A stretch of 64,000 bases of DNA. Origin: Bacilli bacterium. GTDB lineage: Bacteria > Bacillota_I > Bacilli_A > RF39 > UBA660. The translations under genes and the position numbers were made by a program. The notes below the pieces were generated by a model. It did not search any database, was not told the DNA's origin, and saw only the letters and a program-made list of their open reading frames with translations. Within the stretch, counting starts at the first letter, position 1; every line of letters starts with the position of its first letter. Of the stretch, positions 1 through 64,000 are shown piece after piece. Where the stretch lies: positions 1,715 through 65,714 of the forward strand of contig JAFSEY010000009.1 in assembly GCA_017435485.1 (NCBI GenBank), in the 5' to 3' direction.

Positions 1-450
1 AATAGCTCCATCGCTTGTATTTAAAACATACATTACTGAATCAGGTGAACTATGTGATACTGAAATCGGAAACACAGAATTTTTACCAAAATTAATTTTT
101 TTATGTGGTTTTATTTCAATAATGTTTTTCTCATTTACCCCATCTTCCATTAAAACATATTTCGTAAATTTAGTAGCATAAATTGGTAAATTAGGAATGT
201 TATCTAATAAATCTGAAACACTTCCCATATTTTCATAATGTCCATGAGTTAAAAATACTCCTTTTATTCTTTTTTGATTTTTCACTAAATAATCAAAATC
301 AGGTATTATATAATCAATTCCTAACATATTTCCACTAGCATATTTTAATCCACAGTCAAAAATAAACAAATCGTTATCAACATCAACTATGTAAGTATTC
401 TTACCATTTTCATCTAATCCACCCAAACTAAAAATTTTTATCTTACTCAT
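1..450 (-). CDS. rnj: Ribonuclease J (beta-CASP metallo-beta-lactamase), N-terminal part; the gene continues beyond the window start
   Basis: The minus-strand translation from the ATG at 448-450 reads MSKIKIFSLGGLDENGKNTYIV...GVFLTHGHYENMG, which is an RNase J N-terminus with an HxHxDH-like motif. It falls below the ORF-track length cut because it is partial. Confidence 0.8.
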   Translation of the reverse strand, partial: MSKIKIFSLGGLDENGKNTYIVDVDNDLFIFDCGLKYASGNMLGIDYIIPDFDYLVKNQKRIKGVFLTHGHYENMGSVSDLLDNIPNLPIYATKFTKYVLMEDGVNEKNIIEIKPHKKINFGKNSVFPISVSHSSPDSVMYVLNTSDGAI

Positions 451-554
451 TATAAATCCTCTTTTCTAAAAATAAAAAGTTTCTTTGTTAGACACATTAT
501 AACAAAGAAACTTAAAATTTGCAAATACTCGTATTCAAAATATTAGTTAAAGAG

Positions 555-3104
555 TTATTCTGTTCTTAAAGCAACTACCGGATCTTTTTTACTGGCTATT
601 TTGGCCGGAATAAATCCTGCTATAACTGTTAATAAAATACTGATAACAATTAAGATTACAGCCCCCGTTAATGGTAATACAGAAATGTTACTTATGTTAA
701 CAACTTTTTTTATAATTATATTAATAGGAATATTTAATAAAACTGTTACAATTATTCCAAATAATCCTGCAGCAAATCCTTCAATTAAAGTTTCCGCATT
801 AAATACTCTTGAAATATCTTTTTTACTAGCTCCCATTGCCCTTAAAATTCCTATTTCTTTGGTTCTTTCAATAACAGAAATATAGGTAATTATAGCAATC
901 ATTATTGATGATACCACCAAACTTATTGCAACAAAAGCGATCAAAACGCTACTTATAACATTAACAATAGTTGATACTGAACTCATCATTATTCCTACTA
1001 TATCTGTATAGGTTATTTTTTCATTTTCTTCTTTACCTTTATTATAATCTTCTATAATCTTTGTAATTTCTTCTTTCGAATCAAAATCCTTTGGATACAA
1101 TGATATTGAATCCGGATCTTCTAAATCAATAATTCCTAATTTAGATAAATTTTGTTCATAAGTAGCTTTAGCGTTGTCGGAATAATTTTTCATGTATTCA
1201 GCTAATTCTATTTCACTTAGACTTTGTAATTGTTGTAATTCTTGAGGTGTTAAATCATTAATATTAAATCCTTTATCTTGCCCAAATTCTTTTCCCGTAA
1301 AAATATTAATATTTTCTTTTTCTAGTTGTTCTTTTGCAATAGCTGTTTTATTAATTTCATTGATTAAATATTCTGTCAAATCACTACGATATCCGACCAT
1401 CCCCCCAAAACCACTAGCACTAACTGCTTCTTCATTTGGTTTGATAATACCAACTATTTTAATTTCTGGTGCATTTTTAATTATTTTTTTTATATAGTCT
1501 TCATCATTTGACATATCTAACCATAATCCATTTTTCTTTTGATAATAATCAGTATTAAGAACTAGTTTAAATGTTAATCCTAATAGATCATCAGTTTCAT
1601 AAGAAGTACTTTCAAATGTTACTTCTTTTCCTGACGTCATATTATTAAATTGCTCTTTTAAATAATCTTGGCTTAAAATCCCTAGACTATATAAAGCATA
1701 ATCTGCTATTTGATTGTTTTTATCAATTTGCAATACTAATTCGTTATATTTTTCTGGCCATTTTCCTGCTACTAAATCATATTGTTGCTCATTTAATTCT
1801 TGATTATCTAACATTTCATAAAAAACATCATAATTAGATAGATAGCCGCTATAAGCATTAGATATTCCTGCCGTACTCATACCTATAGAATCAAAAATAG
1901 TAGTTGGATTAACTTTTACTATCTCTTCATCTTCTTTATAAAGATTCATTGTAATATTATAGCCATATTTGATATTAGAAACATAATCTTCAATATTTGA
2001 TTTATCACTTTCTAAATATTCTTTAAATGCCTTAATATCATTTTTTTCGACTTCTTGGGACATTGAGCTAAACATATCACCCATGATGTTGACAGCGTGG
2101 ATTTTACCATCTTTTTCATCACCATTCTTATTTTCTTTAGTTAATGTTTCAATCATCGCACTCATATCAACTGTTTCTTTTTGTATAGTAAGTGGATAAG
2201 AACTTAATGTTTCTTCTTCTGTTTTAGTTATATAATTTTGAATACCATTTGATAAAGATAGAATTAAAGCAATGCCAATAATTCCAATTGAACCAGCAAA
2301 TGCTGTTAGAATAGTTCTGCCTTTTTTAGTCATTAAATTATTTAAACTAAGTGATAAAGCGGTCCTAAAGTTCATTGATGTTTTCTTAGATTTTTCTGTA
2401 GAATCATTTGTTTTTTCTTCTTTACCATCAAATGGATCAGTATCGTTAGTAACTTTTCCGTCTAATAAATTGATAATTCTTGTTGAATATTTTTGGGCCA
2501 ATTCAGGATTATGAGTTACCATGATTACTAATTTATCTTTGGCAATTTCTTTTAATAAATCTAAAACTTGAATACTTGTTTCGGAATCAAGGGCTCCCGT
2601 AGGTTCATCAGCAAGTAATATTTCTGGATCATTAACTAACGCTCTAGCAATTGCTATTCTTTGCATCTGTCCACCAGACATTTGATTTGGTTTTTTATTG
2701 ATTTGTTTTTCTAAACCTACTCTTTTTAAAACATCTATACTTCTTTTTCTTCTTTCTGTTTTACTAATACCTGATAAGGTTAAAGCTAGCTCAACATTTT
2801 GTAGTGCTGTTTGATGTGGTATTAAATTATAACTTTGAAAAACAAAACCTACGCGATGATTACGATAAGTATCCCAAGCACGATCATTATATTCCTTAGT
2901 AGATATACCATTAATCAACAAATCACCTGATGTGTATTTATCTAATCCGCCAATAATATTGAGCATAGTTGTTTTTCCGCTACCACTTTGTCCTAGAATA
3001 GAAACAAATTCATTTTTTCTAAACTTAACATTTACTTTATTTAATGCTTTTTGTTTTAATCCAGCTACTTCATATACTTTAGTTATATTTTTTAATTCTA
3101 GCAT
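555..3104 (-). CDS. Fused ABC transporter ATP-binding protein and FtsX-family permease (MacB-like)
   Basis: It has a Walker A motif (GQSGSGKTT), an ABC signature (LSGGQMQRIAIARAL) and a Walker B motif (ILLADEPTGALD). A C-terminal FtsX-like permease with a large extracytoplasmic loop and a C-terminal transmembrane bundle follows. Confidence 0.8.
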   Translation of the reverse strand: MLELKNITKVYEVAGLKQKALNKVNVKFRKNEFVSILGQSGSGKTTMLNIIGGLDKYTSGDLLINGISTKEYNDRAWDTYRNHRVGFVFQSYNLIPHQTALQNVELALTLSGISKTERRKRSIDVLKRVGLEKQINKKPNQMSGGQMQRIAIARALVNDPEILLADEPTGALDSETSIQVLDLLKEIAKDKLVIMVTHNPELAQKYSTRIINLLDGKVTNDTDPFDGKEEKTNDSTEKSKKTSMNFRTALSLSLNNLMTKKGRTILTAFAGSIGIIGIALILSLSNGIQNYITKTEEETLSSYPLTIQKETVDMSAMIETLTKENKNGDEKDGKIHAVNIMGDMFSSMSQEVEKNDIKAFKEYLESDKSNIEDYVSNIKYGYNITMNLYKEDEEIVKVNPTTIFDSIGMSTAGISNAYSGYLSNYDVFYEMLDNQELNEQQYDLVAGKWPEKYNELVLQIDKNNQIADYALYSLGILSQDYLKEQFNNMTSGKEVTFESTSYETDDLLGLTFKLVLNTDYYQKKNGLWLDMSNDEDYIKKIIKNAPEIKIVGIIKPNEEAVSASGFGGMVGYRSDLTEYLINEINKTAIAKEQLEKENINIFTGKEFGQDKGFNINDLTPQELQQLQSLSEIELAEYMKNYSDNAKATYEQNLSKLGIIDLEDPDSISLYPKDFDSKEEITKIIEDYNKGKEENEKITYTDIVGIMMSSVSTIVNVISSVLIAFVAISLVVSSIMIAIITYISVIERTKEIGILRAMGASKKDISRVFNAETLIEGFAAGLFGIIVTVLLNIPINIIIKKVVNISNISVLPLTGAVILIVISILLTVIAGFIPAKIASKKDPVVALRTE

Positions 3105-3252
3105 TTCTTAAGCTCCTTTTTCTTCTAATATTTCTTTTATATGTTTTGAAATTCTTAAATATTCGCTTATTTCATTATATGACAAAAATTTTATAATTAA
3201 ATTTATTTTTCTTTATTTATTCAAAATACATATCCATTATACTACATTCGTC

Positions 3253-3277
3253 TACTATCTAACACTATTAGATAGTA
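3253..3277. promoter_or_regulatory. Perfect 10-bp inverted repeat (tactatctaa-cacta-ttagatagta) in the promoter region of the ABC transporter gene; candidate operator
   Basis: The palindrome was read directly from the sequence and lies about 150 bp upstream of the ABC start codon at 3104. Confidence 0.3.
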
Positions 3278-3311
3278 CCATTTTATATAGAAAAAAGCAA
3301 TGTTTTACCCT

Positions 3312-3512
3312 TTAAATGTCAATATGTAAATTTATATCTTCTTCAGTTGCTTTTTTATCCTTCTTTGAAATTATAGTTTGAAGAATCTCATTCAGCACTT
3401 CTTTTGAATTTTTTGTATTAATATTCATTTCTGCTATTCCATAATGATTTCCATCTTTATCATATAAAAATATACTTCTGGTTTTTATTCTATTATATTT
3501 AAAAATTAACAT
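3312..3512 (-). CDS. Hypothetical small protein
   Basis: This is a 66-aa ORF overlapping the downstream gene start by 14 nt. No motif was recognised. Confidence 0.25.
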   Translation of the reverse strand: MLIFKYNRIKTRSIFLYDKDGNHYGIAEMNINTKNSKEVLNEILQTIISKKDKKATEEDINLHIDI

Positions 3513-4221
3513 TTTTAAATTTTAATAAAAAGTTTTTATCTGCTTCACTTACTCGATAACTATCCCGACATTTACTAATAGCTTTATTAATAATAAATTT
3601 ATTTAGATGATGATTTTCTAAATAATCATAAGTTTTTTGGCGATGTTTAATTGCACATTCACATAAAAGCCAGGCGGCTGCCATATTAACATAATATTCT
3701 TTTTCTTCATATAATGAATTAAGCAATTTAAATATTTCATCTAAATAATTATCTTTATCTAATAAAGAAAATAAAATTATAATACCAATTCTTCTTTGAA
3801 AACATAGTTTTCTTTTCAAATATGATTTAGCTAAATCTAAATATTTATCTTCACACTTTTTTATTTTAAATTTTAAAACATCACAACTTGCCCAATTATC
3901 AACAATTTTACTATAAGATTCTAAATATTTCATTTGCATATTATAATCTTTTATTTCGTTAATTATGTATGCATAGATTATGGTATTTTCATGATAAGTA
4001 AATTTGGTAATTTCTAAAAATGATAGATAATTACCCTTTAATATTTCTTTAGCTATTTTCTTTAAATCTTTAGAAGGAATTGCTAGAACAGGAAGATTAG
4101 TATTTACAATATTTCTTGTCCATTCAATCTTTTTCTCATCTTTATTTTTTAAAGATAAGAAATATTCTTGAAATAGATTAATATCTGTATTTTGCCAATT
4201 GTCTATTATTAGATTCATCAT
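3499..4221 (-). CDS. DNA alkylation repair protein, AlkD-like HEAT-repeat glycosylase family
   Basis: The N-terminal LPVLAIPSKDLKKIAKE resembles the LGIRTPVLRKIAKE region of the AlkD family, and size and composition are consistent with the family. Confidence 0.5.
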   Translation of the reverse strand: MMNLIIDNWQNTDINLFQEYFLSLKNKDEKKIEWTRNIVNTNLPVLAIPSKDLKKIAKEILKGNYLSFLEITKFTYHENTIIYAYIINEIKDYNMQMKYLESYSKIVDNWASCDVLKFKIKKCEDKYLDLAKSYLKRKLCFQRRIGIIILFSLLDKDNYLDEIFKLLNSLYEEKEYYVNMAAAWLLCECAIKHRQKTYDYLENHHLNKFIINKAISKCRDSYRVSEADKNFLLKFKNVNF

Positions 4222-4223
4222 TC

Positions 4224-5513
4224 TTACTCAATAACTTCATAAATTAAAGTTGGTTCATAAACTTTATCTTTAGAGTATTCCACTCCTTCTAAAAATACTT
4301 TTTCAGCTTCCTTTAAAAGTTCATCATCATTATAGTAAAAATATGCTAGCTCATCACCCTTTTTTACATAATCATTTATTTTTTTTAAAAGAATAATTCC
4401 AGCTTCATAATCTATTTTATCTTCTTTAGTTTGTCTTCCTGCTTTTAACATCATGCTTGATCTACCAATATTTTCAGCTACCAATTTAGTAATATAACCT
4501 TCCTTTGTTGCTTTGATGATTAAGACTTTAGACTTATTTTCTCTAAAAATACTATTATATTTTCCATTTTGAGATTCTATAAGTTCTTTAAATTTTTCTA
4601 GTGCCCTACCATTATCAAGCGTTTCATTGACTAGATATTCACATTCTTCTATCGATTTACCAAGTGCCATATTAAGAAGATTGCTTGCTAACATCACCGT
4701 TACTTTTTTTAAATCTTCTGGACCATTATTATTTAAAACTTGGACTACTTCTTGTACTTCTAACAAGTTTCCAACGTTTCGTCCTAATGGGATATCCATA
4801 TTAGTTAAAATTGCTCTAACTTTTTTATTAAAGTGTTTACCTATTTTTACCATTGTTTTAGCAAGCTTTCTGGCACTTTCAATGTCCTTCATAAAAGCTC
4901 CTGAACCAACTTTAACATCTAAAACTAAACAATCTGCTCCTGATGCTAGCTTTTTACTCATAATACTTGATGCAATCAAAGGAATGCTTTCAACCGTAGC
5001 TGTTACATCTCTTAAAGCATAAATTTTTTTGTCAGCTGGTGCTAGATTTCCAATTGAATAAGCTAACGCAATATTTTTTTCTTTTACTTGTTTAATAAAT
5101 TCTTCAATAGTTAACTTTATTTCATAACCTTCAATGGATTCTAATTTATCAGCTGTCCCACCGGTTATTCCTAATCCTCTTCCGCTCATCTTGGCTACCT
5201 TACATCCCAAGCTTGCCAAGATAGGTCCTAAAATCAAAGTTGTTTTATCGCCTATTCCACCAGTACTATGTTTATCGACAACTACACCTTCTACTCCAGA
5301 AAGATCTAAAACATCTCCTGAATTTAACATAACTTCAGTTAAATGATATGTTTCTTCATCAGTCATTCCATTTAATACTATAGCCATTAATAATGCTGAC
5401 ATTTGATAATCAGGAATTTCATCATTAGTAAAACTTTCTACTGCAAATTTTATTTCATCTTTTGTTAATTCTTCTTTATTTTTCTTTTTTTCAATAATAT
5501 CAACAAAGCGCAT
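4224..5513 (-). CDS. pdp: Pyrimidine-nucleoside (thymidine) phosphorylase
   Basis: The motifs DKHSTGGIGDKTTLILGPILAS and GRGLGITGGTADKLESI are typical of glycosyl transferase family 3 phosphorylases. Confidence 0.9.
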   Translation of the reverse strand: MRFVDIIEKKKNKEELTKDEIKFAVESFTNDEIPDYQMSALLMAIVLNGMTDEETYHLTEVMLNSGDVLDLSGVEGVVVDKHSTGGIGDKTTLILGPILASLGCKVAKMSGRGLGITGGTADKLESIEGYEIKLTIEEFIKQVKEKNIALAYSIGNLAPADKKIYALRDVTATVESIPLIASSIMSKKLASGADCLVLDVKVGSGAFMKDIESARKLAKTMVKIGKHFNKKVRAILTNMDIPLGRNVGNLLEVQEVVQVLNNNGPEDLKKVTVMLASNLLNMALGKSIEECEYLVNETLDNGRALEKFKELIESQNGKYNSIFRENKSKVLIIKATKEGYITKLVAENIGRSSMMLKAGRQTKEDKIDYEAGIILLKKINDYVKKGDELAYFYYNDDELLKEAEKVFLEGVEYSKDKVYEPTLIYEVIE

Positions 5514-5601
5514 TTATATCACTCCCTATTATATATTTATCTTAACACGAAGATACCTTAATGTAAATTAAGAGGATTTTACTTTACAAAAAAATCAACT
5601 A

Positions 5602-6684
5602 CTAGTCAGCAATTGATTCTTCATTAGATGTTAACCTCTTAACTTCTACTTTATTAATTGAGTCAAATCTTTTAGTGATTTTTTCACTAGTTGTGTTTAA
5701 TTCTTTGACACTTTTACTAACAGTATCAATATTTCGTGATAATTTATCCCAACGTTCACGGTATCGATCAAACTCAAAACTTAACTTGTTTAATTCTTCA
5801 TGAATTATTTTAGCATACTTATCTCTTTCCATATTTTTTAGGATCATACTTATTATTGATAGCGTACTCATTAAAGTTGTTGGACTGGTTATCCATATTT
5901 TTTTATTATAAGCTTCTTTTAATAAATCAGGATGATAAGCATTTACTTCAGCAAATATAGCTTCAGCTGGTAAAAATAAGATGGCTTCATTAGATGTTTC
6001 GCCAGGAATTATATACTTACTGCTTATAGCTTCAATATGTTTTTTAAAATCGGATTTAAACAATTTTTCAGCAATAGATCTTTCTTCTTTAGATAACGTT
6101 TTATCCGTCATTCTTTGGTAGTTTTCTAAAGGAAATTTTGAATCTATGGCAATTGTTCCTAATGGCGCCGGAGCATAAAGCATCGCATCAGCAATATAAC
6201 CATTAGATAGTTTTTGTTGTAATTTATATATTCCAGTTTCTGGGGTTCCAAAAACATTATTTAAAATATATGATAAGTTTACTTCACCAAATATACCTCT
6301 TGTTTTTTTATCGGTTAAAACGCTTTGTAAAGAGATAATTTCAGCACCTATTCCATCGATTTTCTTTTGAGCTTCATCAATTTTAGATAATCTTTCTAAA
6401 ACATTGGTAAATGTTTTGTTAGTTTTCTCAAAGTTTTGATCTAATCGTTCGTTAACTTTTTCATTAATTAAAATTAAGCGACGTTCTACTTTTTCGTTTA
6501 ATGATTCAAAATCTTTTCGTAGATCATTACTAAAATTTAATTTGAACTCGCCTATTTCTTTGGTAATGTTAGTTTCAAATCTACCTAATCTTTCCGTCAT
6601 TTCATTATTACCATTATTTTTAAGAAGTAATATGATTAATAAAATGACAATAAGGCCTAAAATTCCTAATATAATGTACTCCAT
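5602..6684 (-). CDS. rmuC: DNA recombination protein RmuC
   Basis: It has an N-terminal transmembrane segment, a long coiled coil, and the RmuC core motif LFLPAEAIFAEV...ITSPTTLMSTL. Confidence 0.7.
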   Translation of the reverse strand: MEYIILGILGLIVILLIILLLKNNGNNEMTERLGRFETNITKEIGEFKLNFSNDLRKDFESLNEKVERRLILINEKVNERLDQNFEKTNKTFTNVLERLSKIDEAQKKIDGIGAEIISLQSVLTDKKTRGIFGEVNLSYILNNVFGTPETGIYKLQQKLSNGYIADAMLYAPAPLGTIAIDSKFPLENYQRMTDKTLSKEERSIAEKLFKSDFKKHIEAISSKYIIPGETSNEAILFLPAEAIFAEVNAYHPDLLKEAYNKKIWITSPTTLMSTLSIISMILKNMERDKYAKIIHEELNKLSFEFDRYRERWDKLSRNIDTVSKSVKELNTTSEKITKRFDSINKVEVKRLTSNEESIAD

Positions 6685-6694
6685 AATTTCACCT

Positions 6695-7276
6695 CTAATT
6701 TTTAACTTTTTTACTAATTAATCTACTTAATATGTAAGCAATTATAATAATTATCAAAACTTTGATTAAAGAACTAGGATTGGTTAAAGATTCTAATAAT
6801 CCTGTACCAACAAATCCCCAAAAGTAAACAAAAAAAGCTTTACCTATAAATAATGCTGTTACATATTTTTTTAACTTCATTTTAGATAACCCCGCTGCTA
6901 TATTAATAGCAAATGCTGGAACAAATGGAACTGTTAGTAATAAAACTAAATGTTCAAATTTTAGTTTATCTATTACATTCATAATTTTATCAACTGCCGA
7001 TTTATTACGCAAGCGTTTTTCGAACCAAGTTTGAACGCCATCTCGAAAAATCATAAATGAAATAAAACATCCTAAAACTGTGCATAGCCATGATATTAAA
7101 AAACCAACAATATTACCAAAAGCTAAAAAATTTAAAGTGATAAAAACAAAGATGGGTAAAACCGGTAAAATTGATTCTACCACAATTAAAAGGCATCCTA
7201 ACAAAGGACCCCAAACACCTAAATTTTCAATAAAAATATTTATATAATCACTAATTGTATTAAATAATTCACTCAT
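6695..7276 (-). CDS. DedA/TVP38/TMEM64 family membrane protein
   Basis: It is a multi-transmembrane protein carrying the VPFVPAFAINIAAG...LFIGKA motif. Confidence 0.7.
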   Translation of the reverse strand: MSELFNTISDYINIFIENLGVWGPLLGCLLIVVESILPVLPIFVFITLNFLAFGNIVGFLISWLCTVLGCFISFMIFRDGVQTWFEKRLRNKSAVDKIMNVIDKLKFEHLVLLLTVPFVPAFAINIAAGLSKMKLKKYVTALFIGKAFFVYFWGFVGTGLLESLTNPSSLIKVLIIIIIAYILSRLISKKVKN

Positions 7277-7326
7277 TTTAAATCACATTATTATTATAAT
7301 ACAAAATAAAAATAATTTATACTATT

Positions 7327-7584
7327 TTAGTCACAATAGACTTGAGTTACATCATATCCGTAAAATTCTAAAATACTAACAGCTTTTTTACTTTTATGCC
7401 CTTTTTTACAAATAATAAAATACTTTTCGCCTTTTTTTAATAATGCTCGATGGTTCATTAATAATTTATCATAATAAACATTAGTGCTATGTGGATGATG
7501 TGATTCTTTATATGATAGCGGATCTTGAACATCAATTAACTTTCCCATACTTGGGTTATAATCTTTTACATGTATTCTTTTCAT
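7327..7584 (-). CDS. Single-domain rhodanese-like sulfurtransferase
   Basis: An active-site Cys loop (ICKKGHKSKKA) is followed by ILEFYGYDV. Confidence 0.65.
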   Translation of the reverse strand: MKRIHVKDYNPSMGKLIDVQDPLSYKESHHPHSTNVYYDKLLMNHRALLKKGEKYFIICKKGHKSKKAVSILEFYGYDVTQVYCD

Positions 7585-7704
7585 ATTTATCTCCCATATA
7601 TTTTATGGAATGAAAACATTTTAGCTTATTACAAATGTCTTTATTTTTTTAGAAATTTTTTTGTGTATCTCTTGCTTGTTTTTTTATTCAAGTATAGATT
7701 TACA

Positions 7705-8533
7705 ATGTTATACCATTTCATATTCTTTAGCTAATATTCTATCATCAGAACAATATTCCATAATATATTTATCATTTTTCTTAACAATTATTATCCCTAT
7801 TGTTTTATCATCTTCATTTGTTTTAATATTTTTGTCAATGTAATTCATATAAGTTTGGATCTGACCAATATGCTCTTTTTTCAGTTCAGTTATTTTTAAT
7901 TCTATTACTACATAACACCTGAATTTAATGTTATATAAAAGTAAATCTATATAATTATATTTATCTCCTAATTTAATTTTGTACTAATTTTCTATAAATG
8001 TAATCCATTACCCAATTCTTTCAAAAATGATGGAATATCTTCTAAAATTAATTTTTGTAATATCTTTTCGGATATACATTATCTATTAACTTATTTCTAG
8101 TTTCTTTTGGTAATCTTTCGTATTCGTTAGATTTTATTGCATCTTGTAATTGCCTTTTGGAAAGATTTCTAACTGATACTTGCTTGATATAGTAATTTAT
8201 TTTATTAACATCTTTGATTGGCAATAAAATTAAACAATGACTCCAACTTAATTGTTGCACCAGTGGTGCGACTTTTTCGCTGCTAAACATATTGTAAAAC
8301 TGTTTCATTCTAAATAATGTACTACGATTGTATTTTTTACCTACTTCAATCATTAATTTTTTAGAATATTCATTAATAATATTATCCCCATATGTTCCAC
8401 CAGCTTCATTAAGTAATTTACCTATTTCAAAATATGTAATAACTCTATGTCTTTCTTTTGAATAATCTTTTACTTTTGAATATATTTCATTATCAATTAA
8501 TTTATTTTTTATTTCATTATAATAATTCATCAT
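7705..8533 (-). pseudogene. Decayed YhcG-like (DUF1016 / PDDEXK nuclease) gene; the N-terminal domain is intact as a 161-aa ORF and the C-terminal nuclease domain is broken by stops and frameshifts
   Basis: ORF 8048..8533 ends with LSWSHCLILLPIKDVNKINYYIKQVSVRNLSKRQLQ, which is the N-terminal domain of YhcG. Downstream on the minus strand another frame encodes DLLLYNIKFRCYVVIELKITELKKEHIGQIQTYMNYIDKNIKTNEDDKTIGIIIVKK (PDDEXK D...ELK core), separated from the N-terminal part by stop codons. Confidence 0.45.
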
Positions 8534-8653
8534 CGACTTATCCCCCTCAAAAATTTATAGTAAGAAAAAGAAAAACTTGTTATTAAAAAGTTTTTCTTGT
8601 ACTACTAAGTTTTTTTACGCGCTACCCATAAGAGAATGTTAACTTCTTGTCTT

Positions 8654-9127
8654 CTATGTTTTTAATTTTAATTCTTCAAGTTTACGCATTATTTTATCTA
8701 TATCAGTATAAAATACATTTATGTTTTTTTCTTTAAGCTTTAATAACTTTTTAAAATCTCTAGTTATTTCATTTTTTAGTTTATCAATAACTTTTGCTGG
8801 TATTTCGTTAACTTTATGAACATGATCAATATATTCTTCTAAAGTTGGAAAAGCATTCTGCAATAATATAGCATGATCCACACCCATTATTTCTCTTATT
8901 AAGATTGTATTACAAAAGCCATATCTGGTTATTTTTTTATCAATTATTTTTTGATATTTATCAACTTTAGAACTAAGGGGAATAAACCATAATATCCCAT
9001 TATCCCTTATGGTAAAATAAGTTGGTCTTTGTTTACCTCTCTCATGATTTTGCATCAATGTTTTGTCATCAACAATATAAAAAAATTCATCTTTTATATG
9101 GTATAAATAGCCTGGTTGAATTTTCAT
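8654..9127 (-). CDS. ToxN/AbiQ-like endoribonuclease toxin candidate (type III toxin-antitoxin)
   Basis: The 157-aa protein has GILWFIPLSSKVDKY, which resembles the GHKYLAPLTSPKK core of ToxN/AbiQ. It sits immediately downstream of a tandem repeat array plus terminator on the same strand, which is the canonical toxIN architecture. Confidence 0.5.
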   Translation of the reverse strand: MKIQPGYLYHIKDEFFYIVDDKTLMQNHERGKQRPTYFTIRDNGILWFIPLSSKVDKYQKIIDKKITRYGFCNTILIREIMGVDHAILLQNAFPTLEEYIDHVHKVNEIPAKVIDKLKNEITRDFKKLLKLKEKNINVFYTDIDKIMRKLEELKLKT

Positions 9128-9149
9128 TTTGCCCCCTATAATTAATTTT

Positions 9150-9190
9150 ATAAATAAGAAAAAGAAAACTATTTATAAAGAGTTTTCTTA
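9150..9190 (-). terminator. Rho-independent terminator between the repeat array and the toxin ORF
   Basis: The stem 9164-9170/9181-9187 (gaaaact/agttttc) is followed on the minus strand by a U-rich tract. Confidence 0.5.
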
Positions 9191-9197
9191 TTTACTA

Positions 9198-9295
9198 CCG
9201 GGATAACTTATTACTCGCACCACCCGAGAGCGAGAAACATTGACAATCGGGATAACTTATTACTCGCACCACCCGAGAGCGAGAAACATTTCCTA
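9198..9295 (-). ncRNA. Tandem direct repeat of two 49-nt units; candidate ToxI-like antitoxin RNA
   Basis: Unit 1 at 9198-9240 and unit 2 at 9247-9289 are 43/43 identical (cgggataacttattactcgcaccacccgagagcgagaaacatt). The array is locally GC-rich, contains an internal ctcgc...gcgag stem, and lies upstream of the toxin ORF on the same strand. Confidence 0.45.
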
Positions 9296-9364
9296 TATTA
9301 GGATATGCAATCGCAGAATATTATTCCTCAATTACATTTATAAAATATCATATAATTTACATAA

Positions 9365-9399
9365 AGTAAAGAAAAAACAAATGATTTTATTCATTTGTT
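9365..9399 (-). terminator. Rho-independent terminator of the coupling-protein gene
   Basis: A 9-bp stem (aacaaatga/tcatttgtt) with a 6-nt loop lies directly after the stop codon and is followed by a U-run on the minus strand. Confidence 0.55.
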
Positions 9400-11679
9400 T
9401 TAGTCTTCGTCATCAAAGAAATCATCAAAAAATTCATCATCCGAAATAACATTTTCTTTTACAACTATACTGTCTTTGTCAACATTGATAATTGGTTTTT
9501 CAGTTTCAATTTTCTTTTCTTCTTTGATTTCTGATTTATTCAATTTTTCAGTTTTTATTTCAGGAGTTTCTTCTATCGAAGGAAGGACTATTTTGGGAAT
9601 TTCAGTTTTATCTTCTGTTTCTAAAGTTTTTTGTTCTTCTTTAGTCACATTTGCTTTTTCTTCTTTTTCCTTCTCTCTTCTTTCTTCCTCTTCTAATTCT
9701 TTAATCTTTTTATCGATATCTTTCATCATAGCATCGATATCCATATTAGATAAAGCATCACCAGTACCAGGCATGCCAAAAGGATTTGGTGTAGGACGAG
9801 GATTCATCCCTCCCATTGGATTCATACCTCCTCCAAAAGGTAATCCTGCATTTGGATTTGACATTGGTCCAAATGGACTTCCAAATCCTCCACCCATAGG
9901 TGGCATTCCAAAGTTAGGACTAAATCCTGGTTGATTTGGCATATTAGCATTTTTTTCTAACATTTGTTTTTTCTTTTCTTCAGTTACATAAGCTTTTAAA
10001 TCAAATAACTGAATTTCTTCTTTTTTTCTAGTTGGGAACTCAGCTATTGATGATTCGATTCCCCATTTCATTTTAAAGTTAGGTTCTAACTTAGTTTTAA
10101 ATGGATGAGTTCTTAATCTAATAATAATTACTTGTCCTAGTTTTAATTTTTGTAAATCCGATACTGTAATTAACGGAGTTGAAGCAGTTTTATCTTTTTC
10201 TTTAGATTTAACTTCTCCACACATTTCACTAATTTCTTTTAAAGCAGCTATTTCAGTACTAATTAAATAAACTAAATTACCGCAATTTCCTTTAATAACT
10301 TGCGCAACTTCTTGACCATAAACATCGTTTAATTGCGCAAAGTTTTGAATAATAAATGTAAAACGAATATCTCTGCTTCGAGCAGCAGATACCATTGAAT
10401 CAACGTCTTTTAAAGGTGGCATGTTGGCAAACTCATCTAAAATAAAGTTTGTTCTATATGGTAATTTACCACCATTTTCTTGAGCAACGTCAATTAATGT
10501 TTCATAACATTGTTTTATAAAAATAGTCATTAAACTATGATAAGTTTTCTTTTCATCATGGATAAGTAAAAATACTGCAGTTTTTTTCTTACCTATATCA
10601 GTCATCTCAAAATCACTATAAGCTAACATTTCACTTAATGATTCACGAGATGAGAATAATCTTATCTTTTGTCTAAATGTTGATAAGATACCACCTTTAG
10701 TATCTGTTGGTGCATTAATAGTATTACTAGCAAAAATATATGGACTTGAGGATTCCCCTTTTAATTGAAAATATTCTTTAATATAGTTACTAGTTGCATA
10801 TCTTTCTTCTCCAACTGTACTCATTAGATTGATACTATTTAAGTTTACTTCTCTTTCTTTAGCATCTTCAAATAGACCTAGTGCTAAACCTGAAAAGTAG
10901 TCAGCAGCACTCTTTTCCCAGAAGTCAGAATCACTTTTACTAGTTGGATCATATAAAATATTTAATGCGACGTCATCTAAAAGCTCAGTAGCTTTATCCT
11001 TATTACCTTTTATGTAGTATTCATATGGTAAGTGTAATGGATTCCAGGCATTACCATTTTGAGTATCACGGAAGTTTAGTAATATGATATTATAACCACG
11101 ATCTTTTAACATGTTTCCACATTCACGATATAACTCACCTTTAGGATCGGTAATAATCATACTTTCGCCCTTTTTAGCAAGTAAGTTTACCATCGGTTTA
11201 ACAATCATTTCTGATTTACCAGATCCAGTAGATCCAATAACTAAGTTATGATAATCACTATTATCTACCCATAATTCCTTAGAATTATTAATTAAAGGAA
11301 TACCGGCTGCATCAAGATTTTTAGCTGAAGGATTAACTTTAGTTGCTCCTTTACTTTTTTTAATTTCATCTTCTTTAGCCCATCTAGAATATCCATCTGA
11401 ACCTTTCTCTTTAATAGTTAAACCAATACCGCCACTTTTATCACGGCTAAAAATATATGATGATACACTTGTAAATATAATAATTAATGCTATAACAAAC
11501 ATTGCTATTGTCACTGGTAAATATGGCATTAGAAAAGCTCTAAAAGGAAGCAGACCATAAAAACGTCCTTCTGTTGTCAAAGAAGTAAAATTAAGTACTG
11601 CTATTGCACATAAATAAAGCAATAAAATGCAATAAAGTACAAACAACAAAAAATCTTTAGGTTCAACTTTAAATTTCAT
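9400..11679 (-). CDS. Type IV secretion coupling protein, VirD4/TraG/TraD family
   Basis: It has N-terminal transmembrane helices, a Walker A motif (LVIGSTGSGKSE), ITDPKGELY, and a Walker B-like FILDEFANMP. An unusual C-terminal tail contains a Pro/Gly/Met-rich repeat, a charged coiled coil, and an acidic DDEFFDDFFDDED end. Confidence 0.85.
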   Translation of the reverse strand: MKFKVEPKDFLLFVLYCILLLYLCAIAVLNFTSLTTEGRFYGLLPFRAFLMPYLPVTIAMFVIALIIIFTSVSSYIFSRDKSGGIGLTIKEKGSDGYSRWAKEDEIKKSKGATKVNPSAKNLDAAGIPLINNSKELWVDNSDYHNLVIGSTGSGKSEMIVKPMVNLLAKKGESMIITDPKGELYRECGNMLKDRGYNIILLNFRDTQNGNAWNPLHLPYEYYIKGNKDKATELLDDVALNILYDPTSKSDSDFWEKSAADYFSGLALGLFEDAKEREVNLNSINLMSTVGEERYATSNYIKEYFQLKGESSSPYIFASNTINAPTDTKGGILSTFRQKIRLFSSRESLSEMLAYSDFEMTDIGKKKTAVFLLIHDEKKTYHSLMTIFIKQCYETLIDVAQENGGKLPYRTNFILDEFANMPPLKDVDSMVSAARSRDIRFTFIIQNFAQLNDVYGQEVAQVIKGNCGNLVYLISTEIAALKEISEMCGEVKSKEKDKTASTPLITVSDLQKLKLGQVIIIRLRTHPFKTKLEPNFKMKWGIESSIAEFPTRKKEEIQLFDLKAYVTEEKKKQMLEKNANMPNQPGFSPNFGMPPMGGGFGSPFGPMSNPNAGLPFGGGMNPMGGMNPRPTPNPFGMPGTGDALSNMDIDAMMKDIDKKIKELEEEERREKEKEEKANVTKEEQKTLETEDKTEIPKIVLPSIEETPEIKTEKLNKSEIKEEKKIETEKPIINVDKDSIVVKENVISDDEFFDDFFDDED

Positions 11680-11738
11680 AAGCTCTGCTCCTTTTTTTAC
11701 TATGATTATTATACTATAAAAATTTTTTTTGGCAAATA

Positions 11739-12584
11739 TTATTTAAAAGTATCCTGTAATACTAAATTTGAATACATTCCATTTAGATTATATAGAGATA
11801 ATTGATAACCAGTATCACTAGGATAATAACAAGTAAACATTAAATATTTAGTTAAATCTAATTCAAAATATTCTGCTAAACTCACAGCGCAACTTACATC
11901 CGATGTGTTTTTATAAATTAAATTAGGTTGCTTTATATAGTTTATAAATGCTATAGAAAATTCTGGATAACTATATTCTTCTTCTAAACCATTAACTAAA
12001 CTAACCATATATAAACTTTCTCTTATCCCATCTTTATTATAATCCGATGTGTTTTTGTTTATCGATAAAATATTAATGTCATATGTAATACCTAAATTGT
12101 CAAGGTATTTACTAATAATAATCTTATCTTCTTCTGTAATTAATTCTTCATCTAGGCTAAATCTATTGAACTCTTTAGTTGTATTAACACCTAGAATCTT
12201 TTCTGTTATGTTTATTTTATTATTTGTATTATCATAAATATACCAACCATTATTAAATACCGCTGTGTAATTTCCTAATAGATTTGAATTATCATAAATA
12301 GAAAATTGTTTTTTTAATAATATGTCATCATTTGCACTATTCCAATTTGATATCGTTTTAGTAATAATAGCTCCATCTTCAATAAATAAAATTGCTTCTA
12401 TTTTTTCATTTTCTTCAGGTTCATTATTGATTGATGGTGGTGTTGGAATAGGATCTTTAGTTGGATTATTATCTTTATTGTTTATTGAATCCTTATCAAA
12501 TCCAAATATCACTAGCATAACAATGAAATATACCAAGACAATACTCCCAAAAATAATTATGGGTTTAATATTAACTTTATTCAT
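11739..12584 (-). CDS. Membrane-anchored hypothetical protein associated with the T4SS-like cluster
   Basis: It has one N-terminal transmembrane segment and a Pro-rich linker, with no recognisable catalytic motif. It lies between the hydrolase and the coupling protein. Confidence 0.35.
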   Translation of the reverse strand: MNKVNIKPIIIFGSIVLVYFIVMLVIFGFDKDSINNKDNNPTKDPIPTPPSINNEPEENEKIEAILFIEDGAIITKTISNWNSANDDILLKKQFSIYDNSNLLGNYTAVFNNGWYIYDNTNNKINITEKILGVNTTKEFNRFSLDEELITEEDKIIISKYLDNLGITYDINILSINKNTSDYNKDGIRESLYMVSLVNGLEEEYSYPEFSIAFINYIKQPNLIYKNTSDVSCAVSLAEYFELDLTKYLMFTCYYPSDTGYQLSLYNLNGMYSNLVLQDTFK

Positions 12585-12597
12585 TTATAACTCCTTT

Positions 12598-14574
12598 TTA
12601 TTGATTTATACATACTTTATCTATATATGGTAATGGCTTTTTATCACCGTAATCAGTATAAACATCTCCATTTTGAGCTCTTGATGGATTCCACATCATT
12701 AATTTGGTCCACCCATTCGCTTCAGTTGATGCTACATCCAAGACAACAAAATGAGTACCTTTTCCTGCTCCAGGATTTTTTACTTGCATAACAATAGCAC
12801 AATTAGGTGTTACAGCTGCTTTAATTGCAGCAATTTTCTCTGTTTTTGATCCAGACAAATAAATTCTTCCATTACCATCCGAAGTTACAGAACCACTTGG
12901 TACAATACTTTGTATTGCTGTAGTTCTAGTTGGTTCTCCTACTAATCCCCCGCCAGGATAAAAAGCATTTTGTTTTTTTAATGCTTTAGCAAAAGTACCG
13001 GGGTTAAATTCTTCAAGTGTTGTTTCAGCTCCTAAGGAAGCAAATGATATGGCAATCGATGTTACATAACATCCAATATCTTTCATAGTCGTCCCTGATG
13101 CAGTTCCCAAAGAAAAACTTCCCCATTCTTTAGCTCCCTGCTTCCAGTTGGCATAATCTCCTGCTGCAACAGTATAATTAAATGTTACTTCGCCTGAGGC
13201 TATTTGAACATTACCGGCTCCATAAGTTTCAATGATTATTTCAGTATAGTCGCTTCCATTTGTTCCTGATGTTATAATTTTTGTTTTTATATCATCTGTT
13301 AAACTAGTTGCATACGGTTTTGAGTTATTTGAAGCATCTTTTAAATATTTACCTACTACTGTTGCTGATATAGATTCTAAAGAGTCTATTTCTGTTTCAG
13401 ATAGTGCAATATCTTGCCATACTACAGCACCTTCTGTTTCCGCATTTACCTCTGGACTATAAATAATGGTTCCGTCTTCTTTTTCTAATTTATAAGCTGT
13501 TTTTTCATAATCCCAATATATTAAATTGTTACTAGTAGTATTTACAGTTACAGTTTTTGTGGAAGTATTTAATCCTAATGTACCATCATCAGTCATTGAT
13601 AATAAATTATTACGATTTATAATTAATGCGGCTTTAAAGGCTTCTGGATTAGAAGTTATTACATCTTTTCCAAGTTGTGCAACAGTTGCTCCCATTATAT
13701 ATTTTTCAAACGGCACTACTTCTAAGGTTTTAGTATTATCACTATTTAAAATCTCAACTTTTAAATTTTCAATTTCTACACCATTAATTGAATATTTAAC
13801 ACTAGCACCTGCTACACCGGATGTATTTCCCATGGATACGTCATCGCCCACTGCTCCAGCAAAAATACATAGCCCAAATATTAAAACAGCAAAAAATATT
13901 ATTCCTAATGTGACTGGCCAATTGGTAATTGCTAATGAAATTAATTTAGCTGCCCCTTTTAAAGCAACTTTGGTACCTTTGACTGCTGCTTGCCCTGCTT
14001 TTTTTGCACCTTTGGCAGTTGCTTTCCCAGCTTTTTTCGCAGTATTTTTAGCTACTGTTTTTGCTTTACCTTTTAATTGATTTTTAGCATATTCTAAAGG
14101 ATGCATTGTTTTAAAAGCCTTTGATTTAGCATTATTTATTTTATTTTGAAACTTAGCGTTTTTAGCATCAAAAACTCGCTTATTGTCTTTGGCTTTATCA
14201 ATAATATTTTTATTTTTTGTAATAGGATCTTCACGAAGCTTTTTTCCTGTATTAGGATCTCGCATCACTTTTCCCGTATCTTGATCTCGTTTAACTTTAC
14301 CTTTTTTTTCTTTAGTTCCTTTAGCTCTTTCAGCCTTAGCATCCTGTAAATTTTGATTTAATCTTTCTTTTTCAGCTTTATAATGATTGTTATTATATTT
14401 TCCATTTTCATCTCTAGCTGCATTGTATTCATCCTCACCAAATCTTTTTTTCTCTTGTTGCTGACCTTGTTCTTCATCCATAGATTCAGTTTGGTCTTCT
14501 AATTCATCATTTCCAAGTTCTTCCAATGAATCTATATCATCTAAAAAATCATCTTCATGCATCAATCTCACCAC
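12598..14574 (-). CDS. T4SS-associated cell-wall hydrolase candidate (papain-like Cys peptidase / CHAP-like C-terminal domain)
   Basis: The N-terminus is acidic and then Lys-rich (KKAGKATAKGAKKAG), followed by one transmembrane segment. The C-terminal domain has a candidate Cys (KDIGCYVTS) and His (GTHFVVLDV) pair. Position and architecture parallel CwlT, TcpG and Orf14. Confidence 0.45.
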   Translation of the reverse strand: MVRLMHEDDFLDDIDSLEELGNDELEDQTESMDEEQGQQQEKKRFGEDEYNAARDENGKYNNNHYKAEKERLNQNLQDAKAERAKGTKEKKGKVKRDQDTGKVMRDPNTGKKLREDPITKNKNIIDKAKDNKRVFDAKNAKFQNKINNAKSKAFKTMHPLEYAKNQLKGKAKTVAKNTAKKAGKATAKGAKKAGQAAVKGTKVALKGAAKLISLAITNWPVTLGIIFFAVLIFGLCIFAGAVGDDVSMGNTSGVAGASVKYSINGVEIENLKVEILNSDNTKTLEVVPFEKYIMGATVAQLGKDVITSNPEAFKAALIINRNNLLSMTDDGTLGLNTSTKTVTVNTTSNNLIYWDYEKTAYKLEKEDGTIIYSPEVNAETEGAVVWQDIALSETEIDSLESISATVVGKYLKDASNNSKPYATSLTDDIKTKIITSGTNGSDYTEIIIETYGAGNVQIASGEVTFNYTVAAGDYANWKQGAKEWGSFSLGTASGTTMKDIGCYVTSIAISFASLGAETTLEEFNPGTFAKALKKQNAFYPGGGLVGEPTRTTAIQSIVPSGSVTSDGNGRIYLSGSKTEKIAAIKAAVTPNCAIVMQVKNPGAGKGTHFVVLDVASTEANGWTKLMMWNPSRAQNGDVYTDYGDKKPLPYIDKVCINQ

Positions 14575-14603
14575 CTAAATATATTTAAGTTCAAAAAGAA
14601 GGA

Positions 14604-16388
14604 TTATAATCCTCCTCCTGAACCAAAGAAATCTAACTCTTCTTGTGTTGCAATAATTTGAACTCTCATTCTTCTATTACCACATACAAATAATCCATCA
14701 CCTTGATTATAATATTTTATACTTTCTTTTTCATTTTCGTTTAAATCAATTAATTGCGATAAATCTTCGACTGCTTGTTTTTTTAATCCCATAACTAAAT
14801 AATAAGCAGCATTATCAAATATAGCTTTACCATGAACAATTACTCTTGGATCTGCAAAATCTGTTGGTTGTTGAGTAATGATAATTGTACCAGTATTATA
14901 CTTTCTACTACGTCTTTGAATTTGGGCTAAGAATTCAGCTCCAAGTTCATTATTACCAGCAAGTAATACGTGAGCTTCATCAACCATCATTACAGTGTTA
15001 ATATTACTATCTAAACATAGGCTCCATGCATACTTTAAGATATTAAAGAATAAAGCATTTTTAATATTAGAATCACTATTCATTAACTCTTTGATATTAA
15101 ATACAATAAAATCACTGTCTAATTGAATTGTTGTATGTCCTGTAAAAAAATAACGTAATTCATTAACTAATGGACGGATTTTAAGTTCTAATCTTTCCAT
15201 TACATCTCTTTCATGAGTTGCATCAGTCATTGATAATAATTTACCTTTAATTGTTGCATACACATCATCAAATGTTGGATAATCAGCTGATGTTAATTTT
15301 GTAAAATCAGTGTTAACATCAATTTTATAACGTTTATATGTTTCTGTTACAACATCTGTAAACATTGCTAAAACATCATCTTCAATACTTGGAGAATAAT
15401 ATTTCATAAAAGCTTTTAATTGCTGTAAAGTTTTAGCTAAAACAGTATAACCTAGGCCTTGAGCAATTTCATCTTCATCAATATCTAAAACAACTTCTAG
15501 TGGATTTATCATACCTAGTTGTCCACCACTACCTAAATCGATAAAGTCTCCTCCAACAATATCACACATGTTTTGTAATTCACCTTCAGGATCAATACAA
15601 ACAACTTTATATCCATTTCTTAAGTGGCTTCTAACAAGTAACTTAGCAGCAGTTGATTTACCACTACCAGCAGAACCTAAAATAATAATGTTTGCGTTAT
15701 TACGATTATTTTCCTTTTTTATTTGATATAAGAATTGATTGAATAAAATTACTCCTCCGGAGAAATCAACACCTAGTAATGTAGAATTTCCTGGGTCTTT
15801 AATGCTATCAAAAACAAATGGATACATTGCCGATAATGTAACAGATGGAATTGGTGTTCCAATTCTATTTTCAATATCTTGGCTTGGGAAAATTGGAATA
15901 ATAGACTTTAATACTTTTTCTTGTTCAAACATTAAAGATATTCCACGCATTCCGTAACGATCTAAATGATTACGTACATGCATTTTCTTAAGTTCCAAAT
16001 CTTCTTTATTATCAGCAGTAATCATTAAATGCATTTGAAAATCGAATATACGAGCTTGAGTAGCTGCTAACATCGAAATAAATTGTTCTAATGATTCATA
16101 ATCTAAACGAATGCCTTCTTGAATTGTATTATCTTTTTCATTTTGATAACGCATCTTTAGTTCTGCTACTTCTTTATTAAGCATTTTTCTAATTGTGTCA
16201 AATGGCATTGGAATATGTTTAATAGCTAACTTGACACCACCGATAGCAGTAATATCTGCTAAGTATCCTACCGGAACAGCTTTTGGAAAAGCAATAACAG
16301 TCATAATCGTACAATATTTACCACCTAAAACAAATTCAGTTGGTTTAAACTCCATACCTTTTGGAGCAACTTCACTTTTTAATCCCAT
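14604..16388 (-). CDS. VirB4/TraE-family T4SS ATPase
   Basis: It has a Walker A motif (ILGSAGSGKST), VVCIDPEGE, and a Walker B motif (MMVDEAH). Its 594-aa length is consistent with VirB4-family proteins of Gram-positive conjugation systems (ConE, TcpF, Orf16). Confidence 0.85.
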   Translation of the reverse strand: MGLKSEVAPKGMEFKPTEFVLGGKYCTIMTVIAFPKAVPVGYLADITAIGGVKLAIKHIPMPFDTIRKMLNKEVAELKMRYQNEKDNTIQEGIRLDYESLEQFISMLAATQARIFDFQMHLMITADNKEDLELKKMHVRNHLDRYGMRGISLMFEQEKVLKSIIPIFPSQDIENRIGTPIPSVTLSAMYPFVFDSIKDPGNSTLLGVDFSGGVILFNQFLYQIKKENNRNNANIIILGSAGSGKSTAAKLLVRSHLRNGYKVVCIDPEGELQNMCDIVGGDFIDLGSGGQLGMINPLEVVLDIDEDEIAQGLGYTVLAKTLQQLKAFMKYYSPSIEDDVLAMFTDVVTETYKRYKIDVNTDFTKLTSADYPTFDDVYATIKGKLLSMTDATHERDVMERLELKIRPLVNELRYFFTGHTTIQLDSDFIVFNIKELMNSDSNIKNALFFNILKYAWSLCLDSNINTVMMVDEAHVLLAGNNELGAEFLAQIQRRSRKYNTGTIIITQQPTDFADPRVIVHGKAIFDNAAYYLVMGLKKQAVEDLSQLIDLNENEKESIKYYNQGDGLFVCGNRRMRVQIIATQEELDFFGSGGGL

Positions 16389-16390
16389 TA

Positions 16391-16945
16391 TTACATCACC
16401 GTCCCAAAACTAGTATTAGCACCATCGTTAAAGAAATTATCTAAAATTACTCTTAAATCGTTATTAGAAACTTGAACCGAATTTAATCCAGCATTGGCTA
16501 AATTCATAATTAAATTACGTAATTTCTTTTGAACTATTTCTAATCTCTTTTCTTTAAATAAAATAAAATATTCTGTATCAACAACGCCATATTCTTGACC
16601 AGCAAACATATTTCCTTTGTTAATATCTTGCATAATTAATTTACGAGCAATTGGATTAGGGTTGTTATTATATAATAATTGTAATTGAGACATATAAACA
16701 TGAATATCTACTGGACGATCTGCTACAATTAACCAAAATTCATAATCAATTGTGTTGTAAAAATTACGAAGGGCTGCTAACGCTGAATCTTGAGCTCCCT
16801 TTTCTAAAATAAAGATATTTTTAGGAGCAATTTTTACTCCACTTACATATTGTCCATCATCTAATTGGATCATACCATTTAAAATTTGTTTAATTGGTAA
16901 CCAATCCTCTGTATATTTTTCTCCACTATTTTGTGTCGTCGCCAT
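16391..16945 (-). CDS. T4SS-associated cytoplasmic protein of unknown function (probable start at the internal MATTQNSG)
   Basis: The track ORF 16391..17002 overlaps the upstream gene. The internal Met at 16945 gives only a 20-nt overlap, typical of translational coupling. Confidence 0.35.
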   Translation of the reverse strand: MATTQNSGEKYTEDWLPIKQILNGMIQLDDGQYVSGVKIAPKNIFILEKGAQDSALAALRNFYNTIDYEFWLIVADRPVDIHVYMSQLQLLYNNNPNPIARKLIMQDINKGNMFAGQEYGVVDTEYFILFKEKRLEIVQKKLRNLIMNLANAGLNSVQVSNNDLRVILDNFFNDGANTSFGTVM

Positions 16946-17252
16946 ACCACACACACCAACCTTTCCATTTATAGCTTTTTTGCTTAAAAATAAATGTAAC
17001 AATATTAATGATTAATTGTAATATATTATGATAATGAGGCACTGGCATTACTAAAAAAGCTGATACTAATGCCGGTGCTAAAATCATCATCAAAGTTTTA
17101 AATTCAGTTGAATTAATTACTAACAACATTATTACTGTGGTTAGTACTCCAAAACCAAATATAAACAAATCAACCATTGTAAAATAACCTAATATTAATC
17201 CAGAACGTTTAGCATTTGCTGGAATTAAATAAGTTTGTTCTTCTTGTTCCAT
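16926..17252 (-). CDS. Small two-transmembrane protein, VirB3/ConD/Orf17-like by position and topology
   Basis: It is 108 aa with two hydrophobic helices and lies immediately upstream of the VirB4 gene, as in ICEBs1 and Tn916. Confidence 0.4.
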   Translation of the reverse strand: MEQEEQTYLIPANAKRSGLILGYFTMVDLFIFGFGVLTTVIMLLVINSTEFKTLMMILAPALVSAFLVMPVPHYHNILQLIINIVTFIFKQKSYKWKGWCVWYGDDTK

Positions 17253-17270
17253 ATATTATCTCCCTTTTTA

Positions 17271-19523
17271 TTATTTTTTCTTTTCAGAATCTTGTCTTTC
17301 TCTTTCAAACTTAGTAATAGCTGCTTTTAATTCTGTTTTTCTTAAGTCTGATTCTGTTCCAAATGCTTTGAATTCATCACTATTAACTGTTATAGAAGCT
17401 TTTACTCCATCCAGGGTGAATCCAGCTGCTTGAACTGCAGGACTGGCAATATTCTTTTCAAGTAAATTCTTAAATTCAACGGCACTTTGTCTAATATCTC
17501 CCAAATCTCCTGCGAGACTTTTATTGACTTTGATAAAGCGATCCCATTCATCATCACTAACTAAGGCTTGATTTTGAATTGCATCTTGTAGCAATTTTTG
17601 ATCATTTGCAAATTGTTTTTGTAAGTAGGCGTATTCTTCACTACGTCCTCCAGCTTGAGCTGCCTCCATTTGAGTTTTTGTTGCTCTTAAATCGTTAACA
17701 TCTAGTGTTTTAATGTTACCACTAGTATTAATTTTTTCAATCAACCTATTTAAAGACTGAATTTCAGCATCTGAATCGGATCTACCGCTAGCTTTCATAG
17801 TTTCTACAATAGATTCTAATTCCTTACGTTGAGCAGTCATATCCACAACACATGTTATACCTAAACTTGAACTAGCTTTTGATAACTCTTTTGTAATTAA
17901 TCCTTCAGCTGCAGTACGAGTTCCTTTTTTTGCTGAACCCATTTTTTCTAAGTCTGCTAATTCAGCTTTTGCATCTTCAACACTATTAATTCCAAAATAG
18001 TCACCAACTCTTCTAACTGTATCTTTTGCATGCCCACTAATACTTCCCCAAACAGTTCCACCATGACTAGCCTTATATCCTTTTCTTTCAACAGCTTTTT
18101 CACCAGCTTTTGTTGCTCCCTTTCGGGCGTGTTCTCTCATTCCTTTTACATCATTAGTATCTTTCCCAAAAGATCTAACTCCACCAGACACAAAACCTGC
18201 CGCTCCTCTAAGCAAGCCTTCTCCAAGTCCAGCAGCAATACCACCAACTCGCATCCTTCTTTGCTCTCCTTTAGAATATAAAATTGGAGAATCAGAGTTT
18301 AATTTTTCTTTGACCTTATTTCTATAAGAATTATTAGTGAATCCCCCCACTGCATTTCTAATCCCTGAAGTTAGAGCACCGCCAACCATAGCTCCACCAA
18401 TGAATGCACCACCAGCTGCTAGCTTGTCTTTAATGCCCATACTCATATTTTTACTGTCAATACCAGTTATTTCACTTATTAATTGTGGTGCTTGTTTTGC
18501 AAACATTAAACATCCCATTATTAATAACGCTCTTAATATTCTTGTTGTAAAATATCCTGCTCCCTCATCTATAACCCCCTTATTAAATACAACACAAATA
18601 ACTCTTATTAGATAAACCATTAAGAATAATATTGCAATTCTTAATAAAGCTTCAAAAAAAGTTGTTAAAGTTACTTTTATCCATTTTTTTAACATATCTT
18701 TTTTCCCTGGTATTATATCAGCCATTGCAGGAAGTGGCGCTATAATTTCATAAAATGCTAATTTTACTAATCTTAAAGCTAAAGACAAGCAGTAACTAAT
18801 CATCATATAAATACAAAATCCACCAGCAACTAATGCAAATACCCAATTATAGACTATATATCCATCATTTCTTGTTTCCTCATTAATTATATCGGCATAT
18901 AATTTATAATGATTAAAATTCCCGTCAGCTACAACCATATCATGAATTTCTTGATACTTTCTTCCTCCATAATTAAAGTTGTCAATTTCCTCTTGAATAG
19001 TTTCATTATCTTTGTTTTCTTCTACTACATATGGATAGAAAAATGACTCAAATATAGTTATTGAAATATCAATCCCAGCTTGTTCGATAACCTCAGCAAC
19101 GGTTTGTTGATTTCCTGTTTGAGAAACTAAATATTCATTAGATGAATTTGAATCATTAGTTCCAAGAATGATTTTTCCTATTGTGTTTTTTTCTAATAAA
19201 GAATCTTGAACAACAAATGCAAATTCAAACGCTGTTGGAACAATCGCTATAACAACGATTGCTTTTATAACATCTAAAATTATTTTTCCAGCTCCACTTT
19301 TGTCTTTCGCATCGGGATTTACTATAGTTCTTAACATTGAATATGCTAAGAAAAATAACATTACTACGCCTATTACTGTGTACATTCTGCGGATAATAGG
19401 AGCCAATACATTATCTTCACTACTAAATATATTTAATTTTGCCAAATACAGAAAAATATTATATAACGCTGCTATACCGCTATAAATCCAGCTTACCACT
19501 TCAATCAAAAAATTATTTATCAT
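17271..19523 (-). CDS. VirB6/TrbL-like polytopic membrane protein with a long C-terminal soluble domain (ConG/TcpH/Orf15 analogue)
   Basis: It has six or more transmembrane helices in the N-terminal 370 aa, a Gly-rich segment (AAGGAFIGGAMVGGALTSG), and about 350 aa of hydrophilic, partly coiled sequence. Confidence 0.55.
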   Translation of the reverse strand: MINNFLIEVVSWIYSGIAALYNIFLYLAKLNIFSSEDNVLAPIIRRMYTVIGVVMLFFLAYSMLRTIVNPDAKDKSGAGKIILDVIKAIVVIAIVPTAFEFAFVVQDSLLEKNTIGKIILGTNDSNSSNEYLVSQTGNQQTVAEVIEQAGIDISITIFESFFYPYVVEENKDNETIQEEIDNFNYGGRKYQEIHDMVVADGNFNHYKLYADIINEETRNDGYIVYNWVFALVAGGFCIYMMISYCLSLALRLVKLAFYEIIAPLPAMADIIPGKKDMLKKWIKVTLTTFFEALLRIAILFLMVYLIRVICVVFNKGVIDEGAGYFTTRILRALLIMGCLMFAKQAPQLISEITGIDSKNMSMGIKDKLAAGGAFIGGAMVGGALTSGIRNAVGGFTNNSYRNKVKEKLNSDSPILYSKGEQRRMRVGGIAAGLGEGLLRGAAGFVSGGVRSFGKDTNDVKGMREHARKGATKAGEKAVERKGYKASHGGTVWGSISGHAKDTVRRVGDYFGINSVEDAKAELADLEKMGSAKKGTRTAAEGLITKELSKASSSLGITCVVDMTAQRKELESIVETMKASGRSDSDAEIQSLNRLIEKINTSGNIKTLDVNDLRATKTQMEAAQAGGRSEEYAYLQKQFANDQKLLQDAIQNQALVSDDEWDRFIKVNKSLAGDLGDIRQSAVEFKNLLEKNIASPAVQAAGFTLDGVKASITVNSDEFKAFGTESDLRKTELKAAITKFERERQDSEKKK

Positions 19524-19539
19524 ATTATATTACTCCTTT

Positions 19540-20862
19540 TTAGTTTAATCCGCAGGTGTTATAAGCACCTAACAACGATAATATAAAGTTTATTAGTACC
19601 GGAAGAAAGAATATTACAATTGCTGCAATTAATCTTTTTACTGCTGTTGTTGCCGATTTTTTCAATTGGTCTTTATCTTGATTAATTGTTGCTTTTATAA
19701 AATCCATTGTACTTAAGGCAAACACTAAAATAATTGCACCATACTTCATAATATTAAGTGTTAAGTCTAAATAATAAGCTGGTTCGCAATCAATTCCAGT
19801 TGGACATTCTCTATTTCCTAAAAAACCTTCACAGCCTTCTTCTCCGCCCCAATCTAATTTATGTTTCCCAACACTTTGAATACGCAAGTTAGCATACTCA
19901 CCTAGACCCTCAGTGAGTTCATCTAAATTTTCGGCAATATTACCACTGTATTCCTGTCTTAGTTCATCAGTTAACGAAGCATCGTTTTTTAAAACTTGCT
20001 CACACGATTCATAAGCCAAATCAAATTTTGTGTTAACTACTTCCGCAACTTTATTAAATGATTCCGTATTCAATAAAAAATCTGGAATATCTTCCACTTG
20101 CCAATCGCTACGAATAAAATATGATTGGATTAATTGTTTTTTTATTTGAGTTTCTATTTCTGTAATGTATTCAGTTACTATTCCATTTTCATCTTCCCTT
20201 TTATTTTTCAAATTATTACAAAATGGATTTTCTGCTAAACTTTTATCTGGATAAACTGAAAAAGTTACTGTAAGATACTTATCTAACATTGAGTTAATTA
20301 CTTTTTCTTGTTCTGACATAAAATCAAAGGTTCTTTTTACTTCAGGTTTAAGATACCAATAATATTGACCAAATCTGCTAGAATATCCTTCTTCAATTTT
20401 ATTATAATAAAACATTGGTGCTCCACTACCGTTTGGTATAGCGTTTTTTGTAAAAATATACTCTGGACATTGAAATTTTTCAAACATAACTTTCAAATCA
20501 TCATCGCCATAATACCCATCGCCAGTTTTTAAATTATTAGTAGTAAATCCTGCATCCTTACCTGCAATTCTTTTAATTCTTACGACACCATCTGATCCAA
20601 GATACTCATAAACTAATTCATACTTTTTTTTGTTAACAGAATAAAAAACAGTAGAAGTTATATTATATACAACAGTACTTGCGTATGTTTTTTGAGGATC
20701 AAATGGCTTATCCTCCAATGAAGAAGTAGGAATTCTTAATACGGTATTTTCCCATTGACACACTTTTGTCGCATCTCCATAAGAGGAAGAGAGCTCAGTT
20801 GCTTCAACAAAAATTGGGCAAAAAATTGTTAACAAAAATAATAATTTTAATTTTTTTTTCAT
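19540..20862 (-). CDS. Secreted protein (Sec signal peptide) whose C-terminal ~75 aa is a copy of the two-helix membrane module found in ORFs 20871..21248 and 49235..49666
   Basis: It has a signal peptide MKKKLKLLFLLTIFCPIFVEA and a Cys-containing ectodomain. The C-terminus ...YGAIILVFALSTMDFIKATINQDKDQLKKSATTAVKRLIAAIVIFFLPVLINF aligns to both small paralogs. Confidence 0.5.
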   Translation of the reverse strand: MKKKLKLLFLLTIFCPIFVEATELSSSYGDATKVCQWENTVLRIPTSSLEDKPFDPQKTYASTVVYNITSTVFYSVNKKKYELVYEYLGSDGVVRIKRIAGKDAGFTTNNLKTGDGYYGDDDLKVMFEKFQCPEYIFTKNAIPNGSGAPMFYYNKIEEGYSSRFGQYYWYLKPEVKRTFDFMSEQEKVINSMLDKYLTVTFSVYPDKSLAENPFCNNLKNKREDENGIVTEYITEIETQIKKQLIQSYFIRSDWQVEDIPDFLLNTESFNKVAEVVNTKFDLAYESCEQVLKNDASLTDELRQEYSGNIAENLDELTEGLGEYANLRIQSVGKHKLDWGGEEGCEGFLGNRECPTGIDCEPAYYLDLTLNIMKYGAIILVFALSTMDFIKATINQDKDQLKKSATTAVKRLIAAIVIFFLPVLINFILSLLGAYNTCGLN

Positions 20863-20870
20863 AAACGCAC

Positions 20871-21248
20871 CTACTCTGTAAATATTCCATCTTTATCATT
20901 TATTTTGCATGTAGATGGTTCTTTTAAACAATTCGTTAAGCAATCAAATTTTTTTGTTTTATCAGCACCATCTACTAATGACATCACCGCGGTTATTACA
21001 TAAGGAATAAAGAAAATCACCACTGCTGCTATTGCCTTTTTCACTAAAGAACTAATAGCTATTTTAATTGCTTTGTCGTCATTTGATAAGACTGCTTTTC
21101 CTAATTCAAAAGATCCAAGTCCTATTAAAAGAATTGGAATAACTATTTTTAAAAATATAAATATATATCCAAGTATTTGAAATGTTTTTAATAAACCACT
21201 TTGATCACAAATTGCAAAGTCAGCTAACGTAAAAATTTTTTCCATCAC
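20871..21248 (-). CDS. Small two-transmembrane protein, member of a three-paralog pilin-like family (first gene of the T4SS-like cluster)
   Basis: It is 125 aa with hydrophobic helix 1 (FQILGYIFIFLKIVIPILLIGLGSF), a conserved motif ELGKAVLSNDDKAIKIAISSLVKKAIAAVVIFFIPYV, and a Cys-containing tail. Confidence 0.5.
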   Translation of the reverse strand: MMEKIFTLADFAICDQSGLLKTFQILGYIFIFLKIVIPILLIGLGSFELGKAVLSNDDKAIKIAISSLVKKAIAAVVIFFIPYVITAVMSLVDGADKTKKFDCLTNCLKEPSTCKINDKDGIFTE

Positions 21249-21306
21249 AAACCTCCAAAAGATTTATATTCTTTGACATAATTATACAATAAAAAAATAG
21301 CTTATG

Positions 21307-21846
21307 CTATCTTTTTTTGTTGTTTAGATGAAAATATTCTTCTAAAGTTAAGTAATCTCCACTATTATAAAGTTCTTTTGCTAAATTTTTACCGACATAT
21401 CTAAAGTGCCATGGTTCATATTTATAACCAGTTATATTCTCTTTTCCTTTCGGATATCTTAATATAAAGCCATATTTATAAGTATTGTTATATAACCATT
21501 TATATTCTTTACGATATTTTTTTATTAATTTAGATTCCGTATTTATTAAATCTATTGCCAGTCCAGTTTGATGTTCGGAATGACCAGGCATAGCTAAGTA
21601 TTTTTTGACATTTTCGACATTATCAACTCGTAGATATTCTTTTAATAATTTTTGTTGATATTTATAAGATCTATAACCACTGACAATATTTAAATTAATT
21701 TTATCTTTTTGAGCTGCTTGCCACATTACATCATATTGTTTTAATAATTCTTTATTTAGTTTTCGTGGATTAAAAAATCTAGATAATCTATAATTTTTGT
21801 TAACTATTAGTATTTTTTCTTTATTAAATTTAACATACTTTTTCAC
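21307..21846 (-). CDS. VanY-like D-Ala-D-Ala carboxypeptidase (peptidase M15B)
   Basis: The zinc ligands and motifs SGYRSYKYQ, AMPGHSEHQTGLAIDL and EPWHFRYVG are present. Confidence 0.8.
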   Translation of the reverse strand: MKKYVKFNKEKILIVNKNYRLSRFFNPRKLNKELLKQYDVMWQAAQKDKINLNIVSGYRSYKYQQKLLKEYLRVDNVENVKKYLAMPGHSEHQTGLAIDLINTESKLIKKYRKEYKWLYNNTYKYGFILRYPKGKENITGYKYEPWHFRYVGKNLAKELYNSGDYLTLEEYFHLNNKKR

Positions 21847-21914
21847 TATATCACCAATGTAATTCTATGCTAATTTTTAATTTACTTTAAACATATAATT
21901 TGTTAAAATAAATT

Positions 21915-22478
21915 ATGAAAGGATATGATAATATGCCTAAGGCAAAAAAAAGCAAAACTATTCCTACTAAAAATTATTATTTAGTAATTTTTATTATTAT
22001 AGCAGCAATATTGTTAACCTTATATGTGTTTAAAATGTATGAAGTAAAGAAAGCTGAAAAATATCAAGAAAGTTATTTAATTACTAGTGAAGCTGTCAGT
22101 TTAGAAATTAATGATTTAAACGAAATTAATCAAGTATTTATGGAAGCTCCAGAAACTTATTTTGTTTATATTGGTTATACTAAAGATGAAGATGTTTATA
22201 ATTTAGAAAAAGAATTAAAACCTATTATTGAGGAATATGGTTTAAAGGATGTCTTTTATTATATCGATGCTACTAATTTAAAGGAAGAAGCTAATTATCT
22301 TGATAAATTAAATGATAGTTTAAATTTAAAAGAAGATAAATTAGATGAGATTCCTACTATTATATTTTTTAACAATGACACTTATAAAATTATTAAGCGT
22401 GATGATGATAATATGATTAAAGCTGCTGACTTAGGCAAATTATTAGATATAAATAATATAGAAAAGATAAGCCAATAA
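21915..22478 (+). CDS. Membrane-anchored hypothetical protein
   Basis: It has one N-terminal transmembrane segment and an acidic C-terminal domain, with no motif recognised. Confidence 0.35.
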   Translation: MKGYDNMPKAKKSKTIPTKNYYLVIFIIIAAILLTLYVFKMYEVKKAEKYQESYLITSEAVSLEINDLNEINQVFMEAPETYFVYIGYTKDEDVYNLEKELKPIIEEYGLKDVFYYIDATNLKEEANYLDKLNDSLNLKEDKLDEIPTIIFFNNDTYKIIKRDDDNMIKAADLGKLLDINNIEKISQ

Positions 22479-22503
22479 GGCTTATTTTTTAAAGGAGTTA
22501 AAT

Positions 22504-23016
22504 ATGATAAATATAGTTTTATTTGAACCAGAAATACCTACTAATACAGGAAATATTATGAGAAGTTGTATCGCTACTAAATCTACCCTGCATTTAATTA
22601 AACCTCTAGGTTTTTCTTTAGATGATAAATACGTTAAAAGAAGTGGTGTCAATTATATAGATAAATGTAATTATAAAGTTTATGAGAATATAGAAGATTT
22701 TTATAATCAAAATGAGGGAACAATGTATTATTTTACAAGATACGGTCATAAACCACATACATCTTTTGATTATAGTGATTCTAATGAAAATATCTATTTT
22801 ATTTTTGGTAAAGAAAGTACTGGAATACCACCTAAGTTATTAAAACCCCATTTAGATAAATGCATGCGCATCCCAATGAGTGCTGATGTAAGAAGTCTTA
22901 ATTTATCTAATTGTGTTGCAATTGTCTTATATGAAGCTTTAAGACAACAAAATTATAATGATTTATTATTTGATGAACCACATAAAAGTAAAACTTTTAT
23001 TGAAGATGAAAATTAA
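22504..23016 (+). CDS. trmL: tRNA (cytidine/uridine-2'-O)-methyltransferase TrmL (SpoU/TrmH family)
   Basis: The SPOUT motifs NIVLFEPEIPTNTGNIMRSC and IFGKESTGIP are present, and a GGAG RBS lies upstream. Confidence 0.8.
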   Translation: MINIVLFEPEIPTNTGNIMRSCIATKSTLHLIKPLGFSLDDKYVKRSGVNYIDKCNYKVYENIEDFYNQNEGTMYYFTRYGHKPHTSFDYSDSNENIYFIFGKESTGIPPKLLKPHLDKCMRIPMSADVRSLNLSNCVAIVLYEALRQQNYNDLLFDEPHKSKTFIEDEN

Positions 23017-23026
23017 AAATATAAAG

Positions 23027-23853
23027 TTAATTTGAAACTTTATATTTTTTATTTTCTTTCTCTATTTGTTTTAAACTTTTATCAGGTGTAGGTAAATCTT
23101 CTGGCATCGTTCCGCCAATATCAGCAATTGCTTTCCTAACTTTTTTACCAACATTATAATGAACTTGATTAGCATTATTTTCTCCTTGAATATTATCTTT
23201 CTTTAATTTTTGTTCTGTTTGCGAAATTCTAAATAAGTTTGCAATAAGTTCGTCACTTCCCATGTTGTCTAATATATCTTCTCTATAGTTAAGATTTTTT
23301 CTTTTAGCAATATCATTTGCTATTTCTCCATTATATAGTCCTTTGTAACCAGCGTTATGAAATTTATCAAAATTTTTAACTCCAGAATTTTTGGCTGCAA
23401 TGTTTAAGGAATGATTTCCTTTCCTAGTTAAATCCCTTTGATAAAATCTTTTTTCTTCTTCAGTCAAACTAGAATATTCTTTTTCAGTAATTATCCATTT
23501 TCCTAGTTTGGATAGCAAAATAAGTTTGCGCGAGCGCGATTACTTCTTTTCTTGAATCTCCATTTTGTGCAACGATATAACATGCGTAACGACTAAGTTT
23601 ATAATCTTCAACACTTCTTTTACCACCTTTTCCAAGGTTTATCATTTTGGCTACCTTGACAAAATGATCATTAATATTAACATTGCTGTTTTCACAAGCG
23701 ATCAAAGCTTTTTTAATAACATTTTCAAACTTACGCCATTCTTTATAAGCAAAAACTAATTGCAGCTCTCTTGCTTCCCAATATTCTTTTCCAAGTTCAT
23801 CAATATGTTTTATATTTTCAAATATATTATGATTAATTTATAAATTATTCATT
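23027..23853 (-). pseudogene. DinD-like (Bro-N domain, DNA-damage-inducible protein D family) gene disrupted by a premature stop and a frameshift
   Basis: The minus strand from 23853 reads ATG AAT AAT TTA TAA, with a stop at codon 5, then continues in-frame NIFENIKHIDELGKEYWEARELQ...IACENSNV (Bro-N-like) to 23484. The remainder (…IGGTMPEDLPTPDKSLKQ, a DinD C-terminus) is in the +1 frame at 23518..23027. The frame switch lies next to the GC-rich element ttgcgcgagcgcgat. Confidence 0.45.
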
Positions 23854-23954
23854 ACATATCACTCCTTCATTAGTTATATTGCCAATAACATATTAATTTC
23901 CTTTTTATTTCATAAAAAAAGTAAAATAGTTTATTTATTTTACTTTTAAAAAAT

Positions 23955-26585
23955 TTACACTCCGGTTTTTAAATGTTTCTTACGTAAGATAGTCTTACGA
24001 ATAAAGTCTACTGGTATAACAGTAAATGCAAGGATTAAGACAAAAGCAAATTCTGATGCATGAAGTCCATAAGTTCTAAATAAGTCTCCGCCATGATAAA
24101 TTAAATATATTTGAACACTAACGATAAATGCTATTACTACTATAAAAACTTTGTTTTTAGTAATGTTTCCTAAAATGTTTAATCTTTGACTTCTCGCATT
24201 AAAGGAATTAAAGATGCCAATAAAAATAAATAACGCAAAATAAGCAGTCATTAAGTATATATTATCAGGTCCTGTTCTTATAAATGTTTTAATTATTGGT
24301 AATTTTAGAAATAAAATACATAAAATTGCTGAATATAAACCTGTAAAGAATATTTCCCCATACATATAAGAATTCATGATTGGTTCATTTTTAGCTTTTG
24401 GTGGTTCTTTCATATATTCTTTTAAAGGTGGTTCAAAGGAAAATGCTAAACCAGCAAAGGTATCCATAATCATATTTAACCATAGCATTTGAATTATTGT
24501 TATAGGTGTATCTATCCCAATAAATGGTCCAACAATTGATAAAACTAAAGCACACATATTAACTGTTAATTGATAGATAATAAATTTACGTATACTTTTA
24601 AAGATAGTTCTTCCATAAAGGATAGCTTTACTTATGGATAAAATATTGTTATCCAAAATGATTATATCAGCAGCTTCTTTGGCGACCTCTGTTCCACTTC
24701 CCATAGCAAAACCAACATCAGCTTTTTTTAATGCCGGAGCATCATTTACGCCGTCTCCTGTCATTCCGACAATTAATTCCATATCTTCAAGTATCTTAAC
24801 CAATCTAGATTTATCGCTTGGTAAAGCTCTAGCAATAACTTTGATATGCATAATTACTTTTTTAATTTCATCATCAGATAAGTTATTTAAATCATTACTT
24901 GTTAAAACCAAATCATTAGCATCATCAATTAACCCTACTTCCATGGCAATATTTTTGGCAGTATCTAGGGCATCTCCTGTAATCATAATAGTATGAATTC
25001 CAGCACTTTTAATTAACGATATTCCTTCTTTGGCTTCTTTTCTCAATTCATCTTTTATACAAACAATTCCTAAAATTGTACAACCATTTAATTTATCACT
25101 TGTATCATTATAAGCAAGTAATATTACTCTATTTCCTTTTTTAGTTAAATCTTTAATTTTATTTTCAAGATTATCTTTTTTTAACAAAATACTTTTTTTG
25201 CCAAACTTATCAACATAGTATCTAGCTTGTGATAAGATAACTTCAGTAGCACCTTTGAAATAGGTAAAACCATTACCTTTGGTAATTGTAACAGCACTAT
25301 ACTTTTTAGAACTATCAAATAAAATTTTGTTAATAACTCCAAAATTATTTACTTTGGCATCTTTAACGTAATTAAGTAAAGCTTGGTCAGTCATATTCCC
25401 GCCGATAATCTTTTCTCCAGCCACTTTACTTTCATTATTATAATAAAGATTTTCTATTATTAATTCGTGATAAGGTTTAAATCTTTCTAAATCTTTGATT
25501 GAATTAAACAAAGTTAGATCAGGACTATATATAACAGATACTTCTAGCTCTCCTTTTGTTAAAGTACCAGTCTTGTCAGTAAGCAAAACATTTAAACTTC
25601 CAGCGGTTTCTATTCCAACTAATTTTCTAACTAAAACATTATCTTTTAACATTCTTTTCATATTACTTGATAATACTAAGGTTATCATCATTGGAAGTCC
25701 TTCTGGTACTGCAACTACAATGATTGTAACACTTAATGTTAACGCATATAATAAATAACTAGACATCATTTGAAAATTTGTTAGTGTTGATAAAATTAAA
25801 TCTTTATCAAAATTATTTTTAATAAAAATTACTGCAAAAAGATATGATAGAGTAACCAAACCAGCCCCAATATAACCTATTTTACTGATAACATTAGCTA
25901 GTCCTCTTAAACGTAATTTTAAAGGACTTGTTGGATTTTTCTCTTGTAATTCTTTGGCTAACTTACCGTAAATAGTTTTATCCCCTACACTTGTCACAAT
26001 CATTGTTGCCTCACCACTGTAAACTACAGCACCACGATATATTTTATTTGCTTCTGTTGGAGGATTTATCTTATTTAATACGCTAAATTTCTTTGCTTCT
26101 TTTTTTTCACCATTTAATGAACTTTCATCAACTGACAAATTCCCTTTAAATAAATAACCATCAGCTGGAACTTTATCACCACTTTGTAAACTAACATAAT
26201 CACCTACTACTATTTCTTCTATAGGTATTTCTTTTAACTTATTTTGACGCCATACTTTAGCTTTTATTTTAGAAGCTTCTTCTTGTAATTTTTCAAATGC
26301 CGCTTCACTACCATACTCTGAAACTGAAGAAATAAACGATGCTAAAAAAACAGCTATTAATATTCCAATTGTTTCATATATATCAAAATCTTTAAAAAGA
26401 AATAATACTTTTATGGCTAAAGCAATCAATAAGATTCTAATAATTGGATCAGCAAGTGATTCATATAATAGTTTCAAAAAACTATTTTTTTTAGTTTGAG
26501 TAATACTATTTGTACCATTTTCTTTACGACTTTTTAATACTTGTTCATTATTTAATCCGTTCATTATAGGCTTGTCCTCCCACAA
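23955..26585 (-). CDS. Ca2+-transporting P-type ATPase (type IIA)
   Basis: It has the phosphorylation motif DKTGTLT, TGDALDTAKNIA, and the hinge motif VGMTGDGVNDAPALKKADVGFAMG, with ten predicted transmembrane helices. Confidence 0.85.
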   Translation of the reverse strand: MWEDKPIMNGLNNEQVLKSRKENGTNSITQTKKNSFLKLLYESLADPIIRILLIALAIKVLFLFKDFDIYETIGILIAVFLASFISSVSEYGSEAAFEKLQEEASKIKAKVWRQNKLKEIPIEEIVVGDYVSLQSGDKVPADGYLFKGNLSVDESSLNGEKKEAKKFSVLNKINPPTEANKIYRGAVVYSGEATMIVTSVGDKTIYGKLAKELQEKNPTSPLKLRLRGLANVISKIGYIGAGLVTLSYLFAVIFIKNNFDKDLILSTLTNFQMMSSYLLYALTLSVTIIVVAVPEGLPMMITLVLSSNMKRMLKDNVLVRKLVGIETAGSLNVLLTDKTGTLTKGELEVSVIYSPDLTLFNSIKDLERFKPYHELIIENLYYNNESKVAGEKIIGGNMTDQALLNYVKDAKVNNFGVINKILFDSSKKYSAVTITKGNGFTYFKGATEVILSQARYYVDKFGKKSILLKKDNLENKIKDLTKKGNRVILLAYNDTSDKLNGCTILGIVCIKDELRKEAKEGISLIKSAGIHTIMITGDALDTAKNIAMEVGLIDDANDLVLTSNDLNNLSDDEIKKVIMHIKVIARALPSDKSRLVKILEDMELIVGMTGDGVNDAPALKKADVGFAMGSGTEVAKEAADIIILDNNILSISKAILYGRTIFKSIRKFIIYQLTVNMCALVLSIVGPFIGIDTPITIIQMLWLNMIMDTFAGLAFSFEPPLKEYMKEPPKAKNEPIMNSYMYGEIFFTGLYSAILCILFLKLPIIKTFIRTGPDNIYLMTAYFALFIFIGIFNSFNARSQRLNILGNITKNKVFIVVIAFIVSVQIYLIYHGGDLFRTYGLHASEFAFVLILAFTVIPVDFIRKTILRKKHLKTGV

Positions 26586-26639
26586 TAAATATATGAAGTT
26601 ACATTTGTTTAATGATATAAATTTTTACACAAAAAAAAT

Positions 26640-26676
26640 AGGGTATGAACTTAACTATAAGCAAACCCTATTTTTA
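26640..26676. terminator. Bidirectional terminator-like hairpin
   Basis: The stem aatagggt...accctatt has T-rich flanks and lies between the P-type ATPase gene and the following ORF. Confidence 0.4.
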
Positions 26677-26681
26677 TATAA

Positions 26682-27077
26682 TTATTTTCTCGAACTTTTC
26701 ATTTCTATACTAGGAACTTCATAATCTAAAGCAACTAAATGGCCTAACATACATCCTAAACCCGATATTAAAGCTTGACTATCCGCATAAACAGCATCAT
26801 TCGAATATACAGGACTAACTCCAGCCTCATTTTTAACGAATTGAACCACTCCACTTTGCTTAAACCTCTCAATTTTATCTTGATCCAAGTCTACTTCATC
26901 AAACCCAACTGATTGCCCAACATATAAATGATAATCTTTATTAATTGTATCTTTTTTTCCATTAGGGGTAATTGATTCTGCTGAAACAGTTACTATTGCT
27001 TTAATTGGTTCTGCAGCTTGTGTAGATAATAATCCTATCTCATCTTTATTTATATATTCAACAAATACTTTATTCAT
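26682..27077 (-). CDS. Hypothetical cytoplasmic protein
   Basis: This is a 131-aa ORF with an RBS and no motif recognised. Confidence 0.35.
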   Translation of the reverse strand: MNKVFVEYINKDEIGLLSTQAAEPIKAIVTVSAESITPNGKKDTINKDYHLYVGQSVGFDEVDLDQDKIERFKQSGVVQFVKNEAGVSPVYSNDAVYADSQALISGLGCMLGHLVALDYEVPSIEMKSSRK

Positions 27078-27188
27078 AAAATCTCCTTTTCATAATTATA
27101 TTTTAACATAAAATCTAACAAAAATCAAATTCACCACTATTTTATACCACTTTAATGGATTATTTATTATAAAACATTATCTAATTCA

Positions 27189-27710
27189 TTAGTAGTTTTT
27201 ATTACAAACCATATCATACGTTCTATTCATCGGATCAAAAAACCAAAAATTATCCAAAGGATTAAATGTTAAATAAGCACTAAATATAAAAATAGAAATA
27301 ATAGCCAGAACTGCTAATTTATTACTTGTTTTTGATTTTATATTAATTAAAGATGTAATAAATTCTCCAAATACAATTGATAAGAATAATAGTATTAAAG
27401 TAAAAACTAAATTTTCATTGTAATTTAAATAAATTGGTATATAAATAATCAAAAAGAATATAATGCAACTTAAACTAGAAATTAAACATTTAGTAGTTAT
27501 ATTTTCTTCTTTATATTTAAATATTTTTATAATTAAGTAGAAAATTATATAACAAGTAAATATCATTTTCATATGTTGGAAAATACTTTCGTTTACTGGA
27601 AAGAATAAAGCAGTAAAATTATTTGGAAAATATCCATAAAGAAAATGAGCTGGAAAATTTAAAAGATATATTGAAACGCTTCTAATTAAAACTTTAATAA
27701 TATTTTTCAT
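27189..27710 (-). CDS. Polytopic membrane protein of unknown function, downstream of the ABC transporter gene
   Basis: It is 173 aa with 4-5 transmembrane helices and is probably co-transcribed with 27722..29770. Confidence 0.4.
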   Translation of the reverse strand: MKNIIKVLIRSVSIYLLNFPAHFLYGYFPNNFTALFFPVNESIFQHMKMIFTCYIIFYLIIKIFKYKEENITTKCLISSLSCIIFFLIIYIPIYLNYNENLVFTLILLFLSIVFGEFITSLINIKSKTSNKLAVLAIISIFIFSAYLTFNPLDNFWFFDPMNRTYDMVCNKNY

Positions 27711-27721
27711 ATTAAATTTTA

Positions 27722-29770
27722 TTATTCTTTAGACAATGCTATGACTGGTTCTTTTTTTGAAGCAATAAATGCTGGGATCAAACTACTTATTAGAGTTAAC
27801 GTTATACTAGTAACTAATACTGAAGCGCAAATCTTTAAGTTAATTTGGGCAATATTACTTATTTCTAAGTATTGATATAGTAGTTTGTTTATGTAATCAA
27901 TAAGAAGATAACTGATTACTATAGCAACAATCCCGGAAGTTATACCAATTAAAAATCCCTCGGCCATAAATATTTTTCTAATGTCTTTTGATCTTGCTCC
28001 TAAACTTCTTAAGACACCGATTTCTTTTGTTCTTTCCAATACAGAAATATAAATTACTATGCTTATCATTAAAACAGATACAATTAGTGATATACATGAA
28101 AATAATATTAAAATAGTTGTTAAAATGTTAATAAGCTCTTTAGTTGTATCTGTAAGATCTTTTGCATAATCCGAGAAAACTATTTCTTTGTTTTCTGAAA
28201 GATAATTTATTATATTTTCTTTTCCTTTAAAATCTTTAGGATATAAGTAAATAATTTGAGGCATTATATTTTTATTGAGGGTTTTATCTAAACTATCCAA
28301 ATAAACAAAATTATCTTTATCATAATTAAATTGCATAGCTCCTATAACACTTTCATCTTTTATGATACCTATTCCAACTATTGTTAGTTTGGTATCTTTG
28401 TTCTTATTTTTTAAGGAAAGCTTTTGATTAATTATTTTTTGCGAATCAATCTTGTTTTTATTTAAAGCAAAAGCATCTACTAATCTACTTGATAGCTCTT
28501 TATTCTCATTTACTAATAGCAAAACCTCATTATCATCTTTAGGATAACAACCTGTCAATAAATTAAATTCGGAAGAAAAATAATCTTTGTTAATACTAAA
28601 CATGTTTATATTAATTGAAGTTAAAATTGTTTTGTTAATTTTCATTTCATAATTCATAGGATACTGATAGCCAACTGATAATATAAAATTATTATTGAGA
28701 TTAGCAATAAAATCTAGATACGATTTGGTAAATTTGTTTTCATGGTATTTATTAGCAATAGTTTCACTTACTATTAAATCTTTACTGGAATTTTTTAATT
28801 TGTTATTGTTAATAGTTTGGTTAATTACACCATTTTGAATAACTATAGGAAAATTTGCCATAGCTTGCTTTTCAAAATCTTTAATTTGTTTGTTAAAGCC
28901 ACTTGATATCGCTAAAATTATAACAATACCAATTAAACCAATTGATGCTGCCAAAGCAGTTAGAAAAAAACGAAATTTTTTAGATAGAAGATTTTTTAAA
29001 GAAAGTTTTATAGCAGTTATAAATGATAATTTAGTTTTTTTTAAGTTAATTTTTGTATTTATGTTATTCTTTTCTAGTTGTGGTTTATTAATGATTTTAC
29101 CATCATGCATTCTAATGATATGATTAGCATACTTTAAAGCTAATTTTTCATTATGAGTTATCATTATGACTAGCTTTTCTTTGGATATTTCTAAAAAAAG
29201 GTTCATTATCTCTAAACTTGTCTTAGAATCAAGAGCTCCGGTCGGTTCATCAGCCAGGATAATTGGTGGATCATTTACCAATGCTCTAGCGATAGCTACT
29301 CTTTGTTTTTCGCCGCCTGATAATTGATATGGATAGGCTTTTTTTCGGGATAATAATCCTACTTCATTTAAAACTTTTAATGATTTCTTAGTATAATTAA
29401 ATTTGTTGGATAATTTAAGTTTTAAGTTAATATTATCCATAACTGATAAATGATTTATTAAATGGTAATTTTGAAAAACAAACCCAATCATATTATTGCG
29501 ATAGCTATCCCACTCTTTTTCTTTAAAATTTTTAGTATTTTTATTCGCTAATATTATATTTCCACTACTCGGCTTAGTTAATCCCCCAATAATATTTAAC
29601 AAAGTTGTTTTACCACAGCCACTATGACCTAAAATTGCTATAAAGCCTTTTTTGGGAAATTTGATGTTTATGTTTTTTAAGGCTATTGTTTCTTTATAAT
29701 ATTTTGAAATGTTTTTTAGTTCAATCATGTTTTTTCCTTTTCTAATCATAAAAGAAAAAGAAGTATGCAC
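27722..29770 (-). CDS. Fused ABC ATP-binding protein and FtsX-family permease (paralog of 555..3104)
   Basis: It has a Walker A motif (GHSGCGKTT), a signature (LSGGEKQRVAIARAL) and a Walker B motif (ILADEPTGALD), with a C-terminal FtsX-like permease. Confidence 0.8.
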   Translation of the reverse strand: MHTSFSFMIRKGKNMIELKNISKYYKETIALKNINIKFPKKGFIAILGHSGCGKTTLLNIIGGLTKPSSGNIILANKNTKNFKEKEWDSYRNNMIGFVFQNYHLINHLSVMDNINLKLKLSNKFNYTKKSLKVLNEVGLLSRKKAYPYQLSGGEKQRVAIARALVNDPPIILADEPTGALDSKTSLEIMNLFLEISKEKLVIMITHNEKLALKYANHIIRMHDGKIINKPQLEKNNINTKINLKKTKLSFITAIKLSLKNLLSKKFRFFLTALAASIGLIGIVIILAISSGFNKQIKDFEKQAMANFPIVIQNGVINQTINNNKLKNSSKDLIVSETIANKYHENKFTKSYLDFIANLNNNFILSVGYQYPMNYEMKINKTILTSININMFSINKDYFSSEFNLLTGCYPKDDNEVLLLVNENKELSSRLVDAFALNKNKIDSQKIINQKLSLKNKNKDTKLTIVGIGIIKDESVIGAMQFNYDKDNFVYLDSLDKTLNKNIMPQIIYLYPKDFKGKENIINYLSENKEIVFSDYAKDLTDTTKELINILTTILILFSCISLIVSVLMISIVIYISVLERTKEIGVLRSLGARSKDIRKIFMAEGFLIGITSGIVAIVISYLLIDYINKLLYQYLEISNIAQINLKICASVLVTSITLTLISSLIPAFIASKKEPVIALSKE

Positions 29771-29776
29771 TTCTTA

Positions 29777-29971
29777 TTATCTATATGGAATATATCCACC
29801 ATATGAATTATAATAATATGGATATGGTGCATATCCTGGATTATAGTAAGGCGCTACATTATAAATTGGTCTTGGTCTAGTTAATCCAACTGCTGCTCCA
29901 CCTACTAAAGCACCTGTTAAAAACGGAAAAATTATACGATCTCCATCTTTATAATAAGTATTATAATACAT
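29777..29971 (-). CDS. Small glycine-zipper membrane peptide with a Tyr/Pro/Gly-rich tail
   Basis: It is 64 aa with a GALVGGAAVGL glycine zipper and the tail YNPGYAPYPYYYNSYGGYIPYR. Confidence 0.35.
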   Translation of the reverse strand: MYYNTYYKDGDRIIFPFLTGALVGGAAVGLTRPRPIYNVAPYYNPGYAPYPYYYNSYGGYIPYR

Positions 29972-30194
29972 ACAAAAATCCCCCTTTTTGTTGTATTTTA
30001 TGCATAGCTCTTTTCATATGACTAAGCAAATATACCATACTTATATTTAAAAATAAAATTGCTAAAATTAATGTTTTGTACGACATTTTTTCATTAAATT
30101 TATTTATTGTTATACAATTTTATAAAATTAATATTTTTGAAGATTTAATAAATTAATTTTAAGCATATTTAAAATTTTTATATTGCTTGTTAAA

Positions 30195-30500
30195 GAATTC
30201 ACTTTGTGTTATATTAAATATGTCAAGGAAACTTGAATATAATAAAAAAGGATATATCTAATTTTACAAGGTTAGGTACATTCCTAAATTTTGGTTTGTA
30301 CACTAAAACTCAAGCTTTGAGCGTTAGTGTACTTTTTTATTTAAATAGTATTATAAATACTAAGATAAATAGGAGGATAATTATAATAAATTGAGAAAAT
30401 TCTATTTTTTATCATAAAACATCACCTCCTTTACGTAAATGTAACGGAGTGCACCTAACGCATTAAATATATCCAAAGTCATTAAATATTTTATTAATTA
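30195..30500 (-). repeat. Inverted (reverse-complement) copy of the small-peptide locus found at 45075..45420
   Basis: The reverse complement of 30416-30470 matches 45110-45170. The peptide-ORF region and the hairpin are more than 95% identical, while the antisense-promoter segment is diverged. Confidence 0.8.
30338..30415 (-). pseudogene. Frameshifted copy of the 25-aa hydrophobic peptide gene
   Basis: It differs from the 45176 copy by atgacaaaaagag to atgataaaaaatag, a +1 insertion that gives the non-hydrophobic reading MIKNRIFSIYYNYPP... Confidence 0.4.
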
Positions 30501-30590
30501 TATAGGCAAACCACAAAAAAAAGAAGTTTAGATAATAGTTACGAAGTTAAAAATTTATTGGTGTTAACAAATTTATATCTTATCGAAAAA

Positions 30591-30633
30591 AAGAATTACT
30601 ATCTAAGCAAATATCGCTAAATAGTAATTCTTT
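30591..30633 (-). terminator. tyrS rho-independent terminator
   Basis: A 12-bp stem (aagaattactat/atagtaattctt) overlaps the stop codon and is followed by a U7 run on the minus strand. Confidence 0.55.
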
Positions 30634-31829
30634 TTTCCTTTTTTTATTATTATAACTTTCTCATCAATTGCCATACTTTTTGAGATAACTAAATCAACAT
30701 CAGTTACTTTTTTATTATTTATGCTTATTGCATTTCCTGTTACCATTTCTCTAGCTTCTCTTTTACTAGAACAGATTCCATTATTAACTAATACATCAAT
30801 AATATTTTCTTCATTAGTCAAAGTTACTTGTTTAACATCTTTAAAATTAGCAATAATGTCATTAGCACTTAAGTTAACAATGTCTTCTGTAAATAATGCT
30901 TCACTAATTTTTAAAGCCTTTTCATATTCTTCATGACCATGTAAGAATGTAATTACTTCTTCTGCTAGTTTTTTATGAGCACGACGTTTTTCTGGAGCTA
31001 CATTATGTTCTTTTTCAATTTCTTCAATCTCTTCTTTGCTTAAGAAAGTTAGTTTTTTTAGATAATCAATTACCATACTATCTTCAACATTTATGAAAAA
31101 TTGAAACATTTCATAACTAGAAGTTTTGTTAATATCTAACCAGATGGCATTACCTTCTGTTTTACCAAATTTCGTACCATCAGACTTTGTAATTAATGGC
31201 ATGGTAAATCCATAAGCTTCTTTACCAATTTTTTTTCTGATTAATTCAATACCAGCAGTAATGTTTCCCCATTGATCTTGACCAGCCACTTGCATAGTAC
31301 AATTACGCGTTTCATATAAATGTAAGAAATCTAATGCTTGCATGATCATATAAGAAAATTCAGTATAAGTAATTCCTAATTCTAATCTTCTTCTTACGAT
31401 ATCTTTATTTAACATATAAGAAACATTAAAATATTTACCGTAGTCTCTTAAAAAATCAATAAAATTGATATCTTTACACCAATCATAGTTGTTTACTACT
31501 TCAAATCCAAAAATCTTTTTGGCTTGATTAGTTAAGCATTCAACATTATGAGCAACTGCTTGTTTAGTAATCATGGCTCTTTCTGCAGTTGGCTTTGGAT
31601 CTCCAATTTGTCCAGTAGCTCCTCCTACTAACAATATTGGATTATGACCAGCTTTTTTTAATCTTGTTGCAATTAAGAAAGATGAGAAGTGTCCAATGTG
31701 CATTGAATCTCCAGTTGGATCTGTTCCAATGTAAAATGTCATTCCTCCGTTATTTAATTTTTCAATTAATGCCGGATCAGAAAAATCTTTTATTAACCCT
31801 CTCCATAATAATTCATCATATATTTTCAT
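30603..31829 (-). CDS. tyrS: Tyrosine--tRNA ligase
   Basis: A HIGH-type motif (DPTGDSMHIGH), a KMSKS-type motif (KFGKT) and a C-terminal S4 domain are present. Confidence 0.95.
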   Translation of the reverse strand: MKIYDELLWRGLIKDFSDPALIEKLNNGGMTFYIGTDPTGDSMHIGHFSSFLIATRLKKAGHNPILLVGGATGQIGDPKPTAERAMITKQAVAHNVECLTNQAKKIFGFEVVNNYDWCKDINFIDFLRDYGKYFNVSYMLNKDIVRRRLELGITYTEFSYMIMQALDFLHLYETRNCTMQVAGQDQWGNITAGIELIRKKIGKEAYGFTMPLITKSDGTKFGKTEGNAIWLDINKTSSYEMFQFFINVEDSMVIDYLKKLTFLSKEEIEEIEKEHNVAPEKRRAHKKLAEEVITFLHGHEEYEKALKISEALFTEDIVNLSANDIIANFKDVKQVTLTNEENIIDVLVNNGICSSKREAREMVTGNAISINNKKVTDVDLVISKSMAIDEKVIIIKKGKKNYYLAIFA

Positions 31830-31839
31830 AAATACCCTC

Positions 31840-32469
31840 CTATAATATATCTTTTAATTCATATATATTTTTTATTGTTTTTTCATTTGATTCTTCTTGT
31901 TTTGTTAACCAAATGGCATCCATCCCTAATTTTTTAGGGGTTTCATAATCCAATTTTTTATTATCACCAATCATTAAGCATTCTTCAAATTTAGTACCAT
32001 TAGCAGCCATAAAATAAGCTTCTTTATTCGGTTTGCTATGAAGATCAGCACCATATACTTCTTTAAAATATTTCGCTATTTCATATTTTTCCAATCTTTT
32101 ATATTGTGATTCATAAAAGAAATTAGTTAAAACTACAAGTTCATATTTACTAGCTAAATATTCCAAAGTTTTAATTAGTTTTTCATCTTTACTAACTGGT
32201 ACACAATCCCCAACCCATTCTTTAATTAATAAGAGCATTTCATCGGTAATAGTTATACCTGATAATTCACTAACTAATTTTTTAAAATTTTCATCATTAT
32301 AATTTTGGCTATTATTTTCATATTCATCGATACTATCAGCAATATGAACTAATTGTTGTAAATCTAAACTAATGTTGTGATTTTTAACTAGTTCAACAAA
32401 ATTCATGTAATACTCTTTTGTCCAAGGAATAAGAGTATCATCTAAATCAAATATTATTCTCTTTATCAT
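31840..32469 (-). CDS. HAD-superfamily hydrolase (subfamily IA)
   Basis: The N-terminal motif I (FDLDDTLI) and motif IV (GDN) are present. It is co-transcribed with tyrS across a 10-nt gap. Confidence 0.7.
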   Translation of the reverse strand: MIKRIIFDLDDTLIPWTKEYYMNFVELVKNHNISLDLQQLVHIADSIDEYENNSQNYNDENFKKLVSELSGITITDEMLLLIKEWVGDCVPVSKDEKLIKTLEYLASKYELVVLTNFFYESQYKRLEKYEIAKYFKEVYGADLHSKPNKEAYFMAANGTKFEECLMIGDNKKLDYETPKKLGMDAIWLTKQEESNEKTIKNIYELKDIL

Positions 32470-32652
32470 TGTGCCTCCTAAAATAAAAAATTCATAAACA
32501 AAGGACGAGCTTATACCCGCGGTACCACCTTTATTTATGAATTATCATACACTTTATGTTATAACGTTACAAACGTTTTGACTCCAGAGTCGTAAATTCC
32601 TTCATTGTCAAATGTAGCTTAATTATACTATTAAAACTTATTTAATTCAAGC
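32470..32652 (-). promoter_or_regulatory. T-box riboswitch leader for the HAD-tyrS operon
   Basis: The minus-strand RNA contains AAAGGUGGUACCGCGGG (plus-strand 32516-32532, cccgcggtaccaccttt), which is the conserved T-box sequence. A downstream terminator/antiterminator (CAUAAAUAAAGG...CCUUUGUUUAUG plus a U-run) and a candidate UAC specifier follow. Confidence 0.65.
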
Positions 32653-33060
32653 TTATTTTTCTTCTATTTTAGCGGCAGCTTCTTTTAATAATTTAGCGGC
32701 TTGTTTTTTTACAGACTTAGCAGCATCTTCAACTATTGGAGTTGCTTTTTCTTTTGCTAATTCAGCTAACTCTTCCGCTTTTTTACTAATTTCTTTTGCT
32801 TTTTTCTTAACAACTGCAACTACTTTTTCTTTATCTAAATCTGCTAACTCATTTTGAAGTTCTTTTACTTTTAACTCAATATTTTCTTTTACTTCTTCAA
32901 TATCGATATCTTTAGCTTTATTTAAAAGTTCATCTAATTTGGCTTTTAACTCTTTTCTAGTTTGTTCTCCTTTTTTAGGAGCAAAAAGCATTCCTAAGCC
33001 TACACCTAAACCAGCTCCTACTAAAAATTTTCCAATTCCACCTTTTTTACTCATCTTCAT
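32653..33060 (-). CDS. YtxH-like protein with an N-terminal transmembrane segment and coiled coil (real start MKMSKKGG at 33060, preceded by GGAGG)
   Basis: The track ORF extends upstream without an RBS, whereas the internal ATG at 33060 has a GGAGGAAT Shine-Dalgarno sequence. It has GAGLGVGLGMLFAPKKGEQTRKELK followed by a Lys/Glu-rich coiled coil. Confidence 0.55.
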   Translation of the reverse strand: MKMSKKGGIGKFLVGAGLGVGLGMLFAPKKGEQTRKELKAKLDELLNKAKDIDIEEVKENIELKVKELQNELADLDKEKVVAVVKKKAKEISKKAEELAELAKEKATPIVEDAAKSVKKQAAKLLKEAAAKIEEK

Positions 33061-33346
33061 ATTCCTCCTCGTTTTGATTTTTCTTTTTTTTGAATAATCT
33101 TTTGGCAAAAAAGTCGCTAATAAAACTGACAAATTTGTCAGATAAAGATGCAATTTTGTCTGTAGTAAAGTCAATAAGGGAAAAAAAACCATTAAAAGAT
33201 TCTACTTTTTCTGTTACATCATCAACTACTTTTTCTACCTTATCTATAGTATTAATCGCTTTTATACCAATTATTATACCAACTATTAAAATTACTATTA
33301 AAAGTATATAAATGATTATCGGTAAAAATGACAACCAAAATTCCAT
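33047..33346 (-). CDS. DUF948-like small membrane protein (YtxG-like)
   Basis: It is 99 aa with an N-terminal transmembrane segment and a coiled coil. Its pairing with a YtxH-like gene is typical of Firmicutes. Confidence 0.5.
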   Translation of the reverse strand: MEFWLSFLPIIIYILLIVILIVGIIIGIKAINTIDKVEKVVDDVTEKVESFNGFFSLIDFTTDKIASLSDKFVSFISDFFAKRLFKKKKNQNEEEYEDE

Positions 33347-34191
33347 TAATCATCAACCTCCTTTTTATCATCATACATAGAATCAATTAATTCAAATAAA
33401 TCTTGTTCTAAAGTATCATCATCACTAGGTTCTTTTATTTTATCATCTAGAATTAAATCATCTTCTTCGTCAATTTTGTCTAATTCATCTTCTATTTCCT
33501 TAATATTATTTTCTAATTCTAAGTCTTCATCTACTATAATAGTTTCTTCGGCACTATCTTCTAATAGCTCATCTAGAGTTTTCGCTTTTATTTCAGGTAT
33601 TTCTAATTCATAAGGCTTTTTTAATTCAATTTCTTCAGGTTCTTCAATTGTATCTTTAATATCATCTTCTAAAGACCCAAATGCTTTTTTTCTTACAACA
33701 TCAACATCTAGACGACTTTGTCTTTTTATAGCATCCTCTTTTACTTTTGGCATTATGTCATCTGGATGATAATCTTTATCTAAGATACCATAAACTGGAG
33801 ATATTATTGGAGATGGCTTAAACTTTCTCTTTTCATTATTTCTAATATCTCGCTCTCTTTCAAATAAACGATAATCATGTTTAACTGGTTCTACTTTTTT
33901 CTTTCTTTCTTCTGGATATTCCCTAACCACTTTTGGCTTTGGTTTTGGTAAAGTATTTTCGAATTCATCCTCGTCGAAAGCAGGAAAATTAAAAGTATTT
34001 TCTGATTTAAATAATTCTCTTTCACTTAAATCCTCATGAATCGTAATTGTTTTTTTAGCTTGTTCTAGTTTTTCTTCGGCCTCAATTACAGCTGTTGGAG
34101 TAGCTATTTTTTCTTCTTTTACTGGAGTTACTGGAACTTCTATCTCTTCTTCCTCAAAAAGAATATTTTTAATTTTACTAATAAAACCCAT
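33346..34191 (-). CDS. Highly acidic hypothetical protein
   Basis: It is 281 aa, rich in Glu/Asp/Lys, with no motif recognised. Confidence 0.35.
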   Translation of the reverse strand: MGFISKIKNILFEEEEIEVPVTPVKEEKIATPTAVIEAEEKLEQAKKTITIHEDLSERELFKSENTFNFPAFDEDEFENTLPKPKPKVVREYPEERKKKVEPVKHDYRLFERERDIRNNEKRKFKPSPIISPVYGILDKDYHPDDIMPKVKEDAIKRQSRLDVDVVRKKAFGSLEDDIKDTIEEPEEIELKKPYELEIPEIKAKTLDELLEDSAEETIIVDEDLELENNIKEIEDELDKIDEEDDLILDDKIKEPSDDDTLEQDLFELIDSMYDDKKEVDD

Positions 34192-34205
34192 AATAGTGCA
34201 CCTTC

Positions 34206-34853
34206 CTAGTTTATTAAGTCTGTATCAGGTATATAATTATCTTCTACATCATTATCCATCAAATCTTCATCATATTTTAAAACATTACCATCATTAGATA
34301 TTGTCGAAAATATATCGTATCCTTCTTCTTTAAAATTCATAACATCTTCATCCATTAAACTAGCTATGACATTTTCATTATACGCAATAGAAGATAAAAT
34401 TGTTATTGCATAACTTATACTTTCATTTATATCGTCTTTATCTACTATCACTTCTATTTTAGCATAATTATACATAATTTCAATTAAATATTTGTTGTTT
34501 TCATAATTATTTATTTCTAAATAGCCCTTTTTTCCTGTATTTTCATAAATTTGAGAATATTCTGCTTCATTATTTTTTTTATAATTAAATACCCCTTTAT
34601 TGTAATAACTAATCCTATCAACATATAAATACATATAATATTTATTATTAGTTATAATATCATTTACGTCATTATTATTTAATAATTTTAATCCCTTAGG
34701 TAAATAATAGTTATATCCTTTACGATATACATTAACATATTTGTAATTATGATTTAAAGTATTAGCAATAATATTATCATAATCTTGATCTTTTATATTA
34801 GTACAACCGGTCATAAAAAATAAAGCAATTAACAATATAACTATTTTTTTCAT
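34206..34853 (-). CDS. Lipoprotein of unknown function
   Basis: A lipobox (LFFMTGC) follows the signal peptide, and the protein is Asn/Tyr-rich. Confidence 0.45.
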   Translation of the reverse strand: MKKIVILLIALFFMTGCTNIKDQDYDNIIANTLNHNYKYVNVYRKGYNYYLPKGLKLLNNNDVNDIITNNKYYMYLYVDRISYYNKGVFNYKKNNEAEYSQIYENTGKKGYLEINNYENNKYLIEIMYNYAKIEVIVDKDDINESISYAITILSSIAYNENVIASLMDEDVMNFKEEGYDIFSTISNDGNVLKYDEDLMDNDVEDNYIPDTDLIN

Positions 34854-34912
34854 ACTGCCTCCTATGTTTATATCATTATAACAAAAATATCTTTAATATT
34901 TCAACTTCAAGA

Positions 34913-35539
34913 TTATTTCTTATAAGCATTTAAATAATTAATTTTAAAGCCTTTTTGACTAAATTTATCTTCATATTCTGTTTTTATATTTGGTATATCA
35001 CTATTATGCAAATCTAATGAAACATCTTTAAATATATATCCGTAATTAGATAAATAAACTAAACTATCAGCAAATAACGCTATATTATCAGTTTTTTGAA
35101 TAATATGTTTTTCGTTTTCAAATATTAAATCATAAACTTTTAAAAATTCTTCATGAGTAAGCCTTCTTTTATGATGACGTTTTTTTGGCCATGGATCAGA
35201 AAAATTTAAATAAATAGTATCTATTTCATGATCAAAAATATCGGCTAATTTCAAAGCATCAAAACTAATTAAATATAAATTTGGTAATCTATTGGGCATT
35301 TTAGCTATTGCTTTAGCAATAACACTATCAAATTTTTCTAAACCAATAAAATTAATCTGAGGATTATTTAAAGCCATTTCATAAATAAATTTTCCTTTTC
35401 CCATCCCAATTTCCAAATGAAGTGGATTATTATTACCAAATAATTCTTTAAACTTTCCTTTATATTGGCAAGGTTCTTTTAATAAAAAATCACAATTATT
35501 AACAATCTCATTTTTATTTTTAATATTTCTAATACGCAT
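34913..35539 (-). CDS. trmB: tRNA (guanine46-N7)-methyltransferase
   Basis: The SAM-binding motif LEIGMGKGKFI and the TrmB-specific FSDPWPKKRHHKRRL are present. Confidence 0.9.
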   Translation of the reverse strand: MRIRNIKNKNEIVNNCDFLLKEPCQYKGKFKELFGNNNPLHLEIGMGKGKFIYEMALNNPQINFIGLEKFDSVIAKAIAKMPNRLPNLYLISFDALKLADIFDHEIDTIYLNFSDPWPKKRHHKRRLTHEEFLKVYDLIFENEKHIIQKTDNIALFADSLVYLSNYGYIFKDVSLDLHNSDIPNIKTEYEDKFSQKGFKINYLNAYKK

Positions 35540-35594
35540 TTATATCACTACTTTCTTTTTATTTACATATAATAGGAAGTAAGGAGGAATACCC

Positions 35595-35921
35595 ATGAAA
35601 AAAGATCGAAATACATTTTTTCAAGAAGCTCAAATGAGTTCTGCTAGTTATTTTCCCAATCCTAATATGAATATGAACATGATGAGTGCCAATAGTCCAA
35701 CGGTAGCAAGTCAAGCTAGTCAAAGCTTTTATTCAGGACCAGGAGCATATCCTAATAATATGATGCCTAGCGGAACTTATGCTGTTAATGATTTAGAAAG
35801 TCGCTTAGCTAAAATGGAACGGCAAATTAATCGTTTAGAAACCAGAGTTAGTAAATTAGAAAATCAACCAACCTATCAAGTAGATGACTATGATAATCAA
35901 ACCAATATGTATATGGTATAA
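35595..35921 (+). CDS. Hypothetical protein with an Asn/Met-rich N-terminus and a C-terminal coiled coil
   Basis: This is a 108-aa ORF with a GGAGG RBS. It is one of the few plus-strand genes. Confidence 0.35.
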   Translation: MKKDRNTFFQEAQMSSASYFPNPNMNMNMMSANSPTVASQASQSFYSGPGAYPNNMMPSGTYAVNDLESRLAKMERQINRLETRVSKLENQPTYQVDDYDNQTNMYMV

Positions 35922-35942
35922 CTTACTTAAAAAGTAAGTTTT
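35919..35942. terminator. Bidirectional terminator hairpin (aacttactt-aaaa-agtaagtt)
   Basis: This perfect 9-bp palindrome lies between convergent genes. Confidence 0.45.
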
Positions 35943-35943
35943 T

Positions 35944-36114
35944 TTATGAATAAACAATCATTGCACTAAAACAATATAATTGCTCTTCTCCACAAGTACT
36001 TATAGCAACATTGTATTTTATATCAATAATGTCAGCCTCAATGGTACTTAAAAAAGCATTAATAGCATTCTCTAAATCTTTTTCATGACTCTCATCAAAT
36101 ATTTTAACTTTCAT
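35944..36114 (-). CDS. Sporulation protein Cse60 (YteV)-like, 56 aa (not in the ORF track)
   Basis: The minus-strand translation is MKVKIFDESHEKDLENAINAFLSTIEADIIDIKYNVAISTCGEEQLYCFSAMIVYS. It matches the Cse60 pattern (VKIFDEEHE.DLE...F...IIDI.Y......GEQ.Y.FSA.I.Y). Confidence 0.5.
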   Translation of the reverse strand: MKVKIFDESHEKDLENAINAFLSTIEADIIDIKYNVAISTCGEEQLYCFSAMIVYS

Positions 36115-36214
36115 CTTATCACCTTTATAATATTAACACTTTAAAAGGTCGTAATTTGACAAATTAATGATACTATTATATAATAAATCGCACTAAAAAA
36201 AAAGAGGGGTTATT

Positions 36215-37034
36215 ATGTCAATACCATTAAATTATGTAAAAAAGAACGCTCATAGATATAAACGAACAAATAATAGTATTTTATATAAAAAAGATGATCA
36301 ACTTTATAAAGTTTTTAAGAAAATTGATTTTAAAGATGTGACATCTAAGCAAATTGAATATAATAATATGCTTAGAAATGAAGTCAGTTCTACAATTGTC
36401 TTACCTACTGATATAATTAGAGAAACTGATGATTATTATGACTATAGCGTTTTAGGTTATGAACAACCATATATTCTATCTTATACTTTTCAAGCTTGCT
36501 TAAAGAAAAATATTCCATTAGATAAAAGAAAACTTATTGTTAATAGTTTATTTAAAAGCTTAGAAGAAATAAATAAATAAATACTTAGTAGTTGGCGATA
36601 TTAATCTAGAAAACCTACTTTTCCCAAAAGAAAAAACTGATAATAATGGGTATATGATCGATTTAGATTTTGCTAAAAGATTAAATAGTAACATCTTAAT
36701 GCGCAGTAATTATAATATACGTGGAAAGCATAGTCTTATTGCTAATTATGACACAAATACTGATATAATTAAAATGTTTATATCTACTCTATCTTTTCTT
36801 TATAAATATAATTTTGAAGAACTTGTGTCAGAACCTCAATTTCCTACATTAGATATTATTTTAGATATGTTACAAAAGTTAGAAAATAATGGTATTTTAA
36901 TGAGTTATTGTAAATATTTAAAAGATTATTATGATAAAGGTTTGTTAATTGACCAATATTTAGAAATTCCATCAAACTATAATATAGAAAAAGAAATTAA
37001 TCACGGTATTAGTAGATTAAGAAATTTTAAATAA
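36215..37034 (+). pseudogene. Protein-kinase-like (PKL) fold gene, paralog of 37050..37823, split into two ORFs by a frameshift at an (AAAT)4 tract; phase-variation candidate
   Basis: ORF1 ends ...IVNSLFKSLEEINK and the downstream +1 frame continues YLVVGDINLENLLFPKEK...MIDLDFA, matching the paralog LQEAHQFLIVGDVAARNCMIPKD...YLIDFDFA. Removing one AAAT unit restores a single ORF. Confidence 0.5.
36567..36582 (+). repeat. (AAAT)4 tetranucleotide repeat at the frameshift site
   Basis: The sequence gaa gaa AAATAAATAAATAAAT ac was read directly from the window. Confidence 0.9.
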
Positions 37035-37049
37035 AAATGGAGCATAACC

Positions 37050-37823
37050 ATGAAACTAGAAGGTCATCAAGCTAATTTTTATACGAGCACTTTTTCAGCT
37101 GATTTATATCGCAAACAAGAATATATTTATAAAATCATTAAAAAAACATTTATTGGTTCAAATCATGTTTTAAAACAGATTAAATATAATTATGCAATAT
37201 CTAAAGAAACTAGTGAAAGCCTAGTTTTACCAAATAAACTTTTAGCAGATAATATTTATAGAATGAATTTTATTGAAGGATACAATATTGATACTTGCTT
37301 TAAAAATAAAAGTATTTCTTTAGAGAAAAGGATTGCAATAGTAAACAGTTTATTTAGAACTTTACAAGAAGCTCATCAATTTTTAATAGTCGGAGATGTT
37401 GCTGCAAGAAATTGTATGATTCCTAAAGATATTCATGACAAAAATATTTATTTGATTGATTTTGATTTTGCAGCACCAATAAAAGCTAGTTATGAAGCGA
37501 TATCATCATATGATATTGTTTCTGAAAGAGGAATAATTATTTCAAGTAATTGTAATAGCGATATTGTCAAACTATTTATTGTTAGTCTAAATCTTTTATA
37601 TCAATATGATTTTGAAAAGAAATTTATAAGGCATCCAAAGTTAAAACTGGTTAGAGAATTTTTAAGAGAAAATGTTCAAAATAATGGATATCTTTTAGAA
37701 TATTTTAACTATATAAGTGATGGGATTGAAAATAATCATCCATTTGAATATTTACACCTTCCTGATTCTAGGGCATTTAGAAATGAAATTGAAAAAGGAA
37801 TGAAAAAAATTCGTAATTTATAA
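37050..37823 (+). CDS. Protein-kinase-like fold protein (APH/CotS/Kdo-kinase-like catalytic loop), intact paralog
   Basis: It has a catalytic-loop-like LIVGDVAARNCMI and a DFG-like YLIDFDFA. It is 257 aa and lies directly downstream of the disrupted paralog. Confidence 0.5.
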   Translation: MKLEGHQANFYTSTFSADLYRKQEYIYKIIKKTFIGSNHVLKQIKYNYAISKETSESLVLPNKLLADNIYRMNFIEGYNIDTCFKNKSISLEKRIAIVNSLFRTLQEAHQFLIVGDVAARNCMIPKDIHDKNIYLIDFDFAAPIKASYEAISSYDIVSERGIIISSNCNSDIVKLFIVSLNLLYQYDFEKKFIRHPKLKLVREFLRENVQNNGYLLEYFNYISDGIENNHPFEYLHLPDSRAFRNEIEKGMKKIRNL

Positions 37824-37839
37824 AAATATCTAAATTTAA

Positions 37840-38448
37840 TTAGATATTTTTTAATGATGCTAAAATAAGTTCTGATGATGTTTGAATGAAACTGTTGATA
37901 TTATCTATATTAAAAACAAAGGTTTTGGGTCTATTAATATTTTCATTTATAAGCTTAATTTGTTCTAAAAGTAATGAAATCTTCTCTAAAGGTATTTCAC
38001 TAATTATATTAGATACCTCAATATTATTTAGTTCATTTAAATCTAAATTATATTGGGCTACTAACTTTTCGTTTAAGTTAGTATAATCATTATAAATATA
38101 TAACCTAGCCATTTCACCATTTAGTTTTACAATAGTACCATCTAATTTTTTTATTTTATCATTATTAACAATTTCAGTTATAAAATACTTAAACCATAAA
38201 TAATCGGTATAAAGATGGATATAATATCCTAATACAAAATCATCATCTAAATAATTCTTATATTTAGCTAAGAATTTATTTAAATCTACTTTATTATTAT
38301 CATCTAAAAAATGTGAATACTTTTTTGTTTCACCTACTAATTTAGAAAGATCAGGTGCTATGCTGCCTAACAACAATTTTGATTCATCTTTTTTTAAATT
38401 TTTATTCATTTCTTTGGCCACGGCCATGTGAATTATGGATGATGCCAT
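37840..38448 (-). CDS. Hypothetical protein
   Basis: This is a 202-aa ORF. The N-terminal SIIHMAVAKEM...GSIAPD could be a metal-binding site, but no family is assigned. Confidence 0.3.
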   Translation of the reverse strand: MASSIIHMAVAKEMNKNLKKDESKLLLGSIAPDLSKLVGETKKYSHFLDDNNKVDLNKFLAKYKNYLDDDFVLGYYIHLYTDYLWFKYFITEIVNNDKIKKLDGTIVKLNGEMARLYIYNDYTNLNEKLVAQYNLDLNELNNIEVSNIISEIPLEKISLLLEQIKLINENINRPKTFVFNIDNINSFIQTSSELILASLKNI

Positions 38449-38511
38449 CTTATTACCTTCTTTTTATTTTAGTATACCATTAAAGAAAAAAAATAACACC
38501 TTTATGAGATG

Positions 38512-40947
38512 TTATTTTACAACTATATTAACAATTTTATTTTTGACTACAATAACTTTAATAATTTGTAATCCCTCTGTGTGTTTTTTAACATTTTCTT
38601 CTGCTAAAGCTTTTTCTTTAACACTATCTTCAGCTTCATCTAATTCAATGTTGATGCTTCCTCTTAATTTACCATTAACTTGTACTCCAATAGTAATTTC
38701 TTTATCAATTGTTTTAGCTTCATCATATTCTGGCCAAGTACTTTCACAAATTGGTTTAAACCCTAATTGTTCATTTAATTCTTCAGTAACATGTGGAGCA
38801 ATTGGATTTAATAATGTTAATAATAATTCATAATCTTTTTTAGAAATACTTTGAGCATCTTCATATGCATTAGTTAAAATCATTAAAGCGGACACAGCTG
38901 TATTGTAAGCCATGGTTTGTAAATCATTAGTGACTTTCTTGATTGTTTTATGTTGAATTGATTCTAAAGTACTCGTAAATTCATCGCTATCATTCAATTT
39001 GCTTTGTAATCTAACTACCTTATCTAAGAAACGTTTACATCCTTTTAATGAATCGGTACTCCAAGGAGCATCCGATGTATAATCACCCATGAACATTTCA
39101 TAAATTCTTAGGGTATCTGCTCCATACTCGTTAACGATATCATCTGGATTAATAACATTTCCTTTCGATTTACTCATTTTTTCATTATTTGAACCTAAAA
39201 CCATTCCGTGAGAAACTCTAGTCCAAATCATTTCTTTATTAGGAACTAATCCAACGTTGTATAAAAATTGAACCCAGAAACGGGCATATAACAAGTGTCT
39301 TGCTGTATGTTCCATTCCACCATTATACCAATCTACTCTATTCCAATATTTCATGGCATCCATAGAAGCAAATTCTTTATCATTACATGCATCCATAAAT
39401 CTTAAGAAATACCAGGAAGATCCAGCCCAGTTTGGCATTGTATCGGTTTCTCTTTTAGCTGCGCCATGACATTTTGGGCAAGTAGTATTTACCCAATCAG
39501 TTATTTTGGCAAGTGGACTTTCGCCATTATCAGTTGGTTCATATTCTGCAACATCAGGTAATAGTAATGGTAAATCTTTTTCATCCATTGGAACCCATCC
39601 ACATTTTTCACAATGAATCATTGGAATTGGTTCTCCCCAGAATCTTTGTCTTGAGAATATCCAATCACGCATTTTATAATTATTAACTTCTCTAGCAATA
39701 CCTAAATCCACTAGTTTTTTAGTTATAGCAGGTTTAGCTTCTTCAACTGTTAGTCCATCAAACTCAGCTGAATTCATTAACTTACAACCTTTTCCTAAAT
39801 AATCATGTTTTTCAAAGGCTTTTTCTTCTACTGATGCTCCGTCAATTACTTGTATCATTTCTAAGTTATGTTCAGTTGCATATTCAAAGTCTCTTTGGTC
39901 ATGAGTTGGAACAGCCATAACTGCTCCAGTCCCGTAATCTCCTAAAACAAAGTCTCCTAAGAAAATTGGTACTTCTTTACCATTAATAGGATTAATTGCT
40001 TTGATTCCTTTAATTTCAACACCAGTTTTTCCTTTATTTAATTCAGTACGGTCCATATTAGATTTTTTAGCAGTTTCTTTAATATAGTTTTCTACTTCTT
40101 CTTTATTTTCTACACGAGGCATTAATTCTTTAATTAATTTACCATCTGGAGCAATTACAAAGAATGTAATTCCATAAACAGTTTCGATACAAGTTGTAAA
40201 GACAGAAAATTTTCCGCCTCCAACAATATCAACATCTAATTCAACACCAGTTGATTTTCCAATCCAATTTATTTGACCAAGCTTTACTCTTTCGGCAAAG
40301 TTAGTATCGTCTAAGCCAGTTAATAAATCCTCGGCATATTCACTCATTTTTAACATCCATTGAGATTTTTCCTTTTGAACTACACTGTCTCCACAACGTT
40401 CACAAACTCCACCTGCGGCATCTTCGTTAGATAAAACACTTTTACAAGTAGGACACCAGTTAACAGGAATAGTAGCTTTGTAAGCCATATTATGTTTATA
40501 AAATTGTAAGAATTGCCATTGTGTCCATTTATAATACTCTGGATCTGTTGTGGAAAATTCTCTACTCCAATCAAAAGAGAATCCTAATGATTTCATTTGC
40601 CCTTTAAACGTTTTAATATTTTCTTTAACAGCATCTTTAGGATGAATATGATTTTTAATAGCATACTGTTCAGCAGGAGCTCCAAAAGCATCCCATCCCA
40701 TAGGATATAAAACATTATATCCTTGCATTCTTTTCATTCTAGCTAAAGCATCCTGTGCTGTATAACTTCTTACATGTCCAACATGTAGTCCTGATCCTGA
40801 TGGATAAGGAAATTCTACTAATATGTAATATGGTTTTTTATCTCCATTAGTTTTAGCTTCAAATACTTTCGTATTATCCCAAAAATCTTGCCATTTCTTT
40901 TCAATATTTTTAAAATCCATTTTAATTACCTCTTTTCCTTTCAACAT
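38512..40947 (-). CDS. leuS: Leucine--tRNA ligase
   Basis: It has a HIGH motif (PYPSGSGLHVGH), a KMSKS motif, and a CP1 editing domain, and is 811 aa. Confidence 0.95.
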   Translation of the reverse strand: MLKGKEVIKMDFKNIEKKWQDFWDNTKVFEAKTNGDKKPYYILVEFPYPSGSGLHVGHVRSYTAQDALARMKRMQGYNVLYPMGWDAFGAPAEQYAIKNHIHPKDAVKENIKTFKGQMKSLGFSFDWSREFSTTDPEYYKWTQWQFLQFYKHNMAYKATIPVNWCPTCKSVLSNEDAAGGVCERCGDSVVQKEKSQWMLKMSEYAEDLLTGLDDTNFAERVKLGQINWIGKSTGVELDVDIVGGGKFSVFTTCIETVYGITFFVIAPDGKLIKELMPRVENKEEVENYIKETAKKSNMDRTELNKGKTGVEIKGIKAINPINGKEVPIFLGDFVLGDYGTGAVMAVPTHDQRDFEYATEHNLEMIQVIDGASVEEKAFEKHDYLGKGCKLMNSAEFDGLTVEEAKPAITKKLVDLGIAREVNNYKMRDWIFSRQRFWGEPIPMIHCEKCGWVPMDEKDLPLLLPDVAEYEPTDNGESPLAKITDWVNTTCPKCHGAAKRETDTMPNWAGSSWYFLRFMDACNDKEFASMDAMKYWNRVDWYNGGMEHTARHLLYARFWVQFLYNVGLVPNKEMIWTRVSHGMVLGSNNEKMSKSKGNVINPDDIVNEYGADTLRIYEMFMGDYTSDAPWSTDSLKGCKRFLDKVVRLQSKLNDSDEFTSTLESIQHKTIKKVTNDLQTMAYNTAVSALMILTNAYEDAQSISKKDYELLLTLLNPIAPHVTEELNEQLGFKPICESTWPEYDEAKTIDKEITIGVQVNGKLRGSINIELDEAEDSVKEKALAEENVKKHTEGLQIIKVIVVKNKIVNIVVK

Positions 40948-41371
40948 TTAATAAGTGTCTTCCATATATTTCATAAATAGCATAAATAAGAGCAGTTAGC
41001 AAAGCAAATCCTATTAGTAATTTAAAAATTGTTCCTAAGGGAATTAGTTCTATAATAAAAGTTACAAATGTAATAATAAAACTATTTAATAAAGGAAGCA
41101 TTATTTTTAAACTATTATAATTTAAGGAATTTCGATCCAATTTAAATTTATAAACTAAATATTCAACTTCTCCTATTTTGCTTGGTTCTTTTTTCTTGCT
41201 CTTTTTATTATTTTTTTTCTTTTTACCTAATATTTCATCAACAGCTGGTTTAGTAAGAAAAAAGTAATGAAGAACAAAAATAACTAAGTAAATTACTAAA
41301 AACGATAAAATATAGTAAGCAACATTATTCATATAAAATCCTCTTTCTAAATAAAAAAACATTCCTCCCAA
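40922..41371 (-). CDS. Small membrane protein co-transcribed with leuS
   Basis: It is 149 aa with three hydrophobic helices and a Lys-rich loop, and overlaps the leuS start by 26 nt. Confidence 0.4.
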   Translation of the reverse strand: MGGMFFYLERGFYMNNVAYYILSFLVIYLVIFVLHYFFLTKPAVDEILGKKKKNNKKSKKKEPSKIGEVEYLVYKFKLDRNSLNYNSLKIMLPLLNSFIITFVTFIIELIPLGTIFKLLIGFALLTALIYAIYEIYGRHLLNVERKRGN

Positions 41372-41573
41372 AGGACGAATGTTATCGTGGTACCACCTTA
41401 TTTTTTTCTCGTTAATCTATAAAGGAATTACCCTAACACATCCAAAAGTAAGTTCATCAATTTCTTTTCTTAGTTTTCACCAACCACTAAGTCTCTACAA
41501 AAAGAAGTTTTGATTACTACTCTTTTATCCGCTGCTTAAAACTATTATACATAATTGTCTTTTTAAAAGCAAA
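41372..41573 (-). promoter_or_regulatory. T-box riboswitch leader (Leu) for the membrane-protein-leuS operon
   Basis: The minus-strand RNA contains AAGGUGGUACCACGAUAACAUUCGUCCUUUGGGAGGAAUGUUUUUUU, a T-box sequence with an overlapping terminator hairpin. An upstream candidate specifier loop ...GAACUUAC contains a CUU codon. Confidence 0.6.
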
Positions 41574-43973
41574 TTAAATTTCTGAAATATATTCTAATAA
41601 TTTTAAAAACATTCTAATAAATCTTTTTTCAAGACCAATGTTTGCAAGTTTTCTAATGGCAATACGTTTTTTTCTAATCTCATCTTTACTAAAGAATATA
41701 ATAGCAATTTGCTCTTTTAATTTAGTATCTATTTTTAAATCACTTATGATGAAGTTTACATCTTCATTTATTATTCTAACAGCTTCTATCTCAATACTTT
41801 TTCCTCGACAATTTATATTTAAAGTTTCAGTCGTATCAACATCTTTTACTTCTATTATAAAATCATTGTCTTCTTCATATGCTGAAAAATCTAATTTATT
41901 TTTTAAATTCTTAGAAAAGACATCAACATATTCTGCTTCCTTAGAATTCCTAAAACGGATCTTATAATCGCGATGATGGGGAATTATTCCATTTTTTCCT
42001 TCAATTGGTCGAATAACAACTGTAAAATTATTAGGTTGATATTTATAATTTATTTCAGTAATAGTGTAAAAACCTTCTTTATATAAATTACTTATACCAT
42101 CATCTTCATAAAGTTTATAAGTACTATTTTGCCCTGGAAATATATGTATTTCCATTGCTCTAGGATTATTAGTAATATTTAGATTTTCTTCTAAAATAGC
42201 TAAAGGAATGATAGCTCCTGATTTAGCAAATACTGGATAATCTTCGTCTTTAAAAAATGTTACATATCTTTTATTTCCGATAAATTTTTTTCCGGATTTA
42301 AAATCATACCAAGTTCCTTTTGGTAAATAAATTCTTTCAACTGATCTATTCATTGTTAAATCTTTTGGTTTGGTAATTGGAGCAATCAATAAATTTTTAC
42401 CTAAATAGTATTCATTTTTATATAAAGGTTCATCTATTATTTCTGGATAGTTATAATATAGTGGTTGTATTAATGGTTGATATTCTTTATGATAGCGATA
42501 GCTTTCTGTATACAAATATGGTATTAAACGATGACGAAGGTTACAATAATCTCTTACAATATTATAAGTGTTATTATCCCATAGCCAAGGTTCTCTTTTA
42601 TAATATAGCCCTCTTCTTGCACTAAATCGAAAGATCGGACTAAAGGTTGCTAATTGAACATGTCTTGTATATAACTCACTATCTTCAATCCCATTTTTAA
42701 ATCCGCCAACATCATGGCTCCACCAAGAAGCTCCTATATTAGCTGAATTGGAGTTAAAGAAAGGTATGAAATTTAAAGTTTGCCAATTAACTATTGTTTC
42801 TCCAGAATAGCTAATCGGATAACGATGTGATGCTATTAAAGCATTTCTAGACAACATCATTCCTCTTTTTTCTTTATCATTTTCCATTTCTTTATAATGA
42901 TAATAATTTAAAGCTCTTAAGTTTAAAATGTCTTTTTTATAATCAAGCCAAAAGAAATCAATACCGAGTTTTTTCAATGGATTTATTAAATATTTAAAAT
43001 ACGAATCCATAAATTTGGGGTCTAAAGCATTAAATGGTATTATTTTGTTATCATTCAATCCCAAAGAAATGGCGAAATTATTATAATTTGTTTCATGTGG
43101 ATAAACCCCCTCTTCAGGATCTATATTAATCCCTACTCTAATTCCCCTTTGATGCATGTAACTAACAAATTCCGATGGGTTTGGAAATAATCCAGTATCA
43201 AATGTATATCCTGTTTTAAATTTTGAATAATCTTCAGTATTTTTTAAATGCCAAAATTCACTTAACAACAAAGTAGACATAGGTATTTTATATCTGTTAA
43301 AGGCTTTTATTAATGTTTTTATATTTTCAAATGAATATATTTTATCCCTATTCCACCATATTCCAAGCGCATATCTTGGTATTAATGGACTAGTTCCGGT
43401 AAGCGTAAAATAATCCTTTAAACACATCCCAAAATCTTTATTATATATAAACAAATAAGTATCAACTCGTCTGTTTTGCGCTTTAAATAAAGTTTTATCT
43501 TGCATTATTAAAAATGATTCAGAATCATCAAAAGAAGCAAACCCATCGATTGAAAAAAGTCCATTTATCAATTTTGTATTGCTTGGTGAATCCGCATTTA
43601 TTTCAGAAGCTGTTGATTTGAAATTTTTTGCTTCGGGATGATTAAAGAACCACACTTTGTCAGTATTTTTTAGGACTACTTTTAAATTAGTATCTGGAGC
43701 ATATTTTGGCCCTAAATAAGGTTTTTCTTTTTGATATAAAAGTGCAAAATATTTCCCTTCAATTTCTAAATATTTTTGGTCTTCTTCGTATTTTAAATTA
43801 ACATCAGGAAAATCTCTGTTAATAGCAAATTCTGTTGGTAAATCTAAAAATTCTCCTCCTATGTTATATTCAAAACGAATTAAGCGTTCAGTTAAAATAG
43901 TAATTCGATAATATTTTCCTTGAAAAACATTTTGGGTTGTATTCTTATTTTTACTTTCAGCCATTTTACTCAC
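41574..43973 (-). CDS. Glycoside hydrolase family 31 (alpha-glucosidase/alpha-xylosidase-like)
   Basis: The GH31 catalytic region (GIDFFWLDYKKD with the nucleophile Asp, and WWSHDVGGF with the acid/base region) is present, and the protein is 799 aa. Confidence 0.8.
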   Translation of the reverse strand: MSKMAESKNKNTTQNVFQGKYYRITILTERLIRFEYNIGGEFLDLPTEFAINRDFPDVNLKYEEDQKYLEIEGKYFALLYQKEKPYLGPKYAPDTNLKVVLKNTDKVWFFNHPEAKNFKSTASEINADSPSNTKLINGLFSIDGFASFDDSESFLIMQDKTLFKAQNRRVDTYLFIYNKDFGMCLKDYFTLTGTSPLIPRYALGIWWNRDKIYSFENIKTLIKAFNRYKIPMSTLLLSEFWHLKNTEDYSKFKTGYTFDTGLFPNPSEFVSYMHQRGIRVGINIDPEEGVYPHETNYNNFAISLGLNDNKIIPFNALDPKFMDSYFKYLINPLKKLGIDFFWLDYKKDILNLRALNYYHYKEMENDKEKRGMMLSRNALIASHRYPISYSGETIVNWQTLNFIPFFNSNSANIGASWWSHDVGGFKNGIEDSELYTRHVQLATFSPIFRFSARRGLYYKREPWLWDNNTYNIVRDYCNLRHRLIPYLYTESYRYHKEYQPLIQPLYYNYPEIIDEPLYKNEYYLGKNLLIAPITKPKDLTMNRSVERIYLPKGTWYDFKSGKKFIGNKRYVTFFKDEDYPVFAKSGAIIPLAILEENLNITNNPRAMEIHIFPGQNSTYKLYEDDGISNLYKEGFYTITEINYKYQPNNFTVVIRPIEGKNGIIPHHRDYKIRFRNSKEAEYVDVFSKNLKNKLDFSAYEEDNDFIIEVKDVDTTETLNINCRGKSIEIEAVRIINEDVNFIISDLKIDTKLKEQIAIIFFSKDEIRKKRIAIRKLANIGLEKRFIRMFLKLLEYISEI

Positions 43974-44072
43974 CCTCTTTTAGTATTCATAATTATGTTA
44001 TCATAAAAGTCTTTTTATTACAATTGCTAGATTTTTAAAAAATATACGTTATAATAATTACCGGGTGATATT

Positions 44073-44993
44073 ATGTTTAAATATTCTTTAGATAATAAAA
44101 GATATCATACATTAAATTATTTTTTGAAAAACAAGTTTAATTCAAAAGTTTTTAAAGTAAGCTTGAATGCCGGATTTTCCTGTCCTAATAAAAAAAATGG
44201 TAATGGTTGCATATTTTGTAGTGAGGGTTCAGGAGATTTTGGTGGCGATAAAGAAAAGGATTTAGTAACTCAGTTTAATGAAGTAAAAGACAAAATTAGT
44301 AAGAAATGGCCGAATAGTAAATATATTGCCTATTTTCAAGCTAATTCTAATACTTATGCGCCATTAGAAGAATTAAAAGAAAAATACGAAACAGTAATTA
44401 ATCTTCCAAATGTAGTTGGCCTTGCAATAGCAACGAGAAGTGATTGTTTGGAAGATGATATTTTAGATTATTTAGCAGAACTTAATAGAAAAACTTTTTT
44501 AATGATTGAATTAGGATTACAATCTATGCATGATAAAACTCTAAAGTTAATTAATCGTGGTCATGATTTAAAAAACTTTGAAGAAGCTGTCAAAAAGTTG
44601 CAAGAAAGAAATATTTTTATCACTGTTCATATTATTAATGGCCTACCAGGTGAAAATCAACAAGATATGATTGAAACCGTAAAATATTTAAATAGTCTAG
44701 ATATAAATTCCTTAAAAATTCATATGCTTAGTGTTTTAAAGGATACTTCATTAGAAAGATATTATGAACAAAAAAAATTCCCTATATTATCCAAGGAAGA
44801 ATATATTGACATTGTTTGTGAGCAATTACAATATTTAAATGAAAATATTATAATTGGAAGAATTACAGGAGATCCTGATCCGTTAAAATTAATAGTTCCA
44901 AATTGGCTCATTAAAAAGTTTTGTGTTTTAAATGATATTGATAAAAAAATGAAAGAATTAAATATTTATCAAGGTGATAAAGTTAATAAATAG
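44073..44993 (+). CDS. Radical SAM protein, TIGR01212 (YhcC/YtqA-like) family
   Basis: A CxxxCxxC-type cluster (CPNKKNGNGCIFCSEG) and a family-typical C-terminal domain are present. Confidence 0.75.
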   Translation: MFKYSLDNKRYHTLNYFLKNKFNSKVFKVSLNAGFSCPNKKNGNGCIFCSEGSGDFGGDKEKDLVTQFNEVKDKISKKWPNSKYIAYFQANSNTYAPLEELKEKYETVINLPNVVGLAIATRSDCLEDDILDYLAELNRKTFLMIELGLQSMHDKTLKLINRGHDLKNFEEAVKKLQERNIFITVHIINGLPGENQQDMIETVKYLNSLDINSLKIHMLSVLKDTSLERYYEQKKFPILSKEEYIDIVCEQLQYLNENIIIGRITGDPDPLKLIVPNWLIKKFCVLNDIDKKMKELNIYQGDKVNK

Positions 44994-45074
44994 AATTTAT
45001 TTGATTACAAAATAAACCTGTACTAATTTAAAATAGTTTATTTTTGATTTATATTAATGACAAAAATAGAAATG

Positions 45075-45112
45075 TGATAATTTGCTCTAAAAAATTACTT
45101 ATTATATAATGA
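45075..45112 (+). promoter_or_regulatory. Sigma-A-like promoter of small-peptide gene copy 1 (TTGCTC-17 nt-TATAAT)
   Basis: It was read from the sequence. A near-identical promoter (TTGCTC-17-TATAAT) lies at about 45514-45551 for copy 2. Confidence 0.4.
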
Positions 45113-45175
45113 CTTTGGATATATTTAATGCGTTAGGTGCACTCCGTTACATTTACGTAAAGGAGGTGAGGTTTT

Positions 45176-45253
45176 ATGACAAAAAGAGAATTTTCTCAAT
45201 TTATTATAATTATCCTCCTATTTATCTTAGTATTTATAATACTATTTAAATAA
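45176..45253 (+). CDS. 25-aa hydrophobic peptide MTKREFSQFIIIILLFILVFIILFK; type I toxin-like
   Basis: An AAAGGAGGTGA RBS lies 8 nt upstream, and a 5' UTR segment CACUCC can pair with the SD. It has a single transmembrane helix with a charged N-terminus. Confidence 0.45.
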   Translation: MTKREFSQFIIIILLFILVFIILFK

Positions 45254-45256
45254 AAA

Positions 45257-45293
45257 AGTACACTAACGCTCAAAGCTTGAGTTTTAGTGTACT
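45257..45293. terminator. Strong bidirectional hairpin (agtacactaa...ttagtgtact, 10-bp stem plus an inner ctcaa/ttgag stem) directly after the peptide ORF
   Basis: It was read from the sequence. An identical hairpin occurs in the inverted copy at about 30303-30340. Confidence 0.5.
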
Positions 45294-45335
45294 AACCAAA
45301 ATTTAGGAATGTACCTAACCTTGCAAAATTAGATA

Positions 45336-45415
45336 TATCCTTTTTTATTATATTCAAGTTGCCTTGACATATTTAATATAACATAAATGCAATAATTTGA
45401 CAATTAGTAAATCAT
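45336..45415 (-). promoter_or_regulatory. Conserved 80-bp segment carrying a convergent minus-strand promoter (TTGTCA-17 nt-TATATT) aimed at the peptide ORF; candidate antisense-RNA promoter
   Basis: The same segment is repeated at 45775-45856, and a diverged copy occurs at about 30195-30270 (reverse complement). Confidence 0.4.
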
Positions 45416-45617
45416 TATAAATTTGTTATATACTTTTGATTAAAATATTAATATTATAATTATAAACATCCATTTTTAGTCCACATTCATGACAAATATA
45501 AAAATGTGGTAATTTGCTCCTAAAAATAACTTAGTATATAATTTTTTCGGATACATTTGAAAAGTCGGGTGTTTTCCCTTTCAAAAATCTTTAGATTAAA
45601 GAAAGGTGGTGATAATT

Positions 45618-45695
45618 ATGACTAAAAGAGAATTCTCTCAATTTATTATAATTATACTATTGTTCTTTATAGTAATAACTTTATTATATAGATAA
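45618..45695 (+). CDS. 25-aa hydrophobic peptide MTKREFSQFIIIILLFFIVITLLYR; second tandem copy
   Basis: It has a GAAAGGTGGTGA RBS. A 5' UTR CCCTTTC can pair with the SD. A hairpin follows at 45706-45736. Confidence 0.45.
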   Translation: MTKREFSQFIIIILLFFIVITLLYR

Positions 45696-45906
45696 TAAAA
45701 ACATCTGATTTCAACTAAAGTTGATTTCAGATGACTATCCAGAAGGGATTACATCTGGTTCTAGCAATCAAATGTATCCTTTTTTTTATTATATTCAAGT
45801 TGCCTTGACATATTTAATATAACATAAATGCAATAATTTGACAATTAGTAAATCATAATATTTTATAAAAAAAGAAATTAATCTAAGTTGATAATTTCTT
45901 AAATTA

Positions 45907-46455
45907 CTATCTATTAACTGTTAATAAGTTAATTACAAAAAGCAAGAATAAACATACATTATAATTTACAATATATTTACCAAATTCCCCAAATGCTACT
46001 AACATATCAGCTGCACATACTATCCAAGCTTCCCTGCTTTTAGGCATTGATTCTTTAATAGATGCATTTTCCTTTAAATTAATTAATGGACAAATTTTTC
46101 TAGCAACTAGATGATGAAACATATGAGTTCTGATAATACTTTCTTCTTCTTCATCGATATTGTAATAATATTTAGCATTTAATACACTTGTTTTAGGATG
46201 TTCTAAATATGAATTTTCCGGTTTTTCTGTACGTTCTCCATAAAAGAAATCATGTAATAATGCTGGTCTTACAATATGTTTGTAATCAAAGTTAAAGAAT
46301 TTAGCTAATTTATAACTTAAATAAGAAACTCTTCTACAATGATCGTATTTATTTGTATTACCGTGATGACGGTCTTTTTTTAATAATTTAAAATTTTCAT
46401 CATTTAATATGTCTTTGGCTAACTGAAGAAATTCTTCATCTTGACTATTTGTCAT
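45907..46455 (-). CDS. HD-domain phosphohydrolase
   Basis: The motifs H...HD (ALLHDFFYGER) are present with upstream His residues, and the protein is 182 aa. Confidence 0.6.
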   Translation of the reverse strand: MTNSQDEEFLQLAKDILNDENFKLLKKDRHHGNTNKYDHCRRVSYLSYKLAKFFNFDYKHIVRPALLHDFFYGERTEKPENSYLEHPKTSVLNAKYYYNIDEEEESIIRTHMFHHLVARKICPLINLKENASIKESMPKSREAWIVCAADMLVAFGEFGKYIVNYNVCLFLLFVINLLTVNR

Positions 46456-46532
46456 ATTTCCTTTTCACCTCGAACTATCAAATTATAGCATATATTATAT
46501 AAAAATGCAAATTTCCATCCTAAATTGGCACT

Positions 46533-47744
46533 CTAAGAAAAATTAAACATTAGCCAATTTGGCTTAAATATCATTAAAATTCCAATTAAAAGCATGATTA
46601 TCGCACCGATTAAGTGTGAGTATTTAGTATATTTTGTTGTTAATCCAGTCACTTTAAAACTAATCATTGCTATAGTAAATATTATTAAATCATCTAACAA
46701 AAAGAACAAAATATAGACAATTAAGTATAATAAAGCTTTTATTCCTGTAATATTATTGATTGCTAAAATATTACTAAATACTACAGGAAGTCCTGCTGAA
46801 CAAGCTAGTTCAACAATATTTACTGATATAGCTAAACCAATTACACCGATAATTGATAGAAAAATACTCTTTTCGCTCGTAAATTTCTTTATTTTAGCAA
46901 ATGTCCTTTTTCTTTGACTTTCATCAACAATCTGACATCCAGCATCTTTTTTTCGTTCATTATAGTAATTTCTAAAGTTAAATAAACTTGCTAAAACAGC
47001 TAAAATACCGATTATTACTTGAACTATTTTTACGTTAGTAAAGTTTACGATAATAGTTAACCATGACATCATAAAAGCTAAATAAATCAAAGCTGAAGTT
47101 AGTAAGAAAGTAACTCCAAGTATCCACATTTTTTTACGATCTTTCATATTGATTAACATGCTGATTAAAAATATCAACACCCACATTGCGCAAGGATTAA
47201 AGCCATCAACTAAACCAATAACTACACTTGCAAGCAAAATACTTACCTTTTTAGGATTAATCTCACCTAATAATGGTATTTTTATATTAGATTCATCAAT
47301 TGTTATCTTTTCTTTTTCATAATATTCATCGATATTATCTTTAGTAATCTTTTTATTTAAGATTTTATCAACAAAATCAATATAAGTCCCCTCTTGGTAT
47401 GCTTCAACTATCTTTTTTATCTCAGAAGAGGTATCATCGCTATATCCTACTATAGTTTTACTTCCAATTACGGTAAATGGAACATAAGGACTTGATTCAT
47501 CAAAAACACCTTTAACTAAATCTAGTTTCTCGGCATTAACTTTATTGTAGTTTACTTCAAAATAATGAATTTCAATATTTTTCTTTTCTTTATATTCATT
47601 TAAAAATTCTTTTTCACTTTGACAATGCGGACAGTCTTTCGAATAGAATAAATAAATGTCGATAACTTTTTGTTCATCTGAAGAAACTAATATAGGAAAT
47701 AATATGAATAAGAATAAACTAAATATATATATAACTTTTTTCAT
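46533..47744 (-). CDS. Thiol-disulfide oxidoreductase fusion: signal peptide plus extracytoplasmic thioredoxin-fold domain (CPHC) plus a CcdA/DsbD-family transmembrane domain
   Basis: The N-terminus has SKDCPHCQ, and the C-terminal domain has six transmembrane helices with GFNPCAMWVL, a CcdA-like motif. Confidence 0.6.
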   Translation of the reverse strand: MKKVIYIFSLFLFILFPILVSSDEQKVIDIYLFYSKDCPHCQSEKEFLNEYKEKKNIEIHYFEVNYNKVNAEKLDLVKGVFDESSPYVPFTVIGSKTIVGYSDDTSSEIKKIVEAYQEGTYIDFVDKILNKKITKDNIDEYYEKEKITIDESNIKIPLLGEINPKKVSILLASVVIGLVDGFNPCAMWVLIFLISMLINMKDRKKMWILGVTFLLTSALIYLAFMMSWLTIIVNFTNVKIVQVIIGILAVLASLFNFRNYYNERKKDAGCQIVDESQRKRTFAKIKKFTSEKSIFLSIIGVIGLAISVNIVELACSAGLPVVFSNILAINNITGIKALLYLIVYILFFLLDDLIIFTIAMISFKVTGLTTKYTKYSHLIGAIIMLLIGILMIFKPNWLMFNFS

Positions 47745-47752
47745 AAACCCTC

Positions 47753-48007
47753 CTAATTTTCAATGATATTTTTAATTTCTTCTAAAGTTTTTTCGCCATC
47801 TAAACGGGCAATTAAGTTATCATTTTGATAGAATAAAATTACTGGTAAAATATCATTTACCTCATATTGTTTAACAATGTCTTCATCCATATCGTAATCA
47901 TATTCAATTATTTCAATATTTGGATAATTCTTTTTTAAAATATCCCAATATTTATGCATTTTTAGACAAGCAGAACACCACATTGCCCCTATTTTAATTA
48001 TTTTCAT
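47753..48007 (-). CDS. Small thioredoxin/glutaredoxin-like protein (CxxC)
   Basis: It is 84 aa with WCSAC, and overlaps the upstream gene by 14 nt. Confidence 0.55.
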   Translation of the reverse strand: MKIIKIGAMWCSACLKMHKYWDILKKNYPNIEIIEYDYDMDEDIVKQYEVNDILPVILFYQNDNLIARLDGEKTLEEIKNIIEN

Positions 48008-49127
48008 GAGCCACCTCTAATAATTTAGTTACTTCAGATTTAAATATATTAATAAACTCATTAAGTTCTTCTTTAGTAGTATTATAAGACAAACTAATTC
48101 TGATACTGCTTTTAGCTCTTTTTTCATCATTTGTTAAGGATAAAACGGACTTAGATAAAGAATTTGTACTTGAACATGCAGTTTGTGTAGAAATATATAT
48201 TTCATGTTTTTCTAAAGCATGAAGCAAGCTTTCTGGCTTTAATCCAATAACACTTAAATTAAGGATATGAGCTATGCATTTTTCATTACTATTTATTTTA
48301 ATATTTTCATTGAAAACTAATTCTTTTTGTAAATATTCATTTAATTTTTTTATTTGTTCATAACTTTCCAATTTTTCATATGCTAGGCGTAGTGCTTTAG
48401 CCATTGAAGCGATTAAAGCAACTGTTGGAGTTCCACTACGATATTTTGTGGTACTCTTTCCACCATGAATTAAAGGAATTATTTCAATACCTTCTTTTTT
48501 TATTAATCCTCCAATCCCTTTAATACCATAAAATTTATGAGCTGAAAAGCTAGCCAAATCAACATTAGTTAGATTAACTTCTATTTTTCCAACTATTTGT
48601 GTAATATCTGAGTGGAAAACAGCATTAGAATTTTCTTTAATTAATTTACCTATTTTATTAATTGGCTGAATAATACCTATTTCACTATTTACAGCACCAA
48701 CGCTAACCAAAATTGTATCTTTTCTTAATAATGACTTTAAATGTTCTAAATCAATAATGCCATTACTATCACTATCTACAAAGTCAACTTCGTATCCTAA
48801 TGTCTGAAGATAACCAATTGGACCATAAATTGATGAATGTTCAAAATTGGTTGTGATGATATGTTTACGATTAGGATGTTTTAAACAAATCCCCTTTATT
48901 GCCGTATTATTTGATTCACTTGATCCACTTGTATAAATAAGTTCATTTTCTTTAATATTTAATATGTTAGTAATTTGTTTAGTGGCTGCGTCAATTAAAT
49001 CTTTGCTTTTACTTCCTAAATCATGTAGCGAGTTTGGATTTCCTATAAATTCATTTGAAACTTTTAAAAATGTATCTAATACATCTTTATGCACTGGAGT
49101 TGTTGCTGAATAATCCAAATATATCAT
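47994..49127 (-). CDS. Cysteine desulfurase (class V aminotransferase, NifS/IscS-like)
   Basis: A PLP lysine (SFSAHKFYG), a His near the N-terminus (HSSIYGP), and an active-site Cys region (ISTQTACSS) are present. Confidence 0.8.
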   Translation of the reverse strand: MIYLDYSATTPVHKDVLDTFLKVSNEFIGNPNSLHDLGSKSKDLIDAATKQITNILNIKENELIYTSGSSESNNTAIKGICLKHPNRKHIITTNFEHSSIYGPIGYLQTLGYEVDFVDSDSNGIIDLEHLKSLLRKDTILVSVGAVNSEIGIIQPINKIGKLIKENSNAVFHSDITQIVGKIEVNLTNVDLASFSAHKFYGIKGIGGLIKKEGIEIIPLIHGGKSTTKYRSGTPTVALIASMAKALRLAYEKLESYEQIKKLNEYLQKELVFNENIKINSNEKCIAHILNLSVIGLKPESLLHALEKHEIYISTQTACSSTNSLSKSVLSLTNDEKRAKSSIRISLSYNTTKEELNEFINIFKSEVTKLLEVAHENN

Positions 49128-49234
49128 AATATCGCCTTCTTTTAATAAAATGTAATATTATTATACTATAAAATAGATTCTTTGTTAATAAATTTGACCA
49201 CAAAAAAACCCAATTAAGGGTATTTGTATAAAAA

Positions 49235-49666
49235 TTAATTTTCTCCAGTTTTTTCTTCAGTTTTTTCTTCAGTTTTTTCGCTATATGTTGCATCTTTAGC
49301 AGATTCTACAGCGGTTTTACAAGCTCCATCTTTTTTATTAGGATTAGTAATACAAGCTTGACATATTTTATAATCTTTTTCAACATCATCAAATCCTATT
49401 ACAATTCCAAAAATAAAACTTACTAAGAATGGTAGGAAAAATATTACTACTCCAGCAATAGCTCTTTTCACTAAAGAACTTGTAGCACTTTTAATTGCTT
49501 TATCATCATTAGCAACTACTGCCTTTCCTAAATCCATCATACCAAAAATAATTAATAATAGTGGAATTGCTATTTTAAATACATATAAAACATATCCAAC
49601 AAATTGCCAAATTGGTGAAGTTCTTGTACAAAACTGAGTAACTTCTGCAAGAATATTAAACATCAA
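49235..49666 (-). CDS. Small two-transmembrane protein, paralog of 20871..21248, with a C-terminal (EKTE)n repeat; last gene of the Tad-like locus
   Basis: DLGKAVVANDDKAIKSATSSLVKRAIAGVVIFFLPFLV aligns to both the 125-aa protein and the C-terminus of the 440-aa protein. The 3' end contains three 12-nt tandem repeats (cagttttttctt). Confidence 0.5.
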   Translation of the reverse strand: MMFNILAEVTQFCTRTSPIWQFVGYVLYVFKIAIPLLLIIFGMMDLGKAVVANDDKAIKSATSSLVKRAIAGVVIFFLPFLVSFIFGIVIGFDDVEKDYKICQACITNPNKKDGACKTAVESAKDATYSEKTEEKTEEKTGEN

Positions 49667-49723
49667 AATCTCTCCTTCTCTGCATATAATTTTAACTAAA
49701 TTATCTTATTTTGTCAATATATA

Positions 49724-50719
49724 TCACTTAAACAAGCCAAATAAACCACTTTTTCCCCCATTAGGATTCTTTAATTTGGCAAATCCTAGTGCTATTCCAA
49801 ATTCATCCATAACTTTATGATGATCTTTTTTATCATCGATATATGGTATGTTAAAGAAAACTTTACTATTACTTTCGTATTCAAAGTCACTAACATCCTT
49901 ATTACTTAAAATACTTCTATTTAAAACAATCTTTTTATCTTTTAATTTATCAAATATTTTTGGATCTTCTCTAATAAGCCTATTTAATTTTATGATTCCT
50001 GGTTCAATTAAATACACAACATCAGTACAACCAGTTTCGCTGCCATTATCTCCCAAGTCAACCAAAATAGCTTCTAGATCTTGATGCATTGCTACAAATG
50101 CAGCAAATTCCAGTGAGCTAATACTTTTTAAGGATTCATCCGAAAAGAAAGCAAAATCATTCTTATCAAGTTCAACAGCTACTACTTTATAAAATTGTTC
50201 TAAGTGTTTTTTTAACATATACACAAGTGTTGTTGATCCAGCATGAGAAGTAACATTTTTGAATCCAATTACTCTCGTCTTCATTGGACCAAAAACACCA
50301 CCTATACCATTCATATCTGGAACTTGAGATGCTACACCTTCCATATTATGATAACTTGCCACATCTTTATAAGTATTTGGATTATCAATTAAAAATTTAA
50401 TGGCATCTAGATTTCTAGTGAAATTATAGATTCCCATTGAAACTAGCTGTGATAAATACATTGGTGCATTAGCTTCTTCAGAATCATCTAATAAAATAAT
50501 AACTTTATTCATATCAAAACTAACAGATAACTCTTGAATAACCGCTATTTGTTTATAATCTTTTATTGCTGTAATATCTAAAATCATTTTATTATAAAAA
50601 AAATTATTAAATTGATTTGCTAATTCTCCTGGTGTAAATTCTCCATTAATACTTTTTATTACATCAATATCCAATGTTGATAACATGGCTTGGTATTTAT
50701 TTGAAACTATTACATTCAT
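49724..50719 (-). CDS. TadZ/CpaE-like protein (ParA/MinD-fold with a degenerate P-loop) candidate
   Basis: It is 331 aa. The degenerate segment GFKNVTSHAGSTTLVYML stands in the position of the MinD P-loop (Walker A). The N-terminal domain is receiver-like. It lies within the Tad-like locus. Confidence 0.35.
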   Translation of the reverse strand: MNVIVSNKYQAMLSTLDIDVIKSINGEFTPGELANQFNNFFYNKMILDITAIKDYKQIAVIQELSVSFDMNKVIILLDDSEEANAPMYLSQLVSMGIYNFTRNLDAIKFLIDNPNTYKDVASYHNMEGVASQVPDMNGIGGVFGPMKTRVIGFKNVTSHAGSTTLVYMLKKHLEQFYKVVAVELDKNDFAFFSDESLKSISSLEFAAFVAMHQDLEAILVDLGDNGSETGCTDVVYLIEPGIIKLNRLIREDPKIFDKLKDKKIVLNRSILSNKDVSDFEYESNSKVFFNIPYIDDKKDHHKVMDEFGIALGFAKLKNPNGGKSGLFGLFK

Positions 50720-50731
50720 TATTATCCCTCT

Positions 50732-51217
50732 TTAATCAAAAAAATCCTCTCTATCAATCATATCAGTAGTTTTACCTTTAACTCTAAAAGTAGCTATATT
50801 TCCAATAATTGGAAGATTAAACCGATAAAATAAGGTTACTTCATAATTAACTCTTGTTAAAGTATCTTTGAAACCTTCTTTTCGTTCTTGTTCTATACAA
50901 AATAGATATCTATCACCCTCATTAGCTACATTCGGATTTGCAGCAAGATTATCTACAGCTAACATAGGATTTTCTACAGGATTTTCATCATCAAAACATG
51001 TTCCTGTGGTTGTATAATTAGAATTTCTTAAAAAATTATTTATTAACGTAGATGAAGTATCATTATATCCCCGATATTTTTCTAAAATAGAAATAACTTC
51101 ATTTTTCATTGAAAAAACTTTTGAGTAAGATATAGTTAAGGTTAAGAAAGCTACAAATAATAATATGAATCCAATCATTAATTGCAACGTCCACGTTGAT
51201 CCATAAACATCTTTCAT
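50732..51217 (-). CDS. TadE/TadF-like pseudopilin
   Basis: It is 161 aa with the short leader MKDVYG followed by a single N-terminal transmembrane helix. Confidence 0.45.
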   Translation of the reverse strand: MKDVYGSTWTLQLMIGFILLFVAFLTLTISYSKVFSMKNEVISILEKYRGYNDTSSTLINNFLRNSNYTTTGTCFDDENPVENPMLAVDNLAANPNVANEGDRYLFCIEQERKEGFKDTLTRVNYEVTLFYRFNLPIIGNIATFRVKGKTTDMIDREDFFD

Positions 51218-51227
51218 ATCTTACCTC

Positions 51228-51701
51228 CTATATCATCGGTTTAGTATCACCTTTTATACTCAAATTAAATATAGTTCTAACTAATGGTATTTCTAGATGG
51301 TAAAATGTTATAACTTGGTAATAATACCTTGGTGCTCCTAGAGCACTAGCTGTTTCCACTCTTCTTACACAAAAAGCTGAATTTGTATCTGATAAATTAC
51401 CTTGTTCATCAAATCCTGTCCATCCAGGTCCATATTCTTCTTCAAATCTAGTACAATCACCATTGATTCTATATCCTACTTCGGCTAGTTCAGCGGTAAC
51501 TTCATCGATAAAGTTTATATCATCCGCTAAATCTGCAACACTGCTCATTCCAGACCCATTTCGTTCTAATATTCTTATTAAACTATTTTTGACATTAAAC
51601 GCTTTAGTCTGATTTATTGATAAACACATATATCCAGCAAATAAAATAACAAAAAAGATTACTATCATGAATAACCAATTACCACCTATGGCTTCTTTCA
51701 T
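51228..51701 (-). CDS. TadE/TadF-like pseudopilin (paralog)
   Basis: It is 157 aa with the leader MKEAIGG followed by a transmembrane helix. It shares the ...TFYHLEIPL / ...TLFYRFNLPI C-terminal motif with the neighbouring gene. Confidence 0.45.
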   Translation of the reverse strand: MKEAIGGNWLFMIVIFFVILFAGYMCLSINQTKAFNVKNSLIRILERNGSGMSSVADLADDINFIDEVTAELAEVGYRINGDCTRFEEEYGPGWTGFDEQGNLSDTNSAFCVRRVETASALGAPRYYYQVITFYHLEIPLVRTIFNLSIKGDTKPMI

Positions 51702-51712
51702 TTGCGTATCAC

Positions 51713-51940
51713 CTAACCTTTATTTACACAATCAAAATGTTCAGATGGATTGCTTTCCATATAGCAATCACATATATCATCAGTAATATCACAAGTACAA
51801 ATTGCATCACTACAATTTGCTGAATTATGTAATCCAGATTTTATTACTGGCCATATTACCATAGAAAAAAGAGCCACTAGACCAGCTACGGCTAAAACTA
51901 TTATAACAGTCAAATTAAGTTCACTAATGGCTTGTTTCAT
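51713..51940 (-). CDS. Flp/type IV pilin-like small protein with a Cys-rich C-terminus
   Basis: It is 75 aa. The prepilin-like N-terminus MKQAIS-ELNLTVIIVLAVAGLVALF is followed by eight Cys residues in the last 40 aa. Confidence 0.45.
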   Translation of the reverse strand: MKQAISELNLTVIIVLAVAGLVALFSMVIWPVIKSGLHNSANCSDAICTCDITDDICDCYMESNPSEHFDCVNKG

Positions 51941-51949
51941 TTGTTAATC

Positions 51950-52225
51950 CTATTCCTCAGTACAATTACGTTGATAAGTTTTTCCTTGATATTCAACTGT
52001 ACAAGTAAAATCTATACATTGAACATCAGCTTCAGCATCATTAGCTCCACCTATTATTTGGTCAGAAGTATAGTTACCACTTGAATTAACATTACTACAC
52101 GCAGAGCTTAAAATTAAATTAGCTTGAATATTAGGCCATACAAACATAGTAAATAATAAACCTACTGCAGCTATTGCTACAACAGTAATAACAGTCATGT
52201 TTAATTCTCCAGTTGCTTCTTTCAT
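51950..52225 (-). CDS. Flp/type IV pilin-like small protein with a Cys-rich C-terminus (paralog)
   Basis: It is 91 aa with the N-terminus MKEATG-ELNMTVITVVAIAAVGLLF and six Cys residues. Confidence 0.45.
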   Translation of the reverse strand: MKEATGELNMTVITVVAIAAVGLLFTMFVWPNIQANLILSSACSNVNSSGNYTSDQIIGGANDAEADVQCIDFTCTVEYQGKTYQRNCTEE

Positions 52226-52305
52226 TTATAAATCATCTCCTATTTTTATTTATATTTTTATTATACATATTTTTTCTGTTAATATCAATATTTTTAAAAT
52301 TACTT

Positions 52306-53094
52306 TTACATATTCATCATTTGTAAAACTGCTAACACAAGTAAAATCATAACCCCTACTCCAGTAGTTACTAACATTTGCATTGTTTTACTTTCCATTT
52401 TTTCTAATCGTTCTTTATATCTAGTCTCTCTGGCTTTTTGTTGAAGATTGGAAATGGTTTTAGAGAAAGTCATCAATTGTTCTTGTTTTCTTTCTTGTCT
52501 ACCTAAACTCAAACGATATAACAAACGCATCATACGCATTGAGTCTCTAACTGGATAGTTTCTAGCAAAATCCATATAAGGGTCAATTGTATCGTTACCA
52601 GCATTAATTTCATTAATCATTTGTTGAAGTCCATCTTTAAATATTGATGGAGCATCATTCATTGATTTACCTATTGCTACAGGTACTGTATAGTGTTGAA
52701 TTAATATCTCTAAACTTTTTAAATAATATGGTAACATTGAGTCGATTTTATGCAAATGTGCTTTATGATAATTTTTGATAGATAAATAATCCCATTTAAA
52801 AATTGCAAATGCTCCAATTAAAGCTATAATAACAGAAATTGCTGTTATATTTTTTAACATAAATAACATGATCAAGATAAAGATTAAAAAAGCATTTTTA
52901 ATTCTTTTAGAAAATAATATATCAGGACTTACTCCATCTCCATATTTTGCTCTAACAAAGAAATCCCAATCGTCTTCTTTTAATCTTCTAAATAACATTT
53001 CATTGTCAGCGAATAGTTTATTTAAATCAAGTCTTCCCGTATAACTCATTATAAAGAAAACTATTACTGCTATTATTATTATTTCTATTTGCAT
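52306..53094 (-). CDS. TadC-like (T2SS F-domain) inner-membrane platform protein
   Basis: It is 262 aa with two N-terminal and one or two C-terminal transmembrane helices and a central cytoplasmic domain. It is positioned after the tadB-like gene. Confidence 0.5.
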   Translation of the reverse strand: MQIEIIIIAVIVFFIMSYTGRLDLNKLFADNEMLFRRLKEDDWDFFVRAKYGDGVSPDILFSKRIKNAFLIFILIMLFMLKNITAISVIIALIGAFAIFKWDYLSIKNYHKAHLHKIDSMLPYYLKSLEILIQHYTVPVAIGKSMNDAPSIFKDGLQQMINEINAGNDTIDPYMDFARNYPVRDSMRMMRLLYRLSLGRQERKQEQLMTFSKTISNLQQKARETRYKERLEKMESKTMQMLVTTGVGVMILLVLAVLQMMNM

Positions 53095-53987
53095 TATTCA
53101 ACCCCCACATCTTCATTATAATATTTAACACCTTTTATTAAGAATATAGCGTTAATTATTATAATTGCATGAAGTATTAATTTTACGTACCAATCTTTTA
53201 ATAAGTCAACGTAGTTTTCACTTCCTAATAAAAATTGCATAACTAAAACTAGTAAAAATAACACAAAACCAAATGTTAAAAATTTACGATAAAAGGTTTT
53301 ACGATCCATCTGATCACGATAAACCCCTTCTACTAATGTATCGATGTCCATTGCCATATTTTCTAAAGATTCTCCTGAATCTCTCGCACCTTCTTTGGTA
53401 ATTTGCAAAAATAATTGATGCATATTTTTTACCATATAAAATGGATATTTATTATTAAAATATTCAATTGATTCATCGATAGTACCATTTTTATAAGACA
53501 TATCAATCATGATTTTTAAGTCTTTTAGAACTGGATCTTCAATTATCCCAGAGTCTCTAACACCTTCCAGTGATTTAACAAAACTTTGTGTTGTATTAAA
53601 TTCCATTATTACGTTAGTAGTATAAACCTGAATTTGCTCAAATATATATTCACTATATAATCGTTGACTTCTTAAATATGCTAAATAAGGAATAAAAGCA
53701 ATAGCTACTCCAGCATAGACCAAAGCCCATATAATACTATAGAAGTAAAAATATGCAATTCCTCCAGCTAATCCCCCAAATAAAACTACTTGTAATAAAT
53801 ATTGTTTTTTAGTATATTGAAATCCTAATTCTTTGGTTTTTTGATTAACTTCTTTAAAAGTATATGGAGCATATTTTTCATATACACCAACAGCTTTTTG
53901 AGCAGCCTCTTTGTATGCTTGTTGTCCATTACCAGTTCGATAAAGTATAACAAAAATAGCGATTGCTAGTAATAAAATAAGCTCCAT
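53094..53987 (-). CDS. TadB-like (T2SS F-domain) inner-membrane platform protein
   Basis: It is 297 aa and lies immediately downstream of the CpaF/TadA ATPase gene. Its transmembrane pattern resembles that of the GspF family. Confidence 0.5.
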   Translation of the reverse strand: MELILLLAIAIFVILYRTGNGQQAYKEAAQKAVGVYEKYAPYTFKEVNQKTKELGFQYTKKQYLLQVVLFGGLAGGIAYFYFYSIIWALVYAGVAIAFIPYLAYLRSQRLYSEYIFEQIQVYTTNVIMEFNTTQSFVKSLEGVRDSGIIEDPVLKDLKIMIDMSYKNGTIDESIEYFNNKYPFYMVKNMHQLFLQITKEGARDSGESLENMAMDIDTLVEGVYRDQMDRKTFYRKFLTFGFVLFLLVLVMQFLLGSENYVDLLKDWYVKLILHAIIIINAIFLIKGVKYYNEDVGVE

Positions 53988-54002
53988 TTATATACCTTCT
54001 TT

Positions 54003-55109
54003 CTATAATGACTCTATTGCTAAATTATCTTGCTCAATTTGTGATTCACTTGTTGTAATATGAAGAGGATTTTCTTCTAAAATAACTCCTTGTGCTCCCA
54101 TATATCTTCTCAAATATTCAGTTGGATTATTAAAAGAGATTGTTCCATCTAAACCTTTTTTAAACAATATATTTGAGCCGGCTTCATTGTTATCATCAAC
54201 AAAAAATTCACAAACTTCAACAATCTCACGTTGAAATCTTCCTAATTCTTTACTTAAATATCCTTTCACATGCACACCAATTTGAACATATCGATGAATT
54301 GATTTTAAAAATTGATCAATATCTTGATTACTTTCTAATAAACTGTACATACGCATTGGAATATTTTTAGCACTATCCGAGTGGATAGTTGATATAATAT
54401 TATGTCCTGATGAAATTGAGTTTCTTACGGCCATTACGGCTTCCCCACTACGAACTTCTGATAATAAAATCCAACGAGGGTTTTGACGCATACAAGTAAC
54501 TAATACATCAGAATATGATGCAATATTATTTGTTTTCATTGCGACAATATCACGCATAGGAAATATTTTATCTAAGTGAAGTTCTAATGTATCTTCAATT
54601 GTTATTATTTTTTCATTTTCTTTTGTGTTACTAGCTAGATATTTTACTAATTCTGTTTTACCAGAACCAGTTTCTCCACTAACAATAATGTTACAATGTC
54701 CTAAAACACATTGTATCAAGAAATTATGTAATTCCTCAGTGACATATTTTTCATCTAATAATTTTTCTTTATTCAATCTAATTTTGGCAGGAGTTTTACG
54801 AATAACCAAGGCTGTTCCATTCGTTGCAATCGAATCATGAACGAAATTCATACGAAGTTCAGCACTTTCAGCATCTAAAAAAGGATGCGCCATATTAAAC
54901 GTTTTACCCATAACATTAGCACATTGAAACGCTAATTTATCAATTAGGGGATCATTTATTTCTGGTCTTTCAACTTTATAAACACCTTTGTCTAAAGACT
55001 TTAACCAAATTTGCCCCCCATTGGTATATGAAACGTCTGTTATATTGTCATCCTCTAAAAACTCTTTTAATGGACCAAAATCGATTTGAGAAAAAATTGC
55101 ATCTCTCAT
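54003..55109 (-). CDS. CpaF/TadA-family secretion ATPase (VirB11-like)
   Basis: It has a Walker A motif (VSGETGSGKTEL), an Asp box (IITIEDTLELHL), a Walker B motif (RWILLSEVRSGEA) and a His box (ISTIHSDSA). Confidence 0.8.
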   Translation of the reverse strand: MRDAIFSQIDFGPLKEFLEDDNITDVSYTNGGQIWLKSLDKGVYKVERPEINDPLIDKLAFQCANVMGKTFNMAHPFLDAESAELRMNFVHDSIATNGTALVIRKTPAKIRLNKEKLLDEKYVTEELHNFLIQCVLGHCNIIVSGETGSGKTELVKYLASNTKENEKIITIEDTLELHLDKIFPMRDIVAMKTNNIASYSDVLVTCMRQNPRWILLSEVRSGEAVMAVRNSISSGHNIISTIHSDSAKNIPMRMYSLLESNQDIDQFLKSIHRYVQIGVHVKGYLSKELGRFQREIVEVCEFFVDDNNEAGSNILFKKGLDGTISFNNPTEYLRRYMGAQGVILEENPLHITTSESQIEQDNLAIESL

Positions 55110-55124
55110 GGTCTTACCTCTTTT

Positions 55125-55922
55125 TTAATTTCCTACTGCTGCAGATCCTGCTTCAATCATATTTTTTAAATATAAATTTACGATATTTTCTTTTTTATCC
55201 GTAACTTCTGAATATGGAATTTCTTTTGGAACTGGAATAAGTTTAAAATCATATGCACTTACTAAAGTTGCTTTTGTTAATAATTCAAAATTTTCTTTAG
55301 ATACAACAGTAATAATATATTTTGGTGATGTACCTTCTTCACCTGCAGTAGTACTCCATTTAGTATCTACTACATCAATAACTTCTAAATTTTCCATAAA
55401 TGGTGCAAAGATTACTTTTCCAGCTTCGTCTTTTCCCTGTAGATACAAATCAATTGCATTACCTGGTGCAATCGAATTACCATGTGTTGTATCTAAGTTA
55501 ACATCTAGCATAAATAATTTATAATCTTTTTTTAAATTCTTATATAATTTTTGATCAGCTTTTTCTGATTTAGCAATTAAATCATCTTTGCATAGAAGTG
55601 ATCCTTCTGTTAAGCTATGATCAAAGTTTACAAAGAAGAATTCGTTATTTCCATCTTTTATTTGACTTATATTCGTAACCAAATTTTTATAAGTTTCTGT
55701 TAATTTTTTATTAATAGTAACTTTCCCTAACATATCTTCAGTTAATTGAGTATTGCTTTCAACGTTTTGTTTAACATAGTACACTTGAACTGTTGCAACA
55801 CTTTGATTTACACGATAATTATATCCAACATATAATACTATGATTCCAGCTAAAACTCCTAAGATAGTCACGGTGTTTTTATTGGCTATAAATCCTTTTA
55901 AATTATTTAATAAATTCCCCAT
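55125..55922 (-). CDS. CpaB/RcpC-like pilus assembly protein (SAF domain)
   Basis: It has an N-terminal transmembrane segment (TVTILGVLAGIIVLYV) followed by a SAF-like region, VATVQVYYVKQNVESNTQLTEDMLGKV. Confidence 0.55.
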   Translation of the reverse strand: MGNLLNNLKGFIANKNTVTILGVLAGIIVLYVGYNYRVNQSVATVQVYYVKQNVESNTQLTEDMLGKVTINKKLTETYKNLVTNISQIKDGNNEFFFVNFDHSLTEGSLLCKDDLIAKSEKADQKLYKNLKKDYKLFMLDVNLDTTHGNSIAPGNAIDLYLQGKDEAGKVIFAPFMENLEVIDVVDTKWSTTAGEEGTSPKYIITVVSKENFELLTKATLVSAYDFKLIPVPKEIPYSEVTDKKENIVNLYLKNMIEAGSAAVGN

Positions 55923-55934
55923 AATTATTCCTTT

Positions 55935-56351
55935 CTAACTTTCTTCAAATTCTCCATGATTTAAAACAGCATCAATTTTTTCAACAATATCAAAACTTTC
56001 AGCATCTCCCATTACATTAAAGGAATTTGATTGACTTGAAACTTTTACACTAACTTTAGGAGGAGCTTCATATATATCATAAAATTCAATAGTATAAGTA
56101 CTACTTAATGATACAGAATCAGCAAATCTTCTTATGAAAGATTCTATAAACTTCTCTTTGTTAATTCTTATTTCTTTCCAATCACGATAATAAGTATAAT
56201 CAATAGCATCTAACATAGAAGCTTGAGCTATTTCCTTTACTAGGTAATAATCTTGACTTTTTGTTGTTGTAATATTGTTTACTATCATCATAACAACAAC
56301 AATAAATATACCTAATAAAACTAACCAATAACCCCAGTAGGTATCTTTCAT
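55935..56351 (-). CDS. TadE-like pseudopilin (third copy)
   Basis: It is 138 aa with the leader MKDTYWGYW followed by a transmembrane helix. Confidence 0.4.
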   Translation of the reverse strand: MKDTYWGYWLVLLGIFIVVVMMIVNNITTTKSQDYYLVKEIAQASMLDAIDYTYYRDWKEIRINKEKFIESFIRRFADSVSLSSTYTIEFYDIYEAPPKVSVKVSSQSNSFNVMGDAESFDIVEKIDAVLNHGEFEES

Positions 56352-56366
56352 TTTTATACACTCCTT

Positions 56367-59348
56367 TTATCTAAATGCTGGACCTTCTCCAGATTTTTTA
56401 CCTTTCGAAGTCGTCTTGCGTTCTTCTGGAGATTTTGCATCTAATCTATTATCAACTTGGTCGCTATCTAATTGTTCTTCTAATTCATCAAGATAAGTAC
56501 TTGTACAAGTTACGTAATCTTCTCCATTATTAACACAATTTAATGTGCTATTTAAATATCCACCATTATTTTGAACTTCATTAGAGCTATTATAATTACG
56601 GATTATATTGATATCTCTAGGAGATAAAGTAATTCTATATTCTAAATGGTCATCAGTGTAAGCTTCTTCGCCTAAACCTTCAATTTCCGCTAAAGCAGCA
56701 GATCCTTTTTCTGTTCGCCAGTTTGCAGCTAATCCACTTTTATTTGGAGTTCCTACTGCTACAACTGCATTAGCATCATTATTTTTTTCTTCTTGCTCTG
56801 TTTGTTTATTATTTATATTATAAGCAATTGCATTATTATGCATATCATTTAGGTATTTAATATTAGCTGCTAAGAATGGATTTTTTAAAGATATAGGTTC
56901 AAAATCTACTGCTAATCCATTTTGGATATCAAATATACATCCTACTTTACGACATTCCCAAATACATTCGTCATCACATTCAGGGTCACCACCACAAATT
57001 CCTTCCGGGTCACATCCCCAAGGGCAATCATCACAACCATTAACTTTATAAGGACATTCTAAATCTATTGTATCAACGCCCAATTCAAATGCAACAGCTT
57101 CTAATCTACCCGCTTGACAATTACCGCCACTTAAATAATGTCCATAATTAGAAATAATAAATTGATAAGCATATTCACCTTGGGTTGTCTCATAACTTAC
57201 CGGCCATCCTTCAGTATAAGTAGCCCCTGGAATAGCTTCGCATTGATCCTTTGTTAAGGTGTATGAAGACTCTCCAGTATTATAATTATTACAAATTCCA
57301 ACTGAATTTAACTTGTAAGTATTTGTAATAGTAGCTGATCCGCTAGTATAATTTGCATCAGTAAACTGATCAGTTTCTTTACCAATTCCTAAGTCAATTG
57401 TGGCATTCGTTTTAGCTTTAGTTGTATCATCATATTTTCCGGTTGTAGATTTATAAGAATTTGTTGTATCTAGAGTATCTACTTTTACCTCTTCTAACAC
57501 TAATTCTTTTTCAGTTAAGTTTAGCCATTCGCCATCAGTATAAGTGAAATATACATTTGGGTGACAAGTTCCTCCTACACCTACTGCTGTTTTAAATTTT
57601 TCATTTTCTAAACTCCATCCATTACAGTCATCAAATAAAGCAACTTGTTCATTTGCATATGAAATATAGTTATTTTTTGCTGTTTCAATAGTTCCAGCAT
57701 CAGCTTTTTCAGTCATAGGACTACATGAAGTAACTTCTAACCATCCAGAGGTTTGAGGAATGTTCATAACTATTTCCACCTCTAAGTTGCTTCCTTTTCT
57801 TCTTGCTGTATAAGTTTTACTTGTAGTTTTTTCGTATATAATTTCTTCGCCAGTTTCTTCGTCTACTTCTGTTTTACATTCAGTTGTTGTTTCGGCTAAA
57901 ATATCGGCATAATCTTGAGCTCCAACTTTTCCAGCTTTTCCGTTTATAATGTTTTCCATTAATTTATCAATGTAATTTTCACCATAACAATAAATTGTAG
58001 TTTTATCTTTAGCTTCACTTGGATCAAAAGTAAAATAAGAACCCGATGTTATTAAAAATTCATTTCCGTTTTTATCTTGAGCACTTAATGGACCTGGTGA
58101 TAAAAACTCATAATCTTCTGTACAATAAATATTACAATATTCATTGGTTAATACTGATTCACCTAAAACCAATTCTGTTGATTCTAAAGGAGCCCCAGTT
58201 ATGTCTTCTTCCCCTATAATACAAGCATCTATCGATTCAATTGTCGAATTATATTCATCGCCTTCTGTAACAGCCACTACAACTTCACCAAAACTATTAC
58301 ATAAAGCATCACCGACACCAGGTATACCTCCAGAAGTATTGTCTATATAGCCAGGAATTTCCGTACAATCATCTTCTGGATCAGTTGGATCACCACAGCT
58401 AGCTTGTTGATTAGTGGCAATAGGTAACTTAGTTTGACCAGAACCATCACTTTCTTGATTACATCCTATATAATTTTGAACATCATAACCTAAATCTGGA
58501 CATGAATAACTAACTACTTCTGAACATTGTCCAGCTTCAGCATTATAAATTAAATCAGCACTAAATTTATTATTACCCCCACTACAATCCACTTTATATT
58601 CATTTGTTAACACCCCAGAATTAAAGGATGAGTTTTCTAAAGTCAATGGCCCAGAAACACTTATTTCTGATCCTTCTGGTACATTTGAACAAGATATCGT
58701 TACTTTTCCTTTTGATGATTTTGCAGAACAACTAGGAGCATTATATCCAACGGCTCCTCCTTCTGCAGAATTTGATGTTTTTAAAGCTTCTGATGCTAAA
58801 TTTATAGCATCACTTGTTACTTTATTATCTTCTCCTTCAGTATATAAACTAAAGTCATTAGCACAGTTTGTACCACCATAACTTTTTGCATCATTTAATT
58901 TACTATCAATTTGAGTACCTGCTTTATCCGCTGCTAATTTAGCCGCCCTTACATAACCACACTTTGTGTTAATTACAGATTCACTAGAACTATTTTTTTG
59001 GAAATTATTGGTTCCTGTTGCGGTTGCATAAATTCTCATTGCTAAACCCTTAGTATCTTCATCAGCATCACTACTCATAATTGTAGCATATCCTGCCCCA
59101 TGTGCTCCATCTACTGTTGATTCATTACAAGTAGCATTATTAGTTGCTGTAACTCGACCAGGGTCAATACAATATGCAGAATATCCACCCTCCATAGTTA
59201 TTTTTGTAGAACTTCCAGCATGAAAATTATGGTCACCTTTAAAATAGTTTGGTGTCTCAGTATACCCAGTTACTTTTCTTCCAGCATCTACCACAGTTAT
59301 AGATGCAAAACATAGTAAAATTAATAAACTTAATAATTTCTTTTTCAT
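56367..59348 (-). CDS. Large secreted Cys-rich protein (993 aa), candidate pilus-associated adhesin
   Basis: A Sec signal peptide (MKKKLLSLLILLCFASITVVDA) is present, the protein contains more than 40 Cys residues, and no LPXTG motif is found. It lies in the Tad-like operon. Confidence 0.45.
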   Translation of the reverse strand: MKKKLLSLLILLCFASITVVDAGRKVTGYTETPNYFKGDHNFHAGSSTKITMEGGYSAYCIDPGRVTATNNATCNESTVDGAHGAGYATIMSSDADEDTKGLAMRIYATATGTNNFQKNSSSESVINTKCGYVRAAKLAADKAGTQIDSKLNDAKSYGGTNCANDFSLYTEGEDNKVTSDAINLASEALKTSNSAEGGAVGYNAPSCSAKSSKGKVTISCSNVPEGSEISVSGPLTLENSSFNSGVLTNEYKVDCSGGNNKFSADLIYNAEAGQCSEVVSYSCPDLGYDVQNYIGCNQESDGSGQTKLPIATNQQASCGDPTDPEDDCTEIPGYIDNTSGGIPGVGDALCNSFGEVVVAVTEGDEYNSTIESIDACIIGEEDITGAPLESTELVLGESVLTNEYCNIYCTEDYEFLSPGPLSAQDKNGNEFLITSGSYFTFDPSEAKDKTTIYCYGENYIDKLMENIINGKAGKVGAQDYADILAETTTECKTEVDEETGEEIIYEKTTSKTYTARRKGSNLEVEIVMNIPQTSGWLEVTSCSPMTEKADAGTIETAKNNYISYANEQVALFDDCNGWSLENEKFKTAVGVGGTCHPNVYFTYTDGEWLNLTEKELVLEEVKVDTLDTTNSYKSTTGKYDDTTKAKTNATIDLGIGKETDQFTDANYTSGSATITNTYKLNSVGICNNYNTGESSYTLTKDQCEAIPGATYTEGWPVSYETTQGEYAYQFIISNYGHYLSGGNCQAGRLEAVAFELGVDTIDLECPYKVNGCDDCPWGCDPEGICGGDPECDDECIWECRKVGCIFDIQNGLAVDFEPISLKNPFLAANIKYLNDMHNNAIAYNINNKQTEQEEKNNDANAVVAVGTPNKSGLAANWRTEKGSAALAEIEGLGEEAYTDDHLEYRITLSPRDINIIRNYNSSNEVQNNGGYLNSTLNCVNNGEDYVTCTSTYLDELEEQLDSDQVDNRLDAKSPEERKTTSKGKKSGEGPAFR

Positions 59349-60103
59349 AAAACACTTTCTCTCTTTCGTCTTATATTTACCACTACAATGGCAACCCCTG
59401 CAATAACGATAATAGAGCTTCCGGCAATAAATGCAACTTTATGTTCTTTAATAAAATCCCCTATAATTTCGTACCACTTTTTATTCTCTTCTTTTTCCTT
59501 TTCTTCTTTTTTACCTACTTCTAAATACTCATTTATTTTTTCGAATTGTTCACTATATTTCATTTTAACGGTAATATATTTTTGACAAGGCAGATAATCA
59601 GTTATTCCTTCACATATTATTTTATCATGAAACTCATTATACATAGGAGTGATCAAATAGTTAGTAAAATACTTTTCATTCCGACAATCAGTTTCATCTG
59701 ATGAATAAACCTCATAAGTGAAATTAACTACATCATCTAAATTATACCAATTTAAAGTATACATTCCATCGGTGGTATCTTTATATCTAATGAACTTAAC
59801 TTCTTCGTTGTAATCATTCATTACTTTAACATAAATATCTTTAGTTATATTAGTAAATATTATTTTAAAGTAATCTCGATATAATACAACTTCTCCAACA
59901 GTTTCATTAGTAGGAGCATATAAAGACGGATCTACTTTTTCGCTTGCTTCTTCATAGACTGCCTTTACACTACTAGCAACCTTACCAAGCTCCACTTGTT
60001 GTTCATAAGAACAAGCAGATGCAGCATTTGCAACATTTAAATTTATTAACGCAAGTATTCCAGCTAGCATTACAACCACTTTTTTCTTCATAGTATACAC
60101 CAA
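59345..60103 (-). CDS. Type I membrane protein (signal peptide plus C-terminal transmembrane anchor); first gene of the Tad-like operon
   Basis: It has a signal peptide ...NLNVANAAS, an ectodomain containing Cys residues, a C-terminal transmembrane segment (VAFIAGSSIIVIAGVAIVVV) and the tail RRKRESVL. Its stop overlaps the next gene's start by 4 nt. Confidence 0.4.
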   Translation of the reverse strand: MVYTMKKKVVVMLAGILALINLNVANAASACSYEQQVELGKVASSVKAVYEEASEKVDPSLYAPTNETVGEVVLYRDYFKIIFTNITKDIYVKVMNDYNEEVKFIRYKDTTDGMYTLNWYNLDDVVNFTYEVYSSDETDCRNEKYFTNYLITPMYNEFHDKIICEGITDYLPCQKYITVKMKYSEQFEKINEYLEVGKKEEKEKEENKKWYEIIGDFIKEHKVAFIAGSSIIVIAGVAIVVVNIRRKRESVL

Positions 60104-60230
60104 CCTCTACATGTGATTTTACCATAAAACCAATAATATAGCAATTAAAACTTTATAAGCCTCTTAAAGCATTTTTTTATTTAAAATACTTAAAAATATG
60201 ATATATTATTATATGGTAAGGTGATGCAAA

Positions 60231-60902
60231 ATGATTAATATTAAAGATAAGTTAAAAACTACTATAAGGTGTTTAAGTGTTTTATTTTTATACTTTAGTT
60301 TATCATATATTTTAAGTTATATGTTTTATGAAGCTTTTGCTTCTACTAATAATGTAATTAGAACAATTAGTTTAATATTAAGTAATTTATTTATTTTATT
60401 AATTATAACTCTTTTCTTTCTTCCCAAATTAGTGAATGACGCAAATAAATTATCTAAAGATAATTTAAAAATAGCCTATAAGAATTGGTTGTTAGGTATA
60501 ATTATTATGTATTTAAGTAATTTTATTATTTTATTAATTAATAAAGACTTAGCCGCTAATGAAGCAACCAATAGAGCTATTTTACAACAAGCTCCTATTT
60601 ATGCAATTATTGTTATGGTTATTATTGCTCCAATTACAGAAGAATTAATTTTTAGATTATCATTAAGAAATATTTTTAACAATCGAACTTTATATTGTTT
60701 ATTTTCAGGATTAATTTTTGGAATACTACATTTAACTAGTATAAAAGAAATATTATTTTTAATTCCTTATGGTTCTTTAGGATTTTTCTTTGCTAAGACA
60801 TTATATGATACAGATAATATATACGCCCCAATGATAACTCATATTACTCATAATGCTATAATTATTTTTATGCTTATTTTAGGAAGCATCGTAGGTATTT
60901 AG
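60231..60902 (+). CDS. CPBP-family intramembrane metalloprotease (CAAX protease/Abi)
   Basis: Motif 1 (EELIFR), motif 2 (FGILH) and motif 3 (HITHN) are present. Confidence 0.75.
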   Translation: MINIKDKLKTTIRCLSVLFLYFSLSYILSYMFYEAFASTNNVIRTISLILSNLFILLIITLFFLPKLVNDANKLSKDNLKIAYKNWLLGIIIMYLSNFIILLINKDLAANEATNRAILQQAPIYAIIVMVIIAPITEELIFRLSLRNIFNNRTLYCLFSGLIFGILHLTSIKEILFLIPYGSLGFFFAKTLYDTDNIYAPMITHITHNAIIIFMLILGSIVGI

Positions 60903-60903
60903 T

Positions 60904-61677
60904 ATGAAGAATAAAGTAAAATTTGCAATATTTATTATACTTAGTCTTTGTTTAATAATATTAGGAGGTTTTCTTGAAACTAAAAGATTTATAGTAAAAG
61001 AATATAATATAATCGATAGTTCATTACCCAGTAATTTTAATGGTTTAAAAATTATTCATTTTGGAGATATTTTATATGGTTCATCTACAAATAAAAATTA
61101 TTTAGAAAAAATCGTTAAAGAAATAAATATTTTAAAACCAGATATCGTTATTTATACAGGAGATTTATATGCTAAGGATATTAAACTTACTAAAAATAAC
61201 GAAAAAGAAATAAAAGACATTTTAAACAAATTAGAAGTTCGTTTATATAAGTATGCTATTAAAGGTGATAATGACCACGATAATTATGCTATGCTTATGA
61301 AAGATGCTGGTTTTATTATATTAGATAATATAAAAGAAAAGCTTTATTATAAAGGTAATACCCCAATCGTTATTAGTAATACTATTAATGATGAAGATTT
61401 ATTTACTATTCAATTAATTCATAAGCCAGATGATGTAGACAATTTAGACACTTCTAATATTAATGTTATTTTAGCAGGTCATAGTTTAAATGGTCAAATA
61501 CGACTTCCTTTTTATGGTGGAATCATAAAAAAAGAAGGTGGTAAAAAATATATTGATGATAAGTATATTGTAAACGATATACCTTTATACATCACTAACG
61601 GATTAGGTATTAATAATTACAAAATCCGTTTATTTAATACACCTTCTATTAATATATATCGGTTAACTAATTATTAG
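60904..61677 (+). CDS. Membrane-anchored metallophosphoesterase (calcineurin-like, YkuE-like)
   Basis: The motifs GDILYG, YTGDLY, GDNDHD and AGHSLNGQ are present. Confidence 0.7.
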   Translation: MKNKVKFAIFIILSLCLIILGGFLETKRFIVKEYNIIDSSLPSNFNGLKIIHFGDILYGSSTNKNYLEKIVKEINILKPDIVIYTGDLYAKDIKLTKNNEKEIKDILNKLEVRLYKYAIKGDNDHDNYAMLMKDAGFIILDNIKEKLYYKGNTPIVISNTINDEDLFTIQLIHKPDDVDNLDTSNINVILAGHSLNGQIRLPFYGGIIKKEGGKKYIDDKYIVNDIPLYITNGLGINNYKIRLFNTPSINIYRLTNY

Positions 61678-62401
61678 GGTTATAAGTTCTTTTTAATTTT
61701 TGAATTTGTGGATCTATCACAAATTCATTTTTTGTATAACGAATAATATCTTTTATTATAGGTAAAGTAATCTTTTCGTTTTTTCTTTTACCTAGAACAT
61801 CTTTTATGGCCTCTGGAATATTTAAATCGGGAATTTCTTCAGCATTAACAACCGAAAAATCTATTCCATATAGTATACTAAAAATCATTTCACAAAAATT
61901 ATATTCTAATATAGGAGAGTCAAATTCATTATGCATAACAATATCTACTAGAAAATGGGGCTTTGTCAATTTAAATTTACGTGTATTTTCTATTAATATA
62001 TCTTGTAATGTCCAATTAGTATAAGCCATTCCCTTATTATTTAATTTTTCGTATAAATCTACTAAGAAATAAGCAAGGATTTTTCTCTTTTCTAAATCAT
62101 CATATGTTTTATTAAGAGCAGTCATTCCATCTATACCATAATGTATATTTGTAATATAACCAGCACACTTTCCTTTAAAAACAATAAGGCTTTTTATTGG
62201 TACTATTAAATTACAAGCTTCTTCTGATAAATCTTTCCAAAATAATGCATCAGATAATTTAGCGCAATTATCAAATACAACATAATAGTGACCATATCCC
62301 CTATATATTTTTAGTCCATCATTTTCTTCAGCTAAAAATTTTTGGTCTAAGTCTATTTTTTTTAAAGAAACTAAATTCATAAAAAGTACCTCTTTCATCA
62401 A
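61667..62401 (-). CDS. Hypothetical protein
   Basis: This is a 244-aa ORF with no motif recognised. Confidence 0.3.
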   Translation of the reverse strand: MMKEVLFMNLVSLKKIDLDQKFLAEENDGLKIYRGYGHYYVVFDNCAKLSDALFWKDLSEEACNLIVPIKSLIVFKGKCAGYITNIHYGIDGMTALNKTYDDLEKRKILAYFLVDLYEKLNNKGMAYTNWTLQDILIENTRKFKLTKPHFLVDIVMHNEFDSPILEYNFCEMIFSILYGIDFSVVNAEEIPDLNIPEAIKDVLGKRKNEKITLPIIKDIIRYTKNEFVIDPQIQKLKRTYNPNN

Positions 62402-62570
62402 TTACCATTTGGTAATAATCTATTTTTCTCGCGTAATTCTAATTATACATAAGTTTATGATTTTTGCAAACTAAAAATTTTTAGAATTTTTAAATATTTT
62501 AATAGAATATTGATTATAAAGATAATATTTATCCCCAAGTAAACTAAGTAAAAAAAAGGACTTAAGTCCT

Positions 62571-63014
62571 TTAGCATACACAATCTACAAAAGTATCGGA
62601 TAAACACTTAATAGCACATATACAATTACAATTCATAGTAAAGAATGAGTTTGTTGAAACGTATGGATTTAAACTTGTTTGATCTGGATTTTCTTGAAGT
62701 ACTCTAAATGTTGCACAACATCCTTCTATTTTTTCTACTCTGAATACTGTAGAACATGTATCTGATACGGTGCCAACCTCACATGTTGTTGTCGTATCTT
62801 TTGAAACTGGCATACTCCAAGGAGCACCATTCCCGCAACAAGTATAAAGCATTACTGGTCTTGTATTACAAATCAAACAGTTTGGTCCTCCCCCTAAAAC
62901 TGGACGATCACAACTATCTAAGCAATTATCTGGGCAAGCATTCTCTTGTAAAACTAAAATAACTTTTAAGATTTCCATAATGCAGTTGCTTTGATTGTTT
63001 TCATTATTGCACAT
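62571..63014 (-). CDS. CotY/CotZ-family Cys-rich spore coat protein
   Basis: TVFRVEKIEGCCATFRVLQ and CNCICAIKCLSD resemble the CotZ segments TVFFRVERVHGSCATLSLL and CFCAINCLN. The protein is 147 aa with 22 Cys residues. Confidence 0.6.
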   Translation of the reverse strand: MCNNENNQSNCIMEILKVILVLQENACPDNCLDSCDRPVLGGGPNCLICNTRPVMLYTCCGNGAPWSMPVSKDTTTTCEVGTVSDTCSTVFRVEKIEGCCATFRVLQENPDQTSLNPYVSTNSFFTMNCNCICAIKCLSDTFVDCVC

Positions 63015-63131
63015 ATCTTTTCACCCTTTCATGTATTCTCATTAATAATTTATGATTTTAATTAAAAATAGTGATATAAAATAAGGTTTTATTTTTAACT
63101 ATTTTAGTGTATAATTGTTTTAGGTGATAAG

Positions 63132-63449
63132 ATGTCAATGATAATTCAATATATTATAATTATTTTTATTATGGTTATTATAGCTGCCGTTATAGTAAAA
63201 ACTTCTAAAAAGGATTTTAATATTCAAGCAAATAAATTAATTACTTATTTAGGAGGCAAAGATAATATTATTAATGCTCAATGTAATATGTCAAGATTTA
63301 AAGTAATATTAAAAGATGTTAGCATTGTTGATAAAGATGCTATTTTAAAATTAGGAGCTACAGGCGTTGTAGAAATAGATAATCAACTAAAAATAATTTT
63401 AGGAAAAAATGCAAGACAACTAAAACAATATATTGATGAATTATTATAA
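63132..63449 (+). CDS. Membrane-anchored PTS EIIB (glucose family) domain protein
   Basis: LGGKDNIINAQCNMSRFKVILKD...GATGVVEIDNQLKIILG matches the EIIB_Glc domain (GGkeNI...CaTRLRl...). An N-terminal transmembrane segment is present. Confidence 0.6.
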   Translation: MSMIIQYIIIIFIMVIIAAVIVKTSKKDFNIQANKLITYLGGKDNIINAQCNMSRFKVILKDVSIVDKDAILKLGATGVVEIDNQLKIILGKNARQLKQYIDELL

Positions 63450-63464
63450 GAAGAAAATATCTTC

Positions 63465-63770
63465 TTATTTTTTTTTAATATCTAATATTTCACTTAGTCT
63501 AATTGATTCTCCGGTCATAGTTAAAATACTATTACTAGTTTTACCAATAATAACTTCTTCTTTTTCTCCATCTTTTGTTGTTATTAATACATTACTTCTA
63601 AATATATGATCTGATGAATTAAAAATATTATTAATTTTTTTTATAATTTCATTTAAACTAAAACTTCTATTCAATTCTATATTATTACCATTTCCATAGA
63701 ATATTTCTTGTGTGTTATTTAATTTCTTATTAAAAGCATTAGCAAATACTTTTGGTAACTTTTTTTCCAA
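63465..63770 (-). CDS. Hypothetical protein
   Basis: This is a 101-aa ORF. Confidence 0.3.
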   Translation of the reverse strand: MEKKLPKVFANAFNKKLNNTQEIFYGNGNNIELNRSFSLNEIIKKINNIFNSSDHIFRSNVLITTKDGEKEEVIIGKTSNSILTMTGESIRLSEILDIKKK

Positions 63771-63829
63771 TTATACCACCTCACAATATTTTATGATAAT
63801 CGTTGTGTTTTGAGACATAATATAAATAT

Positions 63830-64000
63830 ATGAAAAAAAGAATAACAGAAAATAATTTATTTATTTACATACCCGTTCTTATTATTTTATTAATAAGTAT
63901 TTTTGTTTTGGGAAAACATTCATTAGATAGTCATATGCTAAAACAAATTTTATGGATAATAATTGGATTAGTTATATTTTTTATTATAAAGAGATTTAAA
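63830..64000 (+). CDS. N-terminal fragment of a polytopic membrane protein, possibly of the FtsW/RodA/SpoVE family
   Basis: MKKRITENNLFIYIPVLIILLISIFVLGKHSLDS...QILWIIIGLVIFFII shows the N-terminal pattern of the SEDS family. The gene continues past the window end. Confidence 0.3.
   Translation, partial: MKKRITENNLFIYIPVLIILLISIFVLGKHSLDSHMLKQILWIIIGLVIFFIIKRFK

Follow-up and report, generated by a model that had tools for sequence, protein, structure and literature searches.

A CptIN-family type III toxin-antitoxin cassette predicted at a strain-variable site in an uncultured gut Bacilli genome

Type III toxin-antitoxin systems have in common a layout of repeats, terminator and toxin gene (PMC3401426). 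In ToxIN of Pectobacterium atrosepticum and Bacillus thuringiensis (2XDB/2XDD, 4ATO) and in AbiQ/antiQ of Lactococcus, a repeat-encoded pseudoknot RNA is processed by, and inhibits, a Kid-like endoRNase, and the terminator controls the ratio of the two products. ToxIN and AbiQ have demonstrated abortive-infection activity, and CptIN does not; the ToxIN complex is a 3:3 triangle, whereas that of CptIN is a 2:2 ring. The cptIN family was defined in 2012 from 33 loci with units of 40–48 nt in 1.9–3.4 copies, and its CptI sequences were described as not alignable with each other (PMC3401426). CptIN loci that have been tested stabilized plasmids without conferring resistance to phages in E. coli (PMC3401426, PMC4627078). 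TenpIN of Photorhabdus luminescens (PMC3401426, PMC12283969) has about two long units (39–57 nt), which are often non-identical and carry a stretch of A residues in their second half.

[quoted passage not shown] CptIN is already a described family, and this locus adds one further member. The evidence in hand comprises the protein family, the fold, the repeat/terminator/gene layout and its conservation, covariation in the pseudoknot, and presence/absence polymorphism among strains. The locus shares the type III logic of ToxIN and AbiQ/antiQ, and a preliminary description had read it as type III; the tandem repeats, the terminator and a toxin of predicted Kid/ToxN fold are indeed all present on the minus strand. 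Its features are as follows.

9400–9368, minus strand: upstream intrinsic terminator (AAACAAAUGA-AUAAAA-UCAUUUGUUU followed by a U-run), closing the T4SS coupling-protein gene
9328–8636, minus strand: cptIN cassette, a discrete indel of ~690 bp in comparison with sister strain L091 (global alignment, intergenic blastn, gene maps)
9323–9318, minus strand: candidate −10 box TAATAT, at the position equivalent to the relatives' TATATT; not called by the promoter scan
9303–9291, minus strand: leader hairpin UCCUA-AUA-UAGGA, immediately 5′ of unit 1 (RNA fold, upstream alignments)
9289–9241, minus strand: cptI unit 1, 49 nt (repeat search; nhmmer E=1.8e-14; pseudoknot covariation)
9240–9192, minus strand: cptI unit 2, 49 nt (repeat search; nhmmer E about 1e-14)
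9194–9151, minus strand: terminator-like hairpin in the antitoxin/toxin spacer (inverted repeats, fold, relatives' terminators)
9136–9132, minus strand: ribosome-binding site, GGGGG, separated from the ATG by 4 nt (sequence)
9127–8654, minus strand: cptN toxin gene, 157 aa, predicted endoribonuclease (NCBIfam, PDB, AF2, Foldseek, conservation)
8640–8600, minus strand: possible degenerate third cptI-like unit (AACAUUCUCUUAUGGGUAGCGCGUAAAAAAACUUAGUAGUA), just past the cptN stop; weak
8603–8563, minus strand: terminator hairpin downstream of cptN with a U-tract; 20-nt arms, 85% complementary (inverted repeat)
8533–7708, minus strand: broken YhcG/DUF1016 PD-(D/E)xK nuclease gene (Pfam; PADLOC PDC-S02), context only

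The cptN toxin

The 157-aa protein matched the NCBIfam equivalog NF047359, 'type III toxin-antitoxin system CptIN family toxin', with E=5.5e-44 and 149.6 bits against a cutoff of 90, over model positions 1–150 of 150. CptN of Eubacterium rectale (CptN-Er; PDB 4RMO; PMC4627078) was the sole significant phmmer match in the PDB (E=4e-16, residues 8–151), and profile-profile comparison with hhalign gave a probability of 99.2% to the same protein. An AF2 model (pLDDT 88.9) had 4RMO_A as its best Foldseek match (TM 0.84/0.85, rmsd 2.2 Å, E=1.3e-10, 29% identity), and homology to the E. rectale toxin is full-length. ToxN 4ATO came second (TM 0.65–0.69, about 0.67; E=1.1e-3; 14% identity), followed by MazF and CcdB. 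The preliminary description had proposed a ToxN/AbiQ-like toxin and had made the reading depend on a ToxN/Kid-like fold. The model does match ToxN, MazF and CcdB, and the related fold stands; the family, however, is CptIN, a sister of ToxIN/AbiQ, as NF047359 and 4RMO both indicate. Pfam-A returned only two sub-threshold DUF matches at E≤1, with no ToxN/AbiQ, and PADLOC returned 0 families at the same threshold, although its AbiQ model was present and matched a neighboring gene in one relative.

The predicted catalytic loop, IPLSSKVDKY, aligns with IPLSSRIDKY, and the motif GILWFIPLSSKVDKY with GIYWMIPLSSRIDKY of E. rectale CptN. By this alignment S52-S53-K54 corresponds to S51-S52-R53 of CptN-Er, preserving the Ser-Ser-basic loop with Lys rather than Arg as the basic residue. 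S52, S53, K54, Q90, N91, H102 and H104 are invariant in 53 relatives. Besides Lys54 for Arg53, the window toxin has His104 for Tyr104 and lacks a counterpart of Asp81: the adenine-specifying D81, S85 and Y104 of CptN-Er align to a gap, H85 and H104, and cleavage specificity may therefore differ from that of CptN-Er. The gene is annotated 'hypothetical protein' in a Bacilli MAG, and independent samples yielded the same 157-aa protein on 5 or more contigs. A second copy of the locus at 50.7–51.7 kb was considered and rejected, as the ORFs there (161 and 157 aa) match those of the locus in size but share no similarity with them.

The cptI repeats and their pseudoknot

The register of the two units was anchored on the family profile with nhmmer. 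The preliminary description had placed two 49-nt repeats at 9295–9198, which describes this array with an offset of about 6 nt. The repeat search gave 94% identity over 49 nt, with an identical 42-nt core. As had been noted, the repeats are GC-rich (46.9%, against 27.4% for the window and ~19–20% for the immediate flanks) and contain a CUCGC/GCGAG stem, found at positions 7–11 and 23–27 of each unit. Unit 1 reads AUGUUU-CUCGC-UC-UCGGG-UGGU-GCGAG-UAAUAAGUUAU-CCCGA-UUGUCA; its stem S1 pairs 9283–9279 with 9267–9263, and S2 pairs 9276–9272 with 9251–9247. In unit 2 the 3′ arm of S2 is CCCGG, which gives a U-G wobble rather than U-A, and the 3′ tail is UAGUAA.

We searched for the pseudoknot, a check that the preliminary description had suggested for the repeat RNA, by explicit pair counting across 94 distinct units. 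The cells of the pseudoknot pairing were paired in 96.4% of cases, compared with 20.8–49.4% when the partners were slid. Double-sided changes occurred in 8 of 10 pairs (120 cells), and 0 of 500 shuffles reached the values seen. Covariation extends to all five pairs of S2, for example GC:55 / AU:39. RNAalifold finds helix 2 alone, because pseudoknots are not representable in that program. The L2 loop is UAAUAAGUUAU, in which A30, A32, A33 and A37 are invariant across units. These patterns support an H-type pseudoknot as the predicted fold of each cptI unit RNA, with a loop that is A-rich as it is in CptI.

For comparison, the 45-nt sequence of CptI from E. rectale (CptI-Er) was rebuilt from a primer in Table 2 of PMC4627078. 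In both RNAs a 5′ tail of 6 nt, with GUUU at its end, is followed by an S1 of 5 bp, a short L1, S2 and an L2 rich in A, and the 3′ tail finishes with A; both loci place two same-strand tandem units upstream and a terminator before the toxin gene. L2 here contains A-U-A-A-A/G-U, to be compared with A29-U30 kink-A31-A33-U34 in CptI-Er. Unlike CptI-Er, the window unit is 49 rather than 45 nt long, with an S2-S1 linker of UGGU instead of ~1 nt and an L2 of 11 rather than 9 nt, and it comes from a low-GC lineage of uncultured gut Bacilli. The copy number of 2.0 lies inside the cptI range, and the unit length (49 nt; 49–51 in relatives) is 1–3 nt above it. Units of toxI are shorter and more numerous (5.5 copies of 36 nt at the P. 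atrosepticum locus). TenpIN resembles this clade in its repeat statistics, but the toxin family differs: no similarity to TenpN was detected, and the NCBIfam match is specifically CptIN.

The clade to which the toxin belongs comprises 2,590 database proteins from gut Bacilli at E≤0.001. Exactly two homologous units of 49–51 nt, then a terminator ahead of the toxin gene, occur in 74 of 80 related loci from gut Bacilli MAGs, and the repeat-terminator-toxin arrangement is thus far beyond chance. Two units are present in 97 of 108 arrays, and a cptN homologue lies within 400 nt downstream of 93; orphan arrays together with truncated cptN genes account for 15. The prevalence of two-unit arrays is compatible with the 2:2 ring. 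Published cptI repeats are described as near-identical, whereas loci of this clade usually have an S2 that differs between their two units through compensatory changes (56 of 73 loci); the cores in the window are identical. Searches with Rfam, on the locus at an E-value threshold and on the whole window at the gathering threshold, found no antitoxin family, and the weak matches (snoRNA; OrzO-P with 17 bits, where the gathering score is 60) were set aside as noise.

Expression signals and the insertion site

The 2012 study recognized type III loci by same-strand tandem repeats upstream of a terminator, here 2.0 copies of 49 nt; by a hairpin with a U-rich tail, here the predicted terminator at 9194–9151; and by a Kid/MazF/ToxN-fold toxin, here a fold predicted with AF2 and Foldseek. 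A −35/−10 promoter upstream of the array was preferred, not strictly required (PMC3401426). Comparison of more than 60 upstream regions revealed a conserved promoter in the relatives, TTGAC(A/T)-N17-TATATT. The preliminary description had named a promoter, but a sigma-70 scan of 9368–9290 in the window gave no good match. TAATAT is a candidate −10 box by its position, and a TTGACA-like −35 is absent upstream of it because the cassette boundary falls within the promoter spacer and backbone sequence starts there. Antitoxin expression may therefore be weak or rely on read-through from the T4SS operon. At the place of the leader hairpin, relatives have a hairpin of other sequence (GCAYUU..AAGUGC).

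The coupling-protein terminator seen earlier is a 10-bp hairpin with a T-run; it is conserved in sister strains L084, L089 and L091 and forms the upstream boundary of the locus. The second terminator of the preliminary description, between repeats and ORF, corresponds to the AT-rich spacer hairpin, whose arms (9194–9183 and 9162–9151) are complementary at 12 of 12 positions and enclose a GAAAAC/GUUUUC core at 9187–9164, followed by UUUUUCUUAUUU, a U-tract. This hairpin presumably sets the antitoxin:toxin transcript ratio. A consensus terminator scan, which accepts only stems with 3 or more G-C pairs, did not call it; we attribute this to the scan and not to absence of the hairpin. Relatives have a clean terminator here, GAAAACUUUAUC...GAUAGAGUUUUCUUUUU, and 50 of 67 of their spacers fold with z < −2; relative to these, the upper stem in the window is degraded. 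Between terminator and toxin ribosome-binding site an extended −10-like TGnTATAMT is conserved in most relatives, the window having a candidate TATAAA at 9152–9147, and the ribosome-binding site itself is GGAG or GGGGG at the equivalent place.

Gene maps of sister strains, taken as strains with an identical rhodanese protein, show that the cassette occupies a strain-variable spot. The window and L091 share a backbone up to ..TAATTGA (9329), which resumes at 8635. The cassette is absent from the equivalent site in sister strains, where progressive deletions are seen and the T4SS cluster is retained without the repeats. The T4SS coupling-protein gene upstream (Pfam T4SS-DNA_transf, E=2.4e-52) ends at 9400. 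A Pfam scan of genes in this cluster revealed neither an integrase nor a relaxase, and an exact-protein look-up of the DUF6568 gene on its far side gave no match. The downstream gene, correctly described earlier as a decayed YhcG-like nuclease, consists of a 161-aa DUF1016_N ORF (8533–8048) and a 46-aa YhcG_C fragment (7848–7708); the L091 orthologue is intact at 297 aa, and ~65 bp are missing from the window copy. The possible degenerate third unit scored only 4.5 bits locally with nhmmer; it was aligned pairwise with the units and with a remnant upstream of YhcG in L091 (15.5 bits, E=0.008). A repeat-terminator-leader module appears to flank cptN on both sides, with a chimeric form of it ahead of YhcG in L091, and a single crossover as insertion route fails to explain this pattern.

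Neighbors of the 80 relatives are mostly unrelated housekeeping genes. A search near their cptN genes for T4CP, YhcG, rhodanese, DedA and RmuC found none but one YhcG and one distant T4CP, and synteny across the 80 led us to reject a conserved T4SS/cptIN or YhcG/cptIN unit. Because the cassette is missing at the sister-strain site and relatives adjoin unrelated genes, its T4SS neighborhood is incidental. The earlier suggestion of a defense islet next to the T4SS cluster keeps its strain-variable site and loses its T4SS association. A few relatives adjoin AbiD, AbiQ or PDC-S01 genes. The 50,697 phage records searched contained no cptN homologue, and a plasmid search gave only 8 distant matches (30–39% identity).

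Competing readings, proposed mechanism and significance

That the locus belongs to the ToxIN/AbiQ family proper, acting chiefly in abortive infection, seems very improbable. The second-best structural match to B. thuringiensis ToxN, the layout common to all type III families, the adjoining YhcG/PDC-S02 candidate defense nuclease at a variable site and the occasional Abi or PDC-S01 neighbor speak for it. Yet CptN is the top match in both sequence and structure, the CptIN equivalog score is well above cutoff with no Pfam or PADLOC ToxN/AbiQ match at E≤1, and two units of 49 nt fit cptI (means of 44.8 nt and 2.4 copies) better than toxI (means of 38.1 nt and 2.8 copies; PMC3401426). The housekeeping context of most relatives and the empty phage search also weigh against it. 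The statement that such systems commonly act in abortive infection is not automatically transferable, given that the CptIN loci tested in E. coli gave no phage resistance (PMC3401426, PMC4627078).

An account of the cassette as a relic, decaying or silent, whose toxin and antitoxin have ceased to be expressed in working form, is improbable, although the missing −35, the uncalled promoter and the weakened terminator could be read that way, as could the broken YhcG gene, the progressive deletions at the site and the frequency in relatives (15 of 108 arrays) of orphan cptI arrays and truncated cptN. It sits poorly with a full-length ORF that keeps every residue invariant in 53 relatives, with two intact units that have identical 42-nt cores and full pairing, and with recovery of the same protein from independent samples; an intact toxin without a working antitoxin would, moreover, be counter-selected. 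Hardly credible is the idea that the repeats act as a DNA element or cis-regulatory leader (iterons, an attachment site, an attenuator) and not as an RNA antitoxin. They do lie at the junction of the T4SS cluster and chromosomal genes, and no Rfam family matches them, but homologous units accompany cptN in 93 of 108 arrays and do so in unrelated contexts without T4SS genes, sister strains have the T4SS cluster without the repeats, and compensatory changes that keep two crossing helices are a signature of selection on RNA structure.

For the preferred reading, an intact CptIN cassette, we infer transcription, RNA processing, cleavage sites, complex stoichiometry, toxicity, biological role and any phage-defense role, and we propose a mechanism by analogy with CptIN of E. 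rectale. A transcript would begin a few tens of nt upstream of 9289 and carry both 49-nt units. Most transcripts would stop at the spacer hairpin, and a smaller amount of cptN mRNA would arise from read-through or a weak downstream promoter. CptN, acting as a Kid/ToxN-fold endoribonuclease, would cut the precursor after A at the unit junctions (..A^AUGUUU), with predicted sites at 9290/9289, 9241/9240 and 9192/9191; all three boundaries retain the A^AU(G) consensus of the junctions. Each freed 49-nt RNA would fold into the H-type pseudoknot, with S1 CUCGC/GCGAG, S2 UCGGG/CCCGA and the A-rich loop, and would remain bound to toxin in a closed protein-RNA ring that blocks the active site. Should transcription stop or the RNA decay, because the DNA is lost or, possibly, because a phage induces shut-off, free CptN would cleave cellular RNA and arrest growth. 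The net effect would most likely be selfish retention (addiction) of the cassette and its neighborhood, and a phage-abortive role is possible.

A more speculative and rather unlikely extension is that this gut Bacilli clade runs a variant type III logic, with a fixed number of two units, usually differing in helix 2, and a toxin promoter. Differing units may give two distinct antitoxin RNAs per 2:2 complex, or may prevent mis-pairing or recombination between neighbors, and TGnTATAMT could serve as the toxin's own promoter, replacing terminator read-through. The window cassette seemingly landed without a −35 downstream of the T4SS operon, and its antitoxin supply could be coupled to T4SS transcription.

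The consequence for the source genome is modest, the cassette there being most likely a selfish, strain-variable element of addiction with a possible anti-phage role. A 'hypothetical protein' of a Bacilli MAG becomes a CptIN toxin with a previously unannotated RNA antitoxin, and a family that rested on 33 loci in 2012 proves to include a large and well-conserved branch among gut Bacilli not yet cultured. The 94 distinct units supply a covariation-backed secondary-structure model for cptI, which no Rfam family matches, and a covariance model of CptI derived from them would make systematic annotation feasible.

The cptIN locus and its surroundings

On the minus strand, reading from 9600 to 8400, the end of the T4SS coupling protein gene (T4CP; Pfam T4SS-DNA_transf, E=2.4e-52) is followed by a hairpin, a spacer, the repeats, a second hairpin, GGGGG, an ATG and a 157-aa ORF. 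The repeats are designated cptI and the ORF cptN.

Features of the cptIN locus (window coordinates, all on the minus strand)
9402-9400, minus: stop codon of the 759-aa T4CP ORF (sequence)
9400-9368, minus: 10-bp hairpin and T-run 3′ of the T4CP ORF (sequence)
between that hairpin and the repeats, minus: very AT-rich spacer of ~75 nt (sequence)
9289-9241, minus: cptI unit 1, 49 nt (register from the family profile, nhmmer E ~1e-14)
9240-9192, minus: cptI unit 2, 49 nt (register from the family profile, nhmmer E ~1e-14)
9194-9151, minus: AT-rich hairpin with U-rich tail between the units and the ORF (arms 9194-9183/9162-9151)
5′ of the ATG, minus: GGGGG; cptN starts at 9127 (sequence)
9127-8654, minus: cptN ORF, 157 aa (sequence, ORF search)

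A repeat search returned the units as a tandem pair with 94% identity across 49 nt and a spacing of 49; they share an identical 42-nt core, and their G+C content is 46.9%, compared with 27.4% for the window and ~19% for the flanks. In the hairpin that follows, inverted-repeat search and RNA folding showed arms complementary at 12/12 positions, with a GAAAAC/GUUUUC core and then UUUUUCUUAUUU. A simple terminator scan of the locus called nothing, because it demands a stem with at least three G-C pairs, and the hairpin is evident nonetheless.

In a scan of one genome per species, at least 269 relatives came to light, and 2,590 homologues are present in the protein database at E≤0.001. The best 80 of the relatives (L001-L080) are 61–73% identical to the window toxin, and all come from MAGs of uncultured gut Bacilli, 'Tenericutes' or Erysipelotrichaceae from rabbits, humans, ruminants and chickens. 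At 74/80 of these loci the toxin gene has, on its 5′ side, exactly two homologues of the window repeat, with a period of 49–51 nt. A clean intrinsic terminator, GAAAACUUUAUC...GAUAGAGUUUUCUUUUU, comes after the relatives' arrays, and 50 of 67 array-toxin spacers fold at z < -2. The window hairpin is the homologue of this terminator, with a weakened upper stem.

The preliminary description had listed a promoter, repeats, terminator and toxin ORF, and all of these are present, except that no promoter could be confirmed. Relatives carry TTGAC(A/T)-N17-TATATT 5′ of the array. The window has a -10-like TAATAT but no such promoter, because the left edge of the cassette falls between the expected -35 and TAATAT. 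In 45/67 relatives an extended -10-like motif, TGnTATAMT (TGnTA(T/C)A(A/C/T)T), was also observed 15–30 nt 5′ of the toxin RBS. It is conserved, lies between the terminator U-tract and the RBS, and suggests a separate toxin promoter in relatives, which, if true, would depart from the single-promoter ToxIN paradigm. At that site (9145-9152) the window reads TATAAA/TAAAAT, without TG.

Across all loci examined we counted 108 cptI arrays, 97 of them two-unit, and 93/108 have a cptN homologue within the next 400 nt. The other 15 are orphans (L003, L009, L016, L050, L052, L056, L063, L073-L079). In some, a 55-aa cptN fragment comes next; in others, often just 3′ of an intact cptIN, the array runs up to housekeeping genes (DnaG, MurC-like, choloylglycine hydrolase). 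The orphans may be what is left of tandem loci, or they may be antitoxins that stand alone.

Family of the toxin

The protein, whose database entry from a Bacilli MAG reads 'hypothetical protein' and which is present on at least five contigs, gave no significant match in Pfam and PADLOC profile searches. It matches the whole of the NCBIfam equivalog NF047359, 'type III toxin-antitoxin system CptIN family toxin' (E=5.5e-44, 149.6 bits, cutoff 90). A PDB sequence search returned one real match, CptN-Er of Eubacterium rectale (4RMO; E=4e-16, residues 8–151), and a profile of 53 relatives aligned to CptN-Er with a probability of 99.2%. An AlphaFold2 model (pLDDT 88.9, pTM 0.85) has 4RMO_A as its top PDB structural match (TM 0.84/0.85, rmsd 2.2 Å, 29% identity, E=1.3e-10), followed by Bacillus thuringiensis ToxN (4ATO, TM 0.65–0.69), then MazF and CcdB. 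The absence of a ToxN/Kid-like fold had been named as grounds for rejecting the earlier proposal, and the predicted fold, with its matches to CptN, ToxN, MazF and CcdB, therefore gives no such grounds.

The ORF had been described as ToxN/AbiQ-like. As a statement about the type III toxin fold this holds, but sequence tests of membership in ToxIN/AbiQ failed, and NF047359 and 4RMO place the toxin in CptIN, the sister family. That the locus as a whole is a CptIN system we regard as highly probable. The motif originally singled out, GILWFIPLSSKVDKY, aligns to GIYWMIPLSSRIDKY of CptN-Er; S52-S53-K54, invariant in 53 relatives, is the counterpart of the CptN-Er catalytic triad S51-S52-R53 (PMC4627078). 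The residues with which CptN-Er reads the scissile adenine, D81, S85 and Y104, are replaced by a gap, H85 and H104, the first histidine being variable and the second invariant across relatives, so the details of where the toxin cuts may not be those of CptN-Er.

A probable pseudoknot antitoxin

CptI-Er, the E. rectale antitoxin, is a 45-nt H-type pseudoknot of solved structure, ordered as a 6-nt 5′ tail AAGUUU, stem S1, a one-base loop L1, stem S2 and an A-rich loop L2 (AUAUAAAUG) that kinks at U30; its last residue, A45, carries a cyclic phosphate (PMC4627078). We rebuilt its sequence from the Table 2 primer, and it is consistent with the published G13, A27-G35, U30, G44 and A45 (PMC4627078). 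The window unit follows the same plan: AUGUUU, S1, U(C), S2, UGGU, S1′, UAAUAAGUUAU, S2′, UUGUCA.

We aligned 94 distinct units and tested the structure drawn from the window sequence (S1, CUCGC/GCGAG; S2, UCGGG/CCCGA). Standard pairs occupied 96.4% of cells, versus 20.8–49.4% when the 3′ partners were slid by 1–3 columns, and none of 500 shuffles matched the observed pairing values. Two-sided changes occurred at 8/10 pseudoknot pairs (120 cells), with covariation in all five S2 pairs (columns 19 and 43, for example, pair as GC in 55 units and as AU in 39). RNAalifold, which cannot represent pseudoknots, recovered S2 alone. A30, U31, A32 and A33 are invariant or nearly so. An A^AUG(U) consensus recurs at all three boundaries (where unit 1 begins, where the two units meet and where unit 2 ends), and by analogy the toxin probably cuts at these junctions. 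Both the compensatory changes and the way in which the repeats travel with cptN through unrelated contexts contradict a role for the repeats at the DNA level.

Helix-2 arms differ between the paired units in 56/73 two-unit loci among L001-L080. Each unit keeps its own S2 pairing (mean 4.84/5 in cis versus 3.95/5 in trans). In contrast, published cptI repeats are described as near-identical, and a 2025 tenpIN survey calls them mostly perfect (PMC12283969).

Mobility and role

Downstream of cptN lies a broken YhcG-type nuclease gene (7708-8533), a 161-aa DUF1016_N piece and a 46-aa YhcG_C fragment. This pseudogene (PADLOC candidate PDC-S02) is missing ~65 bp relative to a 95%-identical intact copy in L091, and a second, intact YhcG follows an HTH_3 gene elsewhere in the same genomes (L084, L087, L090). 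Contigs of other samples encoding an identical rhodanese show the T4CP-rhodanese interval (7585-9400) in three states. In the window, L086 and L088 it holds cptIN with broken YhcG; in L091 it holds an intact YhcG of 297 aa, with a single degenerate cptI-like unit and a terminator ahead of it; in L084, L087 and L089 little is left there but YhcG scraps. Aligned to L091, the cassette is a ~690-bp indel (~9328-8636). The L091 unit (2289-2315) scores 15.5 bits (E=0.008). A possible further degenerate unit with terminator and RBS leader follows cptN and precedes the window's YhcG gene (8600-8640; 4.5 bits), so that repeat-terminator-leader modules lie on both sides of cptN; the chimeric L091 module is not accounted for by one crossover.

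None of the window's neighbour genes is conserved around cptN in the best 80 relatives. Their 136 flanking genes are mostly housekeeping (pyruvate phosphate dikinase ~10, DnaG 6), with few of defence type (AbiD 3, PDC-S01 4, AbiQ 1). The single AbiQ-model match (PADLOC, E=1.1e-32) would put a ToxIN/AbiQ-family toxin beside a CptIN locus and so make neighbours of two type III families. Eight plasmid homologues were found at 30–39% identity, and none in the phage records searched. The behaviour of the cassette is thus that of an autonomous module that moves horizontally, and its position beside a T4SS gene is incidental.

The T4SS-like cluster itself (9400-21846) encodes T4CP, a VirB4-like/TraG-P-loop ATPase, a TraC-like protein, large membrane proteins and a VanY peptidase, and is present in all longer contigs reaching 5′ of T4CP (L084-L087, L089). 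It is flanked by housekeeping genes, Pfam found no relaxase or integrase among those of its ORFs that were scanned, and the cluster may be mobile or may have been domesticated. The C-terminal tail of T4CP (9400-9950) is long and of low complexity, G/M/P/N-rich, then K/E-rich, with an acidic FFDDFFDDED end; its length varies between strains, whose T4CPs measure 716–759 aa. No tRNA genes were found in the 64 kb, and the sole Rfam family in the window reaching its gathering score is a T-box leader (RF00230, 95.9 bits; 41368-41540, minus strand) 5′ of the leucyl-tRNA synthetase gene (38512-40947).

With the -35 missing, the terminator weakened and the neighbourhood decaying, the window cassette is possibly a silent relic, but the ORF is intact with every invariant residue, and both unit cores are perfect. 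Because of the promoter, we rate functionality somewhat lower than identity as CptIN.

The best-supported account of the locus, by analogy, is the mechanism established for E. rectale CptIN (PMC4627078). The toxin would cleave the repeat transcript into single pseudoknots, which would join a pair of toxin molecules into a closed 2:2 ring with its active sites occluded; the terminator would hold antitoxin in excess over toxin, and loss of transcription would free the RNase. In Escherichia coli, CptIN-Er raised plasmid retention from ~50% to 100% and left more than 200 coliphages unaffected, a negative result limited, by its authors' own caveat, by the heterologous host (PMC4627078; PMC3401426). 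The window cptIN may have an anti-phage role, and the presence/absence polymorphism is compatible with this or with addiction. The locus belongs to a class already known. The traits of mild interest, which leave its classification unchanged, belong to the clade rather than the window: unit length (49–51 nt, just above the published cptI range), the helix-2 difference, the TGnTATAMT motif and frequent orphan arrays. For the locus itself, published data on its E. rectale counterpart favour a role in addiction or stabilisation.

What the first reader, a model, noticed from the sequence alone, without database searches (positions are those of the whole stretch)
9400..21248. Nine-gene T4SS-like cluster (VirD4, VirB4, VirB6-like, hydrolase, VirB3-like) with no relaxase, integrase or replication genes in view
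The gene order on the minus strand is as follows. A pilin-like two-transmembrane protein comes first, followed by the secreted 440-aa protein, a VirB6/TrbL-like protein (750 aa), a VirB3-like protein (108 aa), an unknown protein (about 184 aa), VirB4 (594 aa), a Lys-rich hydrolase (658 aa), an anchored unknown protein (281 aa) and a VirD4 coupling protein (759 aa). This resembles the mating-pair-formation core of Gram-positive ICEs such as ICEBs1, Tn916 and pCW3, but uses a VirD4-type rather than an FtsK-type coupling protein. The flanks are housekeeping genes (rhodanese and DedA on one side, VanY and trmL on the other) and defence remnants, with no MOB relaxase, tyrosine or serine recombinase, or oriT-nicking enzyme within 8 kb. 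The cluster could be a decayed ICE, a T4SS co-opted for protein secretion, or part of a larger machine that includes the Tad locus.
Basis: partly seen in the sequence, partly recalled or inferred. Interest (0 to 1): 0.6.

Follow-up and report, generated by a model that had tools for sequence, protein, structure and literature searches.

The report
Chromosome-fixed secretion machine in gut Bacilli
This nine-gene cluster is not a decaying mobile element but a conjugation-type (type IV) secretion machine without DNA-nicking or integration genes, inherited vertically at one chromosomal site by hundreds of uncultured gut Bacilli species, with a highly conserved motor and rapidly changing surface parts.

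Summary
In detail: nine co-oriented, tightly packed minus-strand ORFs (9400-21248) encode VirD4, a split VirB4 (VirB3-like + TrsD-like N-domain + ATPase), an extended VirB6-like protein, a membrane-anchored wall-hydrolase candidate, a small anchored protein and two pilin-like proteins. No relaxase, integrase or att repeats lie nearby.

It is neither an ICE nor a remnant. At least 497 species-representative genomes of uncultured gut Bacilli (probably GTDB order RF39) carry the VirB4 at 77-81% identity. In 44 of the 80 best-matching loci the order pilin-like, VirB6, VirB3, TrsD-like, VirB4, hydrolase, small ORF, VirD4 sits beside the same rhodanese-DedA(-RmuC) genes. Motor genes evolve like housekeeping genes (dN/dS 0.03-0.07) and track flank divergence (Mantel r 0.86). 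Surface-exposed segments are swapped as cassettes even between sister genomes. VirD4 ends in an invariant DDEFFDDFF tail.

The closest mobile relatives are Firmicutes plasmids at 29% identity. The closest concept is the relaxase-less, pilin-bearing chromosomal T4SS of Patescibacteria. I found no paper describing this in RF39. The substrate is unknown; I favour contact-dependent export to other cells.

The parts
9400..11679 (-). VirD4-type coupling protein (759 aa). It has two N-terminal TM helices, Walker A GSTGSGKS and Walker B ILDEF. A low-complexity Gly/Pro/Met and Lys/Glu linker leads to an invariant C-terminal motif ...KP.INVD.DS..V..N.I(S/T)DDEFFDDFF.
   Evidence: Pfam PF02534 2.4e-52, PF10412, PF12696; NCBIfam conju_CD1115 8e-88, above cutoff. 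29% identity, 1e-64, to pBMB68 VirD4. Tail motif identical in all 43 complete orthologues. dN/dS 0.074.
11739..12584 (-). Small N-terminally anchored surface protein (281 aa) of unknown fold, in a hypervariable cassette slot. It could be a VirB8-like scaffold or an exclusion/recognition protein.
   Evidence: No family hit. Only 4 homologues among 5.8 billion proteins. AF2 model unusable, pLDDT 42.6. The slot is always occupied, but by 3 unrelated families across 45 genomes. 30% aa identity to the sister genome, against 99% for VirB4.
12598..14574 (-). Bitopic 658-aa protein and candidate cell-wall hydrolase (functional VirB1/PrgK/CwlT analogue). It has a Lys-rich cytoplasmic N-terminus, one TM (~aa 213-240) and an ectodomain with a SpoIID-like stretch and a C-terminal Cys/His papain-like domain.
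   Evidence: No significant hit for this copy. Positional orthologues carry SpoIID, NlpC/P60, CHAP, M23, Phage_lysozyme, Phage_lysozyme2 and C39_2-like domains. C-terminal domain 31% identity, 3e-15, to the L005 domain. The ectodomain has no DNA similarity to the sister genome.
14604..16388 (-). VirB4 ATPase, C-terminal two-thirds (594 aa). Walker A GSAGSGKST and Walker B MMVDEAH are intact.
   Evidence: NCBIfam NF045975 1.2e-103 (model 296-893), CD1110 3e-49. PDB 4ag5 1.3e-59. More than 7000 homologues at 78-81% identity, all 594-595 aa. dN/dS 0.025.
16391..17002 (-). TrsD-like protein: the VirB4 N-terminal domain encoded as a separate ORF. It is 184 aa from the ATG at 16945 and 203 aa from the TTG at 17002. 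Its stop overlaps the virB4 start.
   Evidence: NF045975 model positions 97-279, 4.4e-13. 29% identity, 1e-18, to the ORF upstream of virB4 in pBMB68. Present directly upstream of VirB4 in 80/80 loci. TrsD is described as a VirB4 N-terminus homologue in PMC12102498.
16926..17252 (-). VirB3/PrgI/TcpE-like small membrane protein (108 aa).
   Evidence: PF12648 TcpE 0.0028; NF045975 model positions 2-96, 0.005. N-terminal motif shared with the pBMB68 PrgI-family protein, 0.007. Same position as PrgI in pBMB68. Present in 79/80 loci.
17271..19523 (-). Extended VirB6-like polytopic membrane protein (750 aa). The membrane domain (aa 1-383) is conserved. The ~370-aa C-terminal domain is hypervariable.
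   Evidence: NCBIfam MMCAP2_0566 5.5e-11, pLS20_p028 1.9e-10, Mbov_0396 1.6e-9, all below cutoff. The C-terminal extension (153-458 aa, all but one at least 277 aa) is present in all 59 orthologues, in several sequence families. No DNA similarity to the sister genome at 17284-18376.
19540..20862 (-). Secreted 440-aa protein. In order: signal peptide, variable beta-rich distal domain (aa ~31-180), helical stalk (181-334), Cys-rich linker, and a C-terminal two-helix membrane hairpin paralogous to the 125-aa protein.
   Evidence: AF2 model pLDDT 78.6. No PDB fold match. Only 12 homologues. The hairpin motif C..G(F/L)LG..PAYY(L)...KY.AI...DF.KA...DKD.LKKA...KRLI...IFFLP is conserved. The N-domain has no DNA similarity to the sister genome.
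20871..21248 (-). Pilin-like two-TM hairpin protein (125 aa), candidate VirB2 analogue.
   Evidence: Pfam PF18895 T4SS_pilin sub-threshold: window copy 0.16, orthologues 4.2e-5, 2.2e-4 and 3.3e-4, covering nearly the whole model. Paralogous to the C-terminus of the 440-aa protein.
7654..9372 (.). Strain-specific insertion between VirD4 and the rhodanese gene; not part of the T4SS. It holds a truncated DUF1016_N ORF and an intact cptIN type III toxin-antitoxin module.
   Evidence: Absent from sister genome L001. CptIN toxin NF047359 5.5e-44, above cutoff. Two 49-nt tandem repeats at 9190-9287.

Best explanation
**What it is.** The cluster is a domesticated, chromosomally fixed monoderm type IV secretion system. 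It descends from a Firmicutes conjugation machine of the TrsD-containing kind and lacks any relaxase, integrase or oriT module. It is inherited vertically as a core locus of a large lineage of uncultured, low-GC gut Bacilli, probably GTDB order RF39.

**Proposed working (inferred from the parts).**
- VirB3-like, TrsD-like and VirB4 form the membrane-bound assembly/translocation ATPase.
- The extended VirB6-like protein forms the membrane channel.
- The anchored modular hydrolase opens the cell's own peptidoglycan.
- Two pilin-like hairpin proteins, one carrying a large variable ectodomain, build a surface fibre or contact structure.
- VirD4 selects a cytoplasmic substrate or adaptor through its invariant acidic-aromatic C-terminal tail (DDEFFDDFF) and feeds it to the channel.

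The system is therefore most likely used for contact-dependent export to, or exchange with, another cell, not for moving a mobile element. The hypervariable exposed modules would set or escape partner, phage or host recognition.

**Shown:** gene identities of the two ATPases; conservation; synteny; purifying selection; cassette-like variability; absence of relaxase and integrase nearby.

**Inferred:** assembly into one machine; export direction; pilus formation; nature of the substrate.
For: **T4SS identity.**

**Same module order as a real conjugative plasmid, but without its MobP3 relaxase.** pBMB68 runs relaxase, VirD4, small ORF, TrbL, PrgI, TrsD-like, VirB4, NlpC/P60.

**Lineage-wide conservation.**
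- More than 7000 VirB4 homologues at 78-81% identity and 594-595 aa.
- At least 497 species-representative genomes.
- One tight 50%-identity cluster; the next relatives are at 44-46%, and all others are at most 34%.

**Fixed chromosomal site.** VirD4-rhodanese(-DedA) adjacency in 41-44 of the 80 best-matching loci, with RmuC following in 9.

**Co-divergence with flanks.** Mantel r 0.86-0.87, p 0.001, 36 species. VirB4 is more conserved (87% mean identity) than DedA or rhodanese (64%).

**Purifying selection.** dN/dS 0.025-0.074 for VirB4, TrsD-like, VirB3 and VirD4, against 0.015-0.095 for the flanks.

**Mobility genes absent.**
- No relaxase, integrase or Rep family among 105 flanking ORFs of 12 species or between window positions 555 and 34853.
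- No att repeats and no tRNA gene.

**Conserved slots with swapped contents.**
- There are always exactly two ORFs between VirB4 and VirD4.
- The hydrolase is a domain mosaic.
- Three unrelated small-ORF families occupy the second slot, incongruent with the motor tree in 12 of 36 nearest-neighbour pairs.
- Segment boundaries of non-homology with the sister genome fall at the membrane-exit points.
- dS of 0.8-1.1 in variable genes against 0.1-0.3 in the background points to allelic replacement.

**Other features.** The VirD4 tail is invariant in 43 of 43 orthologues. The pilin-like domain gives consistent hits.

**Precedent.** Patescibacteria have a relaxase-less chromosomal MPF_FATA-derived T4SS with TrsD, VirB3, VirB6 and variable VirB2-like pilins, essential for epibiotic growth (PMC12102498; PMC12857230).
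Against: - No functional or expression data exist, and no substrate has been identified.
- Only 64 kb of this genome and 20-kb neighbourhoods of the others were seen, so a relaxase encoded elsewhere cannot be excluded.
- VirB3, VirB6, pilin and (for this copy) hydrolase assignments rest on sub-threshold hits, position and orthologue domains.
- No VirB8-like component could be shown.
- In part of the lineage (for example L038, L064, L035, L057) no VirD4 or hydrolase lies within 10 kb of VirB4. The nine-gene architecture is therefore not universal.
- The RF39 assignment rests on my recollection of GTDB placements of the CAG/UMGS genomes. The only indirect support is.
- Promoter and terminator scans were uninformative in this AT-rich DNA, so the single-operon reading rests on spacing only.
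Confidence: 0.6

Rival explanations
1. It is a relaxase-independent DNA-exchange machine. The fixed T4SS mediates conjugation-like transfer of chromosomal DNA between cells of the lineage without oriT. This would resemble mycoplasma chromosomal transfer, or DNA release as by the Neisseria GGI. The variable surface modules would act as mating or exclusion specificity determinants.
For: - The best VirB4 model match is the mycoplasma ICE VirB4 family, Mbov_0397.
- Mycoplasma ICE T4SSs move chromosomal DNA (PMC12857230).
- A conserved VirD4 of the DNA-transfer Pfam families is present.
- dS in the variable genes is 3-5 times the background, which implies frequent homologous replacement of alleles among genomes.
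- A hypervariable VirB6 C-domain plus a hypervariable small membrane protein or lipoprotein recalls TraG-exclusion protein pairs. This comparison is from established knowledge and was not tested here.
- RmuC is a recurrent neighbour.
Against: - No relaxase, DDE recombinase or other DNA-processing gene is linked in any locus examined.
- The T4CP domains do not discriminate DNA from protein substrates.
- Recombination in the variable genes could equally come from transformation.
Confidence: 0.22
2. It is an ordinary ICE or integrated conjugative plasmid. Its relaxase, integrase and att sites simply lie outside the window.
For: - The gene set and order match a conjugative plasmid transfer module.
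- Coupling protein and relaxase can be encoded away from virB4 (PMC12102498).
- Only part of the genome is visible.
Against: - The same chromosomal junction (VirD4-rhodanese-DedA) occurs in 41-44 species, with co-divergence of motor and flanks.
- Flanking ORFs in 12 species are housekeeping genes.
- VirB4 is 87% conserved across species whose neighbouring genes are 64% identical.
- There are no att repeats or tRNA.
- GC is 0.29-0.33, like other coding-dense parts of the window.
- Plasmid relatives reach only 29% identity.
Confidence: 0.04
3. It is a decayed ICE remnant with no current function.
For: Relaxase and integrase are absent. A strain-specific insertion sits next to VirD4.
Against: - All nine ORFs are intact.
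- Walker motifs are intact.
- dN/dS is 0.025-0.074.
- VirB4 length is invariant in more than 7000 homologues.
Confidence: 0.02
4. It is a DNA-uptake (competence) T4SS, like Helicobacter ComB or the archaeal Ced system. It would import DNA or nucleotides for an auxotrophic cell.
For: - The lineage has a reduced genome (PMC6784871 and PMC12306168, listed).
- VirB4 gives weak hits to the CedD/CedB models.
- Some sub-lineages keep VirB3/TrsD/VirB4/VirB6 and the pilin-like genes without an adjacent VirD4.
Against: - A strongly conserved, linked VirD4 with a conserved docking tail suggests recruitment of a cytoplasmic substrate, which implies export.
- ComB systems lack a coupling protein (established knowledge).
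- In Southlakia, competence and T4SS essentiality were separable (PMC12857230).
Confidence: 0.08

Closest known systems
Chromosomal relaxase-less T4SS of Patescibacteria/CPR (Quinonero-Coronel et al. 2025, PMC12102498; Southlakia epibionticum T4SS, Wang et al. 2023 as reviewed in PMC12857230)
   Same: - Monoderm MPF_FATA-derived gene set with VirB3/PrgI, TrsD, VirB4 and VirB6, with hydrolases downstream of virB4.
- VirB2-like pilin-family proteins that are sequence-hypervariable.
- No relaxase, a chromosomal location, and lineage-wide, mostly vertical inheritance in reduced-genome uncultured bacteria that also carry type IV/Tad-type pilus genes.
   Different: - The host is a Bacilli lineage, not Patescibacteria.
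- The nearest named VirB4 relatives are from Erysipelotrichales at 30-33%. Membership of the Patescibacteria VirB4 clade was not tested.
- VirD4 is linked and strongly conserved here, whereas it is mostly unlinked, and non-essential in Southlakia, there.
- There are only two pilin-like genes rather than arrays, and one is fused to a ~330-aa ectodomain.
- The pilin assignment here is sub-threshold.
- Essentiality is unknown.
Firmicutes conjugative plasmid T4SS with a separate TrsD-like gene, e.g. Bacillus thuringiensis pBMB68 (NZ_CP010581) and the pGO1/pSK41 trs subclass
   Same: - Same order: small membrane ORF, TrbL/VirB6, PrgI/VirB3, TrsD-like, VirB4 (~600-630 aa), wall hydrolase, small ORF.
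- VirD4 of the CD1115 family.
- Pairwise homology: VirB4 29%, TrsD-like 29% (1e-18), VirD4 29% (1e-64).
   Different: - The plasmid has a MobP3 relaxase next to VirD4 and is mobile. Here there is no relaxase.
- VirD4 has moved to the distal end of the cluster.
- VirB6 is extended by ~370 aa.
- A large secreted pilin-hairpin fusion protein is added.
- The locus is fixed in the chromosome.
Mycoplasma ICE T4SS (CDS17/Mbov_0397 VirB4, CDS5 VirD4, CDS16/Mbov_0396 VirB6-like)
   Same: - It is the best-scoring VirB4 model (1.2e-103).
- The three ORFs VirB3-like, TrsD-like and VirB4 are colinear with the single 894-position Mbov_0397 model (positions 2-96, 97-279, 296-893).
- The VirB6-like protein hits the Mbov_0396 and MMCAP2_0566 models.
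- No canonical relaxase is known in those ICEs (PMC12857230).
   Different: - Scores are below the equivalog cutoffs (348 against 590 bits).
- Mycoplasma ICEs are mobile, carry a DDE recombinase and lack a VirB1-like hydrolase because the cells are wall-less.
- Here a large hydrolase is present, and the flanks encode FemAB, VanY and BacA, so the cells have a wall.
Streptococcus suis 89K-type minimal Gram-positive T4SS (VirB1, VirB3, VirB4, VirB6, VirB8, VirD4)
   Same: A minimal monoderm component set, proposed to secrete proteins rather than only DNA (PMC12857230).
   Different: That system sits in a mobile pathogenicity island of a single species. It has no pilin-like genes and is not lineage-fixed. 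No sequence comparison was made here.

Membership tests
Type IV secretion system (monoderm, MPF_FATA-like) | VirB4-family ATPase | tested here: met
   NF045975 1.2e-103, CD1110 3e-49, TIGR00929 5e-22, PF19044/PF12846. PDB 4ag5 1.3e-59. Scores are below the equivalog cutoffs because the protein lacks the fused N-terminal third.
Type IV secretion system (monoderm, MPF_FATA-like) | VirD4/T4CP coupling ATPase | tested here: met
   PF02534 2.4e-52. NF045973 conju_CD1115 at 295 bits, above its 250-bit cutoff.
Type IV secretion system (monoderm, MPF_FATA-like) | VirB6-like polytopic channel protein | tested here: inconclusive
   Three concordant NCBIfam conjugation TM-protein models at 1e-9 to 5e-11, all below cutoff. 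No pairwise similarity to pBMB68 TrbL.
Type IV secretion system (monoderm, MPF_FATA-like) | VirB3/PrgI-like small membrane protein next to VirB4 | tested here: inconclusive
   TcpE 0.0028; Mbov_0397 N-terminus 0.005; PrgI motif 0.007. The position is conserved in 79/80 loci.
Type IV secretion system (monoderm, MPF_FATA-like) | Peptidoglycan hydrolase (VirB1 analogue such as PrgK, CwlT or TrsG) | tested here: inconclusive
   The window copy has no significant domain. Positional orthologues have SpoIID, NlpC/P60, CHAP, M23 and lysozyme domains. The window C-terminal Cys/His domain is homologous to a C39_2-like domain.
Type IV secretion system (monoderm, MPF_FATA-like) | VirB8-like (NTF2-fold) bitopic protein | tested here: inconclusive
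   The 281-aa anchored protein has the right topology, but the AF2 model was unusable (pLDDT 42.6) and no family hit was found.
Type IV secretion system (monoderm, MPF_FATA-like) | TrsD-like protein (VirB4 N-domain homologue; pGO1 subclass marker) | tested here: met
   Homology to VirB4 model positions 97-279 (4.4e-13) and to the pBMB68 ORF upstream of virB4 (1e-18). The CONJscan TrsD profile itself was not run.
Type IV secretion system (monoderm, MPF_FATA-like) | Formal MPF class assignment by CONJscan/MacSyFinder or VirB4 phylogeny | not testable with these tools
   No CONJscan profiles or reference VirB4 tree were available.
Integrative conjugative element (ICE) | Relaxase (MOB) gene linked to the T4SS | tested here: not met
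   None between window positions 555 and 34853. No MobP3 homologue in 1.39 Mb of loci. None among 105 flanking ORFs of 12 species. The rest of the genome was not seen.
Integrative conjugative element (ICE) | Integrase/recombinase and att direct repeats at the borders | tested here: not met
   No recombinase family. Only low-identity AT-rich chance repeats. No tRNA.
Integrative conjugative element (ICE) | Variable presence or insertion site among related genomes; phylogeny decoupled from the host | tested here: not met
   The same VirD4-rhodanese(-DedA) junction occurs in 41-44 species. Mantel r 0.86-0.87 with flanks.
Patescibacteria-type co-opted chromosomal T4SS | Chromosomal, lineage-wide, relaxase-less | tested here: met
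Patescibacteria-type co-opted chromosomal T4SS | VirB2-like pilin genes (PF18895/PF04956) near virB4, sequence-hypervariable | tested here: inconclusive
   PF18895 hits at 4e-5 to 3e-4 for orthologues and 0.16 for the window copy; all are below the 26.6-bit gathering score. Hypervariability of the fused ectodomains is shown.
Patescibacteria-type co-opted chromosomal T4SS | VirB4 belongs to the monophyletic Patescibacteria clade | not tested
   No Patescibacteria sequences were at hand. The nearest named relatives are Thomasclavelia and Solobacterium at 30-33%, which suggests an independent domestication.
Patescibacteria-type co-opted chromosomal T4SS | Required for (epibiotic) growth | not testable with these tools
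   The organisms are uncultured and no genetics are available.
ComB-type DNA-uptake T4SS | Works without a VirD4 coupling protein | tested here: not met
   A conserved VirD4 is linked in this window and in 44 of 80 loci. It is absent nearby in a sub-lineage.

The most novel reading that the evidence does not exclude
The whole RF39-like lineage of uncultured, genome-reduced gut Bacilli depends on a pilus-bearing, relaxase-less T4SS for contact-dependent interaction with other cells. That interaction could be an epibiotic or parasitic lifestyle like that of Saccharibacteria, or relaxase-independent chromosomal mating. The swapped surface cassettes would define partner specificity. As a corollary, pilin-bearing MPF_FATA systems would exist in Firmicutes-related monoderms. 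They could then be the evolutionary source of the Patescibacteria T4SS, which is currently described as unique among monoderms.
Probability: 0.2. Interest if true: 0.85.

Novelty: new member of a known kind. Interest (0 to 1): 0.62.

Why it matters
RF39-type Bacilli are widespread in human and animal guts, have reduced genomes and many auxotrophies, and remain uncultured. How they make a living is an open question. A T4SS that is more conserved than neighbouring housekeeping genes across hundreds of species, yet has cassette-swapped surface parts, marks it as central to their biology and points to cell-cell contact as part of it.

It extends a phenomenon so far reported only for Patescibacteria: a domesticated conjugation machine with pilin-like genes in a monoderm. 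A 2025 review calls that system unique among Gram-positive systems.

It also gives concrete handles for experiments:
- the invariant VirD4 DDEFFDDFF tail as bait for the substrate or adaptor;
- the variable ectodomains as specificity determinants and strain markers.

Tried and rejected
- **Sequence search of the unknown proteins against PDB.** Nothing for the 658-aa or 750-aa proteins.
- **AF2 of the 281-aa protein** with its 5-sequence alignment: pLDDT 42.6, unusable.
- **att-like repeats** flanking the cluster: only low-identity AT-rich matches.
- **Promoter and terminator scan:** counts equal the shuffled expectation, so uninformative.
- **Rfam scan of 7-24 kb:** nothing.
- **RNA fold of the 49-nt tandem repeats:** z-score 0.1, no special stability.
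- **pBMB68 small ORF against the 125-aa protein, and pBMB68 TrbL against VirB6:** no pairwise similarity.
- **Literature searches** for RF39 with T4SS or VirB4: no relevant paper.
- **Attempt to document the RF39 placement of Ca. Onthocola from PMC8035907:** the text is truncated and nothing was found.
- **Alternative genetic code (UGA = Trp)** as the cause of the 'split' VirB4: rejected. The split is conserved in 80/80 loci with intact ORFs, is shared with a Bacillus plasmid, and RF39 genomes are reported to use UGA as stop.
- **Programmed frameshift joining VirB3 and TrsD-like:** rejected, because in some loci the two ORFs do not overlap.

Full report

Yes. Between 9400 and 21248 the minus strand carries nine ORFs separated by 8-59 nt or overlapping by a few bases.

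- VirD4 (9400-11679) matches Pfam T4SS-DNA_transf (2.4e-52), TrwB_AAD_bind and TraG-D_C. It scores above the curated cutoff of NCBIfam conju_CD1115 (295 against 250 bits).
- The 594-aa ORF (14604-16388) is a VirB4 ATPase. It hits the NCBIfam Mbov_0397 family at 1.2e-103, CD1110 at 3e-49, and the crystal structure 4ag5 (VirB4 C-terminal domain) at 1.3e-59.
- Walker A and B motifs of both ATPases are intact in the translations.
- The window has about 27% GC and no tRNA gene.
- Nothing between 555 and 34853 is a relaxase, recombinase or replication protein.

**2. Refining the gene calls**

They cover positions 2-96, 97-279 and 296-893. The middle ORF is therefore the VirB4 N-terminal domain encoded separately.

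The split is not damage, for four reasons:
- It is present in 80 of 80 related loci.
- The stop of the middle ORF overlaps the virB4 start.
- The conjugative Bacillus thuringiensis plasmid pBMB68 has a homologous 227-aa ORF (29% identity, 1e-18) in the same place.
- Such a protein is known as TrsD in the pGO1 subclass of MPF_FATA systems, and is the most abundant T4SS component next to virB4 in Patescibacteria (PMC12102498).

*VirB6-like protein.* The 750-aa protein has three concordant but sub-threshold hits to conjugation membrane-protein families.

*Hydrolase candidate.* The 658-aa protein has no domain hit of its own. Its positional orthologues are mosaics of SpoIID, NlpC/P60, CHAP, M23 and two lysozyme families, behind the same cytoplasmic-tail-plus-TM anchor. 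Its C-terminal Cys/His domain is homologous (3e-15) to one that weakly matches Peptidase_C39_2.

*Pilin-like proteins.* The 125-aa protein and the C-terminus of the 440-aa protein share a conserved two-helix hairpin. Orthologues of the 125-aa protein hit Pfam T4SS_pilin at 4e-5 to 3e-4 over nearly the whole model, just under the gathering score. An AF2 model of the 440-aa protein (pLDDT 78.6) shows these regions in order:
- a signal peptide;
- a beta-rich distal domain;
- a long helical stalk;
- a Cys-rich linker;
- the hairpin.

It has no PDB fold match.

*Small anchored protein.* The 281-aa protein stayed unassigned.

**3. What the comparative data show**

*Breadth.* The VirB4 has more than 7000 homologues at 78-81% identity, all 594-595 aa. 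It is found in at least 497 species-representative genomes. These are named uncultured Bacilli, 'Tenericutes', Mycoplasma sp. CAG:776, Clostridium sp. CAG:609 and Candidatus Onthocola. To my knowledge these belong to GTDB order RF39. The only support from the tools is that misnamed gut 'Mycoplasmatales' with UGA as stop are placed in RF39 (PMC8629427).

*Isolation from other VirB4s.* In a library clustered at 50% identity the family collapses into one cluster. The next relatives are at 44-46% and everything else is at most 34%. The nearest named ones are from Thomasclavelia and Solobacterium. Plasmid homologues reach only 29%.

*Conserved order and site.* Forty-four of the 80 best-matching loci carry a linked VirD4. 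The common order is pilin-like(s), VirB6, VirB3, TrsD-like, VirB4, one large ORF, one small ORF, VirD4. It is followed by rhodanese (41 loci), DedA (36 loci) and often RmuC.

*Vertical inheritance.* Across 36 species, pairwise distances of VirB4 and VirD4 correlate with those of the DedA and rhodanese flanks (Mantel r 0.86-0.87, p 0.001). VirB4 is more conserved (87% mean identity) than those flanks (64%).

*Selection.* Against the sister genome L001 (about 93% DNA identity), dN/dS is 0.025 for VirB4, 0.044 for TrsD-like, 0.034 for VirB3 and 0.074 for VirD4. The housekeeping neighbours range from 0.015 to 0.095.

*No mobility genes.*
- Flanking ORFs in 12 species are DedA, FemAB, MscS, RmuC, ADH, LemA, VanY, UDG and BacA. 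Of the 26 Pfam families found, the 25 listed include no relaxase, integrase or Rep.
- The MobP3 relaxase that accompanies the homologous plasmid module has no homologue in 1.39 Mb of these neighbourhoods.
- No att-like repeats flank the block.

This rules out both an ordinary ICE and a decaying remnant. It establishes a vertically inherited core locus.

**4. Conserved motor, swapped surface**

Against L001, DNA similarity vanishes in four segments:
- all of the 281-aa gene;
- the ectodomain of the 658-aa protein (aa ~242-658);
- the C-terminal ~370 aa of VirB6;
- the distal beta-domain of the 440-aa protein (aa ~4-176).

The cytoplasmic and transmembrane parts of the same genes stay at about 93%. 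In these genes dS is 0.8-1.1, against 0.1-0.3 around them. This indicates replacement by divergent alleles rather than fast point mutation alone.

Across species the small-ORF slot holds three families unrelated by BLASTP: lipoproteins with a C-terminal anchor, and two N-terminally anchored types. The nearest neighbour by motor sequence carries a different family in 12 of 36 cases. The pilin-like paralogues carry N-terminal extensions from almost none to about 370 aa (ORFs of 69-470 aa). VirB6 always has a variable 153-458-aa C-terminal extension, at least 277 aa in all but one orthologue.

By contrast, VirD4 ends in all 43 complete orthologues with the same motif, KP.INVD.DS..V..N.I(S/T)DDEFFDDFF, after a hypervariable linker. 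By analogy with other coupling proteins whose C-terminal tails bind relaxosome or adaptor proteins (established knowledge, not tested here), this is most likely a docking peptide.

**5. Most likely mechanism**

Shown:
- the parts list;
- their conservation;
- their selection regime.

Inferred, as one envelope-spanning apparatus:
- the VirB3/TrsD/VirB4 motor;
- the VirB6 channel;
- the anchored hydrolase, which opens the cell's own wall. The FemAB, VanY and BacA genes in the flanks argue that these cells have peptidoglycan;
- pilin-like proteins forming a fibre or contact structure whose distal domains vary;
- VirD4, which recruits a cytoplasmic cargo through its tail.

A conserved, linked coupling protein argues for export rather than uptake. 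The cargo is unknown.

I favour a contact-dependent interaction device of the kind proposed for Patescibacteria (confidence about 0.6 for the package 'domesticated T4SS used for interaction with other cells'). The main rival is relaxase-independent chromosomal DNA exchange, as mediated by mycoplasma ICE T4SSs (0.22). Uptake (0.08), an ICE with distant mobility genes (0.04) and a dead remnant (0.02) are less likely.

One caveat is that a sub-lineage (for example Mycoplasma sp. CAG:776, L038) has the pilin-like to VirB4 part but no VirD4 or hydrolase within 10 kb. Collagen-like/BclA_C genes and guanylate kinase follow instead.

**6. Comparison with what is known**

- The module order and the pairwise homologies tie the system to TrsD-containing Firmicutes conjugation systems such as pBMB68, which carry a MobP3 relaxase.
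- The HMM best hit ties its VirB4 to mycoplasma ICEs.
- Conceptually it matches the Patescibacteria T4SS: chromosomal, relaxase-less, with TrsD, VirB3, VirB6, hydrolases and hypervariable VirB2-like pilins, and essential for epibiotic growth in Southlakia (PMC12102498).
- A December 2025 review states that VirB2/VirB5 are otherwise not found in Gram-positive T4SSs. It calls the Patescibacteria systems unique among monoderms (PMC12857230).
- Full-text searches found no paper linking RF39 to a T4SS or VirB4.

I therefore file this as a new member of a known kind. It is probably an independent domestication, because its nearest named VirB4 relatives are Erysipelotrichales sequences rather than a demonstrated Patescibacteria clade. 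That last point was not tested.

**7. The Tad idea**

A Tad-like locus does exist in the window. It has a TadA-type ATPase at 54003-55109 and a CpaB-like protein at 55125-55922. It lies about 28 kb away, beyond aminoacyl-tRNA synthetases and other housekeeping genes, and is not in the T4SS neighbourhood of other species. There is no evidence for one combined machine. A functional partnership, as between T4P and T4SS in Saccharibacteria, remains possible.

**8. Verdict**

Interest is 0.62. The finding is not categorically new, but it is a lineage-defining, apparently unreported system in a prominent uncultured gut clade, with testable handles.

Noticed in passing
window 8654-9287 (minus strand): An intact type III toxin-antitoxin module, cptIN. 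The 157-aa ORF 8654-9127 matches NCBIfam CptIN toxin over its full length (5.5e-44, 149.6 bits, cutoff 90). Two tandem 49-nt repeats (9190-9238 and 9239-9287, 94% identical) lie directly upstream and are the likely antitoxin RNA.
   Followed up: partly
window 7654-9372: A 1.7-kb insertion between VirD4 and the rhodanese gene, absent from sister genome L001. It carries the cptIN module and a truncated DUF1016_N (YhcG-like nuclease N-domain) ORF at 8048-8533. DUF1016_N-like ORFs also occur near the T4SS in five other species (L026, L033, L040, L048, L076).
   Followed up: partly
window ~49700-60100 (minus strand): A Tad/Flp-like pilus locus. It has a T2SSE/TadA-type ATPase at 54003-55109, a CpaB/RcpC-like protein at 55125-55922, two adjacent ORFs without Pfam hits (52306-53987) that could be TadB/C-like, and a 993-aa ORF without hits (56367-59348).
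   Followed up: partly
window 23027-23518 (minus strand): A 163-aa ORF matching only the C-terminal half (positions 125-276 of 288) of NCBIfam DNA damage-inducible protein D (5.3e-45, below cutoff). It is possibly a truncated gene.
   Followed up: no
L038:12131-15307 and L064:11864-12469: In the sub-lineage whose T4SS block ends at VirB4, the next genes encode collagen triple-helix repeat proteins. One has a BclA_C (exosporium-like) C-terminal domain, which is unexpected for reduced-genome gut Bacilli.
   Followed up: no
L004:3647-6129, L018:3905-6387, L034:3742-6224, L063:3881-6363, L054:2056-4541: In many species two tandem FemAB-family genes (~408 and ~418 aa) sit directly upstream of the T4SS block on the same strand. 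In this window VanY/LdcB occupies that side. The T4SS is thus repeatedly embedded among cell-wall genes (FemAB, VanY, BacA).
   Followed up: partly
L064:7027-8232 (minus strand in the locus): A 401-aa T2SSE-family ATPase (Pfam 5e-124) lies immediately upstream of the VirB3/TrsD/VirB4 trio in one species. That species lacks a detectable VirB6 or pilin-like gene nearby.
   Followed up: no
window 555-3104 and 27722-29770 (minus strand): Two large fused ABC-ATPase plus FtsX-permease (MacB-like) proteins (849 and 682 aa). Homologues recur in the flanks of the T4SS in several other species (L016, L037, L043, L047, L068).
   Followed up: no

Follow-up and report, generated by a model that had tools for sequence, protein, structure and literature searches.

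The question raised by this locus is why genes for one two-helix membrane module lie at two separate places in a 64,000-nucleotide stretch of DNA (the window), two at a T4SS-like cluster and one at a pilus-like locus, and what kind of protein the module defines. The genes are as follows.

19540..20862, minus strand: modular pilin ("pilB-type"), 440 aa, with a signal peptide, an ectodomain and a C-terminal module.
20871..21248, minus strand: second small pilin, a "pilA-type" paralog of 125 aa as listed, heading the T4SS half.
49235..49666, minus strand: junction pilin ("pilA-type"), 143 aa as listed, two-helix and T4SS_pilin-like, last gene of the filament half.

The three proteins are homologous, as the sequence-only reading had proposed. 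Pairwise BLASTP with composition correction identified a common two-helix module of about 75 aa: the 125- and 143-aa proteins were aligned over 98 aa (E 2e-28, 49% identity), residues 364-435 at the C-terminus of the 440-aa protein were aligned with the 143-aa protein (E 4e-12, 32% identity over 72 aa), and the 440-aa protein was aligned with the 125-aa protein over 60 aa (E 1e-9, 38% identity). An identity of about 50% over the full length of the two small proteins, as claimed earlier, was slightly generous because the 49% refers to an alignment of about 98 residues, the tails at the C-terminus being divergent; the Cys-containing tails themselves are present in both translations. An HMM scan of the six frames found exactly these three ORFs as members of the family in the window. 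The similarity extends beyond generic hydrophobic helices. In a set of 234 unique ORFs that carry the module in related loci, P35, D45, K48, A49, R68, F76 and P79 are conserved, as are the loop between the helices (D-L/F-G/I-K-A ... DDK/DKD ... K-R/K) and the helix prolines, and a Cys precedes TM1 in 231 and follows TM2 in 230. All three genes are under purifying selection (dN/dS 0.11-0.13). The pilin genes diverge faster at the protein level than the motor genes, which are nearly identical between strains.

The module had been taken for an undescribed family, but PF18895 (T4SS_pilin) covers its relatives and has already been used to catalogue the VirB2-like pilins of Patescibacteria (PMC12102498, Quinonero-Coronel et al. 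2025; reviewed in PMC12857230). The profile was matched by 32 of 36 family relatives (best E 4.8e-8). The window's own copies all score under its gathering threshold of 26.6 bits: the 143-aa copy reached 20.6 bits (E 4.9e-4), and the 440-aa protein did not match PF18895 at all. T4SS_CagC was matched weakly by the family; PF04956 (TrbC/VirB2), the solved VirB2/TraA pilins and the VirB3, PrgI and TcpE profiles were not matched. In structure comparison the hairpin is compatible with R388 TrwL, such searches being unable to tell a pilin from any helical hairpin. The VirB2-type resemblance noticed earlier is nevertheless upheld by the profiles, by the hairpin topology and by the gene context, directly upstream of VirB6-, VirB3-, VirB4- and VirD4-like genes. 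We consider it probable, taking the explanation as a whole, that the three genes belong to the PF18895-type family of VirB2-like T4SS pilins, known until now only from Patescibacteria. According to recent reviews, VirB2-like pilins in monoderm T4SSs are confined to that group.

The T4SS half (9400..21248) continues from the two module genes with the following features.

17271..19523, minus strand: VirB6-like polytopic membrane protein, 750 aa, with sub-threshold NCBIfam matches.
16926..17252, minus strand: small VirB3/TcpE-like membrane protein of 108 aa with a sub-threshold match to Pfam TcpE (E 0.0028).
16391..17002, minus strand: VirB4 N-terminal region as a separate ORF (TraC-like), 203 aa as listed, NCBIfam VirB4_plasma.
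14604..16388, minus strand: VirB4-type ATPase, 594 aa, Pfam P-loop_TraG, AAA_10 and DUF87.
12598..14574, minus strand: possible cell-wall-hydrolase component, 658 aa.
11739..12584, minus strand: conserved cluster protein, 281 aa, with an ortholog in the related locus L089.
9400..11679, minus strand: VirD4-type coupling protein of 759 aa, which closes the T4SS half.

The sub-threshold matches of the VirB6-like protein were to conjugation membrane proteins (MMCAP2_0566, pLS20_p028, Mbov_0396 and CD3337/EF1877), and its gene is syntenic with the gene for a 983-aa protein in the related locus L007. The syntenic L007 counterparts of the VirB3/TcpE-like and VirB4 proteins are 47% and 74% identical to them, respectively. 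The 203-aa ORF was aligned with positions 97-279 of VirB4_plasma (E 4.4e-13), and its orthologs carry Pfam PF26593 (TraC-like). No Pfam or NCBIfam match was obtained for the 658-aa protein; it is 31% identical over 251 aa to a syntenic 841-aa protein of L007 that carries Pfam SpoIID, within or outside the aligned part, and is possibly a cell-wall-hydrolase component. The 281-aa protein matched no family in Pfam or NCBIfam, and a gene for a 272-aa protein occupies the same position in L007. The VirD4-type protein matched Pfam T4SS-DNA_transf (E 2.4e-52), TrwB_AAD_bind and TraG-D_C.

The filament half (49235..60103), of which the junction pilin is the last gene, comprises in addition:

49724..50719, minus strand: conserved protein at the candidate TadZ/CpaE-like position, 331 aa, 48% identical to its syntenic L007 counterpart.
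50732..51701, minus strand: a pair of pseudopilin-like proteins (161 and 157 aa) in which a hydrophobic helix comes after the N-terminus M[KR]E(A/S)IGGTW.
51713..52225, minus strand: two small prepilin-like proteins, 75 and 91 aa, N-terminus M[KR]EATGELNMTV.
52306..53987, minus strand: two polytopic membrane proteins at the TadC/TadB platform position, 262 and 297 aa, highly conserved in relatives.
54003..55109, minus strand: secretion-superfamily ATPase, CpaF/TadA-like with VirB11 affinity, 368 aa, Pfam T2SSE E 4.7e-29.
55125..56351, minus strand: RcpC/CpaB-like protein of 265 aa and DUF5411 protein of 138 aa, with synteny kept in every related locus.
56367..60103, minus strand: large secreted protein (993 aa) and a 252-aa protein with a signal peptide and a C-terminal TM, head of the filament half.

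The pseudopilin-like N-terminus is conserved across about 88 orthologs, and Pfam TadE was not matched by either protein. The prepilin-like proteins, in which a hydrophobic helix follows the N-terminal motif and the C-terminal part contains Cys, are conserved across about 80 orthologs and evolve fast (72-75% amino acid identity to the related locus L009); they did not match Flp_Fap. Neither the 331-aa protein nor the two polytopic proteins matched Pfam (T2SSF included for the latter), NCBIfam or PDB entries, and no paralogy was detectable between the polytopic pair. Among solved structures the ATPase scored best against CpaF (74 bits), followed by VirB11 (58) and FlaI (57); against NCBIfam it scored 115 bits for VirB11, 107 for the TadA family and 101 for TrbB, all under the cutoffs. 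RcpC was matched below threshold (E 1.2e-4) and DUF5411 clearly (E 2.9e-56), the 138-aa protein having an N-terminal hydrophobic helix. The 993- and 252-aa proteins matched no Pfam or NCBIfam family; orthologs of varying length occupy the same position, the larger protein reaching about 2,100 aa in some relatives.

The relation between the two halves was seen in 35 species-level loci with enough flank from uncultured gut Bacilli (RF39-type). The cluster is fused in 20 of them, filament-only in 8 and T4SS-only in 5, always with the same order and strand. When fused, it runs contiguously and co-oriented from the CpaF-type filament genes through the pilin to VirB6-like, VirB3-like, VirB4 and VirD4 genes; L007 is such a cluster and is syntenic gene by gene with the halves in the window. 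The window holds a split version, its halves 28 kb apart and a small pilin gene at each, and L089 has the same layout. T4SS genes and pilus-like genes make up the two parts of a single conserved cluster, joined at a pilin gene, and clusters of the same order occur in hundreds of loci from species-representative genomes. The ancestral-looking layout is a single co-oriented supercluster of filament genes, a small pilin under a strong promoter of its own, 0-7 further module genes, and VirB6-like, VirB3-like, VirB4 and VirD4 genes. The family does link the two loci, as first suspected. That components are shared between two apparatuses was not borne out; the split of an ancestral supercluster, with a paralog left at each half, explains the arrangement better. 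In one sub-clade the pilin gene comes directly after those for the ATPase and the membrane proteins, and no T4SS lies within 10 kb, the minimal set being a surface protein, DUF5411, RcpC-like protein, ATPase, two membrane proteins and pilin, with no Flp- or TadE-like genes between. Orphan pilin copies were found at two loci.

Each module gene could be assigned a place in this layout. The 143-aa gene (listed start TTG; an ATG one codon later, at 49663, is likelier and gives 142 aa) is the ortholog of the pilin that comes first in each related array (25 of 25 top matches), is 59% identical in product to the junction pilin of L007 and has a dN/dS of 0.13 against L009. These matches identify it as the junction pilin left with the filament half after the split. 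A promoter lies upstream:

49689..49717, minus strand: sigma-70-type promoter TTGACA-17-TAAAAT, 11/12 match, within the 57-nt spacer that precedes the junction pilin gene.

It is followed by the RBS GGAGAG. An equivalent promoter (score of at least 10/12) precedes the junction pilin in 79 of 82 distinct related loci, as against 7.5% of random 140-nt control windows. The 125-aa gene (listed start GTG; the ATG one codon later, at 21245, is likelier and gives 124 aa) retains all invariant family residues, has first-position pilins as its nearest relatives (23 of 25) and is conserved in L089 (dN/dS 0.11), which marks it as a paralog that has diverged but is kept by selection at the head of the T4SS half.

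By 24 of 25 matches, the 440-aa gene is orthologous to the gene that ends a tandem pilin-module array, the one beside the VirB6-like gene (dN/dS 0.11); over its C-terminal 96 aa the product shares 49% identity with the second pilin of L007, which has 138 aa. Its layout comprises a signal-peptide-like N-terminus, a beta domain (about 31-180), a helical bundle (about 181-329), a Cys-rich linker and the two-helix module (362-430), in an AF2 model of pLDDT 78; a structure search with the ectodomain gave no informative match. Its description as a pilin module with a grafted ectodomain agrees with an architecture common in the family, which comprises 9,328 clusters at 50% identity; in many of these the module forms the C-terminal end of a larger protein. 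Arrays in related loci hold 1-8 module genes, several members carrying peptidoglycan-hydrolase ectodomains (amidase, NlpC/P60, M15, VgrG3-like), and the hydrolase-bearing members often immediately adjoin the VirB6-like gene. Enzyme-bearing module proteins would be accounted for just as well by a simple membrane anchor.

The reading that we favour, with reasonable though not high confidence, is that these are PF18895-type pilins of a monoderm chromosomal T4SS with no relaxase nearby, fused to a divergent type-IV-filament locus in most related gut Bacilli and split here. The module would be inserted with both termini outside and the basic loop in the cytoplasm, a topology fixed by the members with a signal peptide and an ectodomain, and the conserved Cys on both outer flanks could close the hairpin by a disulfide. 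The abundant small subunit would be pulled from the membrane and assemble as an oligomer on the VirB6/VirB4 platform, forming a short pilus or a conduit across the wall. Paralogs sharing the module would co-assemble and display their N-terminal ectodomains (the beta/helical domain here, hydrolases in relatives), and the neighbouring filament system probably supplies the cell-cell contact for VirD4-dependent transfer. Pilus formation is inferred, no organism being known to form a pilus from this family.

The module might instead be a non-polymerising anchor or docking subunit of the T4SS channel (like VirB3, PrgI or TcpD/E) that tethers hydrolases by VirB6/VirB4 and opens the wall locally with no pilus, the small copies being stoichiometric channel subunits. 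We regard this as rather doubtful. It accounts for the amidase, NlpC/P60, M15 and lysozyme-like enzymes fused to the module, often right beside the VirB6-like gene, it accords with the membrane-anchored hydrolases and absence of pili that reviews describe for known Gram-positive T4SSs, and structure searches do not separate a pilin from any helical hairpin. However, the cluster already has a separate VirB3/TcpE-like gene, the family matches pilin profiles (PF18895, CagC) and not VirB3, PrgI or TcpE, the small first-position gene has its own conserved near-consensus promoter, as expected for an abundant structural subunit, and the fast divergence of pilin genes beside nearly identical motor genes fits surface exposure. 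It is also conceivable, if distinctly improbable, that the small pilin is served mainly by the CpaF/VirB11-like ATPase module and not by VirB4/VirB6, so that the "Tad-like" half is a pilus-biogenesis arm and the supercluster one machine. VirB11 is required for T-pilus biogenesis in Agrobacterium, and the ATPase matches VirB11 models no less strongly than TadA models; where the cluster is split, it is the ATPase half that keeps the orthologous junction pilin, and the sub-clade described above has the ATPase locus and the pilin but no T4SS within 10 kb. Against this, CpaF is the solved protein to which the ATPase is most closely related, most loci encode prepilin-like subunits with a conserved class-III-type N-terminus that are its natural substrates, 5-6 loci have pilin and T4SS with no ATPase locus nearby, and every additional module-bearing paralog is on the T4SS side.

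We consider it very improbable that the T4SS half is the transfer module of an integrated conjugative element, with accessory pilin-like genes and a transposed copy behind the similarity to the pilus locus. VirB4 and VirD4 are homologous to proteins of Firmicutes conjugative plasmids, and partner proteins weakly match mycoplasma ICE and pLS20 families. The VirB4 proteins of 2,182 Firmicutes plasmids, conjugative in 1,435 cases, show only about 29% identity, however, and the pilin had no match on the 72,556 plasmids searched, which places it outside standard Gram-positive conjugation modules. The search of the window ORFs yielded no relaxase, integrase or repeat boundary, the flanks consist of housekeeping genes, and the window is uniform in composition. 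The system does not resemble a mobile element, since the cluster is chromosomal, widely conserved and without a relaxase nearby.

Compared with known systems, the filament half is a divergent type-IV-filament locus whose "Tad" identity is partly supported. It resembles Tad/Flp (type IVc) loci in its CpaF-like ATPase, the weak RcpC/CpaB-like match, the small pair and the mid-sized pair of proteins whose short charged N-terminus precedes a hydrophobic helix, and the two polytopic proteins in the TadB/TadC position. It differs in that no T2SSF platform domain, TadZ/CpaE match or prepilin peptidase was detected in the locus, the Flp motif G/XXXXEY is replaced by the distinct M[KR]EATGELNMTV, and the ATPase scores equally well against VirB11. 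The T4SS half recalls those of mycoplasma ICEs and pLS20, which gave the best NCBIfam matches of the VirB6-like protein and the N-terminal VirB4 piece (MMCAP2_0566, Mbov_0396, Mbov_0397, pLS20_p028) and come from a related host lineage (Bacilli/"Tenericutes"); all matches are far under curated cutoffs, and the cluster here is chromosomal, widely conserved and without a nearby relaxase. In Streptococcus sanguinis, the minor subunits PilB and PilC are built into the filament together with the major pilin and decorate it. As in these modular Gram-positive type IV pilins, an assembly module is fused to a functional ectodomain, but pilin fold and machine are unrelated (type IV pilin, class III signal peptide), and the grafted domain is C-terminal there and N-terminal to a VirB2-like hairpin here.

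With the diderm conjugative pilins (VirB2/TrbC/TraA/TrwL, PF04956; R388 TrwL, PDB 8s6h) the module shares a helical hairpin of about 70 residues, a basic inter-helix loop, probably the outside position of both termini, and adjoining VirB3, VirB4 and VirB6 homologues; the flanking-Cys "staple" would be a functional analogue of head-to-tail cyclisation in T-, RP4- and H-pilins. Unlike them, it has no detectable sequence similarity to PF04956 or solved pilins, its small members do without the long cleaved leader that VirB2 typically has, and its monoderm envelope goes with no VirB5, B7, B9 or B10. Diderm pili include solved structures; pilus formation and lipid binding are putative here. The T4SS arrays of Patescibacteria belong to the same Pfam family at the family level and likewise place small two-helix proteins, in tandem arrays of sequence-divergent paralogs (2-11 there, 1-8 here), beside a chromosomal monoderm (MPF-FATA-like) T4SS, usually with no relaxase, in hosts with reduced genomes. 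The clusters described here differ from them in the physical fusion to a type-IV-filament locus, of which those papers describe none, in the N-terminal ectodomains of many members (peptidoglycan hydrolases included), in the conserved Cys pattern on both outer flanks and in their hosts, uncultured gut Bacilli (RF39-type) of the Bacillota; the window copies also fall under the Pfam threshold. What is new is the probable occurrence of VirB2-like T4SS pilins in Bacillota, a phylum in which current reviews give VirB2 homologues as absent.

The ORFs that carry the shared pilin-like module lie as follows, all on the minus strand:

20871-21248 (-), 125 aa, small pilin-like protein, first gene of the T4SS-like cluster in transcription order
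49235-49666 (-), 143 aa, small pilin-like protein, last gene of the pilus-like locus (transcribed from about 60103 to 49235)
19540-20862 (-), 440 aa, protein with the module at its C-terminus

These positions and the shared module, both proposed in a sequence-only reading of the window, were confirmed. What the three proteins share is a pair of helices joined by a loop that is polar and basic. With composition correction, the 125- and 143-aa proteins were aligned by BLASTP over 98 aa (E 2e-28, 49% identity), the C-terminus of the 440-aa protein and the 143-aa protein over 72 aa (E 4e-12, 32% identity), and the 440- and 125-aa proteins over 60 aa (E 1e-9, 38% identity). HMMs made from relatives detected exactly three module members in a six-frame translation of the window. 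Residues P35, D45, K48, A49, R68, F76 and P79 were near-invariant among 234 unique module-bearing ORFs from related loci, and the similarity is therefore more than hydrophobicity; chance or purely hydrophobic resemblance was ruled out by the corrected E-values together with the conserved polar loop. The helices were placed by AF2 at residues 17-52 and 55-88 of the 143-aa protein, and at 362-394 and 397-430 in the module of the 440-aa protein. The ectodomain of the latter was modelled as a beta domain and a helical bundle (pLDDT 78), for which structure and sequence searches returned no informative relatives.

The module had been taken for an undescribed family. This was wrong, since at family level it corresponds to Pfam PF18895 (T4SS_pilin), which was used together with PF04956 to catalogue VirB2-like pilins beside virB4 in Patescibacteria (Quinonero-Coronel et al., PMC12102498); a second paper describes the PF18895 domain as a hallmark of that group. 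Against a gathering threshold of 26.6 bits, the 143-aa protein scored 20.6 bits (E 4.9e-4) and the 125-aa protein 12.5 bits (E 0.16), and the 440-aa protein gave no PF18895 match. The match spanned profile positions 4-71 of 71, that is, the whole hairpin of about 70 residues and two transmembrane helices. A database search with the 143-aa protein gave 158 relatives at E<=1e-3; uncultured 'Bacilli bacterium' MAGs account for nearly all of them, and for many a PF18895 assignment was already precomputed. When 36 aligned relatives were scanned individually, 32 matched PF18895 at E<=0.01 (best E 4.8e-8) and four matched T4SS_CagC, the Helicobacter VirB2 family. In a search of 1.84 billion cluster representatives, the family profile matched 9,328 clusters with E<=1e-3, of which 3,949 reached E<=1e-10; in many, the module is C-terminal in a protein of 200-460 aa.

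The likeness to VirB2/TrbC pilins drawn in the same reading held for context, architecture and the PF18895-type assignment, but it did not extend to sequence homology with PF04956 or with solved pilins. The window proteins did not match PF04956 (TrbC/VirB2) at E<=1, a search of the family profile against all PDB sequences gave GPCR and ion-channel noise (E>=0.07) and no pilin, and a Foldseek search of the PDB with the 143-aa model returned nothing below E 3.9. The modelled fold is compatible with VirB2, but not diagnostic. The three proteins were therefore classed as PF18895-type; they are like VirB2 in their context and architecture, and the term VirB2 homologue was withheld. VirB2, TrbC and TraA pilins have a long leader that is cut by signal peptidase, whereas the small members described here have about 17-20 residues ahead of helix 1 and no signal-peptide-like segment; signal peptides were found in extended paralogs only.

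The T4SS half of the window is transcribed from 21248 down to 9400 and contains, in order:

125-aa pilin (-)
440-aa modular pilin (-)
VirB6-like protein, 750 aa
TcpE/VirB3-like protein
16391-17002 (-), 203-aa ORF, N-terminal region of VirB4
14604-16388 (-), 594-aa ORF, ATPase domain of VirB4
658-aa protein
281-aa protein
VirD4

The two pilin genes are thus directly upstream of the VirB6-like, VirB3-like, VirB4 and VirD4 genes, a T4SS neighbourhood as sought for PF18895 pilins. The 750-aa protein gave MMCAP2_0566, pLS20_p028, Mbov_0396 and CD3337/EF1877 matches, with VirB6-like families at E 1e-9 to 1e-11, below their cutoffs. In Pfam, the VirB3-like protein matched TcpE (E 0.0028), the VirB4 ATPase matched P-loop_TraG and AAA_10, and VirD4 matched T4SS-DNA_transf (E 2.4e-52). 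As in monoderm (MPF-FATA-like) T4SSs, both a VirB4 ATPase and a VirD4 coupling protein are present. The 658- and 281-aa proteins matched no known family; the sole indication of a candidate cell-wall hydrolase in the window cluster is the SpoIID domain of a syntenic homolog. The window VirB4 is about 29% identical to VirB4 encoded on 2,182 Firmicutes plasmids, and no match to the pilin was found by tblastn in 72,556 plasmids. Composition is uniform across the window (about 27% GC), and the flanks are housekeeping genes (including TyrRS, P-type ATPase, SpoU, RmuC, LeuRS by synteny, and a class-V aminotransferase).

The apparent division of VirB4 into two ORFs is also seen in the relatives L007 and L089, and the 203-aa piece matches positions 97-279 of the 894 residues of a mycoplasma-ICE VirB4. 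As listed, this ORF overlaps the TcpE-like ORF by 77 nt, probably because its start is placed too far upstream.

In the filament half, a secretion ATPase of CpaF/TadA type was identified (Pfam T2SSE, E 4.7e-29). Among solved relatives it scored highest against CpaF (74 bits, E 1.3e-19), followed by VirB11 (58) and FlaI (57); the VirB11 and TadA NCBIfam models scored about equally, both below cutoff. A weak RcpC/CpaB match and a DUF5411 protein were also found. Flp_Fap and TadE gave no Pfam matches in the proteins of this half, and no ORF of the locus matched a prepilin peptidase (TadV/CpaA, Peptidase_A24) or a ParA/CpaE-type protein. The 297- and 262-aa membrane proteins, which occupy the TadB/TadC position, could not be identified as TadB/TadC: no T2SSF was found and searches of Pfam (E<=5), NCBIfam and the PDB (phmmer and profile) were negative; in shallow alignments, neither BLASTP nor hhalign detected paralogy between the two. 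The 331-aa protein could not be identified as TadZ, searches of Pfam (E<=5), NCBIfam and the PDB being negative. With these proteins unplaced and no prepilin peptidase in the locus, the earlier label 'Tad-like' was thus only partly verified: the CpaF-type ATPase and the weak RcpC/CpaB match support it, but T2SSF, the Flp motif, TadE, TadZ and the prepilin peptidase were not found. A divergent type-IV-filament system with a CpaF/VirB11-family ATPase is the more defensible description.

Four small proteins encoded at 50732-52225 (-) have unusual, strongly conserved prepilin-like N-termini, M[KR]EATGELNMTV... and M[KR]EAIGGTW..., which differ both from the Flp motif (G/XXXXEY) and from that of type IVa pilins (G/FTLxE).

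The proposal that the pilin family ties the T4SS cluster to the pilus-like locus was borne out by comparison with other genomes. In three more distant relatives (L005, L007 and L008) both loci form a single co-oriented cluster, with the following order:

Filament side: large surface protein, DUF5411 protein, RcpC-like protein, ATPase, two membrane proteins, two small prepilin-like proteins, two pseudopilin-like proteins, 363-aa protein
Junction and T4SS side: pilin (108 aa), second pilin-module protein (138 aa), VirB6-like protein, VirB3-like protein, VirB4 N-terminal piece, VirB4
End: SpoIID-domain protein, 272-aa protein, VirD4

By BLASTP, the window and the fused cluster show one-to-one synteny; identity between the 143-aa protein and the junction pilin, encoded between the filament and T4SS genes, is 59%, and that between the last 96 residues of the 440-aa protein and the 138-aa second pilin is 49%. 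Species-representative genomes, when scanned, yielded 511 loci with a gene for a relative. All of the top 80 came from MAGs of uncultured gut Bacilli/'Tenericutes' (Ca. Coprovivens, which belongs to GTDB order RF39, Ca. Ventrenecus and Anaeroplasma sp.), a few labelled Muribaculaceae excepted. The label 'uncultured Muribaculaceae bacterium' on several MAGs with this Bacilli-type cluster (L014, L044, L049, L081 and L087) probably reflects mis-binning or mislabelling.

Among the 35 loci with at least 8 kb of flank on both sides, 20 had a single co-oriented cluster, eight had filament genes upstream only, five had T4SS genes downstream only, and two were counted as neither. Of the last two, L076 has a VirB6-like gene after an array of eight module genes, and L027 has an orphan pilin among housekeeping genes; a like orphan occurs in L033, whose upstream flank was too short for inclusion. 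Of the 52 related loci in which 8 kb or more of sequence follows the pilin, 39 have T4SS genes there. The gene order and strand of the cluster were invariant across the surveyed loci, and the window arrangement is thus a split version of the supercluster. Equivalent split layouts are present in L001-L004 and L009 (filament half) and in L089 (T4SS half), the last including the small pilin ahead of the 440-aa gene. Literature searches gave no paper on such pilins in a T4SS joined with a type-IV-filament locus, and none combining RF39 with VirB4.

A minimal locus, at about 5800-10400 in each sequence, was seen in the sub-clade of L070, L078 and L080 (also in L023, L032, L042, L046, L064 and L074). 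It consists of genes for the large surface protein, DUF5411 protein, RcpC-like protein, ATPase, two membrane proteins and the pilin, followed by housekeeping genes that resemble LemA and, on size and N-terminal sequence alone, AddB/AddA. Genes of Flp, TadE or TadZ type are absent in between, and no T4SS was found within 10 kb.

Related loci contain arrays of 1-8 tandem module genes. The first gene invariably encodes a small protein (104-155 aa), the median length in the middle positions is 376 aa, and last members measure 112-766 aa. Sequence comparison places the 143-aa protein with the junction pilins that open every array (25/25 top matches), and the 440-aa protein with the last member, adjoining the VirB6-like gene (24/25). 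The nearest relatives of the 125-aa protein are first-position pilins (23/25) and its best match is the 143-aa copy of its own genome, so the 125-aa gene is, by sequence comparison, assigned as a diverged paralog of the junction-type pilin.

The junction pilin of the window has its own near-consensus sigma-70 promoter (TTGACA-17-TAAAAT, 49689-49717 (-)) and a strong RBS, both within a 57-nt spacer. An equivalent promoter (TTGAC[A/T]-17-TAnAAT, at least 10 of 12 positions) was detected in 79 of 82 distinct related loci, as against 7.5% of random control windows. As it is kept directly upstream of the junction pilin, transcription can also start inside the fused supercluster, at its middle; its conservation fits a highly expressed subunit.

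In 231 of the 234 module proteins one or more Cys residues occur in the 30 residues ahead of helix 1, and in 230 in those after helix 2; Cys inside the hairpin is uncommon (37/234). Members with a signal peptide and an ectodomain would set the N-terminal flank of the module outside; the basic loop would therefore be cytoplasmic and both Cys flanks extracytoplasmic. A disulfide may then close the hairpin, by analogy with the cyclisation of some conjugative pilins. Several extended members in relatives have N-terminal peptidoglycan-hydrolase ectodomains (Peptidase_M15_4 with Amidase_3; Amidase_3 with NlpC/P60; T6SS VgrG3-like/GH46-type), often in the last position beside the VirB6-like gene. Enzyme-fused module proteins include:

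L076, 12603-15552
L035, 14077-15828
L024, 5387-6727
L029, 4965-6218

A prophage holin-endolysin reading of the small two-TM protein together with the wall hydrolases was rejected on the grounds of the putative N-out/C-out topology, the T4SS and filament context in hundreds of genomes and the absence of phage genes.

A gene for a VanY-type D-Ala-D-Ala carboxypeptidase (21307-21846 (-)) lies 58 nt upstream of the 125-aa pilin gene, and at the equivalent position in L089. The spacer contains a small hairpin with a T-run, a perfect -10 (TATAAT) and an RBS (GGAGG) for the pilin. VanY was considered as a detached array enzyme and treated as an incidental neighbour; it has no signal peptide and no BLAST counterpart beside arrays in the other loci searched, a set that excluded L089.

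All three pilin-module genes are under purifying selection (dN/dS 0.11-0.13), and at the protein level they diverge much faster than the motor genes. Identity to the counterparts of a close relative is 82-85% for the two T4SS-side pilins and 70-75% for the Flp/TadE-like proteins, as against 93-99% for VirB4, the VirB6-like and CpaF-like proteins and the two membrane proteins. Structural parts that are exposed would be expected to show such a pattern.

Compared with L089 and L009, dS varies about 15-fold between neighbouring genes of the cluster, from 0.06-0.14 (658-aa protein, VirB4) to 0.66-0.90 (pilin genes), which suggests allelic replacement or recombination between strains at genes for surface components. 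A 131-aa ORF at 26682-27077 (-), between the P-type ATPase and DUF6512 genes, gave a weak archaeal-flagellin match (E 0.002); its N-terminus is not hydrophobic, and the protein does not look pilin-like. The corresponding spacer in L089 (4213-4299) is just 86 nt, which makes the ORF a strain-specific insertion. Between the P-type ATPase and SpoU genes lies what looks like a small variable island, with a 274-aa Bro-N protein in L089 (7011-7835) and 163- and 73-aa ORFs in the window (23027-23759). A CotZ-type spore-coat domain is encoded at 62571-63014 (-) (E 2.2e-14); the genome otherwise resembles those of genome-reduced RF39-type Bacilli.

The evidence on the pilin system is entirely computational. 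In the mechanism we propose, the small subunit would oligomerise on a VirB6/VirB4 platform into a wall-spanning conduit or pilus, module-bearing paralogs would co-assemble and display their ectodomains, the filament system would give cell-cell contact and VirD4 would feed substrates. One of the three main rivals, in which the module is a mere membrane anchor or docking subunit, is favoured by the enzyme fusions; the dedicated promoter of the small pilin, the pilin-profile matches of the family and the presence of a separate VirB3-like gene speak against it. A second holds that the CpaF/VirB11-like ATPase arm, and not VirB4, services the pilin. It draws support from the minimal loci, in which the pilin accompanies the ATPase set, and from the junction pilin remaining with the ATPase half after splits. 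The third, that the cluster is the transfer module of an ICE, is disfavoured, as no relaxase or integrase domain was found in the scanned ORFs (most of the longer ORFs of the 64-kb window) and the cluster is conserved in many species-level genomes.

A wider and rather unlikely possibility is that in uncultured, genome-reduced, RF39-type gut Bacilli a Patescibacteria-like, relaxase-less T4SS with VirB2-like pilin arrays works together with the filament system as one contact-dependent machine. A neighbouring bacterium would be seized by the filament, the neighbour's wall would be breached by the VirB2-like conduit with its pilin-fused peptidoglycan hydrolases, and VirD4 would drive the transfer or exchange of macromolecules. 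If true, the lineage would have an epibiotic, parasitic or predatory lifestyle, and the VirB2-like pilins in the T4SS of Patescibacteria might stem from such Bacilli or their ancestors. It can now be tested whether monoderm T4SSs build VirB2-type filaments, whether Patescibacteria received their system and pilins from Bacilli-like donors, and whether the abundant, uncultured RF39-type gut bacteria depend on contact with other cells.

PMC12102498 and a December 2025 review (PMC12857230) state that Gram-positive T4SSs lack VirB2-type pilins, the sole monoderm exception being Patescibacteria; the origin of the Patescibacteria pilins was left open in the former. The family is known, and what is new here is its occurrence in a chromosomal, monoderm-type T4SS of Bacillota, in this locus and hundreds of relatives. 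The pilin genes are arranged in arrays in the Patescibacteria T4SS and likewise in the Bacilli loci, where the pilin clusters are joined to a type-IV-filament locus and some subunits are modular and enzyme-bearing, a natural example of modular pilins on a VirB2-like scaffold.
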